From positions 1 to 60,930 of the IMG/VR virus record IMGVR_UViG_3300037119_001810: 60,930 nucleotides of DNA; one strand, written 5' to 3'. Origin of the DNA: a virus (Duplodnaviria > Caudoviricetes). The position numbers and the translations under genes were made by a program. The notes below the pieces were generated by a model. It did not search any database and was not told the origin of the DNA. It saw only the letters and a list, made by a program, of their open reading frames with translations. Shown in pieces: positions 1 through 60,930 of this stretch (positions within the stretch are counted from its first letter, which is position 1; every line of letters starts with the position of its first letter).

Positions 1-821
1 GACGCCAGCCACTCCGCGAACTCGCCCGCCTCGGGGGTGGGCATGAGCGCACCCTCCCAGTGGATCATCCCGTCCTTGCGCATGAGCCGGTCGACCGAGC
101 CCACGGCGACACTGCCGTCGTGCTGCTGGATCGCGTACTTCTGCCACGAGAAGGGCAGCCGGTAGGGGCGGGCCGTCATCGAACCGGCGTTGAAACCGCG
201 CTGGTCGCCCGTCTCAACGTCCTCGGGCGCGAGAATCCCGTGAACGGGGATCGGTCCCGTCAGCAGGTCCGTCATCGTGAGCGCGGGCTCCTCGATGGGG
301 TCGTTCTCGGGTGCGATGTCGGCAGATGCCGCCATGGTGTCCTCCTCGTTTCCAGAAACGCCCCAGACCTTCTCCCAAGGAGTCCCCTCTTGGAGTTCAG
401 GACGAAGATCGTAGTTCTCGATGTCGTCTCGTCCGGCCCATGCTACGGCCTGCACCTCGTCAGTGGGTGTCCAGCCGTCCAGAGGGAACTCGACTGCTGT
501 AGTGACCACGAACGCCTGATACACGCCGTCCTGAGACCGCCAGCCGTCCACAACCGTCGAATCCTCGGGGATTCCCCACCCGGTCTCCTCGATCAGTTCC
601 CGAACGGCCCCTGTGTAGGGCTCCTCGCCCTCATTGAGCCCCCCTCCGGGGATTTCCCACCTCTCCTGCACGTCAGGGGCGTCTGTCTCGTCCATCGCCC
701 GCTGAGCAAGCAGGATTCGCCCCGTGTCGAGAGCCACGATGACTATTCCGGCGTGGGTGACCCCCTCGTAGCCGTCTGAGGCGAAGGTTCGCGCCCTCAT
801 CACGTTCAGAAGCGCCTTCAC
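1..821 (-). CDS. N-terminal part of a Nudix hydrolase / capsid maturation protease fusion (continues at 60930->59486)
   Basis: Manual translation from GTG 821 (GTGA overlap with the portal stop) or ATG 800 is open through position 1. It contains the Nudix box GGLNEGEEPYTGAVRELIEETGW (576-644), then an internal GAGGAGG + ATG 335 and VHGILAPEDVETGDQRGF, in frame with ORF 59486..60907. Confidence 0.8.
   Translation of the reverse strand, partial: MKALLNVMRARTFASDGYEGVTHAGIVIVALDTGRILLAQRAMDETDAPDVQERWEIPGGGLNEGEEPYTGAVRELIEETGWGIPEDSTVVDGWRSQDGVYQAFVVTTAVEFPLDGWTPTDEVQAVAWAGRDDIENYDLRPELQEGTPWEKVWGVSGNEEDTMAASADIAPENDPIEEPALTMTDLLTGPIPVHGILAPEDVETGDQRGFNAGSMTARPYRLPFSWQKYAIQQHDGSVAVGSVDRLMRKDGMIHWEGALMPTPEAGEFAEWLA
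2..127. repeat. Terminal overlap, identical to 60805-60930 (circular assembly)
   Basis: 126 bp at the start match the last 126 bp exactly. The overlap falls mid-ORF, so it is an assembly k-mer overlap rather than a physical terminal repeat. Confidence 0.93.
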
Positions 822-2695
822 GAGCCCTTCACCGCCTGTCGCAGGGCCGCGCGGGTGTACGGCTGGCCGTTGAGGTACAGATCGGTGCAGAGTTGCGCCA
901 GTTGGCGCTCCGTCTCGGCCCTCTGGGCGGCTGAGAGGTCCCCGAACACCGTGTCGGCCAGCGAGAAGTCGAATCCGGGGGCTGTTTCGACCGGGTTGAC
1001 GACGTGGGCCATGTGCGCGGGGGTGGTTCGGTCCTTCTCACGGCCTCGCTTGCCGTTGTTGAGCAGGATGTTGCCTGCCTTCTCCAATGCACGGAGCACC
1101 AGCACCTCGGAAGCGGCCTCTCGGGCACCGAACGGGGCGTCGTGGTGCTCGTGGTCGCCCTGTGGGGGGCCTTGGACGGGGTAGTCCTCGGTGCTCGGGG
1201 GCAGCGCGACCCCCGGCTGGCCGTCTGCGGGGCCGTTTCCAGAAACCACGTCGGGGAAGTGCTGCCCGAGCAGGCGCATGGCCTCGACCATCATCTCCGG
1301 GGACGGCGAGCCCGAGACCATCTTCATCAGGAGATAGCGCTTGAACTCGTTGTCGTCCATCATGTCGCTCTCGGGGTCGAACCCGACCTCGCGCAGGGTC
1401 ACCGCACCGGCCAGCAGGCCACGGGCGTTCAGTTCGAGGGCTTCCTTGGAGCGATCCTGCTTCATCCGGACACTGGTCGGGTCGTAGCCGATCACCTTGT
1501 CCGTGCCCTCGACCGCCGGGCGCAGGAAGGAGACCGTCAGTTGGTGCGCGAAGTCACCCAGCGCGGGGTCAATGTGACCCGCGATGGTCTTTTCCTCCAA
1601 CGCCCACTCGCCCCAGTGGTTGACGTTGCCGCCCCCGGTGCCGGAGCCGGACACCGCGATGCCGGAGGAGCCGAGAATCTGCTCTGGCGTCAGGTCCATG
1701 CCGAGCGCGAACCGGCGGATGGCGTCCGAGCGGAGGATCATCGCCTTGTCGTCAATCTCGGACCAGAACTGGATCAACTTCTTCTGGTCGATTGACCCGA
1801 GCGCATCGGGGGAAGCCATCACGATGCTCGGGAACGACACCTCATCGTCGTCCAACTCCTGCATTCCGGACGCCGCGAGGCTGAGCATGAACTGCTCGGC
1901 CTCGTTCATCGCGGCGATGGCCTCGGCCCCACCCTCCACGGAGTCCGGGGGAGGCGGCGGGAAGGTGATGTTCTCGGGCAGGAACCAGACGCCCGCCGAC
2001 ATGAGCCGTGAGCGGACCTGAGCGAAGATGTGCTTGGTCAGCCACTCGATTTCACGCAGCGTGGTCTGCAGGGAGCGGAACGGGCTCCACGCCTCGCGCC
2101 GGTCGGCGGGGTCCGGGTTCCACAGCCGGATCACCGGGTCTCCCTTGGCGAGGTCCTTGTAGTTGCCGTTGTCCATCCTGACGGACCAGACCTCTTGCTC
2201 GCCTGAGCCGGTCTTGCGGAGTTCGGTGACGGCGACGATTTCCCACAGCGGGGAGAGCGGGTCCTCCTCGTAACCGGGGTCGGTGTCCACCTTGTCGCGT
2301 GCGATCAGGTAGCACTCACCCGCGATGGTGCGGTGGGTCAGGTAGTCGACCAGCAACTTGCGTCGCTCCCGCACCGTGGGCGCGAGTTCTGCGAGGGCAT
2401 CGACCTCCTCACCGGCAGAGACCCACACGGCCTTGCGGTTGAGGGTCTGGGGCTCGGAGATGCCGATTTCGGCGCGGCCCCCGAGCGCAGCGAACAGGGT
2501 GACCGCCTTGCGGGCCTCCCCACAGATGTTGACGTGGCGGTACGCCTCGACCTGCCACGGCTGGGCGATGGAGGCGCGGTCCATGCCCGGCGTCGAGGAC
2601 TTGCGACCGGGCCGAAAGACCTGAGCCGAGGCAGCCGCCGCTGCAGTGATGACCGCTGGCGGGTTTCCAGAAACAGGGGCCTTGGGTCGAGCCAT
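818..2695 (-). CDS. Portal protein
   Basis: 625 aa, between terminase and protease. Motifs IAGECYLI, RLWNPDP..SP, AIRRFALGMDLTPEQILG and NHW..W are typical of actinophage portals. Confidence 0.85.
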   Translation of the reverse strand: MARPKAPVSGNPPAVITAAAAASAQVFRPGRKSSTPGMDRASIAQPWQVEAYRHVNICGEARKAVTLFAALGGRAEIGISEPQTLNRKAVWVSAGEEVDALAELAPTVRERRKLLVDYLTHRTIAGECYLIARDKVDTDPGYEEDPLSPLWEIVAVTELRKTGSGEQEVWSVRMDNGNYKDLAKGDPVIRLWNPDPADRREAWSPFRSLQTTLREIEWLTKHIFAQVRSRLMSAGVWFLPENITFPPPPPDSVEGGAEAIAAMNEAEQFMLSLAASGMQELDDDEVSFPSIVMASPDALGSIDQKKLIQFWSEIDDKAMILRSDAIRRFALGMDLTPEQILGSSGIAVSGSGTGGGNVNHWGEWALEEKTIAGHIDPALGDFAHQLTVSFLRPAVEGTDKVIGYDPTSVRMKQDRSKEALELNARGLLAGAVTLREVGFDPESDMMDDNEFKRYLLMKMVSGSPSPEMMVEAMRLLGQHFPDVVSGNGPADGQPGVALPPSTEDYPVQGPPQGDHEHHDAPFGAREAASEVLVLRALEKAGNILLNNGKRGREKDRTTPAHMAHVVNPVETAPGFDFSLADTVFGDLSAAQRAETERQLAQLCTDLYLNGQPYTRAALRQAVKGS

Positions 2696-3057
2696 CAGTC
2701 GTCATCTCCGTCGTCACCGTCGTGGGCCATCAGGATTGCAGCGAGGTAGGAGGCGGCGAGGATGCCGTTCACGATCCACCACGCAGTGAACGGGATGTTG
2801 TCGTACTGGTTTCCAGAAACCGGGGCGTACACACCGGACAGCAGTCCCCAAGCCACGACGAGGCCGGTCAGCCAGAAGGATGCGCAGTAGCCACAGAAGG
2901 CGAGAATCTGCCAGCCGTTCCCGTCGGTCGCGTCGGCGTACTTGTCGCGCAGCCAGACCACGGGCGGGAACTTGTCCCATGTCGCCAGACGGGTCAGCCT
3001 CGATGCGCTGATGATGGTGGTTGCCACGACGGCGATCCAGTAGAACTCGGTGCTCAC
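2695..3057 (-). CDS. DUF1360-like membrane protein
   Basis: GTG 3057 overlaps the upstream stop. Contains SRLTRL..WD and CGYCASFW plus hydrophobic helices. Confidence 0.7.
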   Translation of the reverse strand: MSTEFYWIAVVATTIISASRLTRLATWDKFPPVVWLRDKYADATDGNGWQILAFCGYCASFWLTGLVVAWGLLSGVYAPVSGNQYDNIPFTAWWIVNGILAASYLAAILMAHDGDDGDDD

Positions 3058-3938
3058 AGGTCTCCTCCGGCTCCTAGGCCCGTTGAAGTTGCACACAGAG
3101 TAGCCGATGCCCGACCGTTCTCGTGCGCGCTGAACGGGACGAACGACGTGTCGCCGTCCATGTTGTCCATGATCTGGTGGATCGCGGCCCAGTCCCGGTC
3201 GTCCTTGCGGACCGACGTGATCCGCTTGCGGCGGTGCCCCAGTTGGGCGCTTGTCTCGTCGGGCTGGCGCATGTCCTCGCAGTGCCACCACGTGCCCGCT
3301 CGGGTGGCCGGACCGACGACGCCGTGCTCAGCCATGTAGCGCGGGGTGATGTACGGGGCCGGGGTCATGCCGCTCTGGTGGATGCGACGGCTCCACTCGG
3401 CGTGCTCGTGCCCACCGGGGCCGAACTCCTCGATCATCCCGCCGACCCGCTCCACCACGGCGCGGTGGGCGTAGAGCATCACTCCACGGGGCCACGTCCA
3501 CGTGGCGTAGCGCTCCCGCTCGGAGGCCATCCGGTGCCCGCCCCAGCAGACCATCGAGTGCGGAATCCCGAGGTCGGTGTGCTTGCGCAGTGCCCGTGCA
3601 GCGAAGGGGTAGGTGTCGTCGTCGCACAGGAACAGGTGCTCGACCGGATTGCCGACGACGCCCATCAGGAGTTCGAGGCCGGTGTTCTTGTTCGCTGCCA
3701 CCCCGAGCCGCCCGTTGTACGGGGCCACCCCGACACGGCGCTGGCCTACCCGGAACACCGAGAGGGTCCAGTCGGACACGGCAGCCACAACACGGGCTGT
3801 CGCGTCCTCGTCGCCATCGACCGTGATGAACATGCAGTCGCCCGGCCCCAGCGCCCGGTCCCAATGCTGCACGGCGGTTTCCAGAAACCCCATCCGGTGC
3901 TCGTCGCCCGTCGTGCTGATCGCCACGCCCTGTCTCAT
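3054..3938 (-). CDS. Glycosyltransferase (GT-A / GT2-like)
   Basis: Motifs GVAANKNTGL, HLFLCDDD (DxD) and VGGMIEEFGPGGHEHAEWSRR. ATG 3938 is coupled to the upstream stop. Confidence 0.75.
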   Translation of the reverse strand: MRQGVAISTTGDEHRMGFLETAVQHWDRALGPGDCMFITVDGDEDATARVVAAVSDWTLSVFRVGQRRVGVAPYNGRLGVAANKNTGLELLMGVVGNPVEHLFLCDDDTYPFAARALRKHTDLGIPHSMVCWGGHRMASERERYATWTWPRGVMLYAHRAVVERVGGMIEEFGPGGHEHAEWSRRIHQSGMTPAPYITPRYMAEHGVVGPATRAGTWWHCEDMRQPDETSAQLGHRRKRITSVRKDDRDWAAIHQIMDNMDGDTSFVPFSAHENGRASATLCATSTGLGAGGDL

Positions 3939-4078
3939 CGCTCCACCTTCGCTCGACACGGTTCACACGCCAGAGGGCAGTCACAGTCACAGCCACAACC
4001 ACACACGGCGACGCATCCCTCCACGTGGATCGGGAACATCATCCCCTTGGGGGTGTTGCACAACGGACAGGTCGCCAT
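3935..4078 (-). CDS. 47-aa Cys-rich (10 Cys) metallothionein-like protein
   Basis: MATCPLCNTPKGMMFPIHVEGCVAVCGCGCDCDCPLACEPCRAKVER. It fills the gap between terL and the GT gene, and its TGA overlaps the GT ATG. Confidence 0.7.
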   Translation of the reverse strand: MATCPLCNTPKGMMFPIHVEGCVAVCGCGCDCDCPLACEPCRAKVER

Positions 4079-4086
4079 AACGTGAG

Positions 4087-4098
4087 ACAGTATCACAC
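4087..4098 (-). promoter_or_regulatory. Extended -10 promoter (GTGTGA-TACTGT), probably leaderless
   Basis: TGn-TAnnnT lies 8 nt upstream of ATG 4078, with no Shine-Dalgarno. Confidence 0.5.
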
Positions 4099-4100
4099 CA

Positions 4101-5708
4101 TCAGCCAGCGCGCTTCAACTTCTTCAACACGTCACGACCGGCAGTCTGCGCGGCGTAGCGCACGGCGGTTTCCAAGGCACGCATGGCCCAGACCAGCGCG
4201 TCGATCCGGTTGGGTGACGGCATCCGGCCACCGCGCGACTTCGGCACCCAGCCGACCTGCTCCTTCTCCATCTCGGAGAGGTCGCCGTAGGCCGTCGGGC
4301 TGGTGACATGGGTGACCCGGCCCTGCTCGTACTTGCCGACGGTGGGCTCTGCGCGGGTCTCCTTGGACTGAGCGGCGTGGACCAGTTCGATCTTGTACGC
4401 CTCGCCGTTCTCGTCGCAAGCAATCACGGGGTGCAACTTGGCGTAGTCCTCCAAGCCCTGCTTCACGTCCTCGCCGCCGAAGTTCTTCTCCACGATGATC
4501 CGGTTGACCCGGAACAGCCGTGCAGCCTTGAACACCCGCTCAGAGCGCTCCGAGGGAGTGCCCTTCAAGGTGGCGTCGCCCAGCACGTAGAAGCGGGACG
4601 CAGGCAGCGGTGTGTCGTTCTCATCGAAGTGCTGAGCCCCGACGCCGATGATCCCGTGCGCGTCCGAGCGCGGTCCCTTGGAGCCTGCGGGGTCGACAGC
4701 CAGCACGCGGTCGTCCATCGAGTCGATCAACTCTTGGAACTCCACGGCGTCGACCCGCAGGTGCCGGAACATCTCGTCGTTCCACAGCGCACCCTCCACG
4801 TCGCGCAGCACCTCGCCGTACAACTCCTGACGGCCCATCCGGGTGCCCTCGTACTCCTTCTGCAGCATCTTGATGAAGTCGGCAGAGAGGTTCGCCCGGT
4901 TGGCGTAGGTGGACACCCGGCGAATCTCCACGGAGTCGTCGTCCTCCATCTCCATGACCCACGGCGTCGAGGTCGGGGTGGAGGTGATGAGAATGTGGAT
5001 CGGGTTGCCCGGCTTCTCGATACGAGTCGCCAGTTTCAGGTTCATCCACGCGGTCTCAATCTCGTCCATGAACGCGGCCTCGTCCACCCACGCATACGAC
5101 AGGTTGACCGACCGGATGTTCTCGGGCTTCTCGGCGGAGAACAGGTAGGTGGTCGCACCGTTCGGCCAGACGAGGATGTCCTTGGACGCGTAGTGGATCG
5201 GCACGAACTCGGGGTGCGCCCGCTCGATGATCGTGGCGACGTGGGTGTTCACGAGTTCGGTACCACGACGACCGACGATGGCCCCGTCCAGCCCCTTGCG
5301 GGCGGACAGCGTGACGAACTCGGTGCCGGTGGTGGTCTTGCCCGAGCCACGCCCGGACATGATGAACAGAATCCACGGCTTCAACCACGACGGGAGCCGC
5401 TGGTCGGCGCGAGCGTGGTTGTGCGCCCAGTTCGCGTCCAGCACCGGGCGCAGGCGTGCGCCGTCGGACTCGAACTCCACCACGTCCCCGACGGGCTCGC
5501 CCTCCGGCCCCTCAGTGGCGGTCTGGTCGACCCACCAGCCCGCGCCGTCGGCGTCGATCAACTGGTGGGGCATCCCGTCGCAGTTCGGGTCCGCGCACCA
5601 GAACGGCTTCCAGCCTGACTCCTCGATTCGCAGCAGGCGCTCGGCTACGGCGCGCTGCTCAGCCTCGGACAGGCTGTTGAAGTCAGGCGGACCCGGCGTC
5701 TGTGTCAT
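4101..5708 (-). CDS. terL: Terminase large subunit
   Basis: Walker A SGRGSGKT, Walker B AWVDEAA, coupling motif ITSTP, nuclease motifs VDPAGS and SPNRIDALVWA. Confidence 0.93.
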   Translation of the reverse strand: MTQTPGPPDFNSLSEAEQRAVAERLLRIEESGWKPFWCADPNCDGMPHQLIDADGAGWWVDQTATEGPEGEPVGDVVEFESDGARLRPVLDANWAHNHARADQRLPSWLKPWILFIMSGRGSGKTTTGTEFVTLSARKGLDGAIVGRRGTELVNTHVATIIERAHPEFVPIHYASKDILVWPNGATTYLFSAEKPENIRSVNLSYAWVDEAAFMDEIETAWMNLKLATRIEKPGNPIHILITSTPTSTPWVMEMEDDDSVEIRRVSTYANRANLSADFIKMLQKEYEGTRMGRQELYGEVLRDVEGALWNDEMFRHLRVDAVEFQELIDSMDDRVLAVDPAGSKGPRSDAHGIIGVGAQHFDENDTPLPASRFYVLGDATLKGTPSERSERVFKAARLFRVNRIIVEKNFGGEDVKQGLEDYAKLHPVIACDENGEAYKIELVHAAQSKETRAEPTVGKYEQGRVTHVTSPTAYGDLSEMEKEQVGWVPKSRGGRMPSPNRIDALVWAMRALETAVRYAAQTAGRDVLKKLKRAG

Positions 5709-6207
5709 CAGAGCCCCCTGCAGTGGGCGTGTTGCCCTCCCACGGGTCCACGTCGATGAACTCACCCACAGGCTCGTCCATCGAGTCGACCGGCACCTGT
5801 CCGGTCAGCACACCGAGCACCGGCCCGCCCTTGGCGATGCGCTCGGCCTCCCGCTGGGCACGGGTCTGCCCCTTGGGCTTCTCGGGCTTCTCGGGCTTCT
5901 CAGGCTGTTCCTCCACGACGGGCTCCTCCGGCTCCTCCACGGGCAGCGGTATCGGGTCGGGCACGGGTGCTGGTTGTTCGGTCAGCAGGGGCGCAGCCTC
6001 CGGCACCGGGGCCTGCTCGGAGTGCCCCACAGCGCGCTCGGGCAACGGCTGGTCAGCCATCTTCTCGGCCTCCGAGGGCTTGGGGTGCTTGGCTTGGGTC
6101 GGCACCGATGGCTGGTCCTCGGGCCGGTCCTCCACGATCCGGCCCACCTCGCCGCCGTGCTCGGCCTTCCCGATCTTGCCCGGCTCCTGCTTCTCAGAAC
6201 CCTTCAC
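5683..6207 (-). CDS. Pro/Glu-rich hypothetical protein
   Basis: 174-aa ORF overlapping both neighbours in the leftward operon. Confidence 0.6.
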   Translation of the reverse strand: MKGSEKQEPGKIGKAEHGGEVGRIVEDRPEDQPSVPTQAKHPKPSEAEKMADQPLPERAVGHSEQAPVPEAAPLLTEQPAPVPDPIPLPVEEPEEPVVEEQPEKPEKPEKPKGQTRAQREAERIAKGGPVLGVLTGQVPVDSMDEPVGEFIDVDPWEGNTPTAGGSDDTDAGSA

Positions 6208-6904
6208 CGGGGTCTCCCTCCTGTGGCTGCTCGACGGCGTTTCCAGAAACCACCACCGCGTCGTGTGTCTGCTCGACCGCCTCGTGGATGTCGGACTCCG
6301 GCACGTCGAAGATGTCCATGTTGTATCCGAGCCCCTGACCGGCAGCCAGCGCGTTGACCAGTTTCTCGACGGCCTCGGGTGCGGCCTCGACCTTGACCTC
6401 GGTCTGCGTCGGTGCCTCCGCGCCGTGCAGTTTCGCCATCCGGTCGAGCATCCGCATCACGCGGTCCTGATTCTCCAACTTGTCCCGGTGGGTCGGGTCG
6501 GTCGCCATCGGGTAGTCGGCCTCGATCATCTTCATGTACCGCTCGGAGACCCAGTTGCGGATGTAGGTCCGCAGGGCGGGCTGGTTGCGGATGTACCGCG
6601 CCGCGTCGTTCTGCAGCAGCCGGTCCACCTCATCAGCGCTCGCCCCGATGGACGCCCCGATCTGGGCGAGGCTGTAGCCCGCGATGTGCAGGTTGACGAT
6701 CTGCGCCAGCCGGGCAGCGGTGGCCTGTGCCGCGCTCTGGGCCTGTGCAAGGTCAGCCTCGGCAGCGCGCTCGGCCTGCTTCTTCGCCAGCCGGGCCTGC
6801 TGGGAGGGCGTGCGCACCAGCGCGACCGCCTTGCCCTTCGGTTCAGGAGCGCTCAGGTGGTCGGGCAACAGGTCGGCAAGTTCCTCATCCACTGCCGTGC
6901 TCAT
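6194..6904 (-). CDS. HTH DNA-binding protein, probable terminase small subunit
   Basis: HTH-like LHIAGYSLAQIGASIGASADEV, C-terminal RMAKLHGAEAP, position upstream of terL. Confidence 0.6.
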   Translation of the reverse strand: MSTAVDEELADLLPDHLSAPEPKGKAVALVRTPSQQARLAKKQAERAAEADLAQAQSAAQATAARLAQIVNLHIAGYSLAQIGASIGASADEVDRLLQNDAARYIRNQPALRTYIRNWVSERYMKMIEADYPMATDPTHRDKLENQDRVMRMLDRMAKLHGAEAPTQTEVKVEAAPEAVEKLVNALAAGQGLGYNMDIFDVPESDIHEAVEQTHDAVVVSGNAVEQPQEGDPGEGF

Positions 6905-7106
6905 CGTCCTCACCGTCCTCGGAGTGCTCAGGGTCCTCGGTTTCCAGAAACCCCATCATGCCACGGAACGTCATGGTGGCTGCCATCATCGCGTGCCCGA
7001 AGGCCAGCATCGCCGCTGCGTTCTGCCCGGCAGGAGTCAGCAGGTCCGGCTGATCCGCACGGTCCAGATGCTGCTCTGCCTTCCGGATGTGCTCTGCGGC
7101 GTTCAC
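6885..7106 (-). CDS. Hypothetical protein
   Basis: 73-aa ORF with GAGAGGGAG RBS, coupled to its neighbours. Confidence 0.55.
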   Translation of the reverse strand: MNAAEHIRKAEQHLDRADQPDLLTPAGQNAAAMLAFGHAMMAATMTFRGMMGFLETEDPEHSEDGEDDEHGSG

Positions 7107-7402
7107 GACTTCTCCCTCTCATCGGCCTCGGTCCGGGGCGCACTCTGAGCAAGCCGGGCCACGAGGCGGTCTATCGCGGTCGGCAGGCTGTTCCACTCGC
7201 CAGCCCACGCGTCACGCTCATGGGCGGATTTCAGGTCACGCCAGTCCGCGTCGCTGAGCCGCGTCGCTGTCCCCTCGGCCTGCATGTCCGGCGTCTTGGT
7301 TCGACAGCCACACATGGCGACCCCTGCCGGATGGTGGCAGAAGTCCCGGTAGTGGTCGAGGTTCGGGTGCCCGCATCTCGGGCAGGTGTCCGGCGTGCTC
7401 AC
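7103..7402 (-). CDS. Hypothetical Zn-binding protein
   Basis: GAGGAG RBS before GTG 7402; CPRCGH...H...C...CGC pattern. Confidence 0.55.
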   Translation of the reverse strand: MSTPDTCPRCGHPNLDHYRDFCHHPAGVAMCGCRTKTPDMQAEGTATRLSDADWRDLKSAHERDAWAGEWNSLPTAIDRLVARLAQSAPRTEADEREKS

Positions 7403-7490
7403 GGCTGACTCCTCAGCCAGCGGTACACACCCACGGCGATAGCGCTGATGGACACAAGGTCCCACACCACGACCAGTCCGATTCGGCGCA

Positions 7491-7709
7491 TCATGGCTGG
7501 TCCTCCGGTAGCAGCCCTGTCTCATCGTCGGGGGCCACCGGGACCAGCAGTTCAGCCGGGTCGACCCCTTGCGCGATCAAGTCCTCCCGCAGGCTGGCGA
7601 GCACCCGGCCCGACTCCATCAGCAGGCAGAACGTGCAGTTCTCCACAGCGCCGGGGGCCAGTCGGGCAGCCTCCCCGGTTCCGTGCCAATGACTGGTCAT
7701 CCTGCCCAT
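7491..7709 (-). CDS. Hypothetical protein
   Basis: GAAGGGA RBS; HWH and CTFC motifs. Confidence 0.5.
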   Translation of the reverse strand: MGRMTSHWHGTGEAARLAPGAVENCTFCLLMESGRVLASLREDLIAQGVDPAELLVPVAPDDETGLLPEDQP

Positions 7710-7832
7710 GTCAGTAGTCCCTTCCCGTCTGGACCACGCGCCGACACCACCTGCAGCACAGCGCCCGGCCCAAGCACACACCCTCGAACCAGTCCTCGAC
7801 CCACACCAGCGGCCCCCCGCACAGGCAGTGCA

Positions 7833-8087
7833 TCACGCGCCGCCTTCTTCTACGCCGTCTTGGGTGTCGTCCTCGTCCCTCATCCGCCCGCCGGGTGTCC
7901 GGGCCTTGTGCTGCTTCTTCGCCCGGCGCTTCTCGGCAGCGATCACCCGAGAGGTCGCGTCCCGCACGGCAGCGGACCTACTCATCCCGCGCGTGTCCGC
8001 GTACAGGTCCAGATCGGCAGCCTCGCTCACCGTCAGCCGGAGTGTCACGAACTCCGTACGCGGGTCTGTCGTCGTCGGCCAAGCCAT
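7833..8087 (-). CDS. Ribbon-helix-helix (CopG/Arc-like) DNA-binding protein
   Basis: FVTLRLTVSEAADLDLYADTRGMSRSAAVRDA is a beta-strand + two-helix RHH pattern. GGAAGGGG RBS; first gene of the leftward arm. Confidence 0.75.
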   Translation of the reverse strand: MAWPTTTDPRTEFVTLRLTVSEAADLDLYADTRGMSRSAAVRDATSRVIAAEKRRAKKQHKARTPGGRMRDEDDTQDGVEEGGA

Positions 8088-8118
8088 CGGGATCGCCCCC
8101 TTCCTAGATCAGTTGCCG

Positions 8119-8133
8119 TGTACCGTACCACAA
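8119..8133 (-). promoter_or_regulatory. Candidate leftward extended -10 promoter (TGTGG-TACGGT)
   Basis: Upstream of the RHH gene. A related CATGTTGTGGTACAG copy lies at ~8249-8263. Confidence 0.4.
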
Positions 8134-8494
8134 CATGAACCGGCCCCCCAGCAGAGTACGCGTGGTATCGCATCCACCAGAGGGCCGATCCGCCTACTGA
8201 GGGGTCTCGGGCTTGCCCCCTGTTCAGCCCCTCCATCTTACCACACGCTGTACCACAACATGGCTCGCGTGCCTGCACTGGGGTTTTGGGATTTTTTGAG
8301 AACGCGGGGTGATCTGGCGTTTCTGGAAACGGGCTGGATCACCACTACAGGGGGTGGGGGCCGGGTACCCGATACTGTGTTACACCATGGGTGGCCTGAC
8401 CAGCCAGAACAGCCATACAGCGTTCGTTACCCCTCTCTTTCTCTCTGGGGCGGCGCGAGGGTGGACAGGGCTAGGTCCTAGCCCTAGGTTTCTG

Positions 8495-8970
8495 GTTGTG
8501 GGGCCGACCAGCGGCCCCCGGTTCTGAGAGGCGGTGCCCTTGGTCTGATCCTTGCCATCCCCACGTCGCCTGCCACGTACGGCAGGCCGCATCCCGGTAG
8601 CGCAGACCGTGTGACCCTCCCGACTGGTGGCGCGAAAACAGTAGCCCTACGCCGACGGGGAGCAACTCCACAGAGACCCGAGTGCCTGCGCAGCGATGCA
8701 GGGTGAGGGACCCGGCACAGCCGGGCGATGCAGAGCAGGCGCTGCGATAGTGAGCCTGCCCGGAGAGCACACTCCGGACCTAGCCAAAGGGCAAGCGACT
8801 GTCACAGGGAGCGGCCGATAACTAGGTGAGCAAAGGATCAGGGCAAGGCCGATAGGAAACGAAGGTGAATAGTGTAGGGGCGCGGTAGGCAAGGCACGCG
8901 TACCCAGCGAAAGCGGGGGTCCTGAGAGGGACCGCGACAATCGGCAAGCAACACCCTCACTTCGGCGGGG
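8495..8970 (+). ncRNA. Candidate large structured non-coding RNA
   Basis: No credible ORF. Hairpins at 8500-8518, 8568-8587, 8711-8725, 8735-8759, 8760-8777, 8903-8917 (GAAA loop) and 8918-8933 (GAGA loop); CUUCGG at ~8960; long-range helix 8538-8555/8830-8848. Confidence 0.5.
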
Positions 8971-9069
8971 CTAGGTCTAGCACCTAGCACCGTATGAGGC
9001 GAGTTGCTTAGGGCGCTGACAATCCGATCAGCGTCCTAAGTGATTCACCTTCCAACAGAGGAGCACGAC

Positions 9070-9450
9070 ATGAACGAGAACATCATCACCCTGTCCAGCG
9101 ACGACCGCACCGCGACCGCTCTGGTCGCCGTCATCCGCTCCGCCGTCAACGGCAAGGGCAAGTACGACGCGTACGTCGGGGACCACAGCGTCACCCGCGA
9201 GACGGTGAAGGACCACGCGCTGGCCCTCGCCGTGTTCGCCTACCCGAACGAGAAGCCCGTCCAGAAGGTCGACGGCAAGCGCACCAAGTTCGGCAACGCG
9301 GTGCAGGCCGCTGGCAACGGGCTGCGCGCCGCGCTCGACAAGGAGGAGAACGACGGCGAGCCCGTCGTGAACCTGCTCACCCGCGCCGGTCTGCGAGCCG
9401 AACTGCAGGACGTCATCGACGCGTGGAACGCCGCGCAGGACAACAACTGA
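9070..9450 (+). CDS. First early protein, hypothetical (126 aa)
   Basis: GAGGAG RBS, strongly biased GC3, preceded by hairpin 9007-9040. Confidence 0.8.
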   Translation: MNENIITLSSDDRTATALVAVIRSAVNGKGKYDAYVGDHSVTRETVKDHALALAVFAYPNEKPVQKVDGKRTKFGNAVQAAGNGLRAALDKEENDGEPVVNLLTRAGLRAELQDVIDAWNAAQDNN

Positions 9451-9632
9451 CACACCCCCGCCACGGTGCGCAGTCCAGTGAGTCGGTGCTAGGTCAAGCA
9501 CCTAGCACCGACTCGGCTGGCTCGGCATACCGCCGGTTTCCAGAAACGACACGAGGGAGGCACGACCATGAACGGATATGACGAGAACGGCTGGCCCGAC
9601 GGCTCGGCCAGCGACGAGGAGTTGAGGCACCC

Positions 9633-9854
9633 GTGAACGCCTCACAGGTCGACCGCCGGGTCACCGCCATGAGGGCTAGGTCTAGCACCAAGCCCGCCCG
9701 TGTCCGCCCTGTCCGCCACTTGGGGCAGGCGTCGCTGTCCTACGGGGGCCGCAACAGGTCAGCGACCCGGATGACCGGAGCCCAGCGCAACAGCATCGGT
9801 CGGACCAGCGAGTGGAGCATGTCGCCGTACGCACCGAAGGGTGGCTGGCGATGA
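9633..9854 (+). CDS. Small basic hypothetical protein
   Basis: Coupled by GTGA/ATGA overlaps to mini-ORFs 9568-9636 and 9851-9904. Confidence 0.5.
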   Translation: MNASQVDRRVTAMRARSSTKPARVRPVRHLGQASLSYGGRNRSATRMTGAQRNSIGRTSEWSMSPYAPKGGWR

Positions 9855-10590
9855 TCTGGCTCGTGCTGATCGTCGGGGTGACGTGGCTCGGGATCAGGGT
9901 CTAGTGCCGTGGGTGCTAGGCATAGCACCGGCCACAGTGGCACGGTGCCCAACCAGACCGGATCATCGGACCGGGCGGCGTACCCGCACCGCACCCGGCA
10001 AGCCCTACGGGACGGTGCTCTGGAGTCTGAGCCTGACCTGCCAGTGGAGGGGGTGCGCCTCGGTCTTGACTGCGAGTCGGCTCCTCGTGTTGTGAGGGAG
10101 GGCCGCTACGCTCCGCCCTTCAAGCCCTACCGGTACGGCGACTCGGGGCTCCTCGCTGATCGCGCTGCGGCTCTGAGCCCCGATCCTAGCGATCCTGTCA
10201 AGTGCTAGACCTAGCACTGCTCTGAACAGGGCGAGGGTTTCTGGAAACAAGACACGGCTCCCCGCCATAGTCCCGTGCCGTCCGAGGGGGCTCACTGTGT
10301 CCGTCGAGTGGCGGCGAGTGGTCTCCCTCGGTTCCGACCCCGCCGCCCGCCGGACGTTCCGCCCCCGGACCGTCGACCGCTTCGCAGCCGACTCGGCTAG
10401 CCTGAGTCTAGCACACGCCACCTAGTAAAATGGGTGCTACACCTAGCACCCCCAACCCCAGAGAGGCAGGCTCCGATGCCCGCAACGCTCGACCCCACCA
10501 CCGCTGCGCACCCCGCTGCAGCCACCATCTACCTGTGCGAGATTGCCCGCAACGCGGCGATCCTCGCCTACCGCAGGGCACGGCGCTGAC

Positions 10591-10797
10591 ATGGCGACAC
10601 CCAAGCGGCGACGTGCCCGGTCCCGTCCGATCCGGGGTCAGCGGCACCTGACCCCGAAGCACACCTACACCCACGGTGCTACGGGTAGCACCCGACCGGC
10701 GAAGGACGACACGTACCTGCTGGACGGGCCTGATGGACAGCCGGTGCCGCACCGCTTCGACGGCAAGTGCCACCCGGACTGCGAGAACGTCCGGTGA
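10591..10797 (+). CDS. Small hypothetical protein
   Basis: ATG just after mini-ORF 10476-10589; its stop overlaps the next GTG. Confidence 0.5.
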   Translation: MATPKRRRARSRPIRGQRHLTPKHTYTHGATGSTRPAKDDTYLLDGPDGQPVPHRFDGKCHPDCENVR

Positions 10798-10946
10798 GCC
10801 GCACGACCAGAACCATCCGGACCGACCTGCCCGTCGAGGTCTGGGACAGGCTGGCCGAGGAGGCTGCCGCCAAGGGCATCCCGCTGGGCAGGCTGCTCCG
10901 CCAACTGATCGTGGCCCGCGACAAGCGCAAGCACGGTGACTCGTGA
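10794..10946 (+). CDS. 50-aa ribbon-helix-helix DNA-binding protein
   Basis: MSRTTRTIRTDLPVEVWDRLAEEAAAKGIPLGRLLRQLIVARDKRKHGDS; coupled to neighbours at both ends. Confidence 0.7.
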   Translation: MSRTTRTIRTDLPVEVWDRLAEEAAAKGIPLGRLLRQLIVARDKRKHGDS

Positions 10947-11295
10947 TGCGCCGGGTCATCGTGGCACTGGCCTATCTGACGGGCCGCACCCTTGGCAGGG
11001 TCAGCGTGAAGGTCCTGCCGCCCCGATAGTTTCCGGAAACGGTGCTAGGTCTAGCACCGAGCGGACGTAACGCATGATGGACCGACACCCTGAGCGACGG
11101 CGCTAGGCATAGCACCGGGACTGCTGGGGTCGGCCCATCGTGTGAGTCGCCCGACTCGAACCACCCTTCCATCCATCCAACAGAGGGAGGTGCCGTCATG
11201 TACGACACCACACTGAACAACCCGGCGGACATCCCGCTGGACGAGGTGCTGGCCGACATCCGTCGGGGCCAGTGGACAGACAAGGAGAACAAGGC

Positions 11296-11478
11296 ATGAC
11301 GATTCCAACCCCCACCATGCTCGCCACCCGTCCGGTGGCGATCCGCACCGTGGTCGACACCCGCTGCGGTGCCACCCGTGTCAGCGGCAAGCAGGTCGCC
11401 ACGTGCTCCCGCCACGGTGAGCACACCCGTCACGTCGACTGCCGCCAGAACGTGGCATGGGAGGGCGAGTCCAAGTGA
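11296..11478 (+). CDS. Small Cys/His hypothetical protein
   Basis: AAGGAG RBS; CGA...CSR...H..HVD pattern; follows mini-ORF 11198-11299. Confidence 0.55.
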   Translation: MTIPTPTMLATRPVAIRTVVDTRCGATRVSGKQVATCSRHGEHTRHVDCRQNVAWEGESK

Positions 11479-11643
11479 GGACCGCCGTGCATGGCACCGA
11501 ACTGGTGCTACTCCTAGCACTGGCCGTGCCCGTGCTGGTCGGTACCGTGCTGACCGGCTGGTCCTACGTCCGGATGGCGCTGGCCCGCTAGTTTCTGGAA
11601 ACCCAACCCGGTGCTACGTCTAGCACCAGAAAGTGAGAGCACC

Positions 11644-11964
11644 ATGACCTACCACACACCGATCAAGCAGGGCGACCGCGTGGCGCTGGCCCCGCACCTC
11701 GACCTGTGGATGGCGGGCATCCGCTTCGGCAACGTCGAGCAGATCCTCGTCAACGAGGAGAACGAGCGGATGTACCGCGTGGTCTGCAACCACAACACCT
11801 CGTTCTGGACCGACATCACCGGGCTGCTCGGTGCCGTCCGCCAGCCCGTGGTGGACGTGCTGGACGCCGTGGAGCAGGGTGCCACCCTCTACATGGATGA
11901 GTTCGAGGGTGAACCGCTGGACGAGCAGGGCAACCTCGTCGGCAACAAGTACCGGAGGCTCTGA
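11644..11964 (+). CDS. Hypothetical protein (SH3-like N-terminus possible)
   Basis: 106 aa; IKQGDRVAL...GNVEQI...YRV pattern; biased codon usage. Confidence 0.7.
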   Translation: MTYHTPIKQGDRVALAPHLDLWMAGIRFGNVEQILVNEENERMYRVVCNHNTSFWTDITGLLGAVRQPVVDVLDAVEQGATLYMDEFEGEPLDEQGNLVGNKYRRL

Positions 11965-12356
11965 TGATCCCGGCAGGTACTCCGCCGGGGCAGGAGCCGG
12001 GTGCTATCCGTAGCACCACCCCGATTGCCGACCGCATCGAGGCGGTGTCCACGGTACCCGTGACCCGGACGCCTCTCGTCGGCCCGACCGAGGACGACCT
12101 GCGCGCCGCCCTGCAGGGGTGGGGACAGTGAGCCGGTTCGGGTGGCTCGTGTTCTGGGCGGTGTGGATCACCATGCTCGTCGTGCTGTGGGGGATGCTCG
12201 GCTGCTCGACCGAGACGCCCTGCTGATCCGGAGGTAACGCTCGACTGTCGGTGCTGGGTGCTATGCCTAGCACCGACAGTGGAGTGAGTCACCCGGCTCG
12301 TGAGTTTCCAGAAACGCTCAACGGTTGAGCGTCCAACAGAAAGGGAGGTGCGTGCT

Positions 12357-12809
12357 ATGACTAGCACCGCCAAGCAGTACACCGTGAACGCGGTGATCCA
12401 GTGCGGCCCCGACACGGGCGTCGAGCCCGAGGTCTCGGTCCAGTGGTACAAGGGCGACAACGGGATGAAGGCCATCTCGGCTCTGGCCGGTGCTGCCGTC
12501 AACGACGAGGAGAAGGACTGGGGCGACCTGCCCGAGACCATGCGATACCGCACCCTCTCGGTCACCATGACCATCGAGGAGGTCGAGGTCGAGGGTGCTA
12601 CGCCTAGCACCGAGCCCGGCCCGGTGTCGTTCTCGTTCGACAGCGAGACGAACGACTACTCGCTGAGCGACTGCGCGTGGTGGGACATGAAGCCCCAGTA
12701 CCGCCCGTGGTGGGCGAAGGCCGACTGCTCCGGTCCCCGCATCGGTGACACGGCGCACGGCGTGCTGTGCGAGGGTCACTTCAACGCCATCCCGAAGGGC
12801 GGTGAGTGA
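12357..12809 (+). CDS. Hypothetical protein
   Basis: GGGAGG RBS; the start codon lies inside a copy of the 18-bp palindrome. Confidence 0.7.
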   Translation: MTSTAKQYTVNAVIQCGPDTGVEPEVSVQWYKGDNGMKAISALAGAAVNDEEKDWGDLPETMRYRTLSVTMTIEEVEVEGATPSTEPGPVSFSFDSETNDYSLSDCAWWDMKPQYRPWWAKADCSGPRIGDTAHGVLCEGHFNAIPKGGE

Positions 12810-12810
12810 C

Positions 12811-13089
12811 GTGAGTGCTACGCCTAGCACTGGCCCCACGGAGGGAGACGGCATCCGTACCGAGTACACCACGTACGTCGACGGCAACCCCGTCTACCAC
12901 GGTGCCTCACTGAGCGACGCAGCCCGAGCGTGGGACAAGGCCACCGTCGCCGCCGGGCAATCCGTGCCCGGCGGTGTGTCGGTCCAGTCGTGGAACCGGC
13001 ACAACATGATGGTCCGTGACGGGTGGATCATGCACGTCCACAACGACGGTACTGTCTACCTCTCGCCGTCCATCGTGGGAGCCTCCTGA
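12811..13089 (+). CDS. Hypothetical protein
   Basis: GTG 12811; the N-terminal SATPST is encoded by the 18-bp palindrome. Confidence 0.6.
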   Translation: MSATPSTGPTEGDGIRTEYTTYVDGNPVYHGASLSDAARAWDKATVAAGQSVPGGVSVQSWNRHNMMVRDGWIMHVHNDGTVYLSPSIVGAS

Positions 13090-13288
13090 AACTGGGGGTA
13101 GACAAGCCCCGCATGTTGTATTACCGTATGACCCTACGGGATGCAACACAGAGGTCGAGTGGCTGAACCGTCAGGCTGGTGCTAGGTCAAGCACCCAGTA
13201 CCAGCAGGGCGGGGGGCATCTCGGCTCCAACCCGAGGAACCCCGGACCGTCCGGGTTTCCAGAAACATCCAGAGAAAGAGAGTCCACC

Positions 13289-14242
13289 ATGGACAGCACC
13301 AACAGCAGCACCCCCGTCGACCTGATGGCGACGGACACGGAGGGCGAGAAGTCCTTCGACAAGGGCACGTGGCAGGAGGCGCTGCAGCGCAGCGCGAACC
13401 TGCTCGACCGCTCGACCAAGGCGCGCAAGCAGGCGTCCTCGCTGCTCTGGACTGGCGCGCAGACCGCCATCGAGGAGTGGCTGCCCGGTGCCGACACCGA
13501 CGTGTCGGGCGAGAACCTGTACAACGAGGTGCTCGACATCCTCGGCAAGCCCCGCAAGGGTGACGCCTCCAAGGTGCGCACCGTCGCGGTCGCCGTCAAG
13601 GACCACGGGCTGGTGCTCACCATCCACCCCAACCTGTCCAAGGCGTACGCCGAGGCCGTTCGTCTGACCAAGACGAAGCAGGTCCACGAGGACGAGGACA
13701 CGGCGGCGGACAAGGCCATCGAGGCGCTGGCGGAGAACATCCCGCACAGCACCACGACGGTCGAGGGTGCGGCGCTGATCCTGCTGAGCAAGGGGATCGA
13801 CGGCGCGGTCGTCGCCATCCTCGACGCTCTCGGTCACGGCAACGAGGCGGCTCACCGCTCCTTCATGCGAGCGGTGTCCACCGAGATTGCCGCTCGGGTG
13901 CAGGCCGCGAAGCCGAAGCCCGCGCCGAAGGCACCGGCCACGGCGAAGGGTTCGGCCAAGCCCGCCACGGGGTCGTCCCCCAAGGCGGCGGTCAAGACCG
14001 CTGGCACCAAGGCCAAGCCCGCCAAGGGCACGAAGGCGAAGCCGGTCCCGGTCTCGTCCTCGAAGGGTGACCCGAACAAGCGGGCGCTCCCGGCCAAGGC
14101 CAAGCCCGTCCAGCCCGCCACGGCGGACAAGGGCGCGCCGATCAGCGAGCCCGTCGAGGCGGGTCACGAGGCGGTCGACACCCCGACCGTCCCGGTGAAG
14201 CAGGCCGCGACGAAGGCCAAGCCGGTCGTCGTCAAGCGCTGA
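13289..14242 (+). CDS. Putative DNA-binding protein with histone-H1-like Lys/Ala/Pro tail
   Basis: 317 aa; helical N-domain followed by AKPKPAPKAPATAKG...TKAKPAKGTKAKP repeats. Confidence 0.7.
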   Translation: MDSTNSSTPVDLMATDTEGEKSFDKGTWQEALQRSANLLDRSTKARKQASSLLWTGAQTAIEEWLPGADTDVSGENLYNEVLDILGKPRKGDASKVRTVAVAVKDHGLVLTIHPNLSKAYAEAVRLTKTKQVHEDEDTAADKAIEALAENIPHSTTTVEGAALILLSKGIDGAVVAILDALGHGNEAAHRSFMRAVSTEIAARVQAAKPKPAPKAPATAKGSAKPATGSSPKAAVKTAGTKAKPAKGTKAKPVPVSSSKGDPNKRALPAKAKPVQPATADKGAPISEPVEAGHEAVDTPTVPVKQAATKAKPVVVKR

Positions 14243-14252
14243 TCCGGGCAGC

Positions 14253-14295
14253 ACATCGAGGCCCCGGTGCTTGACCTAGCACCGGGGTTTCGGTG
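14253..14295 (+). terminator. Long hairpin after the H1-like gene (terminator or processing stem)
   Basis: CATCGAGGCCCCGGTGCT / AGCACCGGGGTTTCGGTG stem with the 18-bp motif at the apex. Confidence 0.5.
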
Positions 14296-14347
14296 AGCCA
14301 CCCGGCTCGTTTCCAGAAACATCCATCCAACAGAAAGTGAGGCCGCC

Positions 14348-14590
14348 ATGAGTGAGCCTGATCCCGAGCGGTGCCCGGTGTGCGGACAGCCGGACAACTG
14401 CGGCGACTGTGACCACACGCCGGTCCTGTGCCCCGAGTGCAAGGGCGAGGGTGAGGTGACCAAGCCCGGCACCGCCACCCGCAACGAGTGGGGCGTGTGG
14501 GACAGGGACACCATGCCCTGCCCGTCCTGCCAGCCCGACCCCGGTCTGGTCGAGGACGAGCGGATCATCCGCAAGTTCGACGGCAACTGA
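14348..14590 (+). CDS. Zinc-finger protein (DnaJ-type CxxCxGxG)
   Basis: CPVCG, CGDC, CPECKGEG, CPSC. Confidence 0.65.
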   Translation: MSEPDPERCPVCGQPDNCGDCDHTPVLCPECKGEGEVTKPGTATRNEWGVWDRDTMPCPSCQPDPGLVEDERIIRKFDGN

Positions 14591-14695
14591 TCCGGACGTA
14601 ACGCATGGTGCTAGGTCTAGCCTCTGCCCCCTCCCCTCCCTAGGGGGCAGGGTGCTAGACCTAGCATCGTGTGAGTCGATCCGGCTCCAACCATG

Positions 14696-14710
14696 GTGTG
14701 TTACACTATG
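14696..14710 (+). promoter_or_regulatory. Extended -10 promoter GTGTGT-TACACT
   Basis: Near-identical copies upstream of genes at 25799-25813 and 21818-21832 (TACGCT); variant at 8376-8390. Confidence 0.6.
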
Positions 14711-14759
14711 GGGGTATCCAACACAGCAGGGTTTCCAGAAACCCCGCAGAAAGTAGGTC

Positions 14760-15740
14760 GTGATGACCGCACCAAGGAACACACCGCCCACGGGCGACGA
14801 CATCGAGTCGGCCCTCGACATCATCGAGGCCAACGGTGGCGCTGGTGACTGGGAGGAAGCGACCGGCGACAACGACGCCGGTCAGGTCCAGCGCTGGCTG
14901 TTCCCCCGCTACCTCGGCGCTGAGGACCCGGCGGACATGTACCTGTCCCGCTCCGGTCTCGGCCCCTACGACACCGACGTGGAGACGGTGGGCGCATGGC
15001 TCGCTGCTCCCCGCAACATGGTCGGTGCCGTGCTGCTGCTGGGTGAGCCCGGCACTGGCAAGACCGCGCTGATCGAGGCCGCGATCACCCACGCCGACCG
15101 GACCATGACCACCGTGGTCTGCACCCCGGACCACACGAAGGACTCACTGTTCCTCCGGTTCGTGGGAGAGGGCAACGGCGACGACGGGCGGGACGGCAAG
15201 CCGACCCCGTACACCCTCGGCGCTGTGCCCTACGCCGCCAAGCACGGGCACACCCTCTACATGGACGAGGTGATGATGCTCGTGGACGGGGTGAAGCCGC
15301 TGCTCTACCCGCTCGCTGACGGTCGACGGTTCCTCCCCGAGGGCAACGTGGACGGGTCGCCGCTGGAAATCCACGAGGACTTCCGGCTCATCCTGTCCTC
15401 GAACCCGATGGTCCGGGGTGCGTCGCTGCCCGAGCCCGTCGGCTCACGGTGCGCCAGCACCACGCTGACGGTGGACACCTCGCCCGCCATGCTGCGTGAC
15501 CTCGCCATTGACGAGTCCGTGGTGCAGGCGTGGGAGGCACTGGGCACCGCCGGTCTGTGGCGTCCGCAGATCAGGGAGATGCGTCTCGCTGACTACTGGC
15601 TGAGCATCGACCCGGCGCAGTCGGTCAGCGCGTTCCTCCCCGAGCACTGCCCGGAGAGCCAGCGTGAGCAGATCAAGAACACCGTGGTCTCGTTCCTCGG
15701 TGGTCAGGTCCGCAACGATGGCCGTCTGGTGGTGGCGTGA
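14760..15740 (+). CDS. MoxR/CbbQ-like AAA+ ATPase
   Basis: Walker A GEPGTGKT, Walker B LYMDEV, IHEDFRLILSSNP. Confidence 0.85.
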   Translation: MMTAPRNTPPTGDDIESALDIIEANGGAGDWEEATGDNDAGQVQRWLFPRYLGAEDPADMYLSRSGLGPYDTDVETVGAWLAAPRNMVGAVLLLGEPGTGKTALIEAAITHADRTMTTVVCTPDHTKDSLFLRFVGEGNGDDGRDGKPTPYTLGAVPYAAKHGHTLYMDEVMMLVDGVKPLLYPLADGRRFLPEGNVDGSPLEIHEDFRLILSSNPMVRGASLPEPVGSRCASTTLTVDTSPAMLRDLAIDESVVQAWEALGTAGLWRPQIREMRLADYWLSIDPAQSVSAFLPEHCPESQREQIKNTVVSFLGGQVRNDGRLVVA

Positions 15741-16072
15741 TGAGTGCTACGCCTAGCACCCCGGTTTCCAGAAACCGGCGGTTCGCCCGCAGGTACCGCA
15801 TGTTCGACAAGGTGAACGGCGTCGAGCAGAACCTCCACGGTGAGGTGGTCAACGGTGAGTTCGTTGACGCCTACACCACGCTCGCCACCCGTGCGTTCTT
15901 CATCAACCTCGGCGGGACCGAGGAGATGCGCCGGACCAAGGGCGGGGTGATCGTGTGCAAGTCGGTCAGCCCGCCCCACGAGGACGGCACGCACACCGTA
16001 CGGGAGGCCCGGTTCATCCCGCTGGGCGACGACGACCTGCCACTGCCCATCACCCGAGGGAAGGCGCTGTGA
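15737..16072 (+). CDS. Hypothetical protein
   Basis: Coupled ORF; its N-terminus is encoded by both palindromic motifs in tandem. Confidence 0.65.
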   Translation: MMSATPSTPVSRNRRFARRYRMFDKVNGVEQNLHGEVVNGEFVDAYTTLATRAFFINLGGTEEMRRTKGGVIVCKSVSPPHEDGTHTVREARFIPLGDDDLPLPITRGKAL

Positions 16073-16275
16073 TGCTGCGTACTCACCTGTCCTACAAGGG
16101 CCGCTCGATGAAACGGGTGCTGGTCATGGACATCACACCTGAGCACACCGACGAGGAGGTGCTAGCCGTAGCACTCGTCGCTGCTCGGGAGGACAAGTCC
16201 AGTCTGTTCGGTTGGACCATCACGCCGAACCCGGACGACGCAACCCACGCTGTCGTCACCATGCACACCGACTAG
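16072..16275 (+). CDS. Hypothetical protein
   Basis: TGATG coupling, 67 aa. Confidence 0.6.
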   Translation: MLRTHLSYKGRSMKRVLVMDITPEHTDEEVLAVALVAAREDKSSLFGWTITPNPDDATHAVVTMHTD

Positions 16276-16311
16276 TTTCCAGAAACATCCATTCCAACAG
16301 GAGGTACCACC

Positions 16312-18462
16312 ATGAAGGGCTTGAAGCAGATGGTCCAAGAGGCCGTCAAGCAGAGCACAGAGCAGGAGCAGGAGCAGGCTCCGGTGCAGGTCACCGACGA
16401 CGCACGCCGGGCGCTGTCCATGCAGATGCGGCAGTGGTCCGGCTGGGCCAACAGCGTCATCGAGTTCGGTGACCCGCGCAAGAAAGGAATGCCGTCGCCG
16501 TTCGCTGCGTGTGACCACCACAAGCGCAGGTTCCACGCCAACATCGACCGGCTGGTGCTGAACCCGAACCGGGTGCTGTTCACCGTCACCCCGTTCCGGC
16601 TGAGGCAGGAGGCGGTGCTGACCGGCGCGCTGCTGCACGAGGCGGGCCACGCCCGGTACTCGCACTGGCAGCCGAGCAGGTACGGCAACCCCGACGTGCT
16701 GCTGCACAACGACGGCGAGCCCGCCACCGCGCAGTGCGTGGCGCTCGCCCGGCTGATGGAGGAGCCCCGGATCGAGGGGCTGATGACCCGTGACGCCGAG
16801 AGGATCGGTGCCGGGTCGCTCGACTGGACCATGCGGGCCAGCGCTGCGCACCTCGCACCGATGACCACGCTGGCGACTGACCCCGGCCAGCGGATCATGG
16901 ACCTCATCACCTCGTGGGCGCTGAGGGCTGGTCGGCAGTACGCCATCCAGCACTGGGACAGCGACCACAGGACACGCAACTGGGTGTCCGACTTCACCTC
17001 GCTGCTGACCATGAGCATCGAGGCGCACCTGACCGACCTCGAAGCCAAGGGTGCGGACACGAAGCCGAACATGCACGCTCGGTTGATCGTGACGGGTCTG
17101 ATCGGGATGACCAGCATCGAGGACAACACCGGGTCGCTGATGATCGACAACGCTCGTGCGATCCTCGACCTGCTGTTTCCAGAAACCGACGAGGACGACG
17201 AGGACGGCAAGCCCGAGCCGATGCCCGGCGGGGACTGCGCCGAGCAGGAGCCCGAGGAGCAGGAGGACAGCGAGCCCGAGCAGGGTGAGGCTGAGCCCGA
17301 GAAGTCCGAGGACGAGCAGGCCGACGAGGCTGAGCAGTCTGATGAGGGTGAGCCCGGCGACGATGAGGCTGAGGCTGACGAGGGTGAGCCCGGCGAGTCT
17401 GAGGGTGAGGACGGTGAGTCCGACGAGGGCGAGCCGTCCGAGGATGACGCCGAGGGTGAGGGCAAGGGCGAGGGTGAGGGTGACCCTGAGTCCGAGGGTG
17501 AGGGCGAGGGTGAGGGTGCTACGTCTAGCACTGGCGAGCCCGACGACGAACTCTCCGAGGCGCTGCGCCAGATGGAGGAGGCAGCCAAGGACGAGTCCGC
17601 CGAGGAGGCGGGCGAGGAGGCCGAGGAGTCCGAGGTTTCCGGAAACGGGGCGGGCTCCGGCGGTGGCGGCGGTGGTCAGGGCGGCTACCGCAACCCGACC
17701 AAGGAGGAGCGTGACATCCAGAAGGGTGCCGAGCGATTCCTGCGGGACATGATCGCACCGAGCGAGTCGTCCATCGTGACGCTCACTGACACCCCGTCCT
17801 CGACGGTCAACGGTGCGGCGCTGTCGGCGTGGAAGGCAGGCGGGCAGGTCAAGGCTCCGCACTTCTTCGAGCGTACCCGCCGTGAGGTCGAGCCCTCCCC
17901 GCCGGTCAAGGTGGCGATCCTCGTGGACGTGTCGTCCTCGATGGGCTCACTGCAGAAGCCGAGTTCGGTCCTGTCGTGGGCACTGGCAGCGGCGGCGCTG
18001 GACCTGCGGAACTTCGCCGGTCGCGGCCAGCAGATCGAGTCGTGCATGATCCACTGGGGCAGCAGGTCCGAGGTGATCCAGCGCAACGGGCAGATGATGC
18101 CGGGGATCAAGGAGTTCGCCTGCGATCAGGGCACCTCCGACATGCACGGTGCGATGGCGCTGGTGGAGGAGCAGATGCCGGGGTTCTTCGATGTCTCCGA
18201 GACTCCGGTCAACCGGCTGCTCGTGCAGTTCACCGACTGGGAACTGTTCGGTCGCCAGCAGGTCACGCCGTGGATCGAGCGGGCGCTGGGTGTGGGGGTC
18301 AACATGCTGACCGTGGCCCCGAGGGACTACTCCCCCCGCCGCTCCGACCTCGAACAGATCCTGTCCGATGTCAAGGTGCAGCGGGGCACGTCGAGCCTGC
18401 TGAGGTACGACGAGGCGAAGCCGGATCAGGTGTGGCAGCACGCGGCGGAGGTGCTGTCGTGA
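16312..18462 (+). CDS. Metallopeptidase-like (HExxH) / acidic linker / VWA-domain protein (CobT-like partner of MoxR)
   Basis: LLHEAGHARYS, MEEPRIE, long Glu/Gly/Asp linker, MIDAS ILVDVSSSM...GT...FTD. Confidence 0.85.
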   Translation: MKGLKQMVQEAVKQSTEQEQEQAPVQVTDDARRALSMQMRQWSGWANSVIEFGDPRKKGMPSPFAACDHHKRRFHANIDRLVLNPNRVLFTVTPFRLRQEAVLTGALLHEAGHARYSHWQPSRYGNPDVLLHNDGEPATAQCVALARLMEEPRIEGLMTRDAERIGAGSLDWTMRASAAHLAPMTTLATDPGQRIMDLITSWALRAGRQYAIQHWDSDHRTRNWVSDFTSLLTMSIEAHLTDLEAKGADTKPNMHARLIVTGLIGMTSIEDNTGSLMIDNARAILDLLFPETDEDDEDGKPEPMPGGDCAEQEPEEQEDSEPEQGEAEPEKSEDEQADEAEQSDEGEPGDDEAEADEGEPGESEGEDGESDEGEPSEDDAEGEGKGEGEGDPESEGEGEGEGATSSTGEPDDELSEALRQMEEAAKDESAEEAGEEAEESEVSGNGAGSGGGGGGQGGYRNPTKEERDIQKGAERFLRDMIAPSESSIVTLTDTPSSTVNGAALSAWKAGGQVKAPHFFERTRREVEPSPPVKVAILVDVSSSMGSLQKPSSVLSWALAAAALDLRNFAGRGQQIESCMIHWGSRSEVIQRNGQMMPGIKEFACDQGTSDMHGAMALVEEQMPGFFDVSETPVNRLLVQFTDWELFGRQQVTPWIERALGVGVNMLTVAPRDYSPRRSDLEQILSDVKVQRGTSSLLRYDEAKPDQVWQHAAEVLS

Positions 18463-18746
18463 GCAGGGTTTCCAGAAACGACACACCTACTAGGGAGCCC
18501 CGCCCGCTCACCAAGAGCGGGTGGGGGGTGCTGCTCCGTGCGGTGAGCGCTGACATCAAGGCAGCCGAGATGCTGTACGCCTCCGCTGACCTGCTCACCA
18601 AGGGGCGCAACGCTACCGACCGCGCCTACAACCGAGCCGTGGTGGACCTGACCACCCGGCTGCTCGACCTGCCAACCGACCCCGAGGTGATGGAGCACGT
18701 GCTCCGGAACCTGCCTGACTACGACGCACCGAAAGAGAGCAAGTGA
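18459..18746 (+). CDS. Hypothetical protein
   Basis: GTGA overlap, 95 aa. Confidence 0.6.
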   Translation: MSRVSRNDTPTREPRPLTKSGWGVLLRAVSADIKAAEMLYASADLLTKGRNATDRAYNRAVVDLTTRLLDLPTDPEVMEHVLRNLPDYDAPKESK

Positions 18747-19003
18747 TGCATACCCGACTGATCCCCCTGACCGACGACCGAGGTCGACTGATGCTGGCGG
18801 AGGACCCGAAGAACGAGCCCTCGCACGGCAGCGTGGTGCTGACCAACGGAGAGTACGGCACCGCGTGGCAGCGGTTCTTCTCCGATGGCCGGTGGCACCG
18901 TGTCGGCACCGGCAAGGGCCGTTCGTGGGAGCAGATGCTGGCCGAGCGCAACCTCGTGCTGGTCTACGAGGCACCCATTCGTGAGGGAGGCGAGTCCCGA
19001 TGA
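18746..19003 (+). CDS. Hypothetical protein
   Basis: Coupled ORF; EPSHGSVVL...GTAWQR pattern. Confidence 0.6.
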   Translation: MHTRLIPLTDDRGRLMLAEDPKNEPSHGSVVLTNGEYGTAWQRFFSDGRWHRVGTGKGRSWEQMLAERNLVLVYEAPIREGGESR

Positions 19004-19335
19004 CCTGTCGCAACTGCGGGAGTACGAACTCCACGTGGGAACTCCACACCACTCGTGACTCGCGGGCGATCACGGCTGTTCGCGGCTGCGTCGACTGCTC
19101 GGAGACGCTGGAACAGTGCAGCGCTGACGCATGGCTGCACGGGTTGCTCTCCACTCGTATCGAGGCAGGCGTGACGCAGGCCGTCATTGACCTGTGGAAC
19201 CGGAACAACGGGTGGATTCCCGGCATGGCGTTCCGCGAACTGGCCGAGGCACTGGGCGTGGACCCGGACCGGCTCGTCCACTACGACATCGACAAGGGTG
19301 AACGGCACTACCCCGAGGGAGTGAGCAAGCGATGA
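19000..19335 (+). CDS. Zn-ribbon hypothetical protein
   Basis: CRNCGS...GCVDCSET; GAGGGAGG RBS. Confidence 0.6.
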   Translation: MTCRNCGSTNSTWELHTTRDSRAITAVRGCVDCSETLEQCSADAWLHGLLSTRIEAGVTQAVIDLWNRNNGWIPGMAFRELAEALGVDPDRLVHYDIDKGERHYPEGVSKR

Positions 19336-20075
19336 GCGTTTCCAGAAACGACGTAGAGTTCGCCAAGCAGATCGAGGAACTGCAGGCGATGAGCGACGAG
19401 CCGCTGCACCCGGACCTGCAGCCGTGGGTGGAGGATGGGCAGTGGGGTCCGATGCTCCGGCACCCGCTGGTCTACTCCGTCCCGCTGACACTGCCGGGCT
19501 ACGCCAACCGGACCTACCTCTACAAGCAGAAGGCCAAGGCAAGGGCCATCGAGGAGGAGGACTGGCACAACCTCGTGTTCCTCCACGAGAGACCGTACCG
19601 GCTGGACGCCCTGCTGTCTGTGGTCGGGACCACCGAGAGCGGTGATCCAATCCCGCTGGCCTCAGTGCCCGAGCACTGGGCGCTGGCTGCCGATGTCTGG
19701 GTGGACAGCGAGAACATCCAGCAGAACATCGAGCAGTGGCGGGCGCTGTTCTGCAACGGGGCGGGCGGGCTGTGGCTGGGCGAGCCCGACGAGCGCGCTG
19801 CGTTCGAGGCCCTGCCCGAGGCAGGAGCCGAGGGGTCTGGCCTGATCCGTGCATGGCGCGGTGGTGCGGTGGGTGACTGGTCGTGGACCACCGACCGTAA
19901 GACGGCTGAGTTCTTCTCCCGTCGCTCCGGCCTGCCTGTCCGTGGTCACCTCATCCCGAGGTCCGACGTGTTCGGGTACCTCACCCGTCGTAGCGAGGCC
20001 GAGTTGCTGGTGAAGTTCACCGAGTTCCGCCGGTCGCTGGTCTACCCGGTTTCTGGAAACCCCGATGACGAGTGA
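19332..20075 (+). CDS. Putative ADP-ribosyltransferase-fold protein (R-S-E type)
   Basis: AWRGG, WSWTTDRKTAEFF and RSEAELLV occur in canonical order. Confidence 0.5.
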   Translation: MSVSRNDVEFAKQIEELQAMSDEPLHPDLQPWVEDGQWGPMLRHPLVYSVPLTLPGYANRTYLYKQKAKARAIEEEDWHNLVFLHERPYRLDALLSVVGTTESGDPIPLASVPEHWALAADVWVDSENIQQNIEQWRALFCNGAGGLWLGEPDERAAFEALPEAGAEGSGLIRAWRGGAVGDWSWTTDRKTAEFFSRRSGLPVRGHLIPRSDVFGYLTRRSEAELLVKFTEFRRSLVYPVSGNPDDE

Positions 20076-20334
20076 GAGCCGCGAGTTCATCATCGGGCTC
20101 CTGCTCTGGGCGCTGATCTTCTACCCGGTGTGGTCACCCCGCTGCCGCAGGCTACGGCGGGAGGCACGCTGGGCCGAGGCCACCGCACAGGTGGTGGCGC
20201 AGGCCGAGGCTGTGACCCGACGGGCAGCAGCCAGCGGGCAGGGCGGCAGGCTGGGCAGAGAGACAGGACCGAACTGGGAACAGGACAAGCCTTTCCCTGA
20301 GTGCTTCGACCAAGAGATAGAGGATGATCTGTAA
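20065..20334 (+). CDS. Membrane-anchored hypothetical protein
   Basis: N-terminal hydrophobic helix. Confidence 0.5.
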   Translation: MTSESREFIIGLLLWALIFYPVWSPRCRRLRREARWAEATAQVVAQAEAVTRRAAASGQGGRLGRETGPNWEQDKPFPECFDQEIEDDL

Positions 20335-20486
20335 TGGCAACACCACAGGAGTACGTGCAGTCAGTCTTGTCCAGTCTCGCGCTGGTGCAGGACGCGAGTG
20401 AGGAACTACTCGCCACCGAGGGGGTGGTCGAGATTCTGAAAGACATGGACGCTCTCGCCACCGATCTGTATGAGGTGCTGGGCTGA
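20334..20486 (+). CDS. 50-aa acidic hypothetical protein
   Basis: TAATG and TGATG coupling at both ends. Confidence 0.55.
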   Translation: MATPQEYVQSVLSSLALVQDASEELLATEGVVEILKDMDALATDLYEVLG

Positions 20487-20842
20487 TGAGCGGGAAGGAA
20501 GGACCCCCGTACAGGTACCCGAGGCTGGCGTTCGTGGCGTACTGCCTGCAGCGGTGGACGGTGGACCTCGTGGTCGACCTGTTCCGGCTGGTGTTTCCGG
20601 AAACCCTGACCTACACGGTGCAGTTGCACCGGCTCGTGAGGGTGGGCGAGTGGCCTGAGAGCGACAAGTGGAAGATCGCCAACTCGTGGGAGCCGATCAA
20701 GGTTCGCGGACTGCGAGCAGCACGGACGAAGGCCCACGAACTGCGGCAGACCAACCGCTGGGCCACGCTGAACGACCGGCCCTACGTCACGATCACTAAC
20801 CCGCACGGCATAACCGTCTCCAACTGGGAGGTGCTGGGCTGA
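20486..20842 (+). CDS. Hypothetical protein
   Basis: Coupled ORF, 118 aa. Confidence 0.55.
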   Translation: MSGKEGPPYRYPRLAFVAYCLQRWTVDLVVDLFRLVFPETLTYTVQLHRLVRVGEWPESDKWKIANSWEPIKVRGLRAARTKAHELRQTNRWATLNDRPYVTITNPHGITVSNWEVLG

Positions 20843-21252
20843 TGGCTAAGGAAGGACCCGAGACCAAACTCATCAAGCGGATGCGCGATGCAGCCAACGA
20901 CCTGTACGGCTCCCGGCTGGTGACCATCAAACACCACGGTGGGCTGGGCAGCGAGGTCGGTGTGAGCGACCTGCTGTGCGTGCTCGACGGGGTGTTCGTG
21001 GCGTGCGAGGTCAAGGCCCCCGAGTCCTACCCCGTGAAGGGCAAGCCGAGCGTCGAGAAGGCGCTGGCCGAGGGACCGACGGTCAAGCAGCGGCTGTTCG
21101 TCAAGCGTGTCCGTGAGGCAGGCGGGGTGGCCGGGTTCGCGGCTGACGTGGCTGGGTTCCTCGCCCTGCTGGAACAGGTGCAGCGACGGGTCATGTCCAT
21201 CGAGGACACCATCCGAGAGATGAAGGACTACGGACCAGAGGGGTGCCTGTGA
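20842..21252 (+). CDS. VRR-NUC (PD-(D/E)XK) nuclease / resolvase
   Basis: GVSDLLCVLDGVFVACEVKAP...KQRLF.....AGG. Confidence 0.85.
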   Translation: MAKEGPETKLIKRMRDAANDLYGSRLVTIKHHGGLGSEVGVSDLLCVLDGVFVACEVKAPESYPVKGKPSVEKALAEGPTVKQRLFVKRVREAGGVAGFAADVAGFLALLEQVQRRVMSIEDTIREMKDYGPEGCL

Positions 21253-21818
21253 TGTACGCAGTTTCCAGAGGCTTGAAGCCCCGCGTCATCCGTCGGGTGG
21301 TCCAAGTGGCGAAGGACGGACGGGCGAAGGTGGCCCGTGATCGTCGGACCCTCATCACCATCGAGCGGATCAAGGCGAGGACGGCCAAGTCCTGTGCCTA
21401 CCACATGTGCCCCTACTACGAGGCGTCTGAGGCTGACACTCACCCAAGGGGCGGGGTCGGGGTGATCGCTCCCGGCACCGAGTACGCCCTGTTCAAGAGC
21501 GCCTACACAGTGAGGCGGATGGGCGGGCGTACGTTCCCCGAGCAGAGGACGTACCACTTCGACTGCCTGCCTCTCGACGCTCGGCCACTGGTCCGATTCT
21601 TCTTCCCTCGTGGGCTGTGGAAGATGCGTCTGGTCCACGGCGAGGCGGAGGAGGTCGAGCGGACGTTCACCTCCGTCGAGGCGTGGGAGGTATGGCTCTC
21701 CAAACAGCACCCGGTGCTGATGCGCAAGGACGTGTTCCACCTCGACCAGCCCGGCTCGAAACAGCGAGGCACCAACCTCTACTACGCCATGCTGAGCAGG
21801 GTTTCCAGAAACCAATAG
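21252..21818 (+). CDS. Hypothetical protein
   Basis: TGATG coupling; CAYHMC...HFDC pattern. Confidence 0.55.
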   Translation: MYAVSRGLKPRVIRRVVQVAKDGRAKVARDRRTLITIERIKARTAKSCAYHMCPYYEASEADTHPRGGVGVIAPGTEYALFKSAYTVRRMGGRTFPEQRTYHFDCLPLDARPLVRFFFPRGLWKMRLVHGEAEEVERTFTSVEAWEVWLSKQHPVLMRKDVFHLDQPGSKQRGTNLYYAMLSRVSRNQ

Positions 21819-21859
21819 TGTGATACGCTATGCGTATCCAACAGAGAGTGAGAAAGCGC

Positions 21860-22021
21860 ATGTATGACGAACTGAGGGACTTGGCGGGCATGAACAACGC
21901 CGCCCTGAAATCCGTGTGCCGAGACTGGGGTATCTCGGGCTACTCGAAGATGAACCGCGAGGCGTTGAAGCAGGCGATCCTGAACCACCCGAACAACAAG
22001 GGAGAGAACCCAAATGGGTAA
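21860..22021 (+). CDS. Stand-alone Rho N-terminal (HeH-like) domain protein
   Basis: LAGMNNAALKSVCRDWGISGYSKMNREALKQAI matches the Rho_N pattern; has its own promoter. Confidence 0.65.
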   Translation: MYDELRDLAGMNNAALKSVCRDWGISGYSKMNREALKQAILNHPNNKGENPNG

Positions 22022-23972
22022 GACCAACAACACCGGCCTGATGGCTGGTGCGCCGCCCACTTCACCGGGTGGCATGAGCCAGAAGGCGCTGCTCGCTGAA
22101 CTGGTCGAGAAGCACGGGTGGACCAAGGCGCAGGCCAAGCCGTTCTCCCCGCTCAACATGTGGGCTGACCTCATCGACGCTGTGGTTGTGGAGCGCAGGC
22201 ACCGCGAAGCCGAGGCTGAGCAGGATCACGGCGAGCCCGACGGTACCGGCATCGAGGTGACCGACTCGTTCGGCACCCGTGAGGTCGAGTACGAGATGGA
22301 CCCGGTGGCTGCCGCTGAGCAGGAGGCCGATGATCTGGACGACCTGCTCGCTGAGTTCGAGTTGCCTCACACGCTGAACCCGAACGATGACCTGCTCACG
22401 TCCTGCGGCAAGCACGACCTCCCGAACTGCGCCGAGTGCACTGAGCCCGCCGTGTTCGAGACGGTGGGCGCAGCGATGTTCGACGCTGCCACCGGCACCA
22501 TCGAGGACATCGACCCCGAGGCGCTGATGGCCGAACTGGCACAGACCCGGCACGAGGAGCACGAGCACGCCATGCAGCACGGGCTGCTCATCAAGGACCC
22601 GCACACGCTGGACTACGTGTTCAACGGTCACGCCGGAGCCGGGCCGAGTGCATCGGAGCGTTGGCTTTCCTGCACCGCGTCGCTGGGGGCGAGCCGGGAG
22701 TTTCTGGAAACCCTCACGCCCAACCAGCAGGAGACCTTCGCCCGGTCCAACGAGGCGGCACGTCAGGGCACCACGGCCCACGCTGCGGCTGAGGTCGAGG
22801 CCCGCGTGATCCTCGGAGAGGTGACGCAGGAGGAGGCCGACCTGACCATGCTCGAACTGGCTGTGCTGCCCGACTCCGACGGCGAGGCGTACGACGAGGA
22901 GATGGGCGAGTACATCACCGAGTACGTCGACCTCGTGAAGTCCTACGTCCAAGACCGGGGCAGCGAGAACGTGCTGATCGAGGCCCGCGTCGTGGCTGCT
23001 GTCCCGCTCACCGACCTGCACGAGGGTGAGGTGTACGAGATTCCCGGCTCGGTGGACTGCGGCGTGCTGCCCACCCCCGAGGACCCGGTGCTGGTGTCGG
23101 CTGACTTGAAGTACGGCAACGGCATCTGGGTGGACGTGGACGAGAACAGCCAAGCGCGCATCTACGCGCTCGGGATGCTCGCCCTGATGGTCGACCCCGA
23201 GACCGGACGGCTGCCCGAGTGGCTGGTCGACGTGACCTACCACATCATCCAGCCCCGGATGGACGGGATCAAGACCCGCACCGAGAGCGTTGACGACCTG
23301 CTCGACTGGCGCGACCAAGTGCTGGCCCCGGCCCTGACGGCTGCGCTGTACGGCGTAGGGGAGGGCGCAGAGTTCAAGCCCTCCGAGGGTGCCTGCCAGT
23401 TCTGCCCGGCCCGTGGTGGCTGTGCTGCGCTGGCGGAGGAACGGGTCATCAGTGCGGCCAGCCTGTTCGACACGGTGGTCGAGGCCGAGTTCGCTGACGG
23501 ACCGGGAGCGTTTCCGGAAACCACCAGCCTGACCGACACCCGGCTGGGTGAACTGCTCGCCCAGATCAGCGGGCTCATCGACATCCACAAGGACTTGAAG
23601 GCCGAGGCCGAGCGCCGCCTGTACCGGGGCGACTCAGTGCCGGGGTTCCAACTGGTCAACTACACCCCACCCCGCAAGTGGAAGCCCGGCGCTGATGAGC
23701 AACTGGACAACGCACCTGTCTGGACACGCAAACTCATCACCCCGACGCAGGCCGTGAAGTTGGCCGAGGTGGAGAAGTGGGACGAGGAGGAGAAGAAGAT
23801 TCTCACCGACCTGATCGACACCCCGGACAAGCGGCCCGTCGTCGCCAAGGAAGGTGACCGGCGCAAGCCATGGACCGGGCGTCCGCCCGAGGCCATGTTC
23901 GAGGATGAATCAGAGAGCGGAGAGCCGTGCAAGGTATGCCTCCGTTCAGACTGTCAGGGAGGGTGTATCTGA
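22014..23972 (+). CDS. DUF2800 / Cas4-like exonuclease with ~200-aa N-terminal extension
   Basis: PSASERWLSC, GTTAH, GSVD, DLKYGNG, YALG, HIIQPR, CQFCPARGGC. Confidence 0.85.
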   Translation: MGKTNNTGLMAGAPPTSPGGMSQKALLAELVEKHGWTKAQAKPFSPLNMWADLIDAVVVERRHREAEAEQDHGEPDGTGIEVTDSFGTREVEYEMDPVAAAEQEADDLDDLLAEFELPHTLNPNDDLLTSCGKHDLPNCAECTEPAVFETVGAAMFDAATGTIEDIDPEALMAELAQTRHEEHEHAMQHGLLIKDPHTLDYVFNGHAGAGPSASERWLSCTASLGASREFLETLTPNQQETFARSNEAARQGTTAHAAAEVEARVILGEVTQEEADLTMLELAVLPDSDGEAYDEEMGEYITEYVDLVKSYVQDRGSENVLIEARVVAAVPLTDLHEGEVYEIPGSVDCGVLPTPEDPVLVSADLKYGNGIWVDVDENSQARIYALGMLALMVDPETGRLPEWLVDVTYHIIQPRMDGIKTRTESVDDLLDWRDQVLAPALTAALYGVGEGAEFKPSEGACQFCPARGGCAALAEERVISAASLFDTVVEAEFADGPGAFPETTSLTDTRLGELLAQISGLIDIHKDLKAEAERRLYRGDSVPGFQLVNYTPPRKWKPGADEQLDNAPVWTRKLITPTQAVKLAEVEKWDEEEKKILTDLIDTPDKRPVVAKEGDRRKPWTGRPPEAMFEDESESGEPCKVCLRSDCQGGCI

Positions 23973-24322
23973 TGAGCATGAGGGACAGGTCCGAGGGTGC
24001 GATGACCGCACTGGTCGAGGCCGTGGCCGAGAAGATCATCGGTGCCGAGGCGTGGCAGGCGATGGGTCTGGCGATGCGCTACGAGTTCAAGAACTCCGTG
24101 CTGCCCGTCATCACCGCGCTGGTCGAGGTGCTGGACTCCGAACCGCACCGCGCCAAGCGAGGCAGCGATGTCGAGGCGTGGATCAAGGCTGCCCGTGACC
24201 TGCACGACGAGCGTGTGTACGGGCCGTACGAAGCGCTCAACGATCTGCTCGATGACTACCGGCTGCACGCCGACACGGGCACTGCGCTGAACGAGGAGGT
24301 TCCTGATGGACCCCAAGGATGA
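23972..24322 (+). CDS. Hypothetical protein
   Basis: Coupled ORF with GGGAGG RBS. Confidence 0.6.
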   Translation: MSMRDRSEGAMTALVEAVAEKIIGAEAWQAMGLAMRYEFKNSVLPVITALVEVLDSEPHRAKRGSDVEAWIKAARDLHDERVYGPYEALNDLLDDYRLHADTGTALNEEVPDGPQG

Positions 24323-24593
24323 CGCAGAGTTCAAGGACATCGGCTACCTCAGCGAGCCGATCACCGTGGAGTTCACGCTGGCCGAGGTGGACCCCGAGGT
24401 GCTGGCCCTGCTGACCGGCGTCCGCCCAGACGGTGAGCGCCCGGTCCACCAGAGCATGGAGGTGTGGGGCGAGCACAAGCGCAAGTGGTGGGAGTGGCTG
24501 CTCCGTCGGCCCCGACGCAGGTACCACTACTACCTGCCGAACGTGAAGATCGAACCAACAGGTTTCCAGAAACCAGATAGCGAGAGTGAGTGA
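24306..24593 (+). CDS. Hypothetical protein
   Basis: GAGGAGG RBS, 95 aa. Confidence 0.6.
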   Translation: MDPKDDAEFKDIGYLSEPITVEFTLAEVDPEVLALLTGVRPDGERPVHQSMEVWGEHKRKWWEWLLRRPRRRYHYYLPNVKIEPTGFQKPDSESE

Positions 24594-24876
24594 CATGCAG
24601 GCATTCAGCACCACGACAGGCAAGACCTACGACTCGTGGGAGGAACTGGTCGAGGCCGAGGCCAACGGCTGGTTGTGCATCGCCCTCATCACGGGAGCGC
24701 ACAAGCAGAAGGGCAAGACGTGGCCCTTCGTGGAGGGTCCGTACCCCACCAAGCGGGAGGCCGAGAACGCGAGGTCTCGGATGCGTACCCTGTTCAAGCG
24801 CGAGGCCGAGCACTACCCCGGCCAGACTTACCAGTTCTTCGTGCGCCCCGCGTGGAAGGCCGGGCGGCAGCGATGA
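24586..24876 (+). CDS. Hypothetical protein
   Basis: Overlapping ORF, 96 aa. Confidence 0.6.
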   Translation: MSDMQAFSTTTGKTYDSWEELVEAEANGWLCIALITGAHKQKGKTWPFVEGPYPTKREAENARSRMRTLFKREAEHYPGQTYQFFVRPAWKAGRQR

Positions 24877-25211
24877 GGACACCGATGATGTCCGGGTACT
24901 GCGCGTTCCCGGCTTCCGAGCGCTCCGTCAAGGGCGTCGTCCACGAGGTCGGCCCGAGCCACAGCCACGACCGCTGCGCCACGCTGGGTGCGGGCAGCAT
25001 GGCGAACCCCGACAAGGAGTTCTCCCCCTGCCCGTGCGGGTGCCACCTCGGGACCGACGAGTACGAGTGCGGCAACTGCGGCAGACCGTTGAGGGAGGCC
25101 CCTCGGTGGCCCAACGACTTCGCCAACGGGGACGAGGACGCGGACCCCGACGAGATGGTCTACGTCCACATCGACCCGGCCACTGGCCGGGCCATCGGAG
25201 AGGAGTGCTGA
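24873..25211 (+). CDS. Cys/His-rich hypothetical protein
   Basis: ATGA overlap; SGYC, HDRC, CPCGCH, CGNCG. Confidence 0.6.
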   Translation: MRTPMMSGYCAFPASERSVKGVVHEVGPSHSHDRCATLGAGSMANPDKEFSPCPCGCHLGTDEYECGNCGRPLREAPRWPNDFANGDEDADPDEMVYVHIDPATGRAIGEEC

Positions 25212-25212
25212 C

Positions 25213-25482
25213 ATGGCCGCACCGACACAAGGCCCGAGCCCGGAGAGGCTGATCGAGCAGACGTTGGAGAGCGTGCTCATCCGAATGAACAAACTCGAAG
25301 ATGAGAGGCGCGAGCATGAACGATCGGTGACCCGTCTCCGTAACTCCATAGAGGGTGTGGAGGCCGAGGCCAACCGGCTGCAGCGTGCGCTGCTCACCCT
25401 GCAAGGGATGAGGTCCGAGCCCTCCGATGCACAGAAGGCCAACTCGAAGATGCGGCAGGAACTGCGGCAGGCGCGACGATGA
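25213..25482 (+). CDS. Coiled-coil hypothetical protein
   Basis: GAGGAG RBS; heptad pattern. Confidence 0.55.
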   Translation: MAAPTQGPSPERLIEQTLESVLIRMNKLEDERREHERSVTRLRNSIEGVEAEANRLQRALLTLQGMRSEPSDAQKANSKMRQELRQARR

Positions 25483-25799
25483 GAACCGGGTCTCGGGACG
25501 GTAGACTGGGACTCGTGCATCCGGGCCACCGAAACACCATCCGCCTCGACAAGCGAGGCCGTCGCATCGGTCGCAACTGGTGGCGGGAGATGAACGTCGA
25601 GACCCTGCACTGCGCCGAGGCCGCATGGCAGGCGCTCCGTGAGTCAGACCAGACCGCGCACGGTGTGGCTGGCACGGCCCATGCACATGTTGCGATGTAC
25701 CAACTCTCGGACCGCGAGTTCGTTGAACTCCACCCGAGGCCAACCCTCAAAGCGCTGCTCGTCGGCAACGCCGGGATGCACCAGTCCAGAGCCGCGTAG
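25479..25799 (+). CDS. Hypothetical protein
   Basis: ATGA overlap, 106 aa. Confidence 0.5.
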   Translation: MRTGSRDGRLGLVHPGHRNTIRLDKRGRRIGRNWWREMNVETLHCAEAAWQALRESDQTAHGVAGTAHAHVAMYQLSDREFVELHPRPTLKALLVGNAGMHQSRAA

Positions 25800-25890
25800 T
25801 GTGTTACACTGTGCGGGTAGTACCCACTCCGGAGGGTTTCCGGAAACCTCACAGCCCGGAAGGGCATCTCAGTAGAAAGCAGGGACCATC

Positions 25891-26649
25891 ATGGTCGACA
25901 AGAACCGCGTAACCGTGGACCTCACCTCCGGGGTCGGAACCCTCTCGTTCCCCCACGTGTTCGCCAGCACCGCCTCCAAGAACGACAAGGAGGAGACGGT
26001 CTACGACATCCAGTTCATCATCCCCAAGACCCAGCGCGAGGACGTTCGCGCGCTGCTCGTCGCCATCAAGAAGGTGGGCGAGGCCAAGTGGGGCGCGAAC
26101 TGGAAGAAGGTTCGCACTCCCCTGCGTGACGGCGACGCGGAGAAGGACGAACTGACCGAGGACGGCAGCACCAAGGGGGCCAAGTACCCCGAGCGTCTGG
26201 GCTGCTACTTCCTCAACGCCCGCTCCACCAAGCCGGTCGGTGTCTACGACCGGCAGCGTTCCCCGATCACCAACCCGGACGACCTCTACGGTGGGTGCAA
26301 GGGCAAGATCGCGGTGACGTTCTACCCGTACAGCACGAGCGGCAACCACGGGATCGGCGTCGGCCTCAACGGCGTGCAGAAGATCGCGGACGGTGAGCCG
26401 TTCGGCGGCGGTCGCCCGTCGGTCGAGTCGATGTTCGACATGCTGGACGACGACGACGACCTCGGTCTGGACGACGTGGACGCCGACGAGGTGGACGAGG
26501 AGCCCGAGCCGGAGCCCGCACCCAAGAAGCGGGCAGCGAAGAAGGCCGCTGCGAAGAAGGCAGCCAAGCCCGCCCCGGTGGAGGAGCCCGACGAGGACGA
26601 GGACGAGGACGACCTGTACGACGACCTCGACGACCTCGACGAGGAGTAA
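25891..26649 (+). CDS. ssDNA-binding protein (DUF2815 / T7 gp2.5-like)
   Basis: LSFPHVF, PLRDGD, FLNARS..P, YGGC, GNHGIGVGLNGVQKIADGEPFGG; acidic tail. Confidence 0.9.
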   Translation: MVDKNRVTVDLTSGVGTLSFPHVFASTASKNDKEETVYDIQFIIPKTQREDVRALLVAIKKVGEAKWGANWKKVRTPLRDGDAEKDELTEDGSTKGAKYPERLGCYFLNARSTKPVGVYDRQRSPITNPDDLYGGCKGKIAVTFYPYSTSGNHGIGVGLNGVQKIADGEPFGGGRPSVESMFDMLDDDDDLGLDDVDADEVDEEPEPEPAPKKRAAKKAAAKKAAKPAPVEEPDEDEDEDDLYDDLDDLDEE

Positions 26650-26671
26650 CACCTAGCACCACCGCACCATC

Positions 26672-26707
26672 TCCCGGCCCCTGTTGAGACACCAGCAGGG
26701 GCCGGGA
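26672..26707 (+). terminator. Hairpin terminator after SSB
   Basis: TCCCGGCCCCTG / CAGGGGCCGGGA stem. Confidence 0.6.
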
Positions 26708-26739
26708 CTAGGTTTCCAGAAACCAGATAGAGATAGGGG

Positions 26740-27123
26740 GTGAACAGCATGGAGACCGTAGCCATGCACAAGGGCGCAGACCTCGTGGTCAAGTGCCTTG
26801 GGTGCAAGAACACCTACGAGGTACACGACGTGACCGTCCTCATCGAACCAGTGCTGGACCCCGACGAGCACACGTTCCTCCACTACGAGGTGAAGTTCGG
26901 GTACGAGGGATTCGACGGTGGCGAGGTCGACGCCTTCATACAGGACCTCCTGTGCATGAGGGTGAACAACACGTCTGGCCGTCGCTGCTCGGTGTTCGGT
27001 CGGCTGCCCAACGGATCGGTGTTCGCCTTCCCGATGCTGACCAAGGTGAAGCCCGACCGGCTGTGGGTGTCCAGCCCGGACGCCGCCGGTACCCACTACG
27101 GGGCCAAGCAGGCGAAGCGATGA
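26740..27123 (+). CDS. Hypothetical protein
   Basis: 127 aa, CxxC. Confidence 0.55.
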   Translation: MNSMETVAMHKGADLVVKCLGCKNTYEVHDVTVLIEPVLDPDEHTFLHYEVKFGYEGFDGGEVDAFIQDLLCMRVNNTSGRRCSVFGRLPNGSVFAFPMLTKVKPDRLWVSSPDAAGTHYGAKQAKR

Positions 27124-27341
27124 GCCACCTCTCGGACGACGTGTTCCGCCTCCCGACTCGGGACACCGACCTCAGCGTGCCGGTCCGCGAGAAGCCCGCG
27201 TATCTGTACGGGATGGACACGGTGCTTCAAGACGCAGGTATCTTTCAGAACGTGATCCAGCAGTACGTGCGCGAGCAGTTGGAGCGCGAGCGTCAGTTCG
27301 AGAACACCGTGCTGTTCATGCTGACGGGGGTACACCTGTGA
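27120..27341 (+). CDS. Hypothetical protein
   Basis: ATGA/GTGA coupling on both sides. Confidence 0.55.
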   Translation: MSHLSDDVFRLPTRDTDLSVPVREKPAYLYGMDTVLQDAGIFQNVIQQYVREQLERERQFENTVLFMLTGVHL

Positions 27342-29461
27342 CCAGCAAGCCGAGGCTCATCGGCATCCGTATCGACATCGAGACCCGCTCTCGCGTGTCG
27401 ATCAAGACGAGCGGCGTGTACCGCTACGTCGAGTGCCCGGACTTCAAGGTGCTCATCATCGCGTACACACCGATCCGTCGCTACCCCGGAGGGGCTACCA
27501 AACTGGGGCGCGTCCGGACGCTGGACCTCAACGACTACGAGGAGGTCTCCCAGTTCCGCAAGATGCTGGTCGACCCGCGTTTCCAGAAACACGCCTACAA
27601 CGCCAACTTCGAGCGCATCGCGCTGAGCCGGTGGTACGGCCTCCCCGCTGGGACCTACATCGACCCGGAGAACTGGCACTGCTCGGCCATCCGGTGCAAC
27701 GTCAACGGTGTGTACGGAACGCTGGACGAGGTGGCCCGTGCGTTGAAGGCCCCGATCAGGAAGGACCCCGAGGGCAAGCGCCTCATCAAGTTGTTCTCGA
27801 TCCCGCAGCGCAACGGCCAGTTCATCGAGCCCGACGAGGCACCGCAGGACTTCGACAAGTTCGGTGTCTACTGCATACAGGATGTCAAGACCGAGGCGGT
27901 GGTGGCGGCGTGCGTGCCGGACATCCCGCCCCTCGTGCAGCGCGAGTACGAGATGGACCAGCGGATCAACGACCGGGGCGTGCGGCACTTCGCCGGGCTG
28001 AGCCGAGCCGCCATGGATCAGGTCAAGATCGCACGTGACCAGACCATGGCTGAGTTGAAGGACTTGATGGGGGTCGAGAACCCCAACTCCGTCCAGCAGT
28101 TCCGTGCTTGGCTGGTCGAGCAGGGCTACCCGATGACCAGTCTGGACAAGGACCACCGGGCCGAGGCGTTGGACGATCCGACCATCTCCGACATCGTGGC
28201 CGAGGCACTGCACAAGAAGGGGCAGGCGTCGCTGTCCTCGGTGACCAAGCACAAGGCCATGCTCAACACCCGCTGCTTCGATGGCCGGATCAGGGGCAGC
28301 CTGCAGTTCTACGGGGCGCACACGGGGCGCGAGGCGGGCCGGGGCTTCCAGCCCCAGAACCTCCCCCGCTACGAGGCCCCCGCCGCTGACAGGCTGGCCC
28401 TGCTGCACCGGACCATCTCCCCCATGGATGCGCCGACGGCAGCCAAGGGCACCGTCCGTGCGGCCATCGTCCCGGCCCGTGACCACGTGCTGGTGACCGT
28501 CGACTACAACGCCATCGAGGCCCGCGTGCTGGCGGGGCTGTGCGGCGAGCAGTGGGCCGAGGCCGAGTTCCGTGGAGCGGGGAAGATTTACGAGGCCACC
28601 GCCGCCACCATGTTCAACGTCGACAAGGGCCAGTTGGTCGCGGCGTTGAAGTCCTGCGGCAAGTGCGGGAAGTGCGCACACTGCGAGGTCCGGGCCAAGG
28701 GCAAGGTCAGCAACCTCGCGCTGGGCTACGCCGGGGGTGCCGGTGCTCTGGTCACCATGGGTGCCGAGGAGGCGGGCATCGACTGCGGCAACTACCGTGA
28801 CCTGAACGCGGAGTGGGCGGCGCTGGGCAGGCCGGGCAAGTTCCACGAGTGGGAGCGGGACCGCCACGACTACCCCGAGTTGATCCGGCTCCGTGACCTG
28901 TACCGGGACGCGAGCCCGATGACCACCCGTTTCTGGAAACTCTGCGCCAAGGCGTGGGACGTGGCTGCCACCACTGGCAACGGCGCGAGGTTCGGCAACA
29001 ACCAAGTGCTCGCCATGATCCGCGACGGCAGGCACAACCGGCTGGTCCTCCCCAGCCAGCGATCCATCTGGTACAGGTTCGCCGCCTCGCACCGTGACCC
29101 GGACAGGGTGGACCGGGATGGCAACCCGCGCATCGACAGGCGCACGTTCATGGGCAAGGGCAAGGGCGTCGGCCACATCCGGATCGACACCCACGGCGGG
29201 AAGTTGACCGAGAACGTGACGCAGGCTGTGGCCCGCGACGTGCTGTTCGACCTGCTCATGCGGATGGAGGAGGAGGTGCGTGCCGGGTGGCCCGCGAAGC
29301 CGGTCCTGCACGTCCACGACGAGGTAGTCTTGGAGGTCCACAAGAAGCACGCTGAGCAGGTGCTCGCGGACTCCATCGGAATGATGTCAGAACCCCCGGA
29401 GTGGGGGAAGTTCCTCATCGTCAAGGGTGAGGGGTCAATCATGGAGAGATACGGAAAGTAG
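27338..29461 (+). CDS. DNA polymerase family A with 3'-5' exonuclease
   Basis: Exonuclease motifs IDIET, AYNANFER, YCIQDV; motif A VDYNAIEARVLA; motif B RAKGKVSNLALGY; motif C HVHDEVV. Confidence 0.93.
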   Translation: MTSKPRLIGIRIDIETRSRVSIKTSGVYRYVECPDFKVLIIAYTPIRRYPGGATKLGRVRTLDLNDYEEVSQFRKMLVDPRFQKHAYNANFERIALSRWYGLPAGTYIDPENWHCSAIRCNVNGVYGTLDEVARALKAPIRKDPEGKRLIKLFSIPQRNGQFIEPDEAPQDFDKFGVYCIQDVKTEAVVAACVPDIPPLVQREYEMDQRINDRGVRHFAGLSRAAMDQVKIARDQTMAELKDLMGVENPNSVQQFRAWLVEQGYPMTSLDKDHRAEALDDPTISDIVAEALHKKGQASLSSVTKHKAMLNTRCFDGRIRGSLQFYGAHTGREAGRGFQPQNLPRYEAPAADRLALLHRTISPMDAPTAAKGTVRAAIVPARDHVLVTVDYNAIEARVLAGLCGEQWAEAEFRGAGKIYEATAATMFNVDKGQLVAALKSCGKCGKCAHCEVRAKGKVSNLALGYAGGAGALVTMGAEEAGIDCGNYRDLNAEWAALGRPGKFHEWERDRHDYPELIRLRDLYRDASPMTTRFWKLCAKAWDVAATTGNGARFGNNQVLAMIRDGRHNRLVLPSQRSIWYRFAASHRDPDRVDRDGNPRIDRRTFMGKGKGVGHIRIDTHGGKLTENVTQAVARDVLFDLLMRMEEEVRAGWPAKPVLHVHDEVVLEVHKKHAEQVLADSIGMMSEPPEWGKFLIVKGEGSIMERYGK

Positions 29462-29466
29462 GAGAG

Positions 29467-29640
29467 ATGAAGCAGATCGACCTGAGCGGTCTCAGCAACC
29501 TAGGCGGTACGCCGCACCCGTCCGAGCCCGACGACAAGGCTGGCCCGGTGGCCGCTGCGTTCGGCGTGGTCCTCGGCGTGTGCGCCACCGTCGCCGTCAT
29601 CATGCTCACCGTCAAACTCGGACTGGTGCTGTTCACCTGA
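29467..29640 (+). CDS. 57-aa membrane protein
   Basis: GGAG RBS; C-terminal hydrophobic helix. Confidence 0.55.
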   Translation: MKQIDLSGLSNLGGTPHPSEPDDKAGPVAAAFGVVLGVCATVAVIMLTVKLGLVLFT

Positions 29641-29797
29641 TACACGGTTTCCAGAAACAACTCGCCCCTAGCAGGAAGCGCAGGCGCGAGAGGTGCGGAA
29701 GTCTCCCGATCAACCGGCTTGATCGACCGGCCTACAGGAACTTCGCGGCACCACCCAAACCAGCAGCCCGTACTCGGGCAGACAGAGAGGCAAGGAA

Positions 29798-30202
29798 ATG
29801 GGTATCGGCGGACATATGCTCGGGGACAAGAAACTCCGGCAACTACGGCAGGCCACTGGCCTGAACTTCGACAGGGCCTACCGACGCGGGTGGGAGTGCG
29901 AGGGTCGGGTCATCAACCCGGACGGCACCTGCAGTCACTACCGTGTCGACCCCCTTACGGAACAGTACGTGGAAGTGGACGCACCTGTTCATTGGGCGTC
30001 CTGCCCGAGGTCTGACCACTTCCGCTCCATGCTCGCCGTAGCGCTCGACAAGATGGAGACCCGAGGCGGCGTCGTCATCAAGTCGAACGATGAGTACCAC
30101 GAACTCCGTGTGTGGATGCACGACTACGGAGTTGGCGAGCGTGCATGGATCAGCCTCGACGACATCCGCTTGCTGGCGCAGATGAGCAGGGTGGAACGCT
30201 GA
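29798..30202 (+). CDS. Hypothetical protein
   Basis: AAGGA RBS; stop overlaps the helicase start. Confidence 0.55.
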   Translation: MGIGGHMLGDKKLRQLRQATGLNFDRAYRRGWECEGRVINPDGTCSHYRVDPLTEQYVEVDAPVHWASCPRSDHFRSMLAVALDKMETRGGVVIKSNDEYHELRVWMHDYGVGERAWISLDDIRLLAQMSRVER

Positions 30203-31773
30203 TGGCCCAGCACAAGTTGATGACCCACCAAGACGACGGTGTGGCGTTTCTGGAATCCGTCGATGGGATCGGTGCGCTGCTCTGGGAGCCCGGCGTGGGC
30301 AAGACCGGCGCGACGCTGGCATGGATCGACCGGCTGGCCGAGCGGCAGCGCGAGGTCCGGGTGCTAGTGGTAGCACCGCTCACCGCTGCCGACACGTGGG
30401 TGCTGCAGCCCCCGGCGTTCATGGAGTCCGTGGTCAAGGCCCGGATGATGCAGGGTGCGACCGTCGCCATCCTCGACCAGATCGCCAAGGCGGCTGACTG
30501 GACGAAGGTGCCGGAGACCAAGATCAAGTCCGACCACACGAGCGGCGCGAACTTCCACAGCCGGGTGACCATCATCTCGATGAGCGCTGGCGCGGTCTCC
30601 TCGTTCTGCAAGGAGCGGACCAAGACGGTCCGGATGCTGCGTGCGATCCGCAAGTACAAGCCGCACGTCATCGTGGTGGACGAGAGCCACATCATCAAGT
30701 CCGCCACCTCGAACGTGTCCAAGGCCCTGTACCAGTTGGGGCAGTTGGCCCCACACCGGATCATCCTCACCGGCACGGTCAACCCGCTGTCCCCGCTGGA
30801 CTGCTACGGGCAGTGGCGCTTCCTCGCACCGTGGACGTTCTCCGACCAGTACGGCGAGCCCTACGTCAAGGCCCCGTTGAAGATGACGCGAGCACAGCAG
30901 GCGGGTATCCGCCCGTGGCCGTGGGGCAGGTTCCAGATGCGCTACGGCACGATGGGCGGGTACAAGGGCAAGACCCTCAAAGGCGTCAACGAGTTCACCA
31001 TCGGGGAACTGCACGACAGGGTGGCCGAGCGCTCGATGGTCGTGACCAAGGCCGACGCCCTCGACCTGCCGCCGGTCACCGACGTGGACGTTCACGTGAC
31101 GCTGAGCCCGAAGGAGGCCAAGGCGTATCAGGAGATGGCCGAGGACTTGGCTACCGAGATGGCCTCGGGCGAGATGGTCGAAGCCGTCAACGCGCTGGCG
31201 AAGATGATGAAGTTGCGCCAGATCGCATCGGGGTTCGTCAAGAACACCGACACCGGGCAGGTCCACATCATCGGGGACTCGCTGCGCAAGGCGGTACGCG
31301 AGGTTGCCGAGGTCACGCTGGCCGGTGAGAAGCGGCTGGTCGTGTTCGCCTACTTCCGCTCCGAGTGCCAACTGCTGGCCGACACGCTGGCGAAGGACAA
31401 GAACACGAAGGTCGAACTCATCACCGGGTCGACCAAGCCGAAGGACCGGCTGGCTATCCGGCAGCGGTTCGGTGACGTTTCCGGAAACCCCCAGCGTACG
31501 ATCCTCGTGGCCCAGCAGCGGACCATGAGCCTGAGCGTGAACGAACTGGTCACCGCACAGCACGCGATCTACGCGTCCCGTAGCGAGCGCCGCGACGACG
31601 ACGTGCAGTCCCGTGGGCGGCTCGACCGCAACGGCCAGACCCTCCCCGTCACCTTCTGGCACGTGTTCAGTCCGGGGCTGATCGGAGAGATTATGCGAGA
31701 CAGCCACATCCACAAGGGGAACTTGGAGAAGGCCCTCTTGGATCACGTCCGTCTGGTGGCCGGGAGGCGGTAG
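30202..31773 (+). CDS. SNF2-like superfamily 2 helicase
   Basis: WEPGVGKT, VVDESH, LTGT, KLRQIASGF, QSRGRLDRNGQ. Confidence 0.9.
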   Translation: MAQHKLMTHQDDGVAFLESVDGIGALLWEPGVGKTGATLAWIDRLAERQREVRVLVVAPLTAADTWVLQPPAFMESVVKARMMQGATVAILDQIAKAADWTKVPETKIKSDHTSGANFHSRVTIISMSAGAVSSFCKERTKTVRMLRAIRKYKPHVIVVDESHIIKSATSNVSKALYQLGQLAPHRIILTGTVNPLSPLDCYGQWRFLAPWTFSDQYGEPYVKAPLKMTRAQQAGIRPWPWGRFQMRYGTMGGYKGKTLKGVNEFTIGELHDRVAERSMVVTKADALDLPPVTDVDVHVTLSPKEAKAYQEMAEDLATEMASGEMVEAVNALAKMMKLRQIASGFVKNTDTGQVHIIGDSLRKAVREVAEVTLAGEKRLVVFAYFRSECQLLADTLAKDKNTKVELITGSTKPKDRLAIRQRFGDVSGNPQRTILVAQQRTMSLSVNELVTAQHAIYASRSERRDDDVQSRGRLDRNGQTLPVTFWHVFSPGLIGEIMRDSHIHKGNLEKALLDHVRLVAGRR

Positions 31774-31858
31774 ACTAGACCAGTTAGTAGACAGGTAAAC
31801 GAAAGTGAAGAATCGGGCAGTCGTGGTTCACCCACGACGGAATGGAAAGAGACTAGCG

Positions 31859-32452
31859 ATGCAGAAGTTCGACGTTCAGATTGCACTCGAAGGGGTGCGC
31901 GAGGCTCGGGGCGAATGGAGTCGAGCACAGCAGGAGTTCCAGTCCAACGTGGACAAGGTGCTTGACCGCCTGATCCACGAGGCCGCGACATGCTTCATGT
32001 CCGTGGAGGAGTTCGCCAAGGCGTCGGGGCTGAGCCCCAAGCGCGTACGCGACCTCATGCGGCGCAACAGGATGCACCCGTCCAGCAGCAAGACGCTGCT
32101 GGCGAAGCACGCAGCCGAGGCGCTGGCTACCAACTCGGAACTGCTGGGCATCGCCCCGCACGAGATGGACCTGACGAGCCCGCTGGCCTACCTGCCGATG
32201 GGCAAGGAACTCCGGCAGGAACTCACCGACAAGACGGTCAGCCGGGTGACGGAGTTGCCCGAGGACGAGCCCGTTTCCGGAAACCTTGCGTGGAGCCGGT
32301 TGGCCTATGTTATCTACGGCGCGATGCCTTGGGAGGGTGAGACCTACCAAGCCGTAGCCGAGACGATCGCTGTCGCGGTGCTGGGCGAGATGGGCTTCTG
32401 CCCGACCGACGGAAAGCCCCTGCCTTGCACCGCCTGCGGTGCCGGGCTGTGA
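31859..32452 (+). CDS. Hypothetical protein with HTH-like segment and C-terminal Zn knuckle
   Basis: MSVEEFAKASGLSPKRVRDLM; CPTDGKPLPCTAC. Confidence 0.55.
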   Translation: MQKFDVQIALEGVREARGEWSRAQQEFQSNVDKVLDRLIHEAATCFMSVEEFAKASGLSPKRVRDLMRRNRMHPSSSKTLLAKHAAEALATNSELLGIAPHEMDLTSPLAYLPMGKELRQELTDKTVSRVTELPEDEPVSGNLAWSRLAYVIYGAMPWEGETYQAVAETIAVAVLGEMGFCPTDGKPLPCTACGAGL

Positions 32453-33309
32453 GCGCCACTGCCGCACAACCAGACGCGAACACCCTCTACCGGGCCGCGC
32501 AGTCACTCATCCGCTCCGGCCAGCCCGTGTTCCCCTGCCGGTCGAAGGGCGAGAAGGCCAAGACCCCGATGACCAAGCACGGGCTGCACGATGCGACGCT
32601 CGACCTCGGCAAGGTCAAGAACTGGTGGCGCACCCACCGGGACGCAGCCATCGGCATCCCGACAGGCATCGTCTGGGACGTGCTGGACGTGGACGTGAAG
32701 GACGACCGGGACGGCAGGGTCCACTTGCCCTACCTGCACCGCCTCGGGCTCCTGAACGGCTGTCAGCGCGTCGCTAGGACCCCCTCTGGCGGGTGGCACC
32801 TGTACTTCAAGACGGCACCGGGGCTGACCAACAAGGCACGGGCCACCCTCGGGCTCGACGTGCGGGCCAAGGGCGGCTACGTGCTGGCACCCCCGTCCTT
32901 CGTGGATGACGGTGACCAGTCGGTCGGGGTCTACGAGGACATCGGTCCGACCGAGGGCAGTACCGAGGAGCCCCTGCTGTGGGACTTGATCCAGTCCACG
33001 CTGGAACCTGTCAACACGACGACCAACAAGCCGGTCGACCTGCTCGGGTACGAGCGGTCGTCCAGCCTCGCCAGCCTTCGCGGGTGGCTCTCGGAGCGCG
33101 CGGCGGGGGAGCGCAACAACTCCCTGCACTGGGCGGTGTGCCGGTGCATTGACAACGGCATCGACCCGAACGAGTTGGTCGAGGTCGCGCTGATGCTCGG
33201 CCTCACCGAGGACGAGGTGGACAAGACGATTGGCAGCGCCCTTCGCAGGGCGGGGCTGACCTCCAACGATCTGTCAACGGAAGCGGAGGCGCTGTTCGGT
33301 AACGGGTGA
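32449..33309 (+). CDS. Bifunctional primase-polymerase (Prim-Pol)
   Basis: PVFPC, AIGIPTG, DVLDVDVK, RTPSGGWHLYF, DVRAKGGYVLAPPS, GERNNSL. Confidence 0.9.
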   Translation: MSATAAQPDANTLYRAAQSLIRSGQPVFPCRSKGEKAKTPMTKHGLHDATLDLGKVKNWWRTHRDAAIGIPTGIVWDVLDVDVKDDRDGRVHLPYLHRLGLLNGCQRVARTPSGGWHLYFKTAPGLTNKARATLGLDVRAKGGYVLAPPSFVDDGDQSVGVYEDIGPTEGSTEEPLLWDLIQSTLEPVNTTTNKPVDLLGYERSSSLASLRGWLSERAAGERNNSLHWAVCRCIDNGIDPNELVEVALMLGLTEDEVDKTIGSALRRAGLTSNDLSTEAEALFGNG

Positions 33310-33351
33310 CCGAGTTTCCACGACAGATAAGTGAAGGGAGGTGAAGGCTAA

Positions 33352-34386
33352 GTGATCCGGTTTCCGGAAACCGCGCAGATCGAATGGCAGGTTGTAGCAG
33401 ATGCAGCAGAGGCAGAGGCGCGGCTCCGCAAAAGGGTTCAGCACGATACGGAAGTCGAGCGCGAGACACAGCGACTACGCGTTCGGCACGAGGCGACACT
33501 GGCGTTCCAGTCCGAGTTGGACGCGGACCAGACCCCGGTGTTGGAAATGGTGACGTTGGCGAACTACCAGTCAAACCCGGCAGCAGCACCGCTCGATCTG
33601 ATCGACGGGGTGTTGAAGCAAAACGGCGTGTGCCTGATGCTCGGACCGTCCGGGTCCGGCAAGTCCACGCTCGGGCTGCAGATGTGCCACAGCCTGATGA
33701 CAGGAGACGACTGGCTGGGTCAGCCGACCAAGCCGATCATGGGCAGCGTCGGCGTCATGTCATACGACATGGACGGCGCGATAGTGATGGACTGGATGGC
33801 GGGCTTCCCGAACATCGACCCATCGAAAGTAAGCGTGGTCAACGCCTACAAGCGGGGCAACCCGCTCGGGGTGCCGGTCATGCGGGAGCAGATAGCAGCA
33901 GCGTGGCGGATGATGAGCGTCGAGACCGTGATGATCGACTCGTTCAGTGCGTCGTTCTTCGGGCACGACCAGAACGACGCAGCGGCGACGCAGGCCCACT
34001 ACCGGGACCTCATCAAGTTCGGGCTCACGGAGGTGGGGGCGAAGTCGCTCATCGTCATCGTCCACTCCACCGAGGGCTCACCGCACAAGGCAAGAGGATC
34101 GACGGTCCACCACGACGTGGCCGATAGCATCGTGTCCGTGGAGGGAACCGGCTCGGACGCACGAAAGATCAGGATGGTGAAGTACCGGGCGGCTCGGGGC
34201 CAGACCCAGATGAACCCCGTGGTCATCTCTGCACCGGATGATGTGACACACTTGGTCTCACTGGACTACGGCGCTATGCAACTAGCAGGGATGCAGTTGC
34301 CCGCAGGGGCGGCAGCACAGGCGTTCACGGCGATGCCGGAACCGTCTGAGGCACCAGATACCGAAAGCGAGGAGGACGACCTATGA
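33352..34386 (+). CDS. AAA_25 / RecA-type replicative helicase
   Basis: GPSGSGKS, VMIDS, IVHST...ARGS; follows the primase. Confidence 0.8.
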   Translation: MIRFPETAQIEWQVVADAAEAEARLRKRVQHDTEVERETQRLRVRHEATLAFQSELDADQTPVLEMVTLANYQSNPAAAPLDLIDGVLKQNGVCLMLGPSGSGKSTLGLQMCHSLMTGDDWLGQPTKPIMGSVGVMSYDMDGAIVMDWMAGFPNIDPSKVSVVNAYKRGNPLGVPVMREQIAAAWRMMSVETVMIDSFSASFFGHDQNDAAATQAHYRDLIKFGLTEVGAKSLIVIVHSTEGSPHKARGSTVHHDVADSIVSVEGTGSDARKIRMVKYRAARGQTQMNPVVISAPDDVTHLVSLDYGAMQLAGMQLPAGAAAQAFTAMPEPSEAPDTESEEDDL

Positions 34387-34634
34387 AGGTCGACAAGGAG
34401 CGCAGCGCCTACCACGAGGCAGACGATGTGCGGGACGAGTTCAACGCGCAGGAACTCCGCCGGTTGCGGCTGATCCTGCGGCGGCTGCGGTTTCTGGAAT
34501 CACAGGTCCGCAAGAACGGCGGCTTGGCGAGCGACGGCGGGGGCGGCGCGTGGACCGAGTGGGAGATAGAGGCGCTGGAATGGGTGCTGACCGAGGTCGG
34601 CTTCCTCCGGCAAGAGGCACGCAGTAATGGCTGA
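34383..34634 (+). CDS. Hypothetical protein
   Basis: ATGA overlap, GAGGAGG RBS. Confidence 0.6.
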   Translation: MKVDKERSAYHEADDVRDEFNAQELRRLRLILRRLRFLESQVRKNGGLASDGGGGAWTEWEIEALEWVLTEVGFLRQEARSNG

Positions 34635-34662
34635 CAACGACACCAACAGAGAAGGGTTCCAC

Positions 34663-35163
34663 ATGTCCAAGAAGAACGACAAGACCGAGGCTCCTGCACC
34701 GATGGACCCGAGCGTCCGAGAGGAGTCCGTCGGCACGCCTGCCGTCAACGCAAGCCGCCCGTGCTGGGCAGCCAAGACCCTCGTCGCTGAGGTCAACGCG
34801 CTGTTTCCAGAAACCCCGGTCGAGTACAGCAACCCCGACGGGCGCAACACCATGCTCGACGTGATGTTCGACCTCACCACGCTGGACCCGAACGACGTGT
34901 ACGACCTGACCACCCTGCTGAACCTGCTCGATGACCCGGCATACAACGTCGACCCGCGCATTGACAGCGTGATCGCTGGCGGGCAGCAGCACGCGGGTCA
35001 GGTGCTCGTGGCCTTCAAGTCCAACCCTCGCACGCAGGACAGCCGCGATCCCTTCGGTCTGGCCGACGCGCTCGAAGTGCTGGCCGAGCGCGACGAGGCT
35101 GAACTCGTGATGTTCGCCCACGGTACCGAGCCGCTGGCTGTGTACGAAGGGGGCTCGCTGTGA
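34663..35163 (+). CDS. Hypothetical protein
   Basis: GAAGGG RBS; biased codon usage. Confidence 0.65.
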   Translation: MSKKNDKTEAPAPMDPSVREESVGTPAVNASRPCWAAKTLVAEVNALFPETPVEYSNPDGRNTMLDVMFDLTTLDPNDVYDLTTLLNLLDDPAYNVDPRIDSVIAGGQQHAGQVLVAFKSNPRTQDSRDPFGLADALEVLAERDEAELVMFAHGTEPLAVYEGGSL

Positions 35164-35462
35164 TCTGGGTACTGGTGATTCTCGCGCTTCTGGCGCTCTC
35201 GAACCTCGCCCTCGTCCGCGTCGTCTACCTGTCCCGCAGGGACGGCAAGGTGGATCACGCCAAGTGCGTCGCGCTCATCTCGTCGGTCGTCTCCAACCGG
35301 GTCGTCGCCATCGCCTTCCGCGACGCGGCCAACCGCTGGGACAGCATCGAGGAGCAGGCCGACCTGCGCCGTCTGGCCCGTGAGCAGTTCAAGGACGACG
35401 GCCCGTCCATGCCTGCGCTCTGGCTACGGGAGCAGGCAGCCAAGATCGAGGCATCGCTGTGA
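35160..35462 (+). CDS. Membrane-anchored hypothetical protein
   Basis: N-terminal TM helix; coupled. Confidence 0.6.
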   Translation: MIWVLVILALLALSNLALVRVVYLSRRDGKVDHAKCVALISSVVSNRVVAIAFRDAANRWDSIEEQADLRRLAREQFKDDGPSMPALWLREQAAKIEASL

Positions 35463-35671
35463 TGACGAAGCAGAGGAGCACAGGTTTCCAGAAACGCATC
35501 AAGCCCTCCGAGTTCAAGGAGGTCGGGCTGGCGGTGGTCCACTACACCGAGAGCGGTGCGGCCTCGTGCTCGTGCGGCTGGCGGCACAACATGGCCCGGA
35601 CCAAGGTGCTTGAAGATGCAATCGACCGGCACCTGACCAAGCGGCACGGCGGGAGGGGGATCAGGCTGTGA
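35459..35671 (+). CDS. Small Zn-binding protein
   Basis: CSCGW...H...H. Confidence 0.55.
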   Translation: MMTKQRSTGFQKRIKPSEFKEVGLAVVHYTESGAASCSCGWRHNMARTKVLEDAIDRHLTKRHGGRGIRL

Positions 35672-35859
35672 TCGAGTTGATGCCTTGGTACAAGCCGGGA
35701 GAGAGCCTGCTGCGCTGCGGGGGTGAGGACGGGTGCGGTGCCCTGCTCATCGCTGGTGACGCCGAGGTCCATGCACGCTGGCACCAGAGGGTCAAGCGCA
35801 TCGAGGACCGTCTGGACCGTCCGGCGGACTTCGCTCGTACGAGAGGATCGTGGGGCTGA
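35668..35859 (+). CDS. Small Zn-binding protein
   Basis: C....GCGAL....H..WH. Confidence 0.55.
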   Translation: MIELMPWYKPGESLLRCGGEDGCGALLIAGDAEVHARWHQRVKRIEDRLDRPADFARTRGSWG

Positions 35860-36557
35860 TGCTGCTCATCTGTCCTGTCAGGCCCGGTGACACCAACGAG
35901 GAACTGCGCTACGCGCTGCGCTCGTGGGAGACCAACCTCATCCTCGGTGAGCCACACACGCTGCTGGTGGTGGGGCACAGGCCGAAGTGGCTGACTCCCG
36001 ACGAGTTCGTGCCCGGCAACAAGTACAAGTCCGCGCCGCTGGCTGTGTTCGACAACATCCTGCGAGCGTCCCGGTGGGTAGCGGAGGACGTAGAGGACGC
36101 GCTCTACATGAACGACGACTTCTTCTGCCTCGACCCGGTGGGAGCAGTCCTGCCAGTGCGCCGGAACTGCTCGCTGGCCGACCACATCGCCATGTTCCCC
36201 GAGAACTCGGCCCTCTGGTGGCCCCGCAGCCTCCGTCTAACGGCCTCGTGGCTGGCCGGTGAGGGTTTCCCCCACCCGGACTCCTACGAGGTCCACAGGC
36301 CCCTCCCAGCGCCTCCCAGCGCCATGTTTGAGGCACTGTCTAGGTGGGATGGGGGCATGGAGGGCTCTGTTCCCCAGTGGAGGACCGTCTACGGCACCCT
36401 CAACAAGATCGACGCGTACCCCGTGGTCGATGCGAAACTCGGGTTGAAGGCCAGCGGGGTCGGCACCCCGTGGGTGTCCACCTCGGACCAGACGTGGCGT
36501 CGGTACATGGTCAACATGCAGAGGCGTTTCCAGAAACCGTCCCGCTGGGAGAGTTAG
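35859..36557 (+). CDS. Stealth-like sugar-phosphate transferase / glycosyltransferase
   Basis: EELRYALRS and LYMNDDFF resemble Stealth conserved region 2; YEVHRP. Confidence 0.6.
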   Translation: MLLICPVRPGDTNEELRYALRSWETNLILGEPHTLLVVGHRPKWLTPDEFVPGNKYKSAPLAVFDNILRASRWVAEDVEDALYMNDDFFCLDPVGAVLPVRRNCSLADHIAMFPENSALWWPRSLRLTASWLAGEGFPHPDSYEVHRPLPAPPSAMFEALSRWDGGMEGSVPQWRTVYGTLNKIDAYPVVDAKLGLKASGVGTPWVSTSDQTWRRYMVNMQRRFQKPSRWES

Positions 36558-37288
36558 TTCTCCGAGAGGAACGCCACGTTGGCGAGGCTGATCCACGTGG
36601 ACGAGATGGACACGTTGGTCTTGACCGCCCCGGTCGCGTAGATGTTGAGCACGCCAGCGACGCCGCCACCACTGGGCGCGATCTGGTGCTTGTCGCTGCC
36701 GGGGCGGTAGCCCGCCTCCAACTCGAAGATCGTCGTGCCCGGCGTGACGGTGCCGCCGGAGATGAACCCCCGCAGGTAGGTCATCCCGTCCTTGCGCATG
36801 TACGCGGCTGTCTCCCAGCCACCACCGTAGTTGCCCCACCCGCCTTGGAACGCGGGCGCACCGGCAGAGCCAATCTCCACCCAGTCGGTGTCCGGCGGGT
36901 CGAACTTCCACGGGCTCCAATAGATCGAGCCCGGATCGTAGGGGCCACGCTCGAAGGTACGGCGATAGGCCGTGCTGTCCACCAGCCCGTAGAACACCTG
37001 CACGCCACCCAGTTCGGAGTCCGAGGAAGTGATCCCGACGTAGGGCTGCTCGACAGGCGGTGCGTTGGCTGCGCCCGCGTCTGCACCGAAGTACCCGTTG
37101 TACGTGGCGAGCAGGTCGTTGAAGTCGGTGATCCGGATGGCGTTCGCACCGATGCCGGGGCCGACCAGATCGGAGCCCTTGCGGATGACAGGGCGGCGGT
37201 CCGCGATCTGCAACTTCCTCTGCTGGTGCCCGAAGTAGTCGCCCGCGTTGGTCTCGGTGCGCCAGTTGCTGCTCTGTCCGCCGCTCAC
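36554..37288 (-). CDS. Minor tail protein
   Basis: End of the tail operon; the C-terminus YMRKDGMTYLRG...IFELEAGYRP is typical of tail-tip/fibre proteins. Confidence 0.7.
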   Translation of the reverse strand: MSGGQSSNWRTETNAGDYFGHQQRKLQIADRRPVIRKGSDLVGPGIGANAIRITDFNDLLATYNGYFGADAGAANAPPVEQPYVGITSSDSELGGVQVFYGLVDSTAYRRTFERGPYDPGSIYWSPWKFDPPDTDWVEIGSAGAPAFQGGWGNYGGGWETAAYMRKDGMTYLRGFISGGTVTPGTTIFELEAGYRPGSDKHQIAPSGGGVAGVLNIYATGAVKTNVSISSTWISLANVAFLSEN

Positions 37289-40200
37289 TCGCCCTCCTCC
37301 TCAACCACAGCCGCGTCGTCACGCGAGAAGGGGGACAGCGTAATCGAGACCGTCTCCTTGCCCGCCTCCTCGACCACCTTCACGGCGTCCAACTTCTGCG
37401 AGGCGACCACCGAGCGCAGCGTGCCGTTGGACCGCAGGGGGACGACCACACCGGGCACGAGGTGCTGGATCGAGATGACCGTGTCCGGGTTCAGCGTCGT
37501 GTTGTCCGGCACCCGAACGATGACGGGCGGCGGGTAGCGGTTGCTGATGGAGCGATCAGCGAAGTCCTCGAAGGACTCGATGACGGTAGCCAGCCCCTCC
37601 TGCGTGTAGGTCCCCGTCTCCTCCTCGGAGTCCGAGGCCCACGTGCTGCTCAGCATCTCGACCAGCCCGTAGGTCTCGTCGTTTCCAGAAACCAGCCGGT
37701 TCGCCTCGCCGTGGATTCCGTTGCCGTCCGAGACCGAGTACACGTTCGCCATGCTCATGCCGTACTCGCTGACGATGGGCGAGTCCCCCAAGTCGGCGTC
37801 GCGGAACTCCGGCAGGGTGCCGATTCGGTGCTTGGTTCCCCACAGCAGGATCGAGCGACCGACGGCGGCGTAGTCAAGCCCGGCGTTCGCTGCCATGTCG
37901 TCAATCTCCTCGAAGGCGGTACGGCTGTAGGCCGGGGTGGACCTGTACTGCATCGCGTCGTCGGAGCGGGAGAGCACCTGCAGGTAGGACAGGATGTTCG
38001 GGTCATCGGGGGCGAACACGTTCTGCAGGACCCGGCGAGCCCGGTCGACCACAGTGGTTCCGTGGCCGCTGCCGGTGTCGTTCATCTGCTGCTTGATGAT
38101 CCGCCGGTAGGCGTAGCCCATCACGTCCTTGGCGTCGATGGTCACCTTGTCCCGCTGGTAGGTGAGCAGGGTGATCGGCCCCTCCCACACGCGGTCCTTG
38201 GAGAAACCGTTGTCCCGCCAGATGACCAGTTCGTAGGCCCACGTCTGCAGCCGGGCGAGCAGGTTCCCGCAGTCCACGTCCCAGCCGGAGATGACGACCT
38301 CGGCGGTGCTGATGTCGTCGCGCTTGCGCTCCCAGTCCAAGTGGCTGATGCTGCCCAGCACCCCGACACGCTCCACGCCACCCCGTCGGTAGACCTCGAC
38401 CGTGTGCTTGCCACAGCCCAGCGTCGCCCCGTCAAGGGTGCCTGTGGGGATCGGGCGGACCTCGCCGGTAGCCCCGGCGGGGACGACCCAGAAGCGGGCG
38501 GGCTCACTGAACCCGGACTCCTCAAAGTCGGTGTCGGTGGTCTGCACCCGCCACTCGTAGTGGTTGGTCGCCTCGATGTGGAAGGAGTCCAGTCCGGTCC
38601 CGCTGGCCGTCAAGGTCAGGTCATCGAGTCGCCAGTCACCCGCATAGCCGTCGGTGATGTTGGTGTTTGCCGAGACGTAGACCAGCAGTCTCTCGCCCTC
38701 GGGGTGCCGCTTGAAGGACAGACGGTCCATGTCGGAGTTGATCGGGGTCATCTCCGAGAGACGGAACCAGCCACCGGTGTCCGGAACGCCTATCTCAGTT
38801 GGGGCGGCGGAAAAGAGGAACGCGGCGTACGGGTAGTTCATGTCGAGGCCCGAGCCATCCGGAAGGGTGGGGAAACTGTACCCAACAGTCAGGTCATCGT
38901 TGTACCAGACCATCTGGATAAGCAAGAACCCGTCCACGCCGGGCGGAATCCAGACCCACCCGTCCAGAGCGAAGGCGTTGTACTCCTCTGGAACCGTGAT
39001 GGTCTGCATGGTGACGGAGGTCGAACCGTCGTTCGTGGCCCCCGCTGTGTTGCTCAGTTTCATGTAGCGGGAGCCGGAGTGCGCGTTGGCCCCGTTGAGC
39101 ACGTTCGTGATGACGCTGGTCGGGTCCTCACCGTTGTAGTTGACGAACCAGTTGCCCGTGGTGCCGCCCTCGAAGTTGCCATCGGTCATCAGGTCTGCTT
39201 CGGGGATGTCGTCCTGCAGGAGGGTGAACGGCAGGTCGACGTACTCCTCGCTGCTGGCTCCGTCGAACACGGTGGCCCACTCCGGGTCACCGACCTTCCT
39301 GATCTGCACCGTCCGGAGGTACTGGTCGCGCGGGGGCTGGTACGTGTTGCGGTAGTTCCACCGCAGTTGCACGGAGTCGAGGTTTCCAGAAACCGCGATG
39401 TCGTCCTTGGGGTACACCGGCAGCGCAGGCGGGACCTGCGCCGGGATCGTGAAGCGCACCGGGTCCGACCACGGCGAGCGGTCCTGCTCGGGATAGGTGT
39501 CCTTGGCCGGTTCGAGCAGCCAGTTGGTCGCAGGGTTGATCCCCAGCGGACCGGGCTCGGTGACGACCGTTCCCTTGTTCGGGTACGGGTGGCCGTAGTC
39601 GAACGTCCGTGCCCTGATCTGCCACTCACCCGAGGGGAGAGCGCCCTTGCCCGGCTGGTGGTCCAGTGGTCCGTCAGGCCCCGCGCACACGATGGGGAAC
39701 CCGAGGTTGGCGATCATCGCCTCGTGGTAGGGGGTGCCCGGCAGTCCAGCCCAGTAGCGCGAGCCCCTGATGTGCCAAGCCTCACGCCGGACAGTGACCC
39801 ACTCACCAGCCCCCGAGTGGTAGAACTGCCAGTCGAACGGCATGTCTCGCCAGTCGGGGTCCGGGCTGTCCACGGTTGGCGCAGGCCGGTACTGGACGTG
39901 CAGCCCGTTCACGTCGTTGTTGTACTTCGCCGCGTCCTCCGGAGCCACCTCGTCCGGGTCAGCGGGGTTGATGAGCAACTGGACTTCGGTGCCCGGCAGG
40001 CCGAGCGAGCCGTTGACCGGGGAGACGATGGTCGGCTTCGCGGGGGTGCGGCTCGACCAGAACGACAGCGCGCGCCCGACGACGTTGATGTTGGCACCCG
40101 CGATGGGGGCATCGTTGGTCTTGCTCCACAGAGCGGAGTCGTTGATGATCGCGGAGGGGTAGAGCAGGACCCACCACTTGGTGTTCCAGAAGAACCCGCT

Positions 40201-40608
40201 GCTCGGGCTGGTGGGCAACTCGTACGTGTGCGTGATGGGGCCGGAGGTCGCGTACTCCGTGGACCGCCGACCGAGGTCGATCTTGTCCATCGGCAGGGCG
40301 AATATCTCCGCTGGCGTGGGGATGTAGCCCTCGGGGAACGCGCTGGCCCGGCAGATAATCATGCCGACGCCCAACTTCTTGCCGGGGTTCGCCGCGAAGT
40401 CCCCGGTGCTGAACGTCAGCGGGGCCTGCGCCATCAGGTTGTTGGGGTACGTCGTGAGGTTGAGCCCCGGACCCATGGGAACGGCGAGGCGGGTGATCGC
40501 CTCCACGTCGACTGAGCCCGGCGAGGCGAAGTGGTAGAGGCCCTTCTTCAAGCGCTTGGTGAGGGCGTCGTAACCCGCCAAGGTTCCGTCCCCGGACCAA
40601 GCCACCAT
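37285..40608 (-). CDS. Large minor tail protein (Ig/FN3-like + carbohydrate-binding insert + Gp37-like hub)
   Basis: 1107 aa downstream of the Dit-like gene; DGNFEGG..W...AHSG CBM-like segment; C-terminal ELVIWRD...VWEGPI. Confidence 0.75.
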   Translation of the reverse strand: MVAWSGDGTLAGYDALTKRLKKGLYHFASPGSVDVEAITRLAVPMGPGLNLTTYPNNLMAQAPLTFSTGDFAANPGKKLGVGMIICRASAFPEGYIPTPAEIFALPMDKIDLGRRSTEYATSGPITHTYELPTSPSSGFFWNTKWWVLLYPSAIINDSALWSKTNDAPIAGANINVVGRALSFWSSRTPAKPTIVSPVNGSLGLPGTEVQLLINPADPDEVAPEDAAKYNNDVNGLHVQYRPAPTVDSPDPDWRDMPFDWQFYHSGAGEWVTVRREAWHIRGSRYWAGLPGTPYHEAMIANLGFPIVCAGPDGPLDHQPGKGALPSGEWQIRARTFDYGHPYPNKGTVVTEPGPLGINPATNWLLEPAKDTYPEQDRSPWSDPVRFTIPAQVPPALPVYPKDDIAVSGNLDSVQLRWNYRNTYQPPRDQYLRTVQIRKVGDPEWATVFDGASSEEYVDLPFTLLQDDIPEADLMTDGNFEGGTTGNWFVNYNGEDPTSVITNVLNGANAHSGSRYMKLSNTAGATNDGSTSVTMQTITVPEEYNAFALDGWVWIPPGVDGFLLIQMVWYNDDLTVGYSFPTLPDGSGLDMNYPYAAFLFSAAPTEIGVPDTGGWFRLSEMTPINSDMDRLSFKRHPEGERLLVYVSANTNITDGYAGDWRLDDLTLTASGTGLDSFHIEATNHYEWRVQTTDTDFEESGFSEPARFWVVPAGATGEVRPIPTGTLDGATLGCGKHTVEVYRRGGVERVGVLGSISHLDWERKRDDISTAEVVISGWDVDCGNLLARLQTWAYELVIWRDNGFSKDRVWEGPITLLTYQRDKVTIDAKDVMGYAYRRIIKQQMNDTGSGHGTTVVDRARRVLQNVFAPDDPNILSYLQVLSRSDDAMQYRSTPAYSRTAFEEIDDMAANAGLDYAAVGRSILLWGTKHRIGTLPEFRDADLGDSPIVSEYGMSMANVYSVSDGNGIHGEANRLVSGNDETYGLVEMLSSTWASDSEEETGTYTQEGLATVIESFEDFADRSISNRYPPPVIVRVPDNTTLNPDTVISIQHLVPGVVVPLRSNGTLRSVVASQKLDAVKVVEEAGKETVSITLSPFSRDDAAVVEEEGE

Positions 40609-40638
40609 CTGCGTACTCCTCTATCGTTTCTGGAAACC

Positions 40639-41871
40639 CTAGTCGGACTTGGCGGTGAACGCCGCAGAGAGCCGAACGTCCCCGTCGCCCTCGACCCCGG
40701 AACCCTCGGTGAACACGTCGAGCGTGACCAGCAGATTGTCGGGATCGTTGAACGCCGTCCACTCTACAGGCTTGGCGTCGGGCGAGTAGACGAGACTGTC
40801 GGTGCGGCGCACGTAGTCGCTGACGCCATCCCAGACGTACGCGGCCTTCTGCTCGCCGTCGATGATGAACTCGTCCCCGGCGGGGAGGTAGGACACGACG
40901 ACGCTGAACAGCGGCCCGCACTGGTCACTGGTCAGGGAGTCGCCCGGCCACACCGAGACGCGCACCATCCGGGCGTCGGTGTCGGTGGTCAGGGTCAGCA
41001 CCGGGACGACGTTCAAGGTGTGCGGCTCCGGTGCGGAGAGCCGAGCCCAGAAGCGGTCGAAGGTCATGCCCTCCGAGATGTTCCAGCCAGCCGGGTAGAA
41101 CTCCGGCGCGGTCGGGCTCGCCACCAGCGCAGGGTGCAGGGGGTCGTAGATCGGCGTGTAGTCGTAGACCGGGCACGAGGTCTCCACCAGTGCCAGCGAA
41201 CCGGACACGATGATGTCGCCCTCCGGGTCCAGCCCGCCGAGGTCGGTCAGCAGGGTGACGGGCTCGCCGTACTCGAACGGGTCGTCACAGGTCAGCGTGA
41301 ACGTAGCCAGCCACGTGACCGAGCACTCGACCGACCGCTTGCGGGTGACGGAGGTCCCTCGGGTCAGGCGTACCTGCCTGCGGTGCGCTACGGGGGCGTC
41401 AGCGGCCTTGTAGCGCATGTACCGAAGGTCGGAGCCCGAGCAGGCGTTGCGGCCCGCAGAGGCCCGCAGGATGCGATCCAGCCACCGCTTGCCGTACTCC
41501 GCCCCCCGGTCCGTACTGGCGACGAGGGCGACAGAGGCCACGATGGGCAGGGTGGCGTTGCGCTGCTGGCCGGAGCGCCCGCCGTCGGTGACGTACTCGG
41601 TGGTCGACGCCTCGGTGGTGGAGTCGTCCAGTCCGGGGAACCCGAGCGGGACGATCCCGGCGAACTCCATGCTGGCCGGGTGGGACGCGTCGTACCAAGG
41701 CGCTTCGGTGATCGCGTCGTAGTCGACACCGCCCCGTGCGTCCTCGATCCACTGCACGGTGCCGGGGGTGATCCACACGGAGTCGATGCCGAGCGCTCCC
41801 GCCAACTGCGCGGTGCGGGAGAGGTTGACAATCTCCGTGCCGTTGAACTCGATCCAGCCGTCGTATGCCAT
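40639..41871 (-). CDS. Minor tail protein (distal tail-like)
   Basis: Immediately after the tape measure gene; GTEIVNLSR and DPFEYG motifs. Confidence 0.75.
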   Translation of the reverse strand: MAYDGWIEFNGTEIVNLSRTAQLAGALGIDSVWITPGTVQWIEDARGGVDYDAITEAPWYDASHPASMEFAGIVPLGFPGLDDSTTEASTTEYVTDGGRSGQQRNATLPIVASVALVASTDRGAEYGKRWLDRILRASAGRNACSGSDLRYMRYKAADAPVAHRRQVRLTRGTSVTRKRSVECSVTWLATFTLTCDDPFEYGEPVTLLTDLGGLDPEGDIIVSGSLALVETSCPVYDYTPIYDPLHPALVASPTAPEFYPAGWNISEGMTFDRFWARLSAPEPHTLNVVPVLTLTTDTDARMVRVSVWPGDSLTSDQCGPLFSVVVSYLPAGDEFIIDGEQKAAYVWDGVSDYVRRTDSLVYSPDAKPVEWTAFNDPDNLLVTLDVFTEGSGVEGDGDVRLSAAFTAKSD

Positions 41872-41872
41872 G

Positions 41873-44800
41873 TCAGGGGAGCCTTCCCACTACTTCGTTC
41901 AGCACCTCGTTGGCGACGGCCATCGGGTCCTCGGTCGGGGTGTTGACCACGAGGTCGCGGAACATAGGCCCGCGCTCGTTTCCAGAAACCCCCGGACCAC
42001 CCGCCGGAGGAGGTCCGCCGCCGGGGTTGATGGAGATGAACCGGGCCAGCGCCTCGCTGGCGTTTCCGACCTTGACGTGCTGGTCCTGCAGGCCGAGCAC
42101 AGCGCCGTCGCCCACGTCTCCCATCATGGCCCGCAGGACACGGGACGGGGACGCGATGCCGAGGGCTCGCTTGATCTGTGCGGCGATGCTGACACCGAGG
42201 TTGTAGGCAGCCGCGTCGAGGTGGGCCGACAGGCTGGTGAGGCCGTCCACGAGACCCTGCGCAGCGTCCACACCGGCCTGATACATCCGGCTGCTGGTCT
42301 CGTCCCCGAGGGTGTCCGCGATGCTGTTGATCTGGCCGACCAGCGAGTTCACGTTCTGGATGGAGCCGTTGCCGCCGCTGAGCAGTGCCTCCGCGAACGT
42401 CGAGCCCTGCTCGACCCCGGCGTCCACGATCTGCTTGTACGCGTCGTTGGACAACCCCTGAGCCAGCAGCAGTTTGAGGTTGGTCTGGAACGCCTTGATC
42501 TTGTCGAGCCGGGTCTGCAGGTTCGACGTGATGTCGGTGGCCGTGAGCGCCTGCTCCACCCCCGCGATGCTCTGCGCCTGAGCGGAGAGCAGGGAGCCGA
42601 ACGACTTGATCGACTCGGCCACCTGATTGCGGTAGTCGTCGCGCATGGCGATGGCGTCCTGCAACTTGCTGTTCGCATCCGACAGCATGTCGGCCAGCCG
42701 TTCGCGCGCCTCTGCGAACTCCGCCAGCGTGACGTTGGTCGTGGCGAGTCCGGCCAGCATCCGCTGGACGTTGGACTCCTTGATGACCCGCTGCGTGTTG
42801 AGGATCTGTGCGGCCCTGTTGAGCCGGGTCTGGTTGGCGAGCGCGGCCTTCAAGTCCCGCTGCGCCGCCTTCACCTTCGCCAGCGCCACCTTGGCAGCCT
42901 TCTTGCTGGTCGCGTTGGCGAGACTCGACGCGGCGCTGTTGAGGGCAGAGCGGGCGGTGTTGACGGACTCCGCCCCGCCGGTCGTGAGGTTGCCCATCAG
43001 GGTGTTGAGCGAGTCCTGCACGTTGCTGCCACCGGAAGCCCTCGCGGCGTCCTGCGCACCCTTGGCCGCTGCCTTGTTCAGCGTGAGCATCGCGTTCTTG
43101 ATCTGCGACGAGACCGACGGCCCCTGCTTGATGAGCGAGTTGGCCCACTTCTTCCACGGGTTGCGCCACTGCTTCTTCGGCTTGTACCCACCACGGTCAA
43201 TCGACGTTGCGTTGAGCGCGTCCAGCCCGAGCGACTGCAACTTGGGCATCGTGAACTTCGGCATCTCCGGCATCTGGAACGACTGCGAACCGAGACCCGA
43301 CGCGGCGAGCAGGGAGTTCCCGATGGAGAACGCCGCCGCACCGACGCGCTGAGCGGTCCGCTCGGCGGAGTCACCGACCACGCCGAAGGCCGCTGAGAGA
43401 ACCTGCAGCGGACCCATGGCAATCGACAGAGCCTTGGGGAGCGCCCACCCGATCACGCTGACCAGCGGCCCGAGCAACTGGGTGATGATGTTGATGATGG
43501 TGGCGAGGTGGCCCAACCCGTCCCCGACGCCCTTGATGACCCCGGAGTTGTAGAGCGAGATGAACGCGTTGCCTATCGCCTCGATGACGGCCCACAGTTG
43601 GGAGCCGAACTGGATGGCGTCGTTGAACCACCGCTGCAGCGAACCGTCGGCCTGCGCCCTCGTGATGGCGTCGGTGAAACTCTGGAACTTCCGGGACATG
43701 GCGTCAAAGACCGTGTTGCCTGCGGTCATCGCCTCCGGCGAGAACAACAACTTGCCGATGAACTCACCGAAGTCCCTGACGAAGCCCCACAGGGACTTCA
43801 ACGACAGGACCGCACGGTCAACGAACGTGGTGATGGCGTTCTGCCCCTGCGCCGAGGTGGCCCAGTTGGAGAAGCGCTCCCCGACCTGCGCGAGGTAGCC
43901 CGCGAACTGGTTGATGTACGGCATGAGCGCGGAGAACACACCCATCAGGCCGTTGAGGAAGCCACCGAGCGCCGTTGCCAGCCGGGTGACGATGCTGGGG
44001 AGGTAGACGGCGAGCGACTGCGAGAACATCTGGAAGCCCGGCCCCGACAGCGAGGCGGTGATGATGTTGCCTGCCTCAGCGAACGCCTTGCCCATGACCT
44101 GCGCCACCGGCACCGCCTGCATCAGCGCCTTCTGCAGGTTCATCGACCACGTGTCGAAGGCAGGAACCATGTCCTCCAACATGATCTGCCCGAGGCCGAC
44201 CATCTCCTCCTTCAACGGCCTGAACGCGGAGTCGAGGAGTTCCTTCTGCGCGTCGGTCATCGACATGAACGCGTTGGTCAGCAGGCCCCCGGCGATGACC
44301 ACGGTCCCGATGATCCCAGCGAGCCCGATGAGGCTGGCAACGAGAGCGCCCGCGATGGTGGCGGCAAGCGCTGTGACGAGGCCGAGCAGTGCGCCAACCA
44401 CGGAGGCCATCATCGCAAGAGCGACGACGACGATCCCGATGGCAGCGGCAGCCGCCGGACCGGACTTCGCCAGCCCCGCCATGAACCCGGCCCCGCCGCT
44501 GCCCATGCCAGCGAAGCCGCCCATCACCTTCTGCAGGAAGGACGCGTTGCTCGCAACCGAGGAGAACCCCGTGGTGAACGTCCCGAACATCTTGCCTGCG
44601 CCCTTGGTGACCTTGTCCATGATGCCGACCATGCCGCCGAGGGTCCTGCCGAAGATGTTGAGGAAGTTGTTACGCGAGTGCGCACCGAACAACCGACCGA
44701 TCCTGTCGGACAGGTCGCGTTCCTGACGGCCCCCGAGACCGCCCCCTCGGTTTCCAGAAACCCCGCCCCTGCCGATCAGGCCCTCGGCCTCCATGACCTT

Positions 44801-45244
44801 GCGGAGTTGACGCTCCAACCGGGTCGCAGAGTTCTCGGCGGTGCGCAGGGCGTGGGCCATCACGTCCAACTTGGCGGTGCTGGTCCGCTTGTTCAGCGCC
44901 TCGTCCAGCCGCTCCGACATCCGAGCCACAACTTCATCGGCGTCTCCGAGACGGGTACGAAGGGACTGCACCATGGCACTGCCCAACCGCTCACCCGATT
45001 CGGTCCCGGCCTTGTCCATGTCCGGACCCATCCGCGCAGCGAGTTGCCTGCCGAACTTGTTGCGGAGGCGGGAGATGAATCCCTCGGAGAAGTGATCCCC
45101 GTACCGCTTGCCGTGCCGTTCACCGGCCTTCTCGACTCCCGGCCCGGCCTCGTCAACCGAGTCGACAATCTCCTCGTTGATGCCATCGCCGTCAACGCTG
45201 AGGGCGACGTGGGCATTGGCGACTCGTGTACCGCGCCTCATCAA
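41873..45244 (-). CDS. Tape measure protein
   Basis: 1123 aa, Ala/Gly-rich helical, hydrophobic segments, LGIASPSRV motif; follows the TAC genes. Confidence 0.9.
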   Translation of the reverse strand: MMRRGTRVANAHVALSVDGDGINEEIVDSVDEAGPGVEKAGERHGKRYGDHFSEGFISRLRNKFGRQLAARMGPDMDKAGTESGERLGSAMVQSLRTRLGDADEVVARMSERLDEALNKRTSTAKLDVMAHALRTAENSATRLERQLRKVMEAEGLIGRGGVSGNRGGGLGGRQERDLSDRIGRLFGAHSRNNFLNIFGRTLGGMVGIMDKVTKGAGKMFGTFTTGFSSVASNASFLQKVMGGFAGMGSGGAGFMAGLAKSGPAAAAAIGIVVVALAMMASVVGALLGLVTALAATIAGALVASLIGLAGIIGTVVIAGGLLTNAFMSMTDAQKELLDSAFRPLKEEMVGLGQIMLEDMVPAFDTWSMNLQKALMQAVPVAQVMGKAFAEAGNIITASLSGPGFQMFSQSLAVYLPSIVTRLATALGGFLNGLMGVFSALMPYINQFAGYLAQVGERFSNWATSAQGQNAITTFVDRAVLSLKSLWGFVRDFGEFIGKLLFSPEAMTAGNTVFDAMSRKFQSFTDAITRAQADGSLQRWFNDAIQFGSQLWAVIEAIGNAFISLYNSGVIKGVGDGLGHLATIINIITQLLGPLVSVIGWALPKALSIAMGPLQVLSAAFGVVGDSAERTAQRVGAAAFSIGNSLLAASGLGSQSFQMPEMPKFTMPKLQSLGLDALNATSIDRGGYKPKKQWRNPWKKWANSLIKQGPSVSSQIKNAMLTLNKAAAKGAQDAARASGGSNVQDSLNTLMGNLTTGGAESVNTARSALNSAASSLANATSKKAAKVALAKVKAAQRDLKAALANQTRLNRAAQILNTQRVIKESNVQRMLAGLATTNVTLAEFAEARERLADMLSDANSKLQDAIAMRDDYRNQVAESIKSFGSLLSAQAQSIAGVEQALTATDITSNLQTRLDKIKAFQTNLKLLLAQGLSNDAYKQIVDAGVEQGSTFAEALLSGGNGSIQNVNSLVGQINSIADTLGDETSSRMYQAGVDAAQGLVDGLTSLSAHLDAAAYNLGVSIAAQIKRALGIASPSRVLRAMMGDVGDGAVLGLQDQHVKVGNASEALARFISINPGGGPPPAGGPGVSGNERGPMFRDLVVNTPTEDPMAVANEVLNEVVGRLP

Positions 45245-45526
45245 CTACCCCTTCGCCATCATGCTCATAAACGACTCCGACTCCATGTCTACGGCTGCCT
45301 CGCTGGTCGAGTCCTGCCAAGGCAGGAGGTCACCTAGGTCGGACAGCCACTCATCGAGTTTATCGTGCTCGACCCTCTCGATGGCCCAAGAGTAGACCAA
45401 GTTGGCGAAACGGTGGGGACGCTGGCGTATCAGGTTGATCTGGTAGTACGCCGCGTCTAGTTCGGCCCACCGCTCGGCTGCGATGGAGCAGAGCCGGACG
45501 GCGACTGGGTAGGGCGGGCGAACCAC
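45245..45526 (-). CDS. Tail assembly chaperone, frameshifted extension
   Basis: ORF in the -1 frame overlapping the TAC 3' end, directly upstream of the tape measure gene. Confidence 0.7.
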   Translation of the reverse strand: MVRPPYPVAVRLCSIAAERWAELDAAYYQINLIRQRPHRFANLVYSWAIERVEHDKLDEWLSDLGDLLPWQDSTSEAAVDMESESFMSMMAKG

Positions 45527-45906
45527 TCCTCGGTCAGGTGCTCGAAGATCTGCTCCACCATCGGCATCTTCAAGCGGCGCTTGGGATCGCGGTCGAGCAG
45601 CCGACCTTCGAGGTAGTCCTGATCCTCGTCACGCAGCGAGGACAGCATGATGTTGATGATCGCAGCGAACCGCTGGTCCTGCGACTGACCGCGACCCAGT
45701 GCCGCGAGCATGAACGCCAGTTGGCCGTCGGTGGGCATGTAGGCCCGGAGCACCCGGTCGTCCACCTTGAACTCGACGTACGGGTCCTCATCGACCTCCG
45801 CCTCGGCTTCCTCCCGCGACTTGCCCTGCTCGACCAGCGCGACGATCTTCGCCTCGCGCTCGTCGTCCGCGACGACTTCCTCGACCGCTGTGATGAACTC
45901 CTTCAC
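45457..45906 (-). CDS. Tail assembly chaperone
   Basis: GAAGGAG RBS before GTG 45906; PTDGQLA and EEWFARPT motifs; position. Confidence 0.75.
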   Translation of the reverse strand: MKEFITAVEEVVADDEREAKIVALVEQGKSREEAEAEVDEDPYVEFKVDDRVLRAYMPTDGQLAFMLAALGRGQSQDQRFAAIINIMLSSLRDEDQDYLEGRLLDRDPKRRLKMPMVEQIFEHLTEEWFARPTQSPSGSAPSQPSGGPN

Positions 45907-45972
45907 GGGAGTCTCCTTCTCTAGTGGGAACCCTAACGTGTCGTACGGTACCACGGTTTCCAGAAACCACGA

Positions 45973-47025
45973 TCAGGCGATGGCGCTTCTGTTCTTGTGG
46001 TTCGTCGTGACGCCCTTGCGCTGGATGGAGAAGAACCAGTAGGGCACGCCGTCGGACATCCCGTGCCGCAGGTCGAGAATCCTCGCTCCGGGGAACTGAC
46101 CCCGGATCGCCTCGATGAGAGTCCGCTCCTCGGACCGCAGCGCTGCCATCCGCTGCAAGTGCGCGGCCTCAGCCCTCGTCACCTTGCGGGTTGCCTTCGC
46201 CGCCGGAGCCTGCTTGGGCTTCGCCGTCGACTTGGCCTTGGCAGCGGGCTTGGGCTTGACAGCCGCCTTCTTCTTGGCTCGCTGCTTGTCCACCATCGCC
46301 TGCTCGACGTACTTGGCGTGCGCCCTGCTGCCCACGCCGCCGCCACGGCCCAGACCTCCGCCCTTGTCCCACACCTCGTCGCGCCACGAGCGCCACTCCG
46401 CCAAGGACGCCCTGAACCCTGCGTCAGCCGGGGTGTTGCCGAGGAAGTCGAGCATCCCCGTCGGCATGGAGTTCAGCACGCCGCTGATCGTCGGGTCACC
46501 GGGAACTTGGAACGAGCGCAGTCGCATGGACTGGAAGGCGCGCTTCAAGCCCTTGTCGAAGAAGAACTGCCCCCTCTGACCCCGGATCATCACGGGTGAG
46601 ACCTTGCGCGTACCGATGCCGCCGGGACGCCACGTCGCCTCGTACAGGCTCGCGCTGCCCCGCTGCCACGGCGGGAGCACCTTGGCCTCGTAGGGTCCGT
46701 TGCCCGCGTAGACACCCGTGCCCTGATCCACGTAGTAGGCGTGCGGAGCGGTGGAGCCGACGGCACCGTAGACGCGCTGCTTGTCCCGTCCGTTGCCCCA
46801 GAAGCGGGGCCGGGCGCTGACGATGGTGGCCTTCAACGGCTTGCCGTAGTGATCCCACCGGGGACGCTTGTTGGTCGGTGCCTCCGCAATCGTGGCGGAG
46901 CGGATTCGACCCGTGAACCGATTGGCCCAGTTGTGGACCTGCCCACCCGGCATGAACAGCACCTCGGCGTTGGCCTCGACCGTGATGTTCGCGCCGCGAT
47001 TTCGTATCCGACGGACGACGGGCAC
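45973..47025 (-). CDS. HK97 gp10-like neck protein with basic C-terminal extension
   Basis: VGSTAPHAYYVDQGTG, RGQRGQFFF; Lys/Ala-rich tail. Confidence 0.6.
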   Translation of the reverse strand: MPVVRRIRNRGANITVEANAEVLFMPGGQVHNWANRFTGRIRSATIAEAPTNKRPRWDHYGKPLKATIVSARPRFWGNGRDKQRVYGAVGSTAPHAYYVDQGTGVYAGNGPYEAKVLPPWQRGSASLYEATWRPGGIGTRKVSPVMIRGQRGQFFFDKGLKRAFQSMRLRSFQVPGDPTISGVLNSMPTGMLDFLGNTPADAGFRASLAEWRSWRDEVWDKGGGLGRGGGVGSRAHAKYVEQAMVDKQRAKKKAAVKPKPAAKAKSTAKPKQAPAAKATRKVTRAEAAHLQRMAALRSEERTLIEAIRGQFPGARILDLRHGMSDGVPYWFFSIQRKGVTTNHKNRSAIA

Positions 47026-47029
47026 GGGG

Positions 47030-47551
47030 CTACACCTCCACGTCGAAGGTCCAGACGCCGCCGTACTCAGGACCCAGTGGCCCGGAGGGGGTCCACGTGC
47101 CGGAGTCGATGGAGTCCCAGACCTCGCACGCCATGGCAGCGCAGTAGATCGCCCGCATGTCGCTCATCGCCTGCAGGGCAGCGACGAGTACGTCCTGCGC
47201 GGTGGGTGCCGCTCCCTCCTCGGGGATGTCGAGGCAGCGCAGCACGCCGACTTCGAGGGTCAGTCTCATCACGGCCCCGCAGTCGCCGTCATCGAACGAC
47301 GGAGCCTTGTACTGAGGCGCAGCGCCCATCACCCGGACCCACGCCTGCGAGCACATGGCCGCGTCGTCAGGGCATTCGTCCTCGGGGTCGGGGTCGAAGG
47401 GAACGTAGGTCTCACCGATGGTCAGGCCGTACGAGCAGATGTCGGCCAGCGCCTCACCGATGCAGCCGGTGAACCCGACCAGTGCCTCGTGCAACTTGTC
47501 GTCGGCTGTCTCGTCCGAGGAGAGGTTTCCAGAAACCGGGGTCTCGCTCAT
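47030..47551 (-). CDS. Tail terminator-like protein
   Basis: CSQAWVRV, LEVGVLRC, GP.GP..GG.W; position. Confidence 0.6.
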   Translation of the reverse strand: MSETPVSGNLSSDETADDKLHEALVGFTGCIGEALADICSYGLTIGETYVPFDPDPEDECPDDAAMCSQAWVRVMGAAPQYKAPSFDDGDCGAVMRLTLEVGVLRCLDIPEEGAAPTAQDVLVAALQAMSDMRAIYCAAMACEVWDSIDSGTWTPSGPLGPEYGGVWTFDVEV

Positions 47552-47931
47552 CGGGACTCACCGTTCCCCAGCCAGCGGCTCCATGTGACGATGACGAACA
47601 GGATGAAGATTCGGGACACGAACACCAGTGAAATACCGATCACGTTGTCCGGTTGCTCGGAGGGGCTGACGTTCAGCATCTCGATCTGCCGCGACAGGAG
47701 GTACTGGGCGACGGCACCCGTAGCGAGGTTGATGCACAGGGACGCAGCCAGCATCACCGACAGCACGGTCATCCCGCGCAGGGTTCCGATGACCCGCCAG
47801 ACCAGCCCCATGAAGCAGACCACGGACACGACCGAGGAGACCTCACGTAGCGTCGGTCCGGTGAGGAGTGTCGCACCGATCATCACGACAGCGGCGAGCA
47901 GGACGGCGATGTCGTCTACACGCCTTCTCAT
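47548..47931 (-). CDS. Multi-pass membrane protein
   Basis: About 4 hydrophobic helices. Confidence 0.6.
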   Translation of the reverse strand: MRRRVDDIAVLLAAVVMIGATLLTGPTLREVSSVVSVVCFMGLVWRVIGTLRGMTVLSVMLAASLCINLATGAVAQYLLSRQIEMLNVSPSEQPDNVIGISLVFVSRIFILFVIVTWSRWLGNGESR

Positions 47932-48485
47932 TCGCAGTCCAGTGCGGGGTAGGTGTTCTCGCGCTTGGTCATGTCGGCGCTCTTGTACTCCGCCGCGAGT
48001 TCCTTCTTGGCGATGCCGAAGTCAGTCAGCGCCTCACCGAACCGCCTGCGACGCTCCTCGTCCGAGAGCGGTGGCTGGTCCTTGAACGCCCCGAGGGCGA
48101 CAAGCAGGACATCGTCAACCGCGTCGTCCCGCGTCCGCTCCTTGTTCTGCAACTTGGTTCCGGCGAAGGACCGGGCGTCGAGGGTCTGGGTGACCTCCTC
48201 ACCCCACTTGGCGTAGCAGGTCGCCCTCTCCTCCGACGCCTTCTGGAACAACGTCTGCTGGACGCCGAGCCCGAGCAGGAGGAGGGACACGATGACCACG
48301 AGCGCGGCGAGGGACTGGTTGCGAGAGAACGACTGCGGCTTCTTCGCGGCCTTGGACTCCGGCATTGTTTCTCCTAGTTCCTTGGACTTGATCTGCTTAC
48401 CCTCCCACAGGGTGAACGGCAGCCACGTCAATACCCCGAGCAGGAACACCCCGAGGTGACTGAGTACAGGCTCCGTGAGGTCCAT
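47928..48485 (-). CDS. Two-TM membrane protein (lysis-associated?)
   Basis: Two TM helices and a paired-Cys helical domain. Confidence 0.55.
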   Translation of the reverse strand: MDLTEPVLSHLGVFLLGVLTWLPFTLWEGKQIKSKELGETMPESKAAKKPQSFSRNQSLAALVVIVSLLLLGLGVQQTLFQKASEERATCYAKWGEEVTQTLDARSFAGTKLQNKERTRDDAVDDVLLVALGAFKDQPPLSDEERRRRFGEALTDFGIAKKELAAEYKSADMTKRENTYPALDCE

Positions 48486-48486
48486 C

Positions 48487-48729
48487 CTACCGATCTTCCC
48501 GGTTGCGCTTGATGAGGTGGTCGACACCAGCGTACGCCCCGAGCAGCCCGCCGAGAACGTACGTCGTTCCCAGTCCCTCCGGACCGACAATAGTGATGTT
48601 CCAGACAAGTAGCCCAAGCAGGACAAGCACGACGACGATGGTCAGCCAGATCGGCAGTCCACCGATCCCGAGCCCCGACCTGCGTTCAGGGGACTCCTGC
48701 TCCTGCTCCTGCTCCGAGTCATTCTCCAT
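48487..48729 (-). CDS. Small two-TM membrane protein (holin-like)
   Basis: Two TM helices, basic C-terminus. Confidence 0.55.
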   Translation of the reverse strand: MENDSEQEQEQESPERRSGLGIGGLPIWLTIVVVLVLLGLLVWNITIVGPEGLGTTYVLGGLLGAYAGVDHLIKRNREDR

Positions 48730-48738
48730 GTGCTCAGC

Positions 48739-49518
48739 CTAGGCCGAACCGATGACACGGCGGGCCGGAACCGCGTTAGTCCTCCGAGGAGTCTGGCTGC
48801 GAGGGTCGAACACGGTGGCTGCCTTGGTCGGCGCTCCGGCGGGAGCCCACTTCAAGATGTACTGGTCCACGATGTCGATTCCGGTCAGGCCGCTCGGGAA
48901 CAGCCCGGCCTCGATGGAGAACGAGACGCCGTTGCGAACCACCGAAGTGACACCGCGAGGCAGCGAGCACTTCCCCTTGGGAGCACACGCCTTGGCGAAC
49001 TCCATGGCAAGGTAGGCCACCGCCAACCGCCCGTCGGCCAGCACCGGGTAGGACCGGCTGTAGGTGATGGACCACGTGCCCGGCTCGTCATCGGACCTGT
49101 TGAGGTCTTGGGTCGCCGGGAGCGGGCTCGGACCGTCGCCCTGCCACACCAGCAGGTAGCCGTTGTCGAGACGCCAGTCGTCGGTGTGAACGTCGACCTC
49201 CACACCGTCGATCTTCACCGAGTCGATGTACCCGACAGGGCCGGGGATGGCGAACTCGCTGACCGGCGCGCACCGGGACTGGTGGGAGCAGTTGTTGCGC
49301 CACAAGCCGTCCGTGCCCACGTGTGGGTTCCAAGCACACGGGCACGGACGGCCTGCGGGACAGGGACGGATGGTGATGGGGCAGGCCCCCACCCTGTAGT
49401 AGGTGAGCATCTGCAACGAGGACGTTGCGAGCATGAGCGCCCGCTCCTTGGCCTCCTCGGTGAGTACCCCCCACGCATCACCGAGACACGCCGGGTCAGG
49501 CTCCCAGACACACGTCAT
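48739..49518 (-). CDS. Head-to-tail adaptor
   Basis: GACPITIRPC, LAMEFAKAC...CSLP..VTSVVRNGVS, TGIDIVD pattern of actinophage adaptors. Confidence 0.75.
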   Translation of the reverse strand: MTCVWEPDPACLGDAWGVLTEEAKERALMLATSSLQMLTYYRVGACPITIRPCPAGRPCPCAWNPHVGTDGLWRNNCSHQSRCAPVSEFAIPGPVGYIDSVKIDGVEVDVHTDDWRLDNGYLLVWQGDGPSPLPATQDLNRSDDEPGTWSITYSRSYPVLADGRLAVAYLAMEFAKACAPKGKCSLPRGVTSVVRNGVSFSIEAGLFPSGLTGIDIVDQYILKWAPAGAPTKAATVFDPRSQTPRRTNAVPARRVIGSA

Positions 49519-49575
49519 CACGTACCACCTTCCGTCATGCACACTTTAGCAGTGACCCGGTTTCTGGAAACCCGG

Positions 49576-49938
49576 TCAGCGCTGGTCAGCGTGCGTGTCG
49601 TCCACTCCGGAGCCGTAGATGATCGGCTCGGTGTAGGTGTCCTCGTCGTCGGGCTCGTCGTCCAGATATTCGACACCCTCCGCCTCGTTATCACCGTCGT
49701 GGAAGTCCTCCTCATGGAGCACCACGCCGTCCGGGTCCGTGTTGGCGACGTTGGACGCAGCGTAGAAGGCCGCGAGCAGGGCTCCGGCGAACTTCACCCA
49801 GTCGCCGTCGGCGGCGAGCCAGATACCACCCACGACGACGGCCAGCAGGATCAGGCCGTGGATCAGCCGACGCACGCGGGGGCTGGCCCAGTCACGCAGC
49901 AGCGAGTCGATCAGGTGGAGGGGGTTGAGGCTGTTCAT
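49576..49938 (-). CDS. Holin
   Basis: Directly after the endolysin; two TM helices, PRVRRLI, acidic tail; AAGGAG RBS. Confidence 0.7.
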   Translation of the reverse strand: MNSLNPLHLIDSLLRDWASPRVRRLIHGLILLAVVVGGIWLAADGDWVKFAGALLAAFYAASNVANTDPDGVVLHEEDFHDGDNEAEGVEYLDDEPDDEDTYTEPIIYGSGVDDTHADQR

Positions 49939-49972
49939 GTCGTGCTCCTTCTCGGTTTCTGGAAACTGCCGG

Positions 49973-51301
49973 TTACCACGTGGCGTCGAACTTGACGTTG
50001 CGCCAAGCCCGGTGGAGACGGGCCGTGGCAGCCAGCCTCCGAGCCCTGCCCTTGACACCGCTGCCGTAGATCGCAGCGACCTTCACCTTGGCCTTGTGGG
50101 CGTTGATGACGGTCTCCTTGGGGAAGCGCAGGGTGGCGAGCCGCTTGACCACAGCCGGGTGGCCGGTCTCCTCGGCAGCCGCGCGGAGCCGCTGGAACCA
50201 CCGGGGATCGCTGGCCCATGCCGGACCCTTCGGCTCCATGGCGATGTAGACGTTGTTGCGGTCCGCCCACCGCAGGCCCTCGCGCAGCGTCATGGGTGCC
50301 TGACCGTGCTTGTCACGCCACCGCTTGATCCCGGCAGCGCCCCACAGGTCAAGGCTCCTCTGGCGCTCTGCGGCGGTCATGGGGACCACCTTGCCCTTGT
50401 TCGGCCCGGAGGTCGCCACGACGTGGTTGTAGCCGTTCTGCGCGGCGTTGAAGCCGTGCATGAACCAGATGTCTCCGGCCCCCGGCACGAGGTTGCCGTC
50501 CAGCGCCTCGCCAGCCTTGACCTTGTTCCACGCGCTCAGCCGGTCCCCGACCTTCGGGTCCCAGTGGTGCTGCTTCGGGGGCTTGGCGAAGATGGGCGAG
50601 TCCACGTTGAGCAGTCTGCCGTTCCAGCGCAGTGTCGGCTTGGCCGTGGGCGGGGAGGGCTTGGGTGCGGGCGGGACCGGCGCGGGGTGGTAGAGACGGG
50701 TGCGCTCAGCGGCGACGGCCTTGCGGAACTTGCCCACGTCGAGAACCTTGTGCCCCCGGAAGGGGATGCCCCTCGGGTCACCGATGTCCCACTTGCCGGT
50801 GACCGAGGTCTGGTAGTGGCACGAGATGGTGGCGACGCTGGTCCCCTTGCCCCCGGCTGTGACCTTCTCGGTCAGCACGGCGTTGAGGATGGCCCCGGCC
50901 TTCATCATCACGGCGGGGATCACCTCGCTGCCCGACAGCATCCACTCGATCCCGACGTACAGCGTGTTGCCGTCGCCCGCTGACACCGAGCCGGACGACT
51001 TCGCCTTGCCCGCGTGGTTGGCCCGGCCAGCGGCACCGAGATAGACCCGTCCGGATCGACCCAGCCCGATCTGGACGAGCGGGGCCGGGAGGTCCCGGCG
51101 TCCGATCTGGAACATCCACTTGGCGTAGGCGAGTTCGCGGGCGAGGCTCCATCCCTTGGCGCTGGTCCCGATGTGGTGGTTGAGCACGCCCACAGGCGCG
51201 AAGGAACCGGGACGGCCCCGCAAGCGCCAGCCCTTCACCACGACGACATCGAGGCCCGCTGCCCTCAGCAGGGCGGGGAGGTCACTTCGCACTTTCGCCA
51301 T
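49973..51301 (-). CDS. Endolysin: Amidase_2 + Pro linker + GDPD-like C-terminal domain
   Basis: VLNHH, AGRANHAG, VGIE, CH...KWD; C-terminal ALDGNL...FMHG...TLREGL...AMEPK. Confidence 0.85.
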   Translation of the reverse strand: MAKVRSDLPALLRAAGLDVVVVKGWRLRGRPGSFAPVGVLNHHIGTSAKGWSLARELAYAKWMFQIGRRDLPAPLVQIGLGRSGRVYLGAAGRANHAGKAKSSGSVSAGDGNTLYVGIEWMLSGSEVIPAVMMKAGAILNAVLTEKVTAGGKGTSVATISCHYQTSVTGKWDIGDPRGIPFRGHKVLDVGKFRKAVAAERTRLYHPAPVPPAPKPSPPTAKPTLRWNGRLLNVDSPIFAKPPKQHHWDPKVGDRLSAWNKVKAGEALDGNLVPGAGDIWFMHGFNAAQNGYNHVVATSGPNKGKVVPMTAAERQRSLDLWGAAGIKRWRDKHGQAPMTLREGLRWADRNNVYIAMEPKGPAWASDPRWFQRLRAAAEETGHPAVVKRLATLRFPKETVINAHKAKVKVAAIYGSGVKGRARRLAATARLHRAWRNVKFDATW

Positions 51302-51350
51302 CGTCTATCTCCTGTTTCTGGAAACCCGTTGTGACACAGAGTACAGCAGT

Positions 51351-52814
51351 TCACAGACCCCCGAGCAGGGCGCGGTTCAGTTCTTTGATGTCCACCGCCC
51401 GCAAGGATGAGTAGAACGTGAGGTCTTGAATCTTGGCTGCTGGTGTGTACTCGCTGGTGGCGAGGTAGCGCCCGACCGTGATGTCCTGCCCGGAGTGGTA
51501 AGAGAACCCAGCGGACTTGGTGCCCTTCGAGACCTGCGTACCGTCAAGGTACAGGTGCAACGTGGTCGGTGTGACCCGCCCGCAGACGAGGTACCGCTGG
51601 TTGGCAACCGTCGCAGGCGAGAGCCCGGTTGATCGTGTCCCTGCGCCACCGTCCTTGCACACGAGGTTCAACTTGTTCGCAGCGTCCCGCTGCACGTACC
51701 ACGGAGAGTTGCTGGTCGGGTAGCGGTTGAGCAGGCTCTCGTCGTTCTCGACATTCGCGGTCGGCGTCCAGATGAACGAGAACGCGAACTCAGACCAGTC
51801 CATCCACGCGCCGTACGGAATCGTCGCGTACTGCGCGGTGTCGTTGGCAAGGAGCATTGAGCCGTCGGAGAGATGCCCCGGCAGCATCCCCGCCGAGTTG
51901 AGGGTGGCTCCGGTGTAGGTGCCGTGCCGGTTGTTGCCCGAGTCGTCCGTCATGGTGGTGCCCGAGGTCTCGTTCATTTTGTAGTGAGCCAGCGGGCCGA
52001 GCGAAGCAATCTTGGCGCGAAACGCCGAGAGGCTGAGAGTCGGGGGGTTCAACTGCAGTCCACCGCTGGGGTTCGCCGCCGACCACGCATCAAGTGCCGA
52101 CACTTCGCCAGCGGTGAGTGATCGACTGACGAAGATGAACGAACTGAGCCTGCCGCCGAAGTTCATGGCTGTCCCGGTGGTGCTCCGCCCCAGTAGTGGG
52201 ATCGCGGGCCACCAGAGTTGACCACCCGCGACACCGGGGGGCGTCGCTGCATCCACAGCCCCGTTGAACCGGGCTCCGTGAGTGGTAGCGGCTGCCCACG
52301 CGCTGTACCGCTGCCAAGCCGCGACGTTCTGGGTAGGAACCCAAGAGAAGCGGTTGAACCGGCCAAGACTCTCGTACACCGAGGCACCATAGGGATAGTG
52401 GGCCTGCTCGCCACCACCGTCATAGCCAAAGTTCCACAGCGATGTCTGGGTTACATCAGATCGGACGGTTGCCCACGCCTCACCGCTTGTCATTCCCGAG
52501 AGCAGGTCGTTGGGAAACAGCGTGAAGTAGCCGCCCTGCGCCCCGGCGATCAGGGACTGGAACTCAATGGACGGCCCGCCGCTCGGACCCCCCGCCGTTC
52601 TGAACAGGGGCTTGGCCCCGCCCGACCCGGCCACGCCAACCGCGTCGTTGCCGTGGCCCGACAGATCGTGCAGCGTGGTGATCTGTGCGCCGTTGGCGTA
52701 GTACGCCGCCTCAGCATCAGCGGAGTACCAAGCGAGGAGCGCATCACCGAGGATGCTGATGGGGTCAGCCGGAGGACCCGCGACGAAATGCGAGGCGATG
52801 GCCGCGATGCTCAT
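51351..52814 (-). CDS. Tandem LamG/ConA-domain virion protein
   Basis: LLAWYSAD, AHYKMNETSGTTMTDDSGNNRHGTY, LHLYLDGTQV; atypical codon usage. Confidence 0.7.
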   Translation of the reverse strand: MSIAAIASHFVAGPPADPISILGDALLAWYSADAEAAYYANGAQITTLHDLSGHGNDAVGVAGSGGAKPLFRTAGGPSGGPSIEFQSLIAGAQGGYFTLFPNDLLSGMTSGEAWATVRSDVTQTSLWNFGYDGGGEQAHYPYGASVYESLGRFNRFSWVPTQNVAAWQRYSAWAAATTHGARFNGAVDAATPPGVAGGQLWWPAIPLLGRSTTGTAMNFGGRLSSFIFVSRSLTAGEVSALDAWSAANPSGGLQLNPPTLSLSAFRAKIASLGPLAHYKMNETSGTTMTDDSGNNRHGTYTGATLNSAGMLPGHLSDGSMLLANDTAQYATIPYGAWMDWSEFAFSFIWTPTANVENDESLLNRYPTSNSPWYVQRDAANKLNLVCKDGGAGTRSTGLSPATVANQRYLVCGRVTPTTLHLYLDGTQVSKGTKSAGFSYHSGQDITVGRYLATSEYTPAAKIQDLTFYSSLRAVDIKELNRALLGGL

Positions 52815-53557
52815 GCAGCCAGCCTACCCATCGCCAGCCACGTGTCGGTGGCGATCTTCAACAGTGCGAAGGTGCCGTACTGGGCAGCCACCTTCAAGCC
52901 GGGCGAGGCGTTGATCGTGACGCCCGCGCCCGGTGTCAGGGTGACCTGTCCGGCACCCATCTGCGCGCCCTCGATGAGGGTACCGACGGGGTAGGCGATG
53001 GAGGAGTTCGGCGGGATCGTCAGGGTCGATGCAGCCGCGTTCGTCATGGTGATGAACTTGCCGAGCGCGTCACTCAGCACGATGGTGTAGGAGGTCCCGG
53101 TCTGGGCGTTGAGAACCTTGCCCCCGGTCGCGGTCAGGGTGATCGTGTTGCCGGGGTCGCTGACGGTGATGTCCATGCCAGCGCCGATGGCAAGCGCCGC
53201 CTCCATCGTGTCCCGAACGACCTCGGGGTCCGTCGTGCCGGTGGCCGCGATGGAGATGGTGTTGCCCGCGTCATCCACGGTGATCGTGACGTTCGCTCCG
53301 GCCACCAGCGCGGTTGCCATCGTGTCCCGCACGACCTCGGCGTCCGTCGTGTTGGTGTCGGTGGCCGCGATGGTGATGATGTCGGCACCGTCGTTGGGGG
53401 TGATGGTGATGTTGGCCCCGGCGACGAGAGCAGCCGCCACGGCGTCCCGTATGGCCTCTGGGCTACCCCCGGAGGCAGCCGCAGTGTCGATGTACTCCTT
53501 CAACTGCAGGTGCCACAGGTCCGGGGCCTTCTGGCCCAACTCGGGGTAGTCGACCAT
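52811..53557 (-). CDS. Fibre-like virion protein with three ~40-aa repeats
   Basis: Three copies of E.(V/I)RD...AL..GA...IT..D....I.I.AT; C-terminal NAQTGTSYT...D.W...G.L domain. Confidence 0.7.
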   Translation of the reverse strand: MVDYPELGQKAPDLWHLQLKEYIDTAAASGGSPEAIRDAVAAALVAGANITITPNDGADIITIAATDTNTTDAEVVRDTMATALVAGANVTITVDDAGNTISIAATGTTDPEVVRDTMEAALAIGAGMDITVSDPGNTITLTATGGKVLNAQTGTSYTIVLSDALGKFITMTNAAASTLTIPPNSSIAYPVGTLIEGAQMGAGQVTLTPGAGVTINASPGLKVAAQYGTFALLKIATDTWLAMGRLAA

Positions 53558-53589
53558 GGTTTCCAGAAACCTCTCTGCTACTAGGACGA

Positions 53590-53620
53590 GGCCCCCTCCG
53601 GCTCATCACCGAAGGGGGCC
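53590..53620 (-). terminator. Hairpin terminator after the major tail gene
   Basis: GGCCCCCTCCGG / CCGAAGGGGGCC stem. Confidence 0.55.
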
Positions 53621-53638
53621 AACGTCAGGGCTGTGGCC

Positions 53639-54337
53639 TTACGCCGAGGCGAGGGCCGTCGCACCGCAGGACGCGGCAGGCGGGTCCAGCGTCACGAGGA
53701 TGTTGCGGTAGTGCGTGTTCTCACCGAGCGGCGTGGTGAGCGGCGAGGGGGCGGAGAGTTCGTCGCGGTCCACGTCGAACGGGCCGACGCCCCAGCCGTT
53801 GCCGTCGCGGGTCTGCGCACCGGAGATGGTGAACTGCACCGCGCCGTTCTCGAACGAGAAGCCACCGAGGCGACCACCCTTCAAGAACGGGAACACGGTG
53901 TAGCCCCACGGGCGGTTGCCCGAGGGGTCGCAGGCCGACCCGGCGATGCGCGACCAGACCTCGACGGCGAAGCCGAAGGAGTCGAGGTCGATGTCGGTGG
54001 TCGCGTCGAAGCCGACCACCTCGTCGGCGGCGTTCATCACGACCGGCTGGCCGGTGAGCAGCGAGATGAGGTCAGGGTCCACGCCGCACAGCGCGAGGTC
54101 GGCGGTGTAGCCGATGATCTGCGTGAAGGCGTCATCCACGATGCACAGTTCGTCTCCGAAGTTGCGCTCGCGGATGTTGGTCCCGTCGTCGGTCACCTCG
54201 TCGATGGTGACGGTCGAGACCCGCTTGGACACGACCACGGCGCTTGCGCCGGGGTCCGGGTTGCCGCAGGCGTCGAGGCGAGTCACGCGGATGACGCTTC
54301 CCCGGACCTGCGCGTAGCACTTGGTGGTCATGCTCAC
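53639..54337 (-). CDS. Major tail protein
   Basis: RGSVIRVTRLDACG, LCGVDPD, FAVEVWS, W..GPFDV; strongly biased codons. Confidence 0.85.
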   Translation of the reverse strand: MSMTTKCYAQVRGSVIRVTRLDACGNPDPGASAVVVSKRVSTVTIDEVTDDGTNIRERNFGDELCIVDDAFTQIIGYTADLALCGVDPDLISLLTGQPVVMNAADEVVGFDATTDIDLDSFGFAVEVWSRIAGSACDPSGNRPWGYTVFPFLKGGRLGGFSFENGAVQFTISGAQTRDGNGWGVGPFDVDRDELSAPSPLTTPLGENTHYRNILVTLDPPAASCGATALASA

Positions 54338-54633
54338 TCCTCCTCGGAGTCGTTCTTCGCGGCCCGGTTGCCGGAAGTCTTGGTGGTTGTGGTGCGCTTC
54401 TTCGCCTTCGCCTTCGGCTTGGACTCAGGCTTGGGCTCGGGTTCCTCTGACACGCCCTCATCGTAGAGCACGTCAGCGAGTTTGTCCGAGATGTAGAAGC
54501 CACCCTGCACGGCGACAACCTCGCGGGAGTCGTCCAGCCCGTGCTCCTGCGCGGTGCCGAGGAGGATGGTTGCGGTGTCCCGGCGGTTGTCGCCGTTGGG
54601 CACGAAGGCGGTCATCCCGCGACGGCTGCTCAT
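54334..54633 (-). CDS. Small head-module protein
   Basis: Coupled between capsid and tail genes; Lys/Pro tail. Confidence 0.6.
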   Translation of the reverse strand: MSSRRGMTAFVPNGDNRRDTATILLGTAQEHGLDDSREVVAVQGGFYISDKLADVLYDEGVSEEPEPKPESKPKAKAKKRTTTTKTSGNRAAKNDSEEE

Positions 54634-55481
54634 GCCCACACCGTCGCAGACACCTTGGCGAGCAGGCAGTCGATGCCGACCCGGTACATCCGCTCAGCGA
54701 GCGAGAGGGCCGTGTTGTGGGCCAGCCCGTTCTCACCGGAGCCGACGCCCGACCCGTCGCCGGGGAGGACGTAGGTGTTGACGTTGACCATCTCGGACCG
54801 CTCGACGTAGACCTCGCCGGTCACGAACAGGTCCATGGTGCCGCTCTGCGCGCCATCGGCGTCGTCGTAGCCGCCACCCGCCGCGACCTTGGACCCGGCC
54901 TTGGTGAAGAACTTGCCGTCACGCTCGACCAGCGCACCCTGACCGAAGGCCATGGTGACGACCGCTCGCGGCACGTGGAGGGTCGGCACGCCCACGTAGT
55001 GCGCGGCGGCGTAGCCCTCCAAGATGCCGAGGGCCGACAGGAGCGTGGGGGCGGTACCGAGGTCGACCGGCTCGTCCCACTGGACGGCGGCGTCGGAGTC
55101 GGTGGCGACGAAGCGGTTGAGGAGGAGCGCCTGCTCGACACCCTTGCCCTCGCTGAGCCGGAACACCCGAGCCACCTCGGAGTTCTGGTCGTTCTGGTCG
55201 AGGCCCACCGCGTTGCACTGGACGCCGCCGTAGACGGCGAACTGGAAGCCGGGGACCCAGCCGACGGTCGAGAAGGTCTTGGTGCCCTCGATCATCGGCT
55301 CCGGGCAGATCGGCGTCGGCACGAGGGTGTCGAGGCAGTTGTAGGAGGGCCACAGACCCTCGTTGTTGCGGAGACCGAAGTCGGACTTCTCCACAACGGT
55401 CGCGTGGTCCAGCACCGACGACGTGAGGGCGTCGGGTGTGGGGCGGTTCACCTCCGCACCCCTGATGATCGTGACGGTCAT
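54630..55481 (-). CDS. Putative capsid pentamer / minor capsid protein
   Basis: Directly after the major capsid gene; FAVYGGVQC, E..GVE.A, V.AGGGY, TG.V...R, N....LAER motifs. Confidence 0.6.
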   Translation of the reverse strand: MTVTIIRGAEVNRPTPDALTSSVLDHATVVEKSDFGLRNNEGLWPSYNCLDTLVPTPICPEPMIEGTKTFSTVGWVPGFQFAVYGGVQCNAVGLDQNDQNSEVARVFRLSEGKGVEQALLLNRFVATDSDAAVQWDEPVDLGTAPTLLSALGILEGYAAAHYVGVPTLHVPRAVVTMAFGQGALVERDGKFFTKAGSKVAAGGGYDDADGAQSGTMDLFVTGEVYVERSEMVNVNTYVLPGDGSGVGSGENGLAHNTALSLAERMYRVGIDCLLAKVSATVWA

Positions 55482-55523
55482 GTCTCTCCTCCTCGTTTCG
55501 GCTAGAGCGCTCTAGTTCCGGAA

Positions 55524-55551
55524 GGGGCTGGGTTTCCAGAAACCCAGCCCC
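55524..55551 (-). terminator. Hairpin after the major capsid gene with the 12-bp motif at its centre
   Basis: GGGGCTGGGTTTC-CA-GAAACCCAGCCCC. Confidence 0.6.
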
Positions 55552-55558
55552 GCCGGAA

Positions 55559-57337
55559 TCAGAACGATCCGTTTGCCACCGAGTCACCGAGGCCGTTCAG
55601 GGTGAGAGCACCCTGCTCGCCAGCGGTGTTGACCGGGATGGTGAGCCGGGTCACGCCGTAGCCCGCCGGGGCCACGAGGATTCCCTGCTCGAAGAACACG
55701 CCGGTGTACTCGTTCACCGACAGGCTGGCCGCGTCGTAGACGGCGGACAGGTTCACCACGTCCTCGACGGCCTTGACGACCGCGCCGGAGGGCTTCATCA
55801 GCGCCGGGAACTCGCCGGGCAGAACCGCGTTCGGCCCGTCCAGTTCCTCGAAGTCCGCCACGTACTCGACCGAGAGGTTCCGGTCGGTGAAGTGGCGAGC
55901 GATGTCACCGTCGGACACGGAGTCCTTGGCGACGCCGTTGCGACGGCTGATGTCCGCACGGAACACCTCCTCGACCCACTCCGGCAGCGTGACCTCGATG
56001 ACGGCGCGCCGTCCGAGGTTCCACTTCCGGCGCTCCTTGACGGCCACGATGCACATGGCCTCCAAGGCGTCGGTGAACGACGGGCCGTAGCCCGCGAACC
56101 CGGCGTCGACGGCCAGCGCGTTCAGGTCGTTGATGAGGCGAGCGTTGACCTTGTGCGCGTAGAGCACGTTGGCGAAGCGGAGCGCGTCCGTGATGAGTTC
56201 CGGGTACGCCTTCTGCGTGAGCAGAGGGATCTTGTAGCAGTACCCGATGGCGTCGAGGCGGTAGTCCTCGAAGTCCGGGCAGACGATGGTCTCGCACGTC
56301 TTGACCGTGCTCGCCTCCGCCTGCGCCTCGGTCTGGACGAACCCGAAGTCGGTCAGCGCGGTGTCCTGCGAGGAGCGCGCCGGGCCGGTGGTGATGTTGA
56401 TGCCACCACGCGGGGCGTTGACCTCGGGCAGGGTGAGCAGCCCGTCCACCACGTAGTCCGCGATGTAGGAGTACACGTTTTCCGACGGTGCGCACCAGCC
56501 AGCAGCCGTGAGCGCGTCCTCCGCGCCCCCGCCCATGCGGGCCTTGATCGCGGCCCGGACGACGGAGTAGTCGTCGCTCGACTTCGACGCCGTGACGGTG
56601 GCGTCGAACGGGATGCCGAACGAGGCGACCCCGAACTTGTTGAGGACGGGCTGGCCCCCGGACTGGCTGGCGACCGAGCGGGCCGACTGCGCGTTGAAGG
56701 GCGAGAAGCCCTTCACCCGGTTGAGCAGCGCCTTGGTGACCTGCTCCATGCCGTCGAGCGACTGCCCGGTGGCGAAGCCCTGCACGTCGGCGGCTGCCGT
56801 GATGGTGACCTGCGGGGTGGACGCGACCGCCGGGCGCTTGGCCTTGCGACCCACCCGACGGGCGGCGCTCGGCTTGACGCGCTGGCTCTTGGTGTGGTCC
56901 ACGCCAGAGGCGGTGGTCACGGCGTCGGCGTCAGCGTCGGCCTCCTCGGAGTCAGCGTCCTCGGCCTCGTCAGCGTCGGCCTCGTCAGCGTCAGCCTCGT
57001 CGGCGTCCTCGGCGTCCTCGTCGTCCTCGTCGGCGTCGGCGTCCTCGGACGACTCCACGCCGTCGTTGACACCGAAGGACTCGCGGGCGGCGGAGAAGCG
57101 GTCGGCGGCGTCCTTGACGGCGGCAGCGCGGGTGGCCTGCTCGCCCTCGATGGCCTTGACGGAGGCGACCAGCGCCTCCGCCGTGTCGACCTCCGCGATG
57201 GAGGGCTCCTTGATGGCGAACAGGGTCGTGGCCTCGTCCCGCTGCTCGGTGAGCGCGGCGGTGAGCGCGTCGTTGTCCATGTCAGCGAAGGCGCTGGTGC
57301 GCTCCTCGTCCGTCATGGCGGAGAAGTTGATCTTCAT
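55559..57337 (-). CDS. Major capsid (hexamer) protein with N-terminal scaffold and acidic linker
   Basis: LTAAGWCAPSENVY, LPEVNAPRGG, K.C..I.CP.F, YDA..L..N.YT..F.E; GAAGGGA RBS. Confidence 0.88.
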   Translation of the reverse strand: MKINFSAMTDEERTSAFADMDNDALTAALTEQRDEATTLFAIKEPSIAEVDTAEALVASVKAIEGEQATRAAAVKDAADRFSAARESFGVNDGVESSEDADADEDDEDAEDADEADADEADADEAEDADSEEADADADAVTTASGVDHTKSQRVKPSAARRVGRKAKRPAVASTPQVTITAAADVQGFATGQSLDGMEQVTKALLNRVKGFSPFNAQSARSVASQSGGQPVLNKFGVASFGIPFDATVTASKSSDDYSVVRAAIKARMGGGAEDALTAAGWCAPSENVYSYIADYVVDGLLTLPEVNAPRGGINITTGPARSSQDTALTDFGFVQTEAQAEASTVKTCETIVCPDFEDYRLDAIGYCYKIPLLTQKAYPELITDALRFANVLYAHKVNARLINDLNALAVDAGFAGYGPSFTDALEAMCIVAVKERRKWNLGRRAVIEVTLPEWVEEVFRADISRRNGVAKDSVSDGDIARHFTDRNLSVEYVADFEELDGPNAVLPGEFPALMKPSGAVVKAVEDVVNLSAVYDAASLSVNEYTGVFFEQGILVAPAGYGVTRLTIPVNTAGEQGALTLNGLGDSVANGSF

Positions 57338-57476
57338 GGCCGGTGTCCCTTCTAGACCTTGGCTCTGGACTGGGTTGACAAGTTCAGGGTGTTGCAGAGG
57401 TCGAGGGCACCTAGGCTCCTACGCGGCTGACCGTAGCACACGTTTCTGGAAACGCGCTAGGGATCGGCACGGATTG

Positions 57477-58487
57477 CTAGATGATCCGCTCGATCCGCAT
57501 ACGGCTGCCGAGCAGGACCGAGGTCTGCACGGCGGTGGCGGTGTTCTGCGCCCACTGGAACGTCACGTCGCCGGGAGTGGCCCCGATGGTGACGCTCGCC
57601 CGGAGGTGGACCTCGGTGGTGGCGGACGGAGAGACGCCGACACCCTTGACCCCTCCGAACGCCGAGCCGGGGGGCCACGGCGCAACGTCGATGCTGCCGG
57701 ACGTGCCTGTCAGCGCGAGGTCGGGGACCAGCCCGAAGCCGCCCCACGTACCACCAGCGGGACCGTTGAGCGTGCATTTGAAGTCCGCCGCTGACGACGA
57801 TCCCGTCACCGTCAGGAACAGCGTGAGGTTGAGTTCGTACACCGCGTTGGCGAGGCCGGGGAACGTGAGGTGCAGGTCGTTCACGAGGACCGACGAGTTC
57901 GTGAGGTTCTGGGTGGCGCTCTTGCGCCGCCACTGCACTGAGCCCACGCCATCGACCGGCGGGGTCTTGTACCAGACCGGCAGCCAGTTCGTGCCGTCGC
58001 TGACCATGATCTGGTCGGTGTCGATTTCATAGATCAGCAAGCCCTCGCGGTGCGTGGGCCGGGCCGACGAGAGCGCCTGCGGGAGCGACGAGGCGGCAAC
58101 CGCTGCCGCGACGAACGCCGTGGTGGCGATGCTGGTGTCAGCGTCAGCCACCGCCGGGGTGGGTGCCTGCGGGTTCCCGGTGAACACGGGGGACGCCAGC
58201 GACGCCTTGCCTGCGAGGTCTGCTGCCAGCGCGTCGTTGATCGCGTCCTGAGCCGAGGTGATCGGCTTGTCCATGTCAGCGGTGTTGTCGACCTGATCCA
58301 GCCCCACGTCCGCCTTGGTGGCGACGACGGCGGACACCTCGTAGGCCAGATCGTTCCACGCGGTCACGCCGTCGCCCGTCTTGGACTTGCGCGTGTTCCT
58401 CTCGTGGCCCCGCTCACCATCCTGCAGGACAGGGTTCTCTGCGGCCCAGTTGGCGGCGGAGTCGGTCCGCGAGCGAATGTGCGTCAT
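57477..58487 (-). CDS. Fibre protein with hyaluronidase/Mtd-type N-terminal domain
   Basis: R.DSAANWAAENPVL.DGE.G.E..T...K.GDG.TAWNDLAY; KADVGL..VDNT.D..KP; SPVFTG.P.APT. Confidence 0.75.
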   Translation of the reverse strand: MTHIRSRTDSAANWAAENPVLQDGERGHERNTRKSKTGDGVTAWNDLAYEVSAVVATKADVGLDQVDNTADMDKPITSAQDAINDALAADLAGKASLASPVFTGNPQAPTPAVADADTSIATTAFVAAAVAASSLPQALSSARPTHREGLLIYEIDTDQIMVSDGTNWLPVWYKTPPVDGVGSVQWRRKSATQNLTNSSVLVNDLHLTFPGLANAVYELNLTLFLTVTGSSSAADFKCTLNGPAGGTWGGFGLVPDLALTGTSGSIDVAPWPPGSAFGGVKGVGVSPSATTEVHLRASVTIGATPGDVTFQWAQNTATAVQTSVLLGSRMRIERII

Positions 58488-59329
58488 ACCGCTTGTCCTC
58501 CATAGATGATCCACGGGCTGGTGTCCGCTGCGTCTCCACCGTCGATCACGTCGGCGGAGGTAACACTAGCGCTTCCCCCGTAGATTACGTCCTCGGTCTC
58601 TTGGATTCCGGCAACCTCGGCGGGTGGCAGACCAGTGGTCAGTGCAGTCCGGAACAGGGTGTTTCTGGAAACCACCTCGACCAGCCGCTCGTGCGGGCCT
58701 TCCAGATCATAGGGGCCGACGCCCCAGCGCGGCACCTTCCGGGCCTGAGCCCGGCGCAGGTTGAATGACACGAGGCCGTTCTTGAACTCGAATCCGGAGA
58801 TGTAGCCGCCCTTCAAGTACGGGAACACCGTGTAGCCGTACTCACGCACACCGTCGATGCACGCGGTCCCGGCCAACTTCGACCAGACCTCCATGCCGAA
58901 CGACGCAGCCGGGCGACGGGTCTCGGAGTCGAAGCCGACCACCGGGTTCTCGCCGTCCTCGGGGAGCACCCCGCCGAACGGGCTCGACCCGAACGGGGCC
59001 TCACCGAAGCCGAGCAGGTCGCCACGTTGGGTGATGAGCGGCACTCCGGCGACGAGGCTGAGGACACCGGGGTCGACGCGCAGAAAGTCGATGTCGATGG
59101 AGTAGTTGATGACCTGATCCGGGCGGACGAAGTGCAGCCGGTTGTCGTTGTCGTTCTCCTCGCTGCCCAGCAACTCGTTGGACCCGGCCTCGGTGGACTC
59201 GTTGACCGTCACCTTGGCGACCGACTTCGAGACGGCGAAGTTGATTGGGTGCGGGATGCTCCCTCGCCGGTCCAGCCCGGTGACGCGCAGCGCAGAGCCG
59301 CGCACCATGGCGTAGCACCTAGTGGTCAC
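58484..59329 (-). CDS. Second, divergent major-tail-protein paralogue
   Basis: Aligns by eye with 53639-54337 (TT.CYA.VRGS..RVT.LD, VDP...SL..G.P, VVGFD, EVWS..AG.AC, GYTVFP.LKGG, WGVGP.D). Confidence 0.75.
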   Translation of the reverse strand: MTTRCYAMVRGSALRVTGLDRRGSIPHPINFAVSKSVAKVTVNESTEAGSNELLGSEENDNDNRLHFVRPDQVINYSIDIDFLRVDPGVLSLVAGVPLITQRGDLLGFGEAPFGSSPFGGVLPEDGENPVVGFDSETRRPAASFGMEVWSKLAGTACIDGVREYGYTVFPYLKGGYISGFEFKNGLVSFNLRRAQARKVPRWGVGPYDLEGPHERLVEVVSRNTLFRTALTTGLPPAEVAGIQETEDVIYGGSASVTSADVIDGGDAADTSPWIIYGGQAV

Positions 59330-59330
59330 G

Positions 59331-59486
59331 TCACGCCTCCTGCGGCGTGTACGTCCCGCCCTTCCGGAGCACCTTCGCCTTGGCCTGAATCTCGGTGTCG
59401 TACACGATGGTGACTGCCTCACCCTCGGCGTTCAGCCCGGTCCAGACGTACTTGGCGCTCTTGCGCTTGGTGCAGGAGCACGCCAT
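59331..59486 (-). CDS. 51-aa conserved-type head-module protein (MACSC...)
   Basis: MACSCTKRKSAKYVWTG...YDTEIQAKAKVLRKGGTY; TGATG coupling to the protease stop. Confidence 0.7.
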   Translation of the reverse strand: MACSCTKRKSAKYVWTGLNAEGEAVTIVYDTEIQAKAKVLRKGGTYTPQEA

Positions 59487-60930
59487 CAGGACCACTCCGC
59501 CCGCAAGGCGTCCATGCGGACCTCCGCGTCGACCATCGCAAGGGCAGCCATCCGCTCCGCCGGGGTGGGCTCGCAGCCGTCGGTGGTGTTGCCGAACGTG
59601 GACGCGACCAGAGTCTCCACCTCACCCGCGTCGTCACGCACCACAGCGAAGCCGGGCACGTTGACGGCCTGCAGGGCTCGCAGGTCCCCGTACTTCCACT
59701 CACCGCTCACCTGACCGGCTGCCTCGATCAGAACGATGTCCTCCTCGGGCACTGTGGGCAGCACCACGCCGGAGAACCAGACGCCCCGGTCATCGACGCC
59801 CAGCCGGACCGAGGCCCACGCGTGCGCGATGTTGTCGAAGTGCTGCTGCTCGGCGGTCTCGGTGAGGATGCGCTGTGCGCCTCGGTGGTCGACCTTGTAG
59901 GTGATGACGCCCGTGTTCAGGTAGCCGCCCTGTGTCTTGGTCCGACCGAGGTGGAAGTAGGGGAACTCGCCGTCCTCGGGCTCCGGCACCTCGACGCAGC
60001 GACCGTCGATCCCGATGTGGCAGATGCCCCACTCCCCGGCGTAGCCGTAGGTGCGCCGGATGCCCTGCTCGTCGGGCTCCTCGATGACCGTCGCGCCCGT
60101 GTCGGGGTGACGGTCGAAGTAGGTGGCGGGCGGGGTGACCCGACCTCCGCCCGCCGACGAGACGAGCACGGCCTCCCAGCCAGCGCCCGACTCGTCCGAC
60201 TCGATGGACTCGTCAGCGGCGATGGCCGTCTCGTAGTCGCCGTACAGGTCGAGGCTGGTGTCCTCGTTGGAGGCATGGGTCGCAGCGCGGCGTCGGTTCT
60301 CCGGGGTGTTGGGCGCGTTGCCCGGCTTGCCGAGTTCGCCGGGCCAGTAGCCGAGCGCGTCGTGGTGCCACTGCGCGATGATCTGGTTGAGGTACTTCAT
60401 GTCCTCCGGGGAGTTGGCCGCGATCTTCTCACCGATCAACTTCTTGGCGCGGGTGAAGTCGCCAGCCGTGCCCCATCCGATCTTCGCGTAGCCGGGCTGG
60501 CCCTTCTTGGTCCAGTAGTCGTGGATGCGCTTGGTCTCCTTGGGGTTGGTCACCCAGCCCGGACCACGGTCGAAGGACACGAGGTCGCCGGAGGCGCGCA
60601 GCACGGCGAACTCCTCGGACTCCTCGGCAGGCATGTCCGGGTGGGGGCCGAAGGCGACGTACGCCTCGGAGAACGCAGGGATCGCCACGGCGGTCAGGCC
60701 AGCGGCGCGAACGGCCTCGAACCACATCACTCCGGTGGCGTTGGCCTTCTCCATGTCGAGCGCGCCCTTGTCACCGTCGACAGAGACGCCGAACCGCCCG
60801 TAGAACGCCAGCCACTCCGCGAACTCGCCCGCCTCGGGGGTGGGCATGAGCGCACCCTCCCAGTGGATCATCCCGTCCTTGCGCATGAGCCGGTCGACCG
60901 AGCCCACGGCGACACTGCCGTCGTGCTGCT
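59486..60930 (-). CDS. C-terminal part of the capsid maturation protease fusion (starts at 821/800/335 across the junction)
   Basis: GVSVD, LTAVAIPAFSEA, W..CHIG, V..G.D.RG.W.SG, SGEW...L..VNVPGF motifs of actinophage head proteases. Confidence 0.8.
   Translation of the reverse strand, partial: QHDGSVAVGSVDRLMRKDGMIHWEGALMPTPEAGEFAEWLAFYGRFGVSVDGDKGALDMEKANATGVMWFEAVRAAGLTAVAIPAFSEAYVAFGPHPDMPAEESEEFAVLRASGDLVSFDRGPGWVTNPKETKRIHDYWTKKGQPGYAKIGWGTAGDFTRAKKLIGEKIAANSPEDMKYLNQIIAQWHHDALGYWPGELGKPGNAPNTPENRRRAATHASNEDTSLDLYGDYETAIAADESIESDESGAGWEAVLVSSAGGGRVTPPATYFDRHPDTGATVIEEPDEQGIRRTYGYAGEWGICHIGIDGRCVEVPEPEDGEFPYFHLGRTKTQGGYLNTGVITYKVDHRGAQRILTETAEQQHFDNIAHAWASVRLGVDDRGVWFSGVVLPTVPEEDIVLIEAAGQVSGEWKYGDLRALQAVNVPGFAVVRDDAGEVETLVASTFGNTTDGCEPTPAERMAALAMVDAEVRMDALRAEWS

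Follow-up and report, generated by a model that had tools for sequence, protein, structure and literature searches.

The stoperators of Cluster A mycobacteriophages form a genome-wide system of transcriptional silencing or timing. The closest precedent for the element described here comes from Cluster O mycobacteriophages, which carry an invariant 17-bp palindrome of no known function. The parS site is built from the same GTTTC pentamer half-sites, with a spacer of four bases against the two (or one) seen in the phages studied here. The operator core of KorA, as given in PMC11790492, is likewise a 12-bp palindrome that begins with GTTT and ends with AAAC. The window analysed here, the 60,930-bp record of an uncultivated soil phage, is evenly tiled by a short palindrome, essential genes included, and this suggests a system, not described before, that reads DNA across the whole genome.

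The exact 12-base palindrome GTTTCYRGAAAC occurs 53 times in the window, from position 348 to 58661-58672, and 100 dinucleotide-preserving shuffles yielded no copies. A first-pass annotation had given at least 53 copies and the same central dinucleotides that we recount, namely CA in 33, TG in 12, CG in eight and TA in none. Non-exact copies with one or two mismatches number four, where 2.9 hits of up to two mismatches would be expected in all; the three already noted (21261, 30246 and 34490) are real, and one more lies at 58604. The palindrome reaches 14 bp through the G/C flanks of the 12-mer, and isolated GTTTC/GAAAC half-sites are depleted (30 against 42.6 ± 5.2 expected). A typical site has a folding energy of only -0.5 kcal/mol, giving no stable hairpin. 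The sites have no fixed orientation relative to transcription, and the element differs from stoperators in both symmetry and orientation, as had been proposed. It is present in independent assemblies from several samples, which rules out an assembly artefact. Sites and near-matches are listed below by coordinates and central dinucleotide. Strand is entered as '.' throughout, peptides are the in-frame reading of the 12-mer, and G001-G004 are relatives ~70% identical to the window phage.

348-359, CA: within the ORF spanning the record ends, VSGN; conserved in G001
1235-1246, CA: portal gene 818-2695(-), VSGN; conserved in G001 and G004
2663-2674, CA: inside the portal ORF, 21 nt from its called 5' end; conserved in G001 and G003
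2809-2820, CA: between called ORFs; not conserved in G001-G003
3877-3888, CA: glycosyltransferase-like gene 3054-3959(-), FLET
6239-6250, CA: 3' part of TerS-like gene 6194-6913(-), VSGN
6940-6951, CA: small called ORF 6885-7106(-)
8319-8330, TG: low-coding inter-arm region
9536-9547, CA: intergenic, followed by an RBS-like stretch and ATG
10237-10248, TG: weakly coding region
11029-11040, CG: intergenic, adjoining an 18-bp GGTGCTA-N4-TAGCACC palindrome
11591-11602, TG: intergenic, 9 nt before the called start at 11611
12304-12315, CA: called 5' end of 12300-12809
13255-13266, CA: 22 nt upstream of ATG 13289 (lysine-tailed protein); CG in G001
14309-14320, CA: intergenic, upstream of 14348
14731-14742, CA: intergenic, 18 nt before the AAA_5 ATPase gene
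15764-15775, CA: 5' end of 15737-16072, VSRN
16275-16286, CA: intergenic, 26 nt before the HExxH-vWA gene
17175-17186, CA: in 16312-18462, FPET
17635-17646, CG: in 16312-18462, VSGN
18468-18479, CA: 6 nt past the stop of 16312-18462
19338-19349, CA: 5' end of 19332-20075, VSRN
20049-20060, TG: 3' end of 19332-20075, VSGN
20593-20604, CG: in 20486-20842, FPET
21261: near-match, two mismatches
21801-21812, CA: 3' end of 21243-21818, VSRN
22700-22711, TG: DUF2800 nuclease gene, FLET; conserved in G001-G004
23510-23521, CG: DUF2800 gene, FPET; centre CA in G001 and G003
24562-24573, CA: 3' end of 24306-24593, FQK
25836-25847, CG: intergenic, ahead of the Enc34-type SSB gene
26712-26723, CA: intergenic, 17 nt before 26740
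27579-27590, CA: DNA polymerase A gene, FQK; conserved in G001-G003
28929-28940, TG: DNA polymerase A gene, FWK; conserved in G001-G004
29647-29658, CA: intergenic
30246-30257: near-match GTTTCTGGAATC, one mismatch, within a 1830-bp gap; perhaps a site that is weak or has decayed
31477-31488, CG: SNF2 helicase gene, VSGN; centre CA, CG or TG in relatives
32273-32284, CG: variable C-terminal part of HTH-like gene 31859-32452, VSGN
33360-33371, CG: 5' end of helicase gene 33352-34386
34490-34501: near-match GTTTCTGGAATC, one mismatch, identical to the 30246 copy
34803-34814, CA: in 34627-35163, FPET
35484-35495, CA: 5' end of 35459-35671
36526-36537, CA: 3' end of 35850-36557, where the two arms join
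37681-37692, CA: tail gene 37285-40608(-), VSGN; absent at this position in G001-G003
39382-39393, CA: in 37285-40608(-), VSGN
40626-40637, TG: intergenic, between 40639-41871(-) and the start of 37285-40608(-); conserved in G001-G003
41978-41989, CA: 1123-aa gene 41873-45244(-), read as the tape measure from size and position, VSGN
44750-44761, CA: in 41873-45244(-), VSGN
45956-45967, CA: gene junction; orthologous site TG in G001 and G002
47525-47536, CA: 5' end of 47030-47551(-)
49560-49571, TG: gene junction
49955-49966, TG: where two called ORFs overlap; an RBS-like stretch and ATG follow on the minus strand
51314-51325, TG: intergenic, 13 nt before the endolysin gene start
53559-53570, CA: gene junction
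55532-55543, CA: tip of terminator-like hairpin 55520-55555 (-15.7 kcal/mol), directly past the major capsid gene
57442-57453, TG: intergenic, upstream of the capsid gene start
58604: near-match, two mismatches
58661-58672, TG: in 58484-59422(-), VSRN

Selection on these sites acts at the level of DNA, not protein, and the encoded peptides are bent to fit. Called genes hold 33 copies, against a mean of 0.40 and a maximum of 3 after synonymous-codon shuffling (n = 300), and this difference places the selection on the DNA, in agreement with the first-pass annotation. The peptides are themselves enriched, with VSGN observed 13 times where 0.24 are expected; the same test counted VSRN 4, FPET 7, FLET 3 and FQK 6 times. 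Conservation in related phages also bears the claim out, as 52 of the 66 sites that could be aligned have stayed in place (22/24 in G001, 14/18 in G002, 12/17 in G003 and 4/7 in G004) within flanks that are only ~70% identical. Orthologous sites exchange CA, CG and TG centres, which supports the view that the 12-mer is symmetric in function.

The sites cover both genome arms evenly, as had been observed. Gaps average 1121 bp and the largest is 2772 bp, in line with the ~2.8 kb limit given before; their sizes form a single peak at about 0.8-1.4 kb, and long gaps are few. The coefficient of variation is 0.49 in the window and 0.34-0.50 across five genomes, and in each of these none of 20,000 random placements was as even. 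We also see a relation to gene boundaries: 19 of the 53 sites lie between called ORFs, 11 more fall within 30 nt of an ORF end, and 23% of gene boundaries have a site within 30 bp, compared to 5.4% of random positions. Several sites lie 13-28 nt upstream of start codons, and some 23 sit deep within genes, apparently placed as gap fillers. Four sites had been described as lying just upstream of ribosome-binding sites; this holds for 40626 and 51314, both intergenic and directly ahead of starts, and is less certain for 348, inside an ORF in our gene calls, and 49955, in an ORF overlap. The placement of site 55532 in the capsid hairpin stands.

A second motif-bearing lineage (lineage B, comprising G005 and G006) is unrelated to the window's lineage A and has identical GTTTC/GAAAC half-sites with a spacer of 1 or 2 nt. 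All eight aligned sites are conserved between the two phages, and one orthologous position is an 11-mer in one and a 12-mer in the other. Each also carries a single canonical parS with unrelated flanks (15/16 and 16/16 consensus positions), which strengthens the link to parS that had been drawn from the common pentamer; in lineage A, window included, there is no parS-like site with up to two mismatches. Five proteins alone are common to both lineages: the DUF2800 nuclease, an Enc34-type SSB, PrimPol, an AAA_5 ATPase and its vWA partner. SNF2-type helicases are encoded in both. A host-genome search, suggested earlier, covered 401 genomes of Actinomycetota and found no more than four copies in any one of them, similar to a reversed-pattern control, although the actual host may fall outside this sample. 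Single copies only were seen in a scan of species genomes, among at least 120 matches listed. The low counts in the 401 genomes indicate that the element is private to the phages.

Candidate proteins in the window that might read the sites are as follows.

13289-14242(+): candidate reader, early protein whose conserved N-domain is all-alpha and whose tail is rich in lysine, alanine and proline
7833-8087(-): candidate reader, 84-aa ribbon-helix-helix (RHH) protein of the CopG family with a basic tail; RHH_1 20.5 bits, equal to the Pfam cut-off
31859-32452(+): candidate reader, HTH-like protein directly upstream of PrimPol
32425-33309(+): PrimPol, common to the second lineage; candidate if the sites serve priming
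22014-23972(+): DUF2800 (Cas4/RecB-like) nuclease, common to the second lineage; candidate if the sites are Chi-like

We regard 13289-14242 as the best, putative, reader candidate. Foldseek gave no match to its helical N-domain at E ≤ 0.001 and no DNA-binding fold, VIA gave generic helical bundles (Z ≤ 6.2), and no homologue was detected in G005 or G006. A host ParB-family protein is a further putative reader. Pfam, PHROGs and NCBIfam scans with a regex check revealed no ParB-family protein, KorA-like protein, methylase or nickase among the window proteins; the proteins scanned also include no HNH gene, integrase or immunity repressor. The gene at 6194-6904, previously a candidate binder, looks like a small terminase subunit. 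The earlier remark that no repressor is evident was too strong, given the three candidate readers above, and is also weakened by the 18-bp GGTGCTA-N4-TAGCACC palindrome. This separate motif is clustered, degenerate and operator-type, an ordinary operator-like set, unlike the dispersed and exact 12-mer.

The interpretation in the first-pass annotation is supported in part; enzymatic roles, which it did not list, fit several of the facts equally. It is possible, if somewhat doubtful, that the sites are cis-elements of phage replication or recombination, either as preferred priming or helicase-loading points (PrimPol and helicase), as site-specific nicks, or as a phage-private Chi-like signal that stops a helicase-nuclease (DUF2800 nuclease and SNF2 helicase), sparing phage DNA while motif-free host DNA is degraded. 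As only replication/recombination proteins and the AAA_5/vWA pair are common to the two lineages, an enzymatic reader is favoured on this point. The unimodal spacing is as expected from a requirement felt once per kilobase, such as lagging-strand priming, or from a degradation limit, and exactness together with absence from the host-phylum genomes fits an enzyme able to distinguish self from host. The record is circularly permuted, with one ORF across its ends that is contiguous in G001, so ends may fall anywhere and a bidirectional signal would be required everywhere. There are known PrimPols that have a defined template sequence, for example NrS-1 (PMC8718748). However, known primase and Chi signals are short, asymmetric and read on a single strand, and need no strict 12-14 bp palindrome. 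A pentamer-specific primase could use chance GTTTC (~43 isolated half-sites expected), yet isolated ones are depleted. Ends of homology blocks lie within 30 bp of a site in 10.4% of cases, compared to 23% for gene boundaries, which is no enrichment over that due to gene boundaries, so we see no sign of recombination hot spots, and nicking lacks a nickase or HNH gene among the proteins scanned.

That the sites instead recruit or soak up a host protein seems unlikely. Host ParB is the most obvious candidate because the half-site is the parS pentamer; host segregation/condensin machinery would be loaded on phage DNA, or the host chromosome starved of it. The canonical parS in each lineage-B phage, the lack of a phage ParB in our scans and the recurrence of the motif in two unrelated lineages, as if a common host factor had set it, all favour this idea. 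Against it, lineage A has no parS-like site, a spacer 2-3 bp shorter would rotate the half-sites by ~70-100 degrees, a rotation that ParB would have to tolerate, and a dedicated host paralogue should have many chromosomal sites, where the 401 genomes show four at most. Titration, also raised in the first-pass annotation, needs copy number but neither positional conservation nor even spacing, which it leaves unexplained. Genome-wide silencing or timing of transcription, in which a small repressor such as the RHH protein would block elongation or initiation everywhere in the manner of stoperators, is rather improbable. It would account for the sites at gene boundaries and ahead of start codons, and the leftward arm begins with the RHH gene; lineage B has most of its 11-mers in the early arm and most of its 12-mers in the structural arm, and 15 of 16 CG-centre sites of lineage A are in the replication arm. 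It sits poorly with the lack of orientation, the gap-filling sites deep in genes, the absence of an integrase or immunity repressor among the proteins scanned, and the separate operator-like motif already in the window; the Cluster O authors thought it unlikely that their similar repeat has a role in transcription (PMC4351075, section 8). Very improbable is a DNA modification or restriction-type target, or a functionless by-product of mutation or gene conversion. The exact, palindromic form resembles a restriction site, and the CG centre is partly avoided (8/53), perhaps reflecting avoidance of CCGG-type targets. Such targets are normally avoided, not enriched, evenly spaced or kept at ~70% flank identity, and no methyltransferase motif was found among window proteins; a unit of 12 bp whose flanks are unrelated is no mobile element, and recurrence across assemblies speaks against an artefact.

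We tentatively prefer to view the sites as evenly spread points at which a symmetric sequence-specific protein binds or is loaded, and from which it organises or marks the chromosome as a whole. The element GTTTC-YR-GAAAC would then be a phage-private, functionally symmetric cis-element on duplex DNA, and its reader a two-fold symmetric protein, presumably a dimer, that recognises two inverted GTTTC half-sites. Selection keeps one site per ~1.2 kb along the whole chromosome, and the bound protein may act ~1 kb outward from each point. If so, the entire genome would be covered for compaction, positioning or self recognition. Against binding, enzymes have exact, all-or-none sites more typically than binding proteins do, and a 1-bp spacer change is awkward for a rigid dimer. 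The logic of such binding or loading points resembles that of ParB at parS, or of KorB with KorA on plasmid RK2, and is unlike that of promoters or local operators; the palindrome sites of the Cluster O phages are unevenly spaced, in contrast to the 12-mers of the window.

The 53 positions at which the first-pass annotation had placed the 12-bp palindrome GTTTC-YR-GAAAC in the window were all confirmed, with a central pair of CA at 33 sites, TG at 12, CG at 8 and TA at none; shuffled sequences gave 0 copies. Non-exact copies are limited to two with one mismatch and two with two mismatches, which is about the level expected by chance, and the element is therefore all-or-none. The one-mismatch copies, at 30246 and 34490, carry the identical change (GAATC for GAAAC), and each lies in a longer-than-average gap. 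The sequences flanking the 12-mer are unrelated, except that G is favoured before it and C after it, so the repeated unit is the 12–14 bp word itself and no longer element. Isolated half-sites are mildly depleted (30, against 42.6 ± 5.2 expected from 200 synonymous shuffles; P = 0.005), and this depletion hints that the pentamer is the unit being read. A full-text literature search for the 12-mer strings returned matches only to primers and eukaryotic sites; within the literature searched, the motif is thus unpublished.

The window takes in an entire IMG/VR virus record (60,930 bp, 66% G+C), the completeness of which is estimated at 99%. A single ORF on the minus strand, comprising a NUDIX domain and a head-morphogenesis-like part, apparently crosses the record ends (3-821 and 59486-60907). 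It is uninterrupted in the relative G001, which argues that the genome is circularly permuted or circular, and the window appears from this to be complete. Third-position G+C resolves a leftward and a rightward arm. The leftward arm runs from 36554 to 60930 and then on through 1-8100, and holds the structural, packaging and lysis genes, including the following.

Features of the leftward arm
818-2695, leftward arm, portal
3054-3959, minus strand, glycosyltransferase-like gene between the portal and terminase genes
4101-5765, leftward arm, TerL
49973-51301, leftward arm, endolysin
55559-57337, leftward arm, major capsid

The rightward arm (approximately 9000-36557) encodes an AAA_5 ATPase, a HExxH and vWA protein, a DUF2800 nuclease and an Enc34-type SSB, together with DNA polymerase A, an SNF2 helicase, PrimPol and a helicase. 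All eight CG-centred sites of the window lie in this rightward (replication) arm, between 11029 and 33360, as do 15 of 16 across the window and its relatives G001–G003. On the window plus strand, taken across both arms, CA centres are commoner than TG centres (33 versus 12). Megablast and tblastn searches against named phages gave no close relative of the window; the hosts of the nearest named phages are Curtobacterium, Microbacterium, Gordonia and Mycobacterium, protein identities to these phages being 32–39%, and the endolysin matches were too weak for naming a host. Among sequencing runs the phage is present solely in soil-metagenome contig sets, with no RNA set listed.

Selection on the DNA itself, as proposed by the first-pass annotation, is borne out by a codon-aware control: permuting synonymous codons within genes gave a mean of 0.40 copies (maximum 3), compared with 33 in-gene sites. 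The peptides that the word encodes, depending on which of its three phases is read, are found far over expectation (VSGN 13 times against 0.24; VSRN 4, FPET 7, FLET 3 and FQK 6), and 33 of the 34 occurrences of these peptides are written with the 12-mer. We see here selection strong enough to write VSGN, FPET and FQK into polymerase, portal, tail and helicase proteins.

The sites are also evenly spaced, in agreement with the earlier claim of a genome tiled without large gaps. The coefficient of variation (CV) of the gaps is 0.49 in the window and 0.34–0.50 in four relatives, G001–G004, and in each of these five genomes the observed CV was reached by 0 of 20,000 random placements. The 212 gaps form a single peak at 0.8–1.4 kb, with few below 400 bp. 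Sites favour cheap places: 19 of the 53 lie between called ORFs, 11 more are no further than 30 nt from an ORF end, and a site is found within 30 bp of 23% of gene boundaries, compared with 5.4% of random positions. In total, 34 of the 53 fall inside called ORFs, and long genes still hold one or two sites apiece. Cheap places being favoured while long genes retain one or two sites is the pattern expected if every kilobase or so requires a site.

Pattern scans of IMG/VR showed high motif density in several further contigs. The four relatives are syntenic with the window, at approximately 70% nucleotide identity across roughly half of the window length, and their whole records hold the following numbers of sites.

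Motif counts in the relatives of the window
G001, 50 in 62.1 kb
G002, 48 in 64.0 kb
G003, 37 in 49.4 kb
G004, 29 in 41.2 kb

The maintenance of sites claimed for the window extends to these genomes. For window sites in aligned blocks, an exact site stands at the same position in 22 of 24, 14 of 18, 12 of 17 and 4 of 7 cases (G001–G004, respectively), and two of the non-conserved cases are offsets of 3 and 11 bp. The centre at orthologous sites switches among CA, CG and TG, full flips included, which indicates that the central pair need merely be pyrimidine-purine and that the site is functionally palindromic. The window also holds a second palindrome, the 18-bp GGTGCTA-N4-TAGCACC, in 24 copies at up to 2 mismatches, often beside a 12-mer site. 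Twenty-three are clustered in the early region (8967-17532) and another lies at 30360. There are 15 copies in G001, none in G002 or in the unrelated phage G005, and 3 and 2 in the fragments G003 and G004, and the set looks like ordinary operators or RNA hairpins.

A second, unrelated lineage bears the same half-site. It comprises G005, of 58.1 kb with terminal repeats, and its relative G006, a 37.5-kb fragment. By BLASTP and profile-profile hhsearch, the only proteins common to the window and this lineage are the AAA_5 ATPase, its HExxH-vWA partner, the DUF2800 nuclease, the SSB and PrimPol. G005 contains 24 copies of the 11-mer GTTTC-N1-GAAAC and 17 of GTTTC-N2-GAAAC, with a spacing CV of 0.61 (P = 3e-4), and G006 contains 14 such short-spacer sites. 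All eight G006 sites in aligned blocks are also sites in G005. At one orthologous position an 11-mer in G006 corresponds to a 12-mer in G005, which suggests that either spacer is accepted by whatever reads the motif. In both genomes the early arm contains most of the 11-mers, and most of the 12-mers are found in the structural arm. Each phage also has exactly one canonical parS, with unrelated flanks.

Canonical parS sites of the second lineage
L133:4935-4950, in G005, matching 15 of 16 consensus positions
L257:7593-7608, in G006, matching 16 of 16 consensus positions

The single parS in each of these phages suggests the use of a ParB, probably that of the host. No parS consensus within 2 mismatches was found in the window or G001–G004, and GTTTC-N4-GAAAC likewise gave 0 copies.

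The AAA_5 (MoxR-like) ATPase at 14760-15740 is paired with a 716-residue protein at 16312-18462, in which an HExxH motif is invariant and a vWA MIDAS motif lies C-terminally. This pair is conserved in both motif-bearing lineages and in the distant phage G008, and more than 160 homologues occur in metagenome assemblies, several on contigs of approximately 60 kb; it has no Pfam family on record, and an HExxH-vWA profile search of species genomes gave no relative. As G008 has the pair and 0 copies of the motif, the gene pair does not track the motif. G008, an unrelated phage fragment with 51% G+C, has instead 43 exact copies of an asymmetric 14-mer, GAAAAAACGAATAC, clustered at approximately 10-36 kb (L262-L264). 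Most of them share one orientation, stand between small genes and have hairpins after them, and they are promoter-like. Kithara, a Curtobacterium phage of 63,447 bp and the closest isolate, has 0 GTTTC..GAAAC sites in its first 50,000 bp; over the same stretch (1-50000) it carries its own 16-bp palindrome, GTTCAGTGCACTGAAC, at several sites, with overlapping k-mer counts of 6–12.

Noc/NBS sites are dispersed in tens on the host chromosome and are read by a host ParB paralogue, and the first-pass annotation had likened the motif to them. A host-like occurrence in multiple sites was not found: the motif is present in 92 of 401 Actinomycetota genomes, with a maximum of 4 copies in any one of them, similar to a reversed-pattern control. 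These genomes were drawn evenly from the phylum and include the unpublished G027, G129, G345 and G352, for which only counts are given. In a scan of one genome per species, the motif occurred only once per genome in each of at least 120 genomes listed. For the genomes searched, these counts show only that the motif does not characterise, as a whole, the phylum in which the phage host most probably lies.

In the submitted window ORFs, searches with Pfam, PHROGs, NCBIfam and regular expressions found no ParB-family, KorA-like, methyltransferase, HNH or GIY-YIG protein; there was no ParBc match in the Pfam scans and no arginine-rich-box-like motif by regular expression. Most early proteins have no family in Pfam, PHROGs or NCBIfam. 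The gene at 6194-6913 has one weak PHROG match to 'ParB-like partition protein' (E 2e-4); it was discarded as a ParB candidate, TerS being the better reading. Three candidate readers remain.

Candidate readers of the motif
7833-8087, an 84-residue ribbon-helix-helix (RHH) protein scoring at the Pfam cut-off
13289-14242, an early protein starting 22 nt after a site, with a well-conserved N-domain and a lysine/alanine/proline-rich tail
31859-32452, HTH-like, upstream of PrimPol, with a model pLDDT of 66 and no significant fold match

The protein encoded at 13289-14242 has at least 159 homologues, the best 120 listed being 55–90% identical and several lying on contigs of approximately 60 kb. The model of its N-domain has pLDDT above 90 over most of residues 21–130 and matches generic helical bundles only. 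Solved structures, searched both by sequence and by profile, yielded nothing beyond a weak RbcX match, and the ESM Atlas gave leads only, all below 0.9 (DUF3102, DUF6192). Similar lysine/alanine/proline-rich C-terminal tails are found on the Enc34-type SSB (25891-26649) and on a 350-residue structural-arm protein (45973-47025). For none of the three candidates is a counterpart detectable in the second lineage.

The single-stranded fold of typical sites reaches just −0.5 kcal/mol, which rules out a hairpin function for them; site 55532 alone lies in a strong hairpin, a terminator-like stem after the capsid gene. A role as recombination junctions was also rejected, the ends of homology blocks being no closer to sites than gene boundaries are. 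The strict palindrome with palindromic flanks, its free orientation, the instability of its hairpin, the half-site depletion and the parS pentamer in the half-site together point to a symmetric protein that would read duplex DNA. That the sites are evenly spaced, and are absent from the bacterial genomes sampled, suggests something that needs to reach all of the phage chromosome, and that chromosome only. The reading that we favour, and hold tentatively, is that the sites are evenly distributed putative binding or loading sites for a protein that would organise or mark the chromosome. The main rival, which we regard as somewhat unlikely, makes the reader an enzyme, drawn from the replication and recombination proteins that both lineages have. 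It would prime, load a helicase or nick at the sites, or the sites would serve as a Chi private to the phage. Such an enzyme would account for the all-or-none exactness, and for only replication and recombination genes being common to both lineages, but it accounts poorly for the palindrome.

Recruitment or titration of a host ParB would be in keeping with the shared pentamer and with the true parS of the second lineage; the window and its relatives have no such parS, and we judge this reading improbable. We put slightly less weight still on stoperator-like silencing: no integrase or repressor family was found among the window proteins scanned, which include one RHH protein and many small ORFs without any family, and the motif has no consistent orientation relative to gene strand. 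That the sites reflect a modification, or are a by-product of another process, seems very improbable beside the even spacing and positional conservation of the sites and a set of window ORFs in which no methyltransferase was found. A further and unlikely proposal is a private 'self code', in which a parS-derived short-spacer palindrome every 1.2 kb or so would let a dedicated reader load on, coat or spare the phage chromosome only. It might be a protein that forms a clamp or a coat, or else a helicase-nuclease of the phage for which the site serves as its own bidirectional Chi. If true, such a phage would tell self from non-self by a system based on sequence, in a virus without base modification, common to at least two unrelated phage lineages and tolerant of 11- or 12-bp forms.

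The motif is genuine: it spans the genome with unusual regularity, is conserved and is under strong selection. We regard it as a variant of a little-understood type of repeat that came to light with the Cluster O phages, and it may quite well represent a new means by which phages organise their DNA or know it as their own. Dispersed invariant palindromes of actinophages have been on record, without a function, since the Cluster O description, and the present data place three constraints on any mechanism: a strict even spacing of approximately 1.2 kb; a half-site common to two unrelated lineages with a spacer of 1–2 bases; and the parS pentamer, together with a true parS in one lineage. Were a viral chromosome read at each kilobase, this would introduce a new principle, either in how phage genomes are organised or in how self is distinguished from host. 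The motif would also give a simple sequence signature for a large family of uncultivated soil phages, as represented by the at least 159 early-protein homologues.

Several known classes of dispersed site bear comparison. Chi sites and DNA uptake sequences are exact short words, found once per kilobase to few kilobases, that serve as self marks and are tolerated inside genes; they are features of host genomes, asymmetric and read on one strand, whereas the window motif is palindromic and not enriched in any of the 401 sampled Actinomycetota genomes. REP/BIME elements (20–40 nt, extragenic, with stable hairpins) differ from a 12-bp unit that lies in ORFs at 34 of 53 sites and folds at −0.5 kcal/mol. 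The site-specific nicks of T5- or tf-type phages are breaks in one strand of the virion DNA, placed at a consensus sequence. Cluster A stoperators, like the window sites, are tens of near-identical short sites over an actinophage genome (approximately 50 kb), some inside genes. They are asymmetric, oriented with transcription and tied to the immunity repressor of a temperate phage, whereas the window site is symmetric, unoriented and evenly spaced, with no integrase or immunity repressor seen.

Sites of parS and of the RK2 operators number from one to a dozen, compared with 53 in the window. Chromosomal parS sites, which are 16-bp palindromes, are one or few and clustered, whereas the window sites are evenly spread. 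The parS half-site pentamer is identical to that of the motif, with a spacer of 4 bp in parS against 2 (53 of 53 window sites), or 1, in these phages. As an analogy, RK2 KorB/KorA is the nearest functional case to have been worked out. In the available text of PMC11790492, parS/ParB and the RK2 pairs KorB-OB and KorA-OA are palindromes read by symmetric HTH proteins. The same text describes KorB sites as dispersed over a replicon of approximately 60 kb and acting at kilobase distance by sliding; any such binding or sliding at the window motif would be by analogy. The KorA operator core is, like the motif, a 12-bp palindrome that starts GTTT and ends AAAC, and the KorB operator has a single central base, as in the 11-mer of the second lineage (both from that portion of PMC11790492). 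The window differs from these systems in that no ParB- or KorA-family gene was found in it.

Cluster O mycobacteriophages carry a 17-bp repeat, TGTTCGG-N3-CCGAACA, which the available part of its description gives as of unknown function; there the authors favour binding by a dimer and doubt that the repeat acts in transcription (Cresawn et al. 2015, PMC4351075). These phages resemble the window in their actinophage-type genome, similar G+C (65% in Corndog), tens of palindrome copies and invariant arms. According to the same portion of the source, Corndog has 34 exact copies and only 3 with one mismatch; its sites occur in intergenic stretches, close to 5' ends and also within genes; the centre varies without meaningful orientation; most sites are positionally kept among relatives; and the repeat is absent from hosts (PMC4351075), as the window motif is from the sampled Actinomycetota. 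The sequence and length of the repeat differ from those of the motif, and its density is half (1 per 2.0 kb). The 34 sites of Corndog are not evenly spaced (CV 1.07, P = 0.77), many being crowded at the right end, and by annotation Corndog encodes a ParB-like nuclease-domain protein, whereas none was found in the window. Two weak tblastn protein matches are all that connect Corndog with the window, and the phages are unrelated. Cluster O is the closest described case: the motif and its descent differ, and invariant arms, tens of copies and both genic and intergenic sites are found in both.

What the first reader, a model, noticed from the sequence alone, without database searches (positions are those of the whole stretch)
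11058..14690. Repeated intergenic long-hairpin cassettes with a conserved internal loop (RNA-processing-like element)
Seen: four intergenic elements (11058-11158, 12227-12300, 14243-14309, 14591-14688; a looser one at 9465-9530) share one architecture. An outer CCGG/CGG stem is followed by an internal loop GUAAC/GAGUC (GCAC/GAGCC in the 14243 copy), then a long stem of different sequence in each copy with many G-U pairs on the + strand, and the 18-bp motif at or near the apex. The flanks CGGA(C/G)GTAACGC (11062, 12229, 14593) and GTGAGYC..CCGRCTC (11142, 12284, 14293, 14671) are conserved while the stems differ, which amounts to intragenomic covariation. Known: T7 early mRNA is cut at RNase III stems between genes. 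Inference: these are processing or stabilising sites, a protein-binding RNA motif or a new small ribozyme. They could also act as recombination cassettes that shuffle early genes.
Basis: partly seen in the sequence, partly recalled or inferred. Interest (0 to 1): 0.8.

Follow-up and report, generated by a model that had tools for sequence, protein, structure and literature searches.

The report
Conserved-base hairpins between phage early genes
Four long RNA hairpins, each starting at or near a gene's stop codon and sharing one conserved base, punctuate the early operon of an uncultured high-GC phage and recur in its relatives; they look most like messenger-RNA processing or stability sites but have not been described as a family.

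Summary
Four intergenic hairpins lie at 11056-11158, 12223-12300, 14239-14309 and 14587-14688 on the + strand. They share an outer stem, an internal loop and a long variable stem whose top carries an 18-bp palindrome.

A covariance model built only from copies in other phages finds exactly these four in the 60.9-kb genome (E 4e-13 to 2e-7; next hit 0.016). The same base recurs in at least six related uncultured phage records, with compensatory changes. In 3 of the 4 window copies the upstream gene's TGA stop is part of the stem. No copy has a T-run, Rfam has no match, and three cultured relatives lack the element.

There are two classes: GUAAC/GAGUC (three window copies) and a variable 5' side opposite GAGCC (the 14239 copy). 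The 3' strand GAGYC-N4-GRCUC can also form a 5-bp mini-hairpin.

My best reading (about 40%) is a sense-strand RNA site that cuts or stabilises the polycistronic early transcript, built like the T7 RNase III sites. No transcript data exist. Terminator, protein-site and recombination-junction readings remain open, and a ribozyme is unlikely. The element is a new variant of a known kind.

The parts
11056..11158 (+). Cassette A, class 1 (loop GUAAC/GAGUC, inner stem GCAUG/CGUGU). The outer stem is the variant GAGCGG/CCGACUC and there is no TGA in the base.
   Evidence: 51.1 bits; 40.5 bits, E 1e-7; -54.4 kcal/mol, z -4.6.
12223..12300 (+). Cassette B, class 1. The TGA stop of the upstream ORF (12224-12226) is in the base.
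   Evidence: 58 bits; 45.4 bits; -51.1 kcal/mol, z -7.3.
14239..14309 (+). Cassette C, class 2 (5' loop AGCAC, 3' loop GAGCC). The TGA stop of g29 (14240-14242) is in the base.
   Evidence: 47.3 bits; 39.8 bits; -50.8 kcal/mol, z -8.1.
14587..14688 (+). Cassette D, class 1, the longest stem. The TGA stop of g30 (14588-14590) is in the base. It ends the first early transcription unit.
   Evidence: 71.3 bits; 62.9 bits; -71.9 kcal/mol, z -9.9.
9465..9530 (+). Degenerate relative. It is a strong hairpin with a palindrome at the apex and a CCAG/CUGGCUCG base, but it has no internal loop.
   Evidence: 16.1 bits, E 0.11; -44.2 kcal/mol.
11144..11157 (+). 3'-strand mini-hairpin or palindrome GAGUC-N4-GACUC of cassette A.
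12286..12299 (+). 3'-strand mini-hairpin GAGUC-N4-GGCUC of cassette B.
14295..14308 (+). 3'-strand mini-hairpin GAGCC-N4-GGCUC of cassette C.
14673..14687 (+). 3'-strand mini-hairpin GAGUC-N5-GGCUC of cassette D.
11099..11116 (.). 18-bp palindrome (1 mismatch) at the apex of A.
12257..12274 (.). 18-bp palindrome at the apex of B.
14266..14283 (.). 18-bp palindrome (1 mismatch) at the apex of C.
14651..14668 (.). 18-bp palindrome (1 mismatch) in the 3' arm of D. It pairs with a degenerate copy in the 5' arm at about 14607-14622.
14696..14707 (+). Extended -10 promoter-like GTGTGTTACACT, 8 nt after cassette D.
   Evidence: Of 11 matches to TGnTAnnnT in the genome, 10 are intergenic. The same arrangement follows the matching cassette in G003 and L301.

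Best explanation
The cassettes are sense-strand RNA elements inside the polycistronic early transcript. That transcript runs rightward from about 9,050 to cassette D at 14,688.

Each cassette starts at or next to the stop codon of one gene. It has four parts: a 9-bp outer helix (UGAUCCGGnC with GnCCGGCUCA), a small internal loop, 15-31 bp of nearly perfect helix, and a short C/A-rich leader to the next ribosome-binding site.

I think the host double-strand RNase (RNase III) or a similar endonuclease recognises this module and cuts at or near the conserved 3' side of the loop (GAGYC). The upstream message would then end in a protective 3' hairpin. The downstream message would begin with GAGYC-N4-GRCUC, which can refold into a 5-bp 5'-terminal hairpin. 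This is the logic of the five RNase III sites in the T7 early transcript.

Shown: the structure, its strand bias, its position, and its conservation with covariation. Inferred: that it is cleaved, which enzyme does so, where the cut falls, and the protective role of the mini-hairpin.
For: 1. The structure is real and conserved.
- Twenty copies from 11 sources form 91.6% standard pairs over 15 base pairs, and 9 of the 15 pairs show double changes. None of 500 shuffles reach this, and slid controls give at most 45% pairing (12-copy version).
- Model R2, built without any window sequence, recovers all four window copies.
- A copy reached through protein homology alone, upstream of the ATPase in L301, has the same loop and new compensatory outer pairs.

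2. The sense strand is favoured.
- In 18 copies of the close family there are 52 G-U pairs against 8 A-C mismatches on the sense strand. The sense fold is the more stable in 16 of 18.
- R1 scores the reverse strand of the four window copies at 14 bits or less.

3. Position.
- In 22 of 25 rows, the TGA in the base closes an upstream open frame. These frames are mostly of high GC3; 2 of the 22 have low GC3 and one is a 13-codon nested duplicate row.
- In the other 3 rows a TGA lies a few bases upstream.
- An RBS and start were located 16-83 nt downstream in 24 of the 25 rows. None was located after window cassette D.
- All copies point the same way as the genes.

4. Architecture matches the T7 early RNase III regions folded here: lower stem, conserved internal loop, upper stem, intercistronic position in an early operon.

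5. The helices have 20-40 pairs in all. By established knowledge this is long enough to be a generic bacterial RNase III substrate.

6. The cassettes are not ordinary terminators. None of the 8 terminator-like sites in 8000-16500 is a cassette, and no cassette is followed by a T-run.

7. Other strong intergenic hairpins of the same phage lack the base module, at 26672-26706 and, on the minus strand, at 53585-53615 and about 55510-55550. The module therefore adds something beyond hairpin stability.

8. The mini-hairpin is possible in 26 of 26 copies, with the variable pair being C-G in 15, U-G in 9 and U-A in 2, and C-A in none. RNAalifold, run on its own, prefers it to the outer stem.
Against: - There are no transcript data. 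No RNA run holds the sequence, so neither cleavage nor transcription of the hairpins is shown.
- RNase III needs no conserved sequence, so the strict conservation of CUGAUCCGG and CCGGCUC is not explained by that enzyme alone.
- The upper stems vary from 15 to 31 bp, so a cut measured from the apex would not fall at a constant place.
- Copy A is more stable on the reverse strand.
- The 8 more distant single copies show no G-U bias (7 against 7).
- Many copies were found with patterns that fixed the loop or the tail. Their conservation is therefore partly ascertainment.
- With the loop left free, I judged only 8 clean hairpins by eye in a truncated scan. Five have GAGCC, one has GGGCC and two have no loop.
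- One relative (L305) has the palindromes and 12-mers but no cassette, so the element is dispensable.
Confidence: 0.4

Rival explanations
1. The cassettes are transcription terminators or attenuators of the early operon. Transcription stops or pauses at the hairpin. A DNA-binding protein on the apical palindrome adds a roadblock, in the manner of 'stoperators'.
For: - Cassette D ends a unit and is followed 8 nt later by an extended -10 promoter. The same order is seen in G003, L131 and L301.
- The hairpins are very stable.
- All four window copies carry the operator-like palindrome.
- PeSL cassettes of T4-type phages combine a terminator stem-loop and a promoter (abstracts of PMC2839356 and PMC4122927).
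Against: - No T-run follows any copy.
- A, B and C sit inside the unit with no promoter after them.
- Two other promoters, at 21821 and 25802, have no hairpin before them.
- The conserved loop and base are not needed for termination. The phage's other intergenic hairpins lack them.
Confidence: 0.2
2. The conserved base is mainly a junction for gene exchange. Short identical ends (CTGATCCGG... and ...CCGGCTC) let phage recombination swap or delete the small early genes between cassettes, as PeSLs do in T4-type phages. Any RNA role is secondary.
For: - Ten of the 10 ORFs between or just after cassettes (g20-g28, g30) have no tblastn match in the early regions of five relatives. The flanking g29, ATPase and g34 do match.
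- The slot between the g29 cassette and the pre-ATPase cassette holds an 80-aa Cys-rich protein in the window and an unrelated 257-aa secreted-type protein in G003. In L301 a single cassette sits before the same promoter and ATPase.
- Single copies with the same base occur in otherwise unrelated viral contigs.
Against: - The shared ends are only about 10-25 nt.
- This reading does not explain compensatory changes, the G-U strand bias or the maintained long stems.
- No integrase or site-specific recombinase appeared among the 50 of 91 predicted proteins scanned.
- Only partial regions of the relatives were searched.
- L301's upstream gene could not be shown to be g29.
Confidence: 0.15
3. The base is a specific protein-binding site. 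It could act in RNA (a regulator, or a decoy for a host nuclease) or in DNA, through the inverted repeat GAGYC-N4-GRCTC bound by a dimer.
For: - Sequence is strictly conserved where pairing alone would allow change: GAG and CUC are invariant in 20 of 20 copies.
- The 3' strand is a 5-4-5 inverted repeat.
- The phage encodes a ribbon-helix-helix protein next to the switch region.
Against: - The repeat occurs nowhere else in an intergenic region of the window. Of 4 matches, 3 are in cassettes and 1 is inside the ATPase gene.
- No binder has been identified.
- The base is shared by contigs that show no other similarity, which favours a host factor.
Confidence: 0.15
4. The element is a small self-cleaving ribozyme.
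For: A conserved internal loop sits between helices. The 3' strand contains A-GUC, which I recall as resembling the hairpin-ribozyme substrate rule.
Against: - No ribozyme family matches, even at E up to 5.
- There is no second loop or pseudoknot domain.
- The 5' side of the loop is free to vary in class 2.
Confidence: 0.03

Closest known systems
RNase III processing sites of the T7 early transcript (R0.3, R0.5, R1, R1.1, R1.3)
   Same: Both are intercistronic hairpins in a host-transcribed early operon. Both have a lower stem, an internal loop whose sequence recurs from site to site, and an upper stem (T7 intergenic regions folded; cassettes). There are several per operon.
   Different: There is no sequence similarity. 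T7 upper stems are 9-10 bp against 15-31 bp here. The T7 loop is asymmetric. The cassettes include the stop codon and an optional operator palindrome. Cleavage is proven for T7 and untested here. The T7 site positions are recalled, since the RefSeq record does not annotate them.
PeSL (promoter-early stem-loop) cassettes of T4-type phages
   Same: Both are short repeated regulatory cassettes with a stem-loop, lying among small non-conserved early genes, and both are associated with gene replacement between relatives (abstracts of PMC2839356 and PMC4122927).
   Different: PeSLs carry a sigma-70 promoter in every copy and act as terminators. Here only cassette D is followed by a promoter, there is no T-run, and the stems differ between copies while only the base is shared.
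Dispersed palindromic repeats of actinophages (the 17-bp repeat of Cluster O mycobacteriophages; stoperators of Cluster A)
   Same: The 18-bp palindrome at the cassette apex behaves like these: many copies, in and between genes (PMC4351075 passages). The Cluster A stoperators are recalled.
   Different: Those are bare DNA sites. The cassette base is a separate element that occurs without the palindrome in L064 and L131, and the palindrome occurs without the base in L305.
REP-type extragenic palindromes close to stop codons (recalled: Liang, Rudd and Deutscher 2015)
   Same: Both are stable hairpins within a few nucleotides of a stop codon that can shape mRNA stability and the upstream gene's translation.
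   Different: REPs are chromosomal, conserved over their whole length and belong to hosts, not phages.

Membership tests
T7-type RNase III processing site | Intercistronic position in a polycistronic early operon | tested here: met
   the four copies lie between co-directional genes in 11-14.7 kb, downstream of the divergent switch region, and the next + strand promoter is at 14699.
T7-type RNase III processing site | Hairpin with a lower stem, an internal loop repeated between sites, and an upper stem | tested here: met
   compared with the T7 folds.
T7-type RNase III processing site | Cleavage by RNase III at a defined bond | not testable with these tools
   No RNA run holds the sequence.
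T7-type RNase III processing site | Sequence relationship to the T7/T3 sites | tested here: not met
   By eye: the loops and stems are unrelated.
PeSL cassette | Sigma-70-type promoter in each cassette | tested here: not met
   a promoter-like site follows only D; no two-hexamer promoter in 8000-16500.
PeSL cassette | Lies among non-conserved small genes and marks replacement break-points | tested here: inconclusive
   one slot holds different cargo. Only partial relatives were compared.
Intrinsic (rho-independent) terminator | GC-rich hairpin followed by a T/U-run | tested here: not met
   none of the 8 sites found is a cassette; the 3' flanks are C/A-rich.
Any Rfam family, including self-cleaving ribozymes | Match to a curated covariance model | tested here: not met
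   no match at gathering score in the whole window; only sub-threshold miRNA-precursor hairpin matches at E of 0.017 or more.
Integron attC site | Complementary core sites (recalled consensus RYYYAAC/GTTRRRY) and an integron integrase | tested here: not met
   The loop strands ..AAC and GAGYC are not complementary. No tyrosine recombinase appeared among 50 of 91 predicted proteins scanned.

The most novel reading that the evidence does not exclude
The cassette is a two-state, translation-sensing RNA device. A ribosome terminating at the UGA in the stem base would melt the outer helix. The freed 3' strand would then snap into the GAGYC/GRCUC mini-hairpin. The choice between the closed long hairpin and the open form with the mini-hairpin would decide whether a nuclease cuts and whether the downstream message is protected. 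The fate of each early message would thus be coupled to translation of the gene before it. Because the base is shared across unrelated phages, the recognising factor would be a host one.
Probability: 0.12. Interest if true: 0.8.

Novelty: new variant of a known kind. Interest (0 to 1): 0.55.

Why it matters
Almost nothing is known about post-transcriptional control in phages of high-GC Gram-positive bacteria. This is a compact module that can be modelled: 64-68 positions, 15 pairs, E below 1e-7 in a 61-kb genome. It marks gene boundaries in early operons, tolerates any upper stem and can carry an operator.

If it is a processing site, it would be an actinobacterial counterpart of the T7 RNase III sites. 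It could serve as an insulator between genes in Streptomyces or Mycobacterium-type expression constructs.

If it is mainly a recombination junction, it would extend the PeSL idea of mobile regulatory cassettes beyond T4-type phages. Either way the model helps to annotate gene ends and ORFan cassettes in metagenomic phage genomes.

Tried and rejected
- **Close DNA relatives among cultured phages.** Megablast found none. The nearest proteins are 27-39% identical, from Curtobacterium, Microbacterium and Gordonia phages. Kithara, Sunfish and OneinaGillian have no R1 hit better than E 0.2 (0 of 3).
- **Tighter patterns.** These gave 12 stretches. Six lie in five high-GC phage records. Six are in 38-52% GC contigs, which I treated as chance without folding them.
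- **Bacterial genomes.** The pattern gave 121 matches (scan truncated). Six passed a fold filter, and only L247 (with L229 doubtful) looks like a member. Other R2 hits are weak and fold poorly.
- **RNase P substrate idea (3' NCCA after the helix).** By my reading, only about 4-5 of 24 copies have it. Dropped.
- **Mimicry of the 16S rRNA decoding site or 3' end.** I fetched three actinobacterial 16S genes. The likeness is 8 of 11 on one strand and 5 of 6 on the other. TGATCC is complementary to a 6-nt stretch before the anti-SD, but only the three cassette stops use TGA-TCC. I judged this too weak.
- **GAGYC-N4-GRCTC as a free-standing DNA site.** It is not found outside cassettes. The three copies in L305 are a coding repeat.
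- **Literature.** The 12-mer motif as a text string gave no phage paper. Searches for RNase III or stem-loop repeats in actinophages and for phiC31 inverted repeats found no description of this element. The phiC31 genome paper was not held, so its conserved inverted repeats could not be compared. Supplements were not consulted.


Full report
**What the window is**

The 60,930-base window is a whole IMG/VR virus record, estimated 99% complete, with 66% G+C. My GC3-based gene call gives 91 ORFs.
- Structural genes, including the large terminase, lie on the minus strand at 1-8,087 and 36,554-60,847.
- Early and replication genes lie on the plus strand from 9,070 to 36,557. They include an AAA_5 ATPase, DUF2800, an Enc34-type SSB, DNA polymerase A, an SNF2 helicase and a Prim-Pol.
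- No cultured phage is close. Megablast finds nothing, and the best protein matches are 27-39% identical, in Curtobacterium, Microbacterium and Gordonia phages. The host is probably an actinobacterium.

**Checking the observation**

The four elements fold as single long hairpins at 11056-11158 (A), 12223-12300 (B), 14239-14309 (C) and 14587-14688 (D).
- MFE values are -54.4, -51.1, -50.8 and -71.9 kcal/mol. The z-scores are -4.6 to -9.9, and none of 200 shuffles folds as well.
- The common plan, from 5' to 3', is: (C)UGA-UCCGGnC, then a loop, then a long stem, then a loop of GAGYC, then GnCCGGCUC.
- A, B and D have the loop GUAAC/GAGUC. That is a 3x3 loop UAA/AGU closed by G-C and C-G, followed by the conserved pairs GCAUG/CGUGU, which include two G-U pairs.
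- C has AGCAC/GAGCC.
- Every upper stem carries the 18-bp palindrome GGTGCTAnnnnTAGCACC. This palindrome occurs 23 times in the genome allowing one mismatch, 22 of them in 8968-17531, against 0 expected.
- The hairpin at 9465-9530 keeps only a CCAG/CUGGCUCG base and scores 16 bits.

**Relatives**

Searching with the ATPase protein found three related viral contigs at 63-70% amino-acid identity. Pattern scans then found more.
- A model of the base (R1: 12 copies, 15 pairs) gives, by my count of the listed hits and their folds, 7 cassettes in G001, 4 in G003 and 1 each in G002, G004 and G005. All are on the coding strand of the early region.
- A metagenome search with the ATPase added L301. It has a class 1 copy directly upstream of the same promoter and ATPase.
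- L305 has 15 palindromes and nine 12-mers but no cassette.
- Single copies with the same base occur in otherwise unrelated viral contigs: L158, L159, L161, L163, L164 and L166. One more is in a bacterial genome contig, L247.
- Three cultured relatives lack it.
- Rfam has nothing. There is no hit at gathering score in the whole window, and only sub-threshold miRNA-like hairpin hits at E of 0.017 or more.

**Two classes**

- Class 1 has GUAAC/GAGUC plus GCAUG/CGUGU. Members are A, B and D, three copies in G001, two in G003, and one each in G002, G004, G005 and L301.
- Class 2 has a variable 5' loop (UCCGC, UGAAC, CCACC, CACUG, AGCAC, CCAAC and others) opposite an invariant GAGCC. Members are C, four copies in G001, two in G003 and the distant copies.
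- The apical palindrome is optional. L064 and L131 have plain GC stems.

**Is the structure selected?**

- On 20 copies, 91.6% of cells form standard pairs. Nine of the 15 pairs show changes on both sides (33 cells), and none of 500 shuffles reach any measure. Sliding the partner by 1-3 columns drops pairing to 19-45%. The alignment was fitted to the model, which favours the structure.
- The MAFFT alignment of 12 copies gives 91.1% pairing and 7 of 15 pairs with double changes.
- Outer-stem variants such as CCGUGC/GCACAGG, CCUUAC/GUAGGG, CCAGAU/ACCUGG and CCUGGC/GCCAG keep pairing.
- Model R2 was built from 18 copies, none from the window. It finds A-D at E 3.6e-13 to 1.5e-7, and the next hit is at 0.016.

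**RNA or DNA?**

- In the 18 close-family copies there are 52 G-U pairs against 8 A-C mismatches on the sense strand. The reverse strand shows 16 against 33. The sense fold is the more stable in 16 of 18.
- About 22 of those G-U pairs are the inherited GCAUG/CGUGU pairs, so they are not independent events.
- Copy A is an exception, and the 8 distant copies show no bias.
- I read this as moderate evidence for function in the sense transcript.

**Context**

- In 22 of 25 rows the TGA in the base closes an upstream open frame. Most of these frames have high GC3. L006:6956 (0.52) and L247 (0.46) do not, and one row is a 13-codon nested duplicate of L229.
- In the other 3 rows a TGA lies a few bases upstream.
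- An RBS-plus-start was located 16-83 nt downstream in 24 of the 25 rows. None was located after window cassette D. The intervening leader is C/A-rich.
- In the window only the three cassette stops have the context TGA-TCC, out of 62 TGA stops.
- No copy is followed by a T-run, and none of the 8 terminator-like sites in 8000-16500 is a cassette.
- A promoter-like consensus GTGTGnTAnnnT has 11 matches in the genome, 10 of them intergenic. On the plus strand the intergenic matches are at 14699, 21821 and 25802.
- A-C are therefore internal to the first early unit and D ends it, with a promoter 8 nt later. The same order is seen in G003, L131 and L301.
- Other strong intergenic hairpins of this phage lack the base module.

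**An alternative fold**

GAGYC and GRCUC on the 3' strand are complementary.
- A 5-bp mini-hairpin is possible in 26 of 26 copies. The one variable pair is C-G in 15, U-G in 9 and U-A in 2, and never C-A. L301 adds a third U-A case.
- RNAalifold on the 20-copy alignment chooses this mini-hairpin instead of the outer stem.
- It excludes the outer stem, so the element can in principle switch between two states.
- As a DNA repeat it occurs nowhere else in an intergenic region of the window.

**Gene content**

- Of 35 window ORFs starting between 7,000 and 22,000, 8 have tblastn matches in the early regions of five relatives.
- None of the 10 ORFs between or just after cassettes (g20-g28, g30) does. 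Only 16-19 kb of each relative was searched.
- Between the class 2 cassette after g29 and the class 1 cassette before the ATPase promoter, the window has an 80-aa Cys-rich ORF and G003 has an unrelated 257-aa secreted-type ORF. L301 has a single cassette there.
- This resembles the hyperplastic regions and PeSL cassettes of T4-type phages (abstracts).

**Comparison with T7**

I folded the five intergenic stretches of the T7 early region where I recall the RNase III sites to lie. The record does not annotate them.
- Four of the five show a 6-8-bp lower stem, an internal loop with recurring sequence (ACUC... / ...UUAUGAU) and a 9-10-bp upper stem. The R1 region folds into the upper stem only.
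- The cassettes have the same three-part plan and the same kind of position.
- They differ in having longer upper stems, a symmetric loop, a built-in stop codon and no sequence likeness.

**Verdict**

- My best reading is a sense-strand processing or stability site for the early polycistronic RNA, at about 0.4.
- The rivals are a terminator or attenuator (0.2), a recombination junction (0.15, not exclusive of the others), a specific protein site in RNA or DNA (0.15) and a ribozyme (0.03).
- No call shows cleavage. No RNA data exist for this phage.
- The searches found no description of the element. The phiC31 genome paper was not held, so its conserved inverted repeats could not be compared.

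Noticed in passing
window, whole length (for example 9536-9547, 12304-12315, 14309-14320, 14731-14742): The 12-base palindrome GTTTCYRGAAAC occurs 53 times in 60.9 kb against 0 expected. It lies inside genes as well as just upstream of ribosome-binding sites. It is also frequent in relatives (L005-L008, L011, L305) and absent from L009 and L010. Its function is unknown. No phage paper contains the string.
   Followed up: partly
window 8968-17531 and 30361: The 18-bp palindrome GGTGCTAnnnnTAGCACC occurs 23 times allowing one mismatch, and 22 copies are in the early operon. Several overlap start codons (12352, 12815, 15744). Relatives use 17-bp versions of it. It looks like an operator or stoperator set. 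The ribbon-helix-helix protein at 7833-8087 (-) is a candidate binder.
   Followed up: partly
window 14696-14707, 21818-21829, 25799-25810 (+); 57438, 49551, 45953, 8243, 8130, 4095 (-): The consensus GTGTGnTAnnnT, an extended -10 type, has 11 matches in the genome, of which 10 are intergenic. These are probably the phage's host-polymerase promoters.
   Followed up: partly
window 8088-9069: About 1 kb between the divergent operons has no convincing ORF, is partly purine-rich and has no Rfam hit. It may hold a long leader or a non-coding RNA.
   Followed up: no
window 13289-14242: g29 (317 aa) is conserved in relatives and has no Pfam or PHROG match. It ends in a long K/P/A-rich basic tail like those of actinobacterial nucleoid proteins, and it is followed by a class 2 cassette in the window and in G003. 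In G001 the nearest cassette lies about 200 nt beyond the homolog's matched end.
   Followed up: partly
window 57477-58487 (-): This protein has an Mtd_N (major tropism determinant N-terminal) domain, E 5e-7. I did not look for a diversity-generating retroelement.
   Followed up: no
window 26672-26706 (+), 53585-53615 (-), about 55510-55550 (-): These are plain GC-rich intergenic hairpins without the cassette base and without T-runs. One has the 12-mer at its apex. They may be 3'-end hairpins of highly expressed genes.
   Followed up: partly
L305 7555-7597: In this relative a 17-bp palindrome is flanked on both sides by the 12-mer, forming one long hairpin. The window has the same pairing of motifs at 11029-11058.
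   Followed up: no
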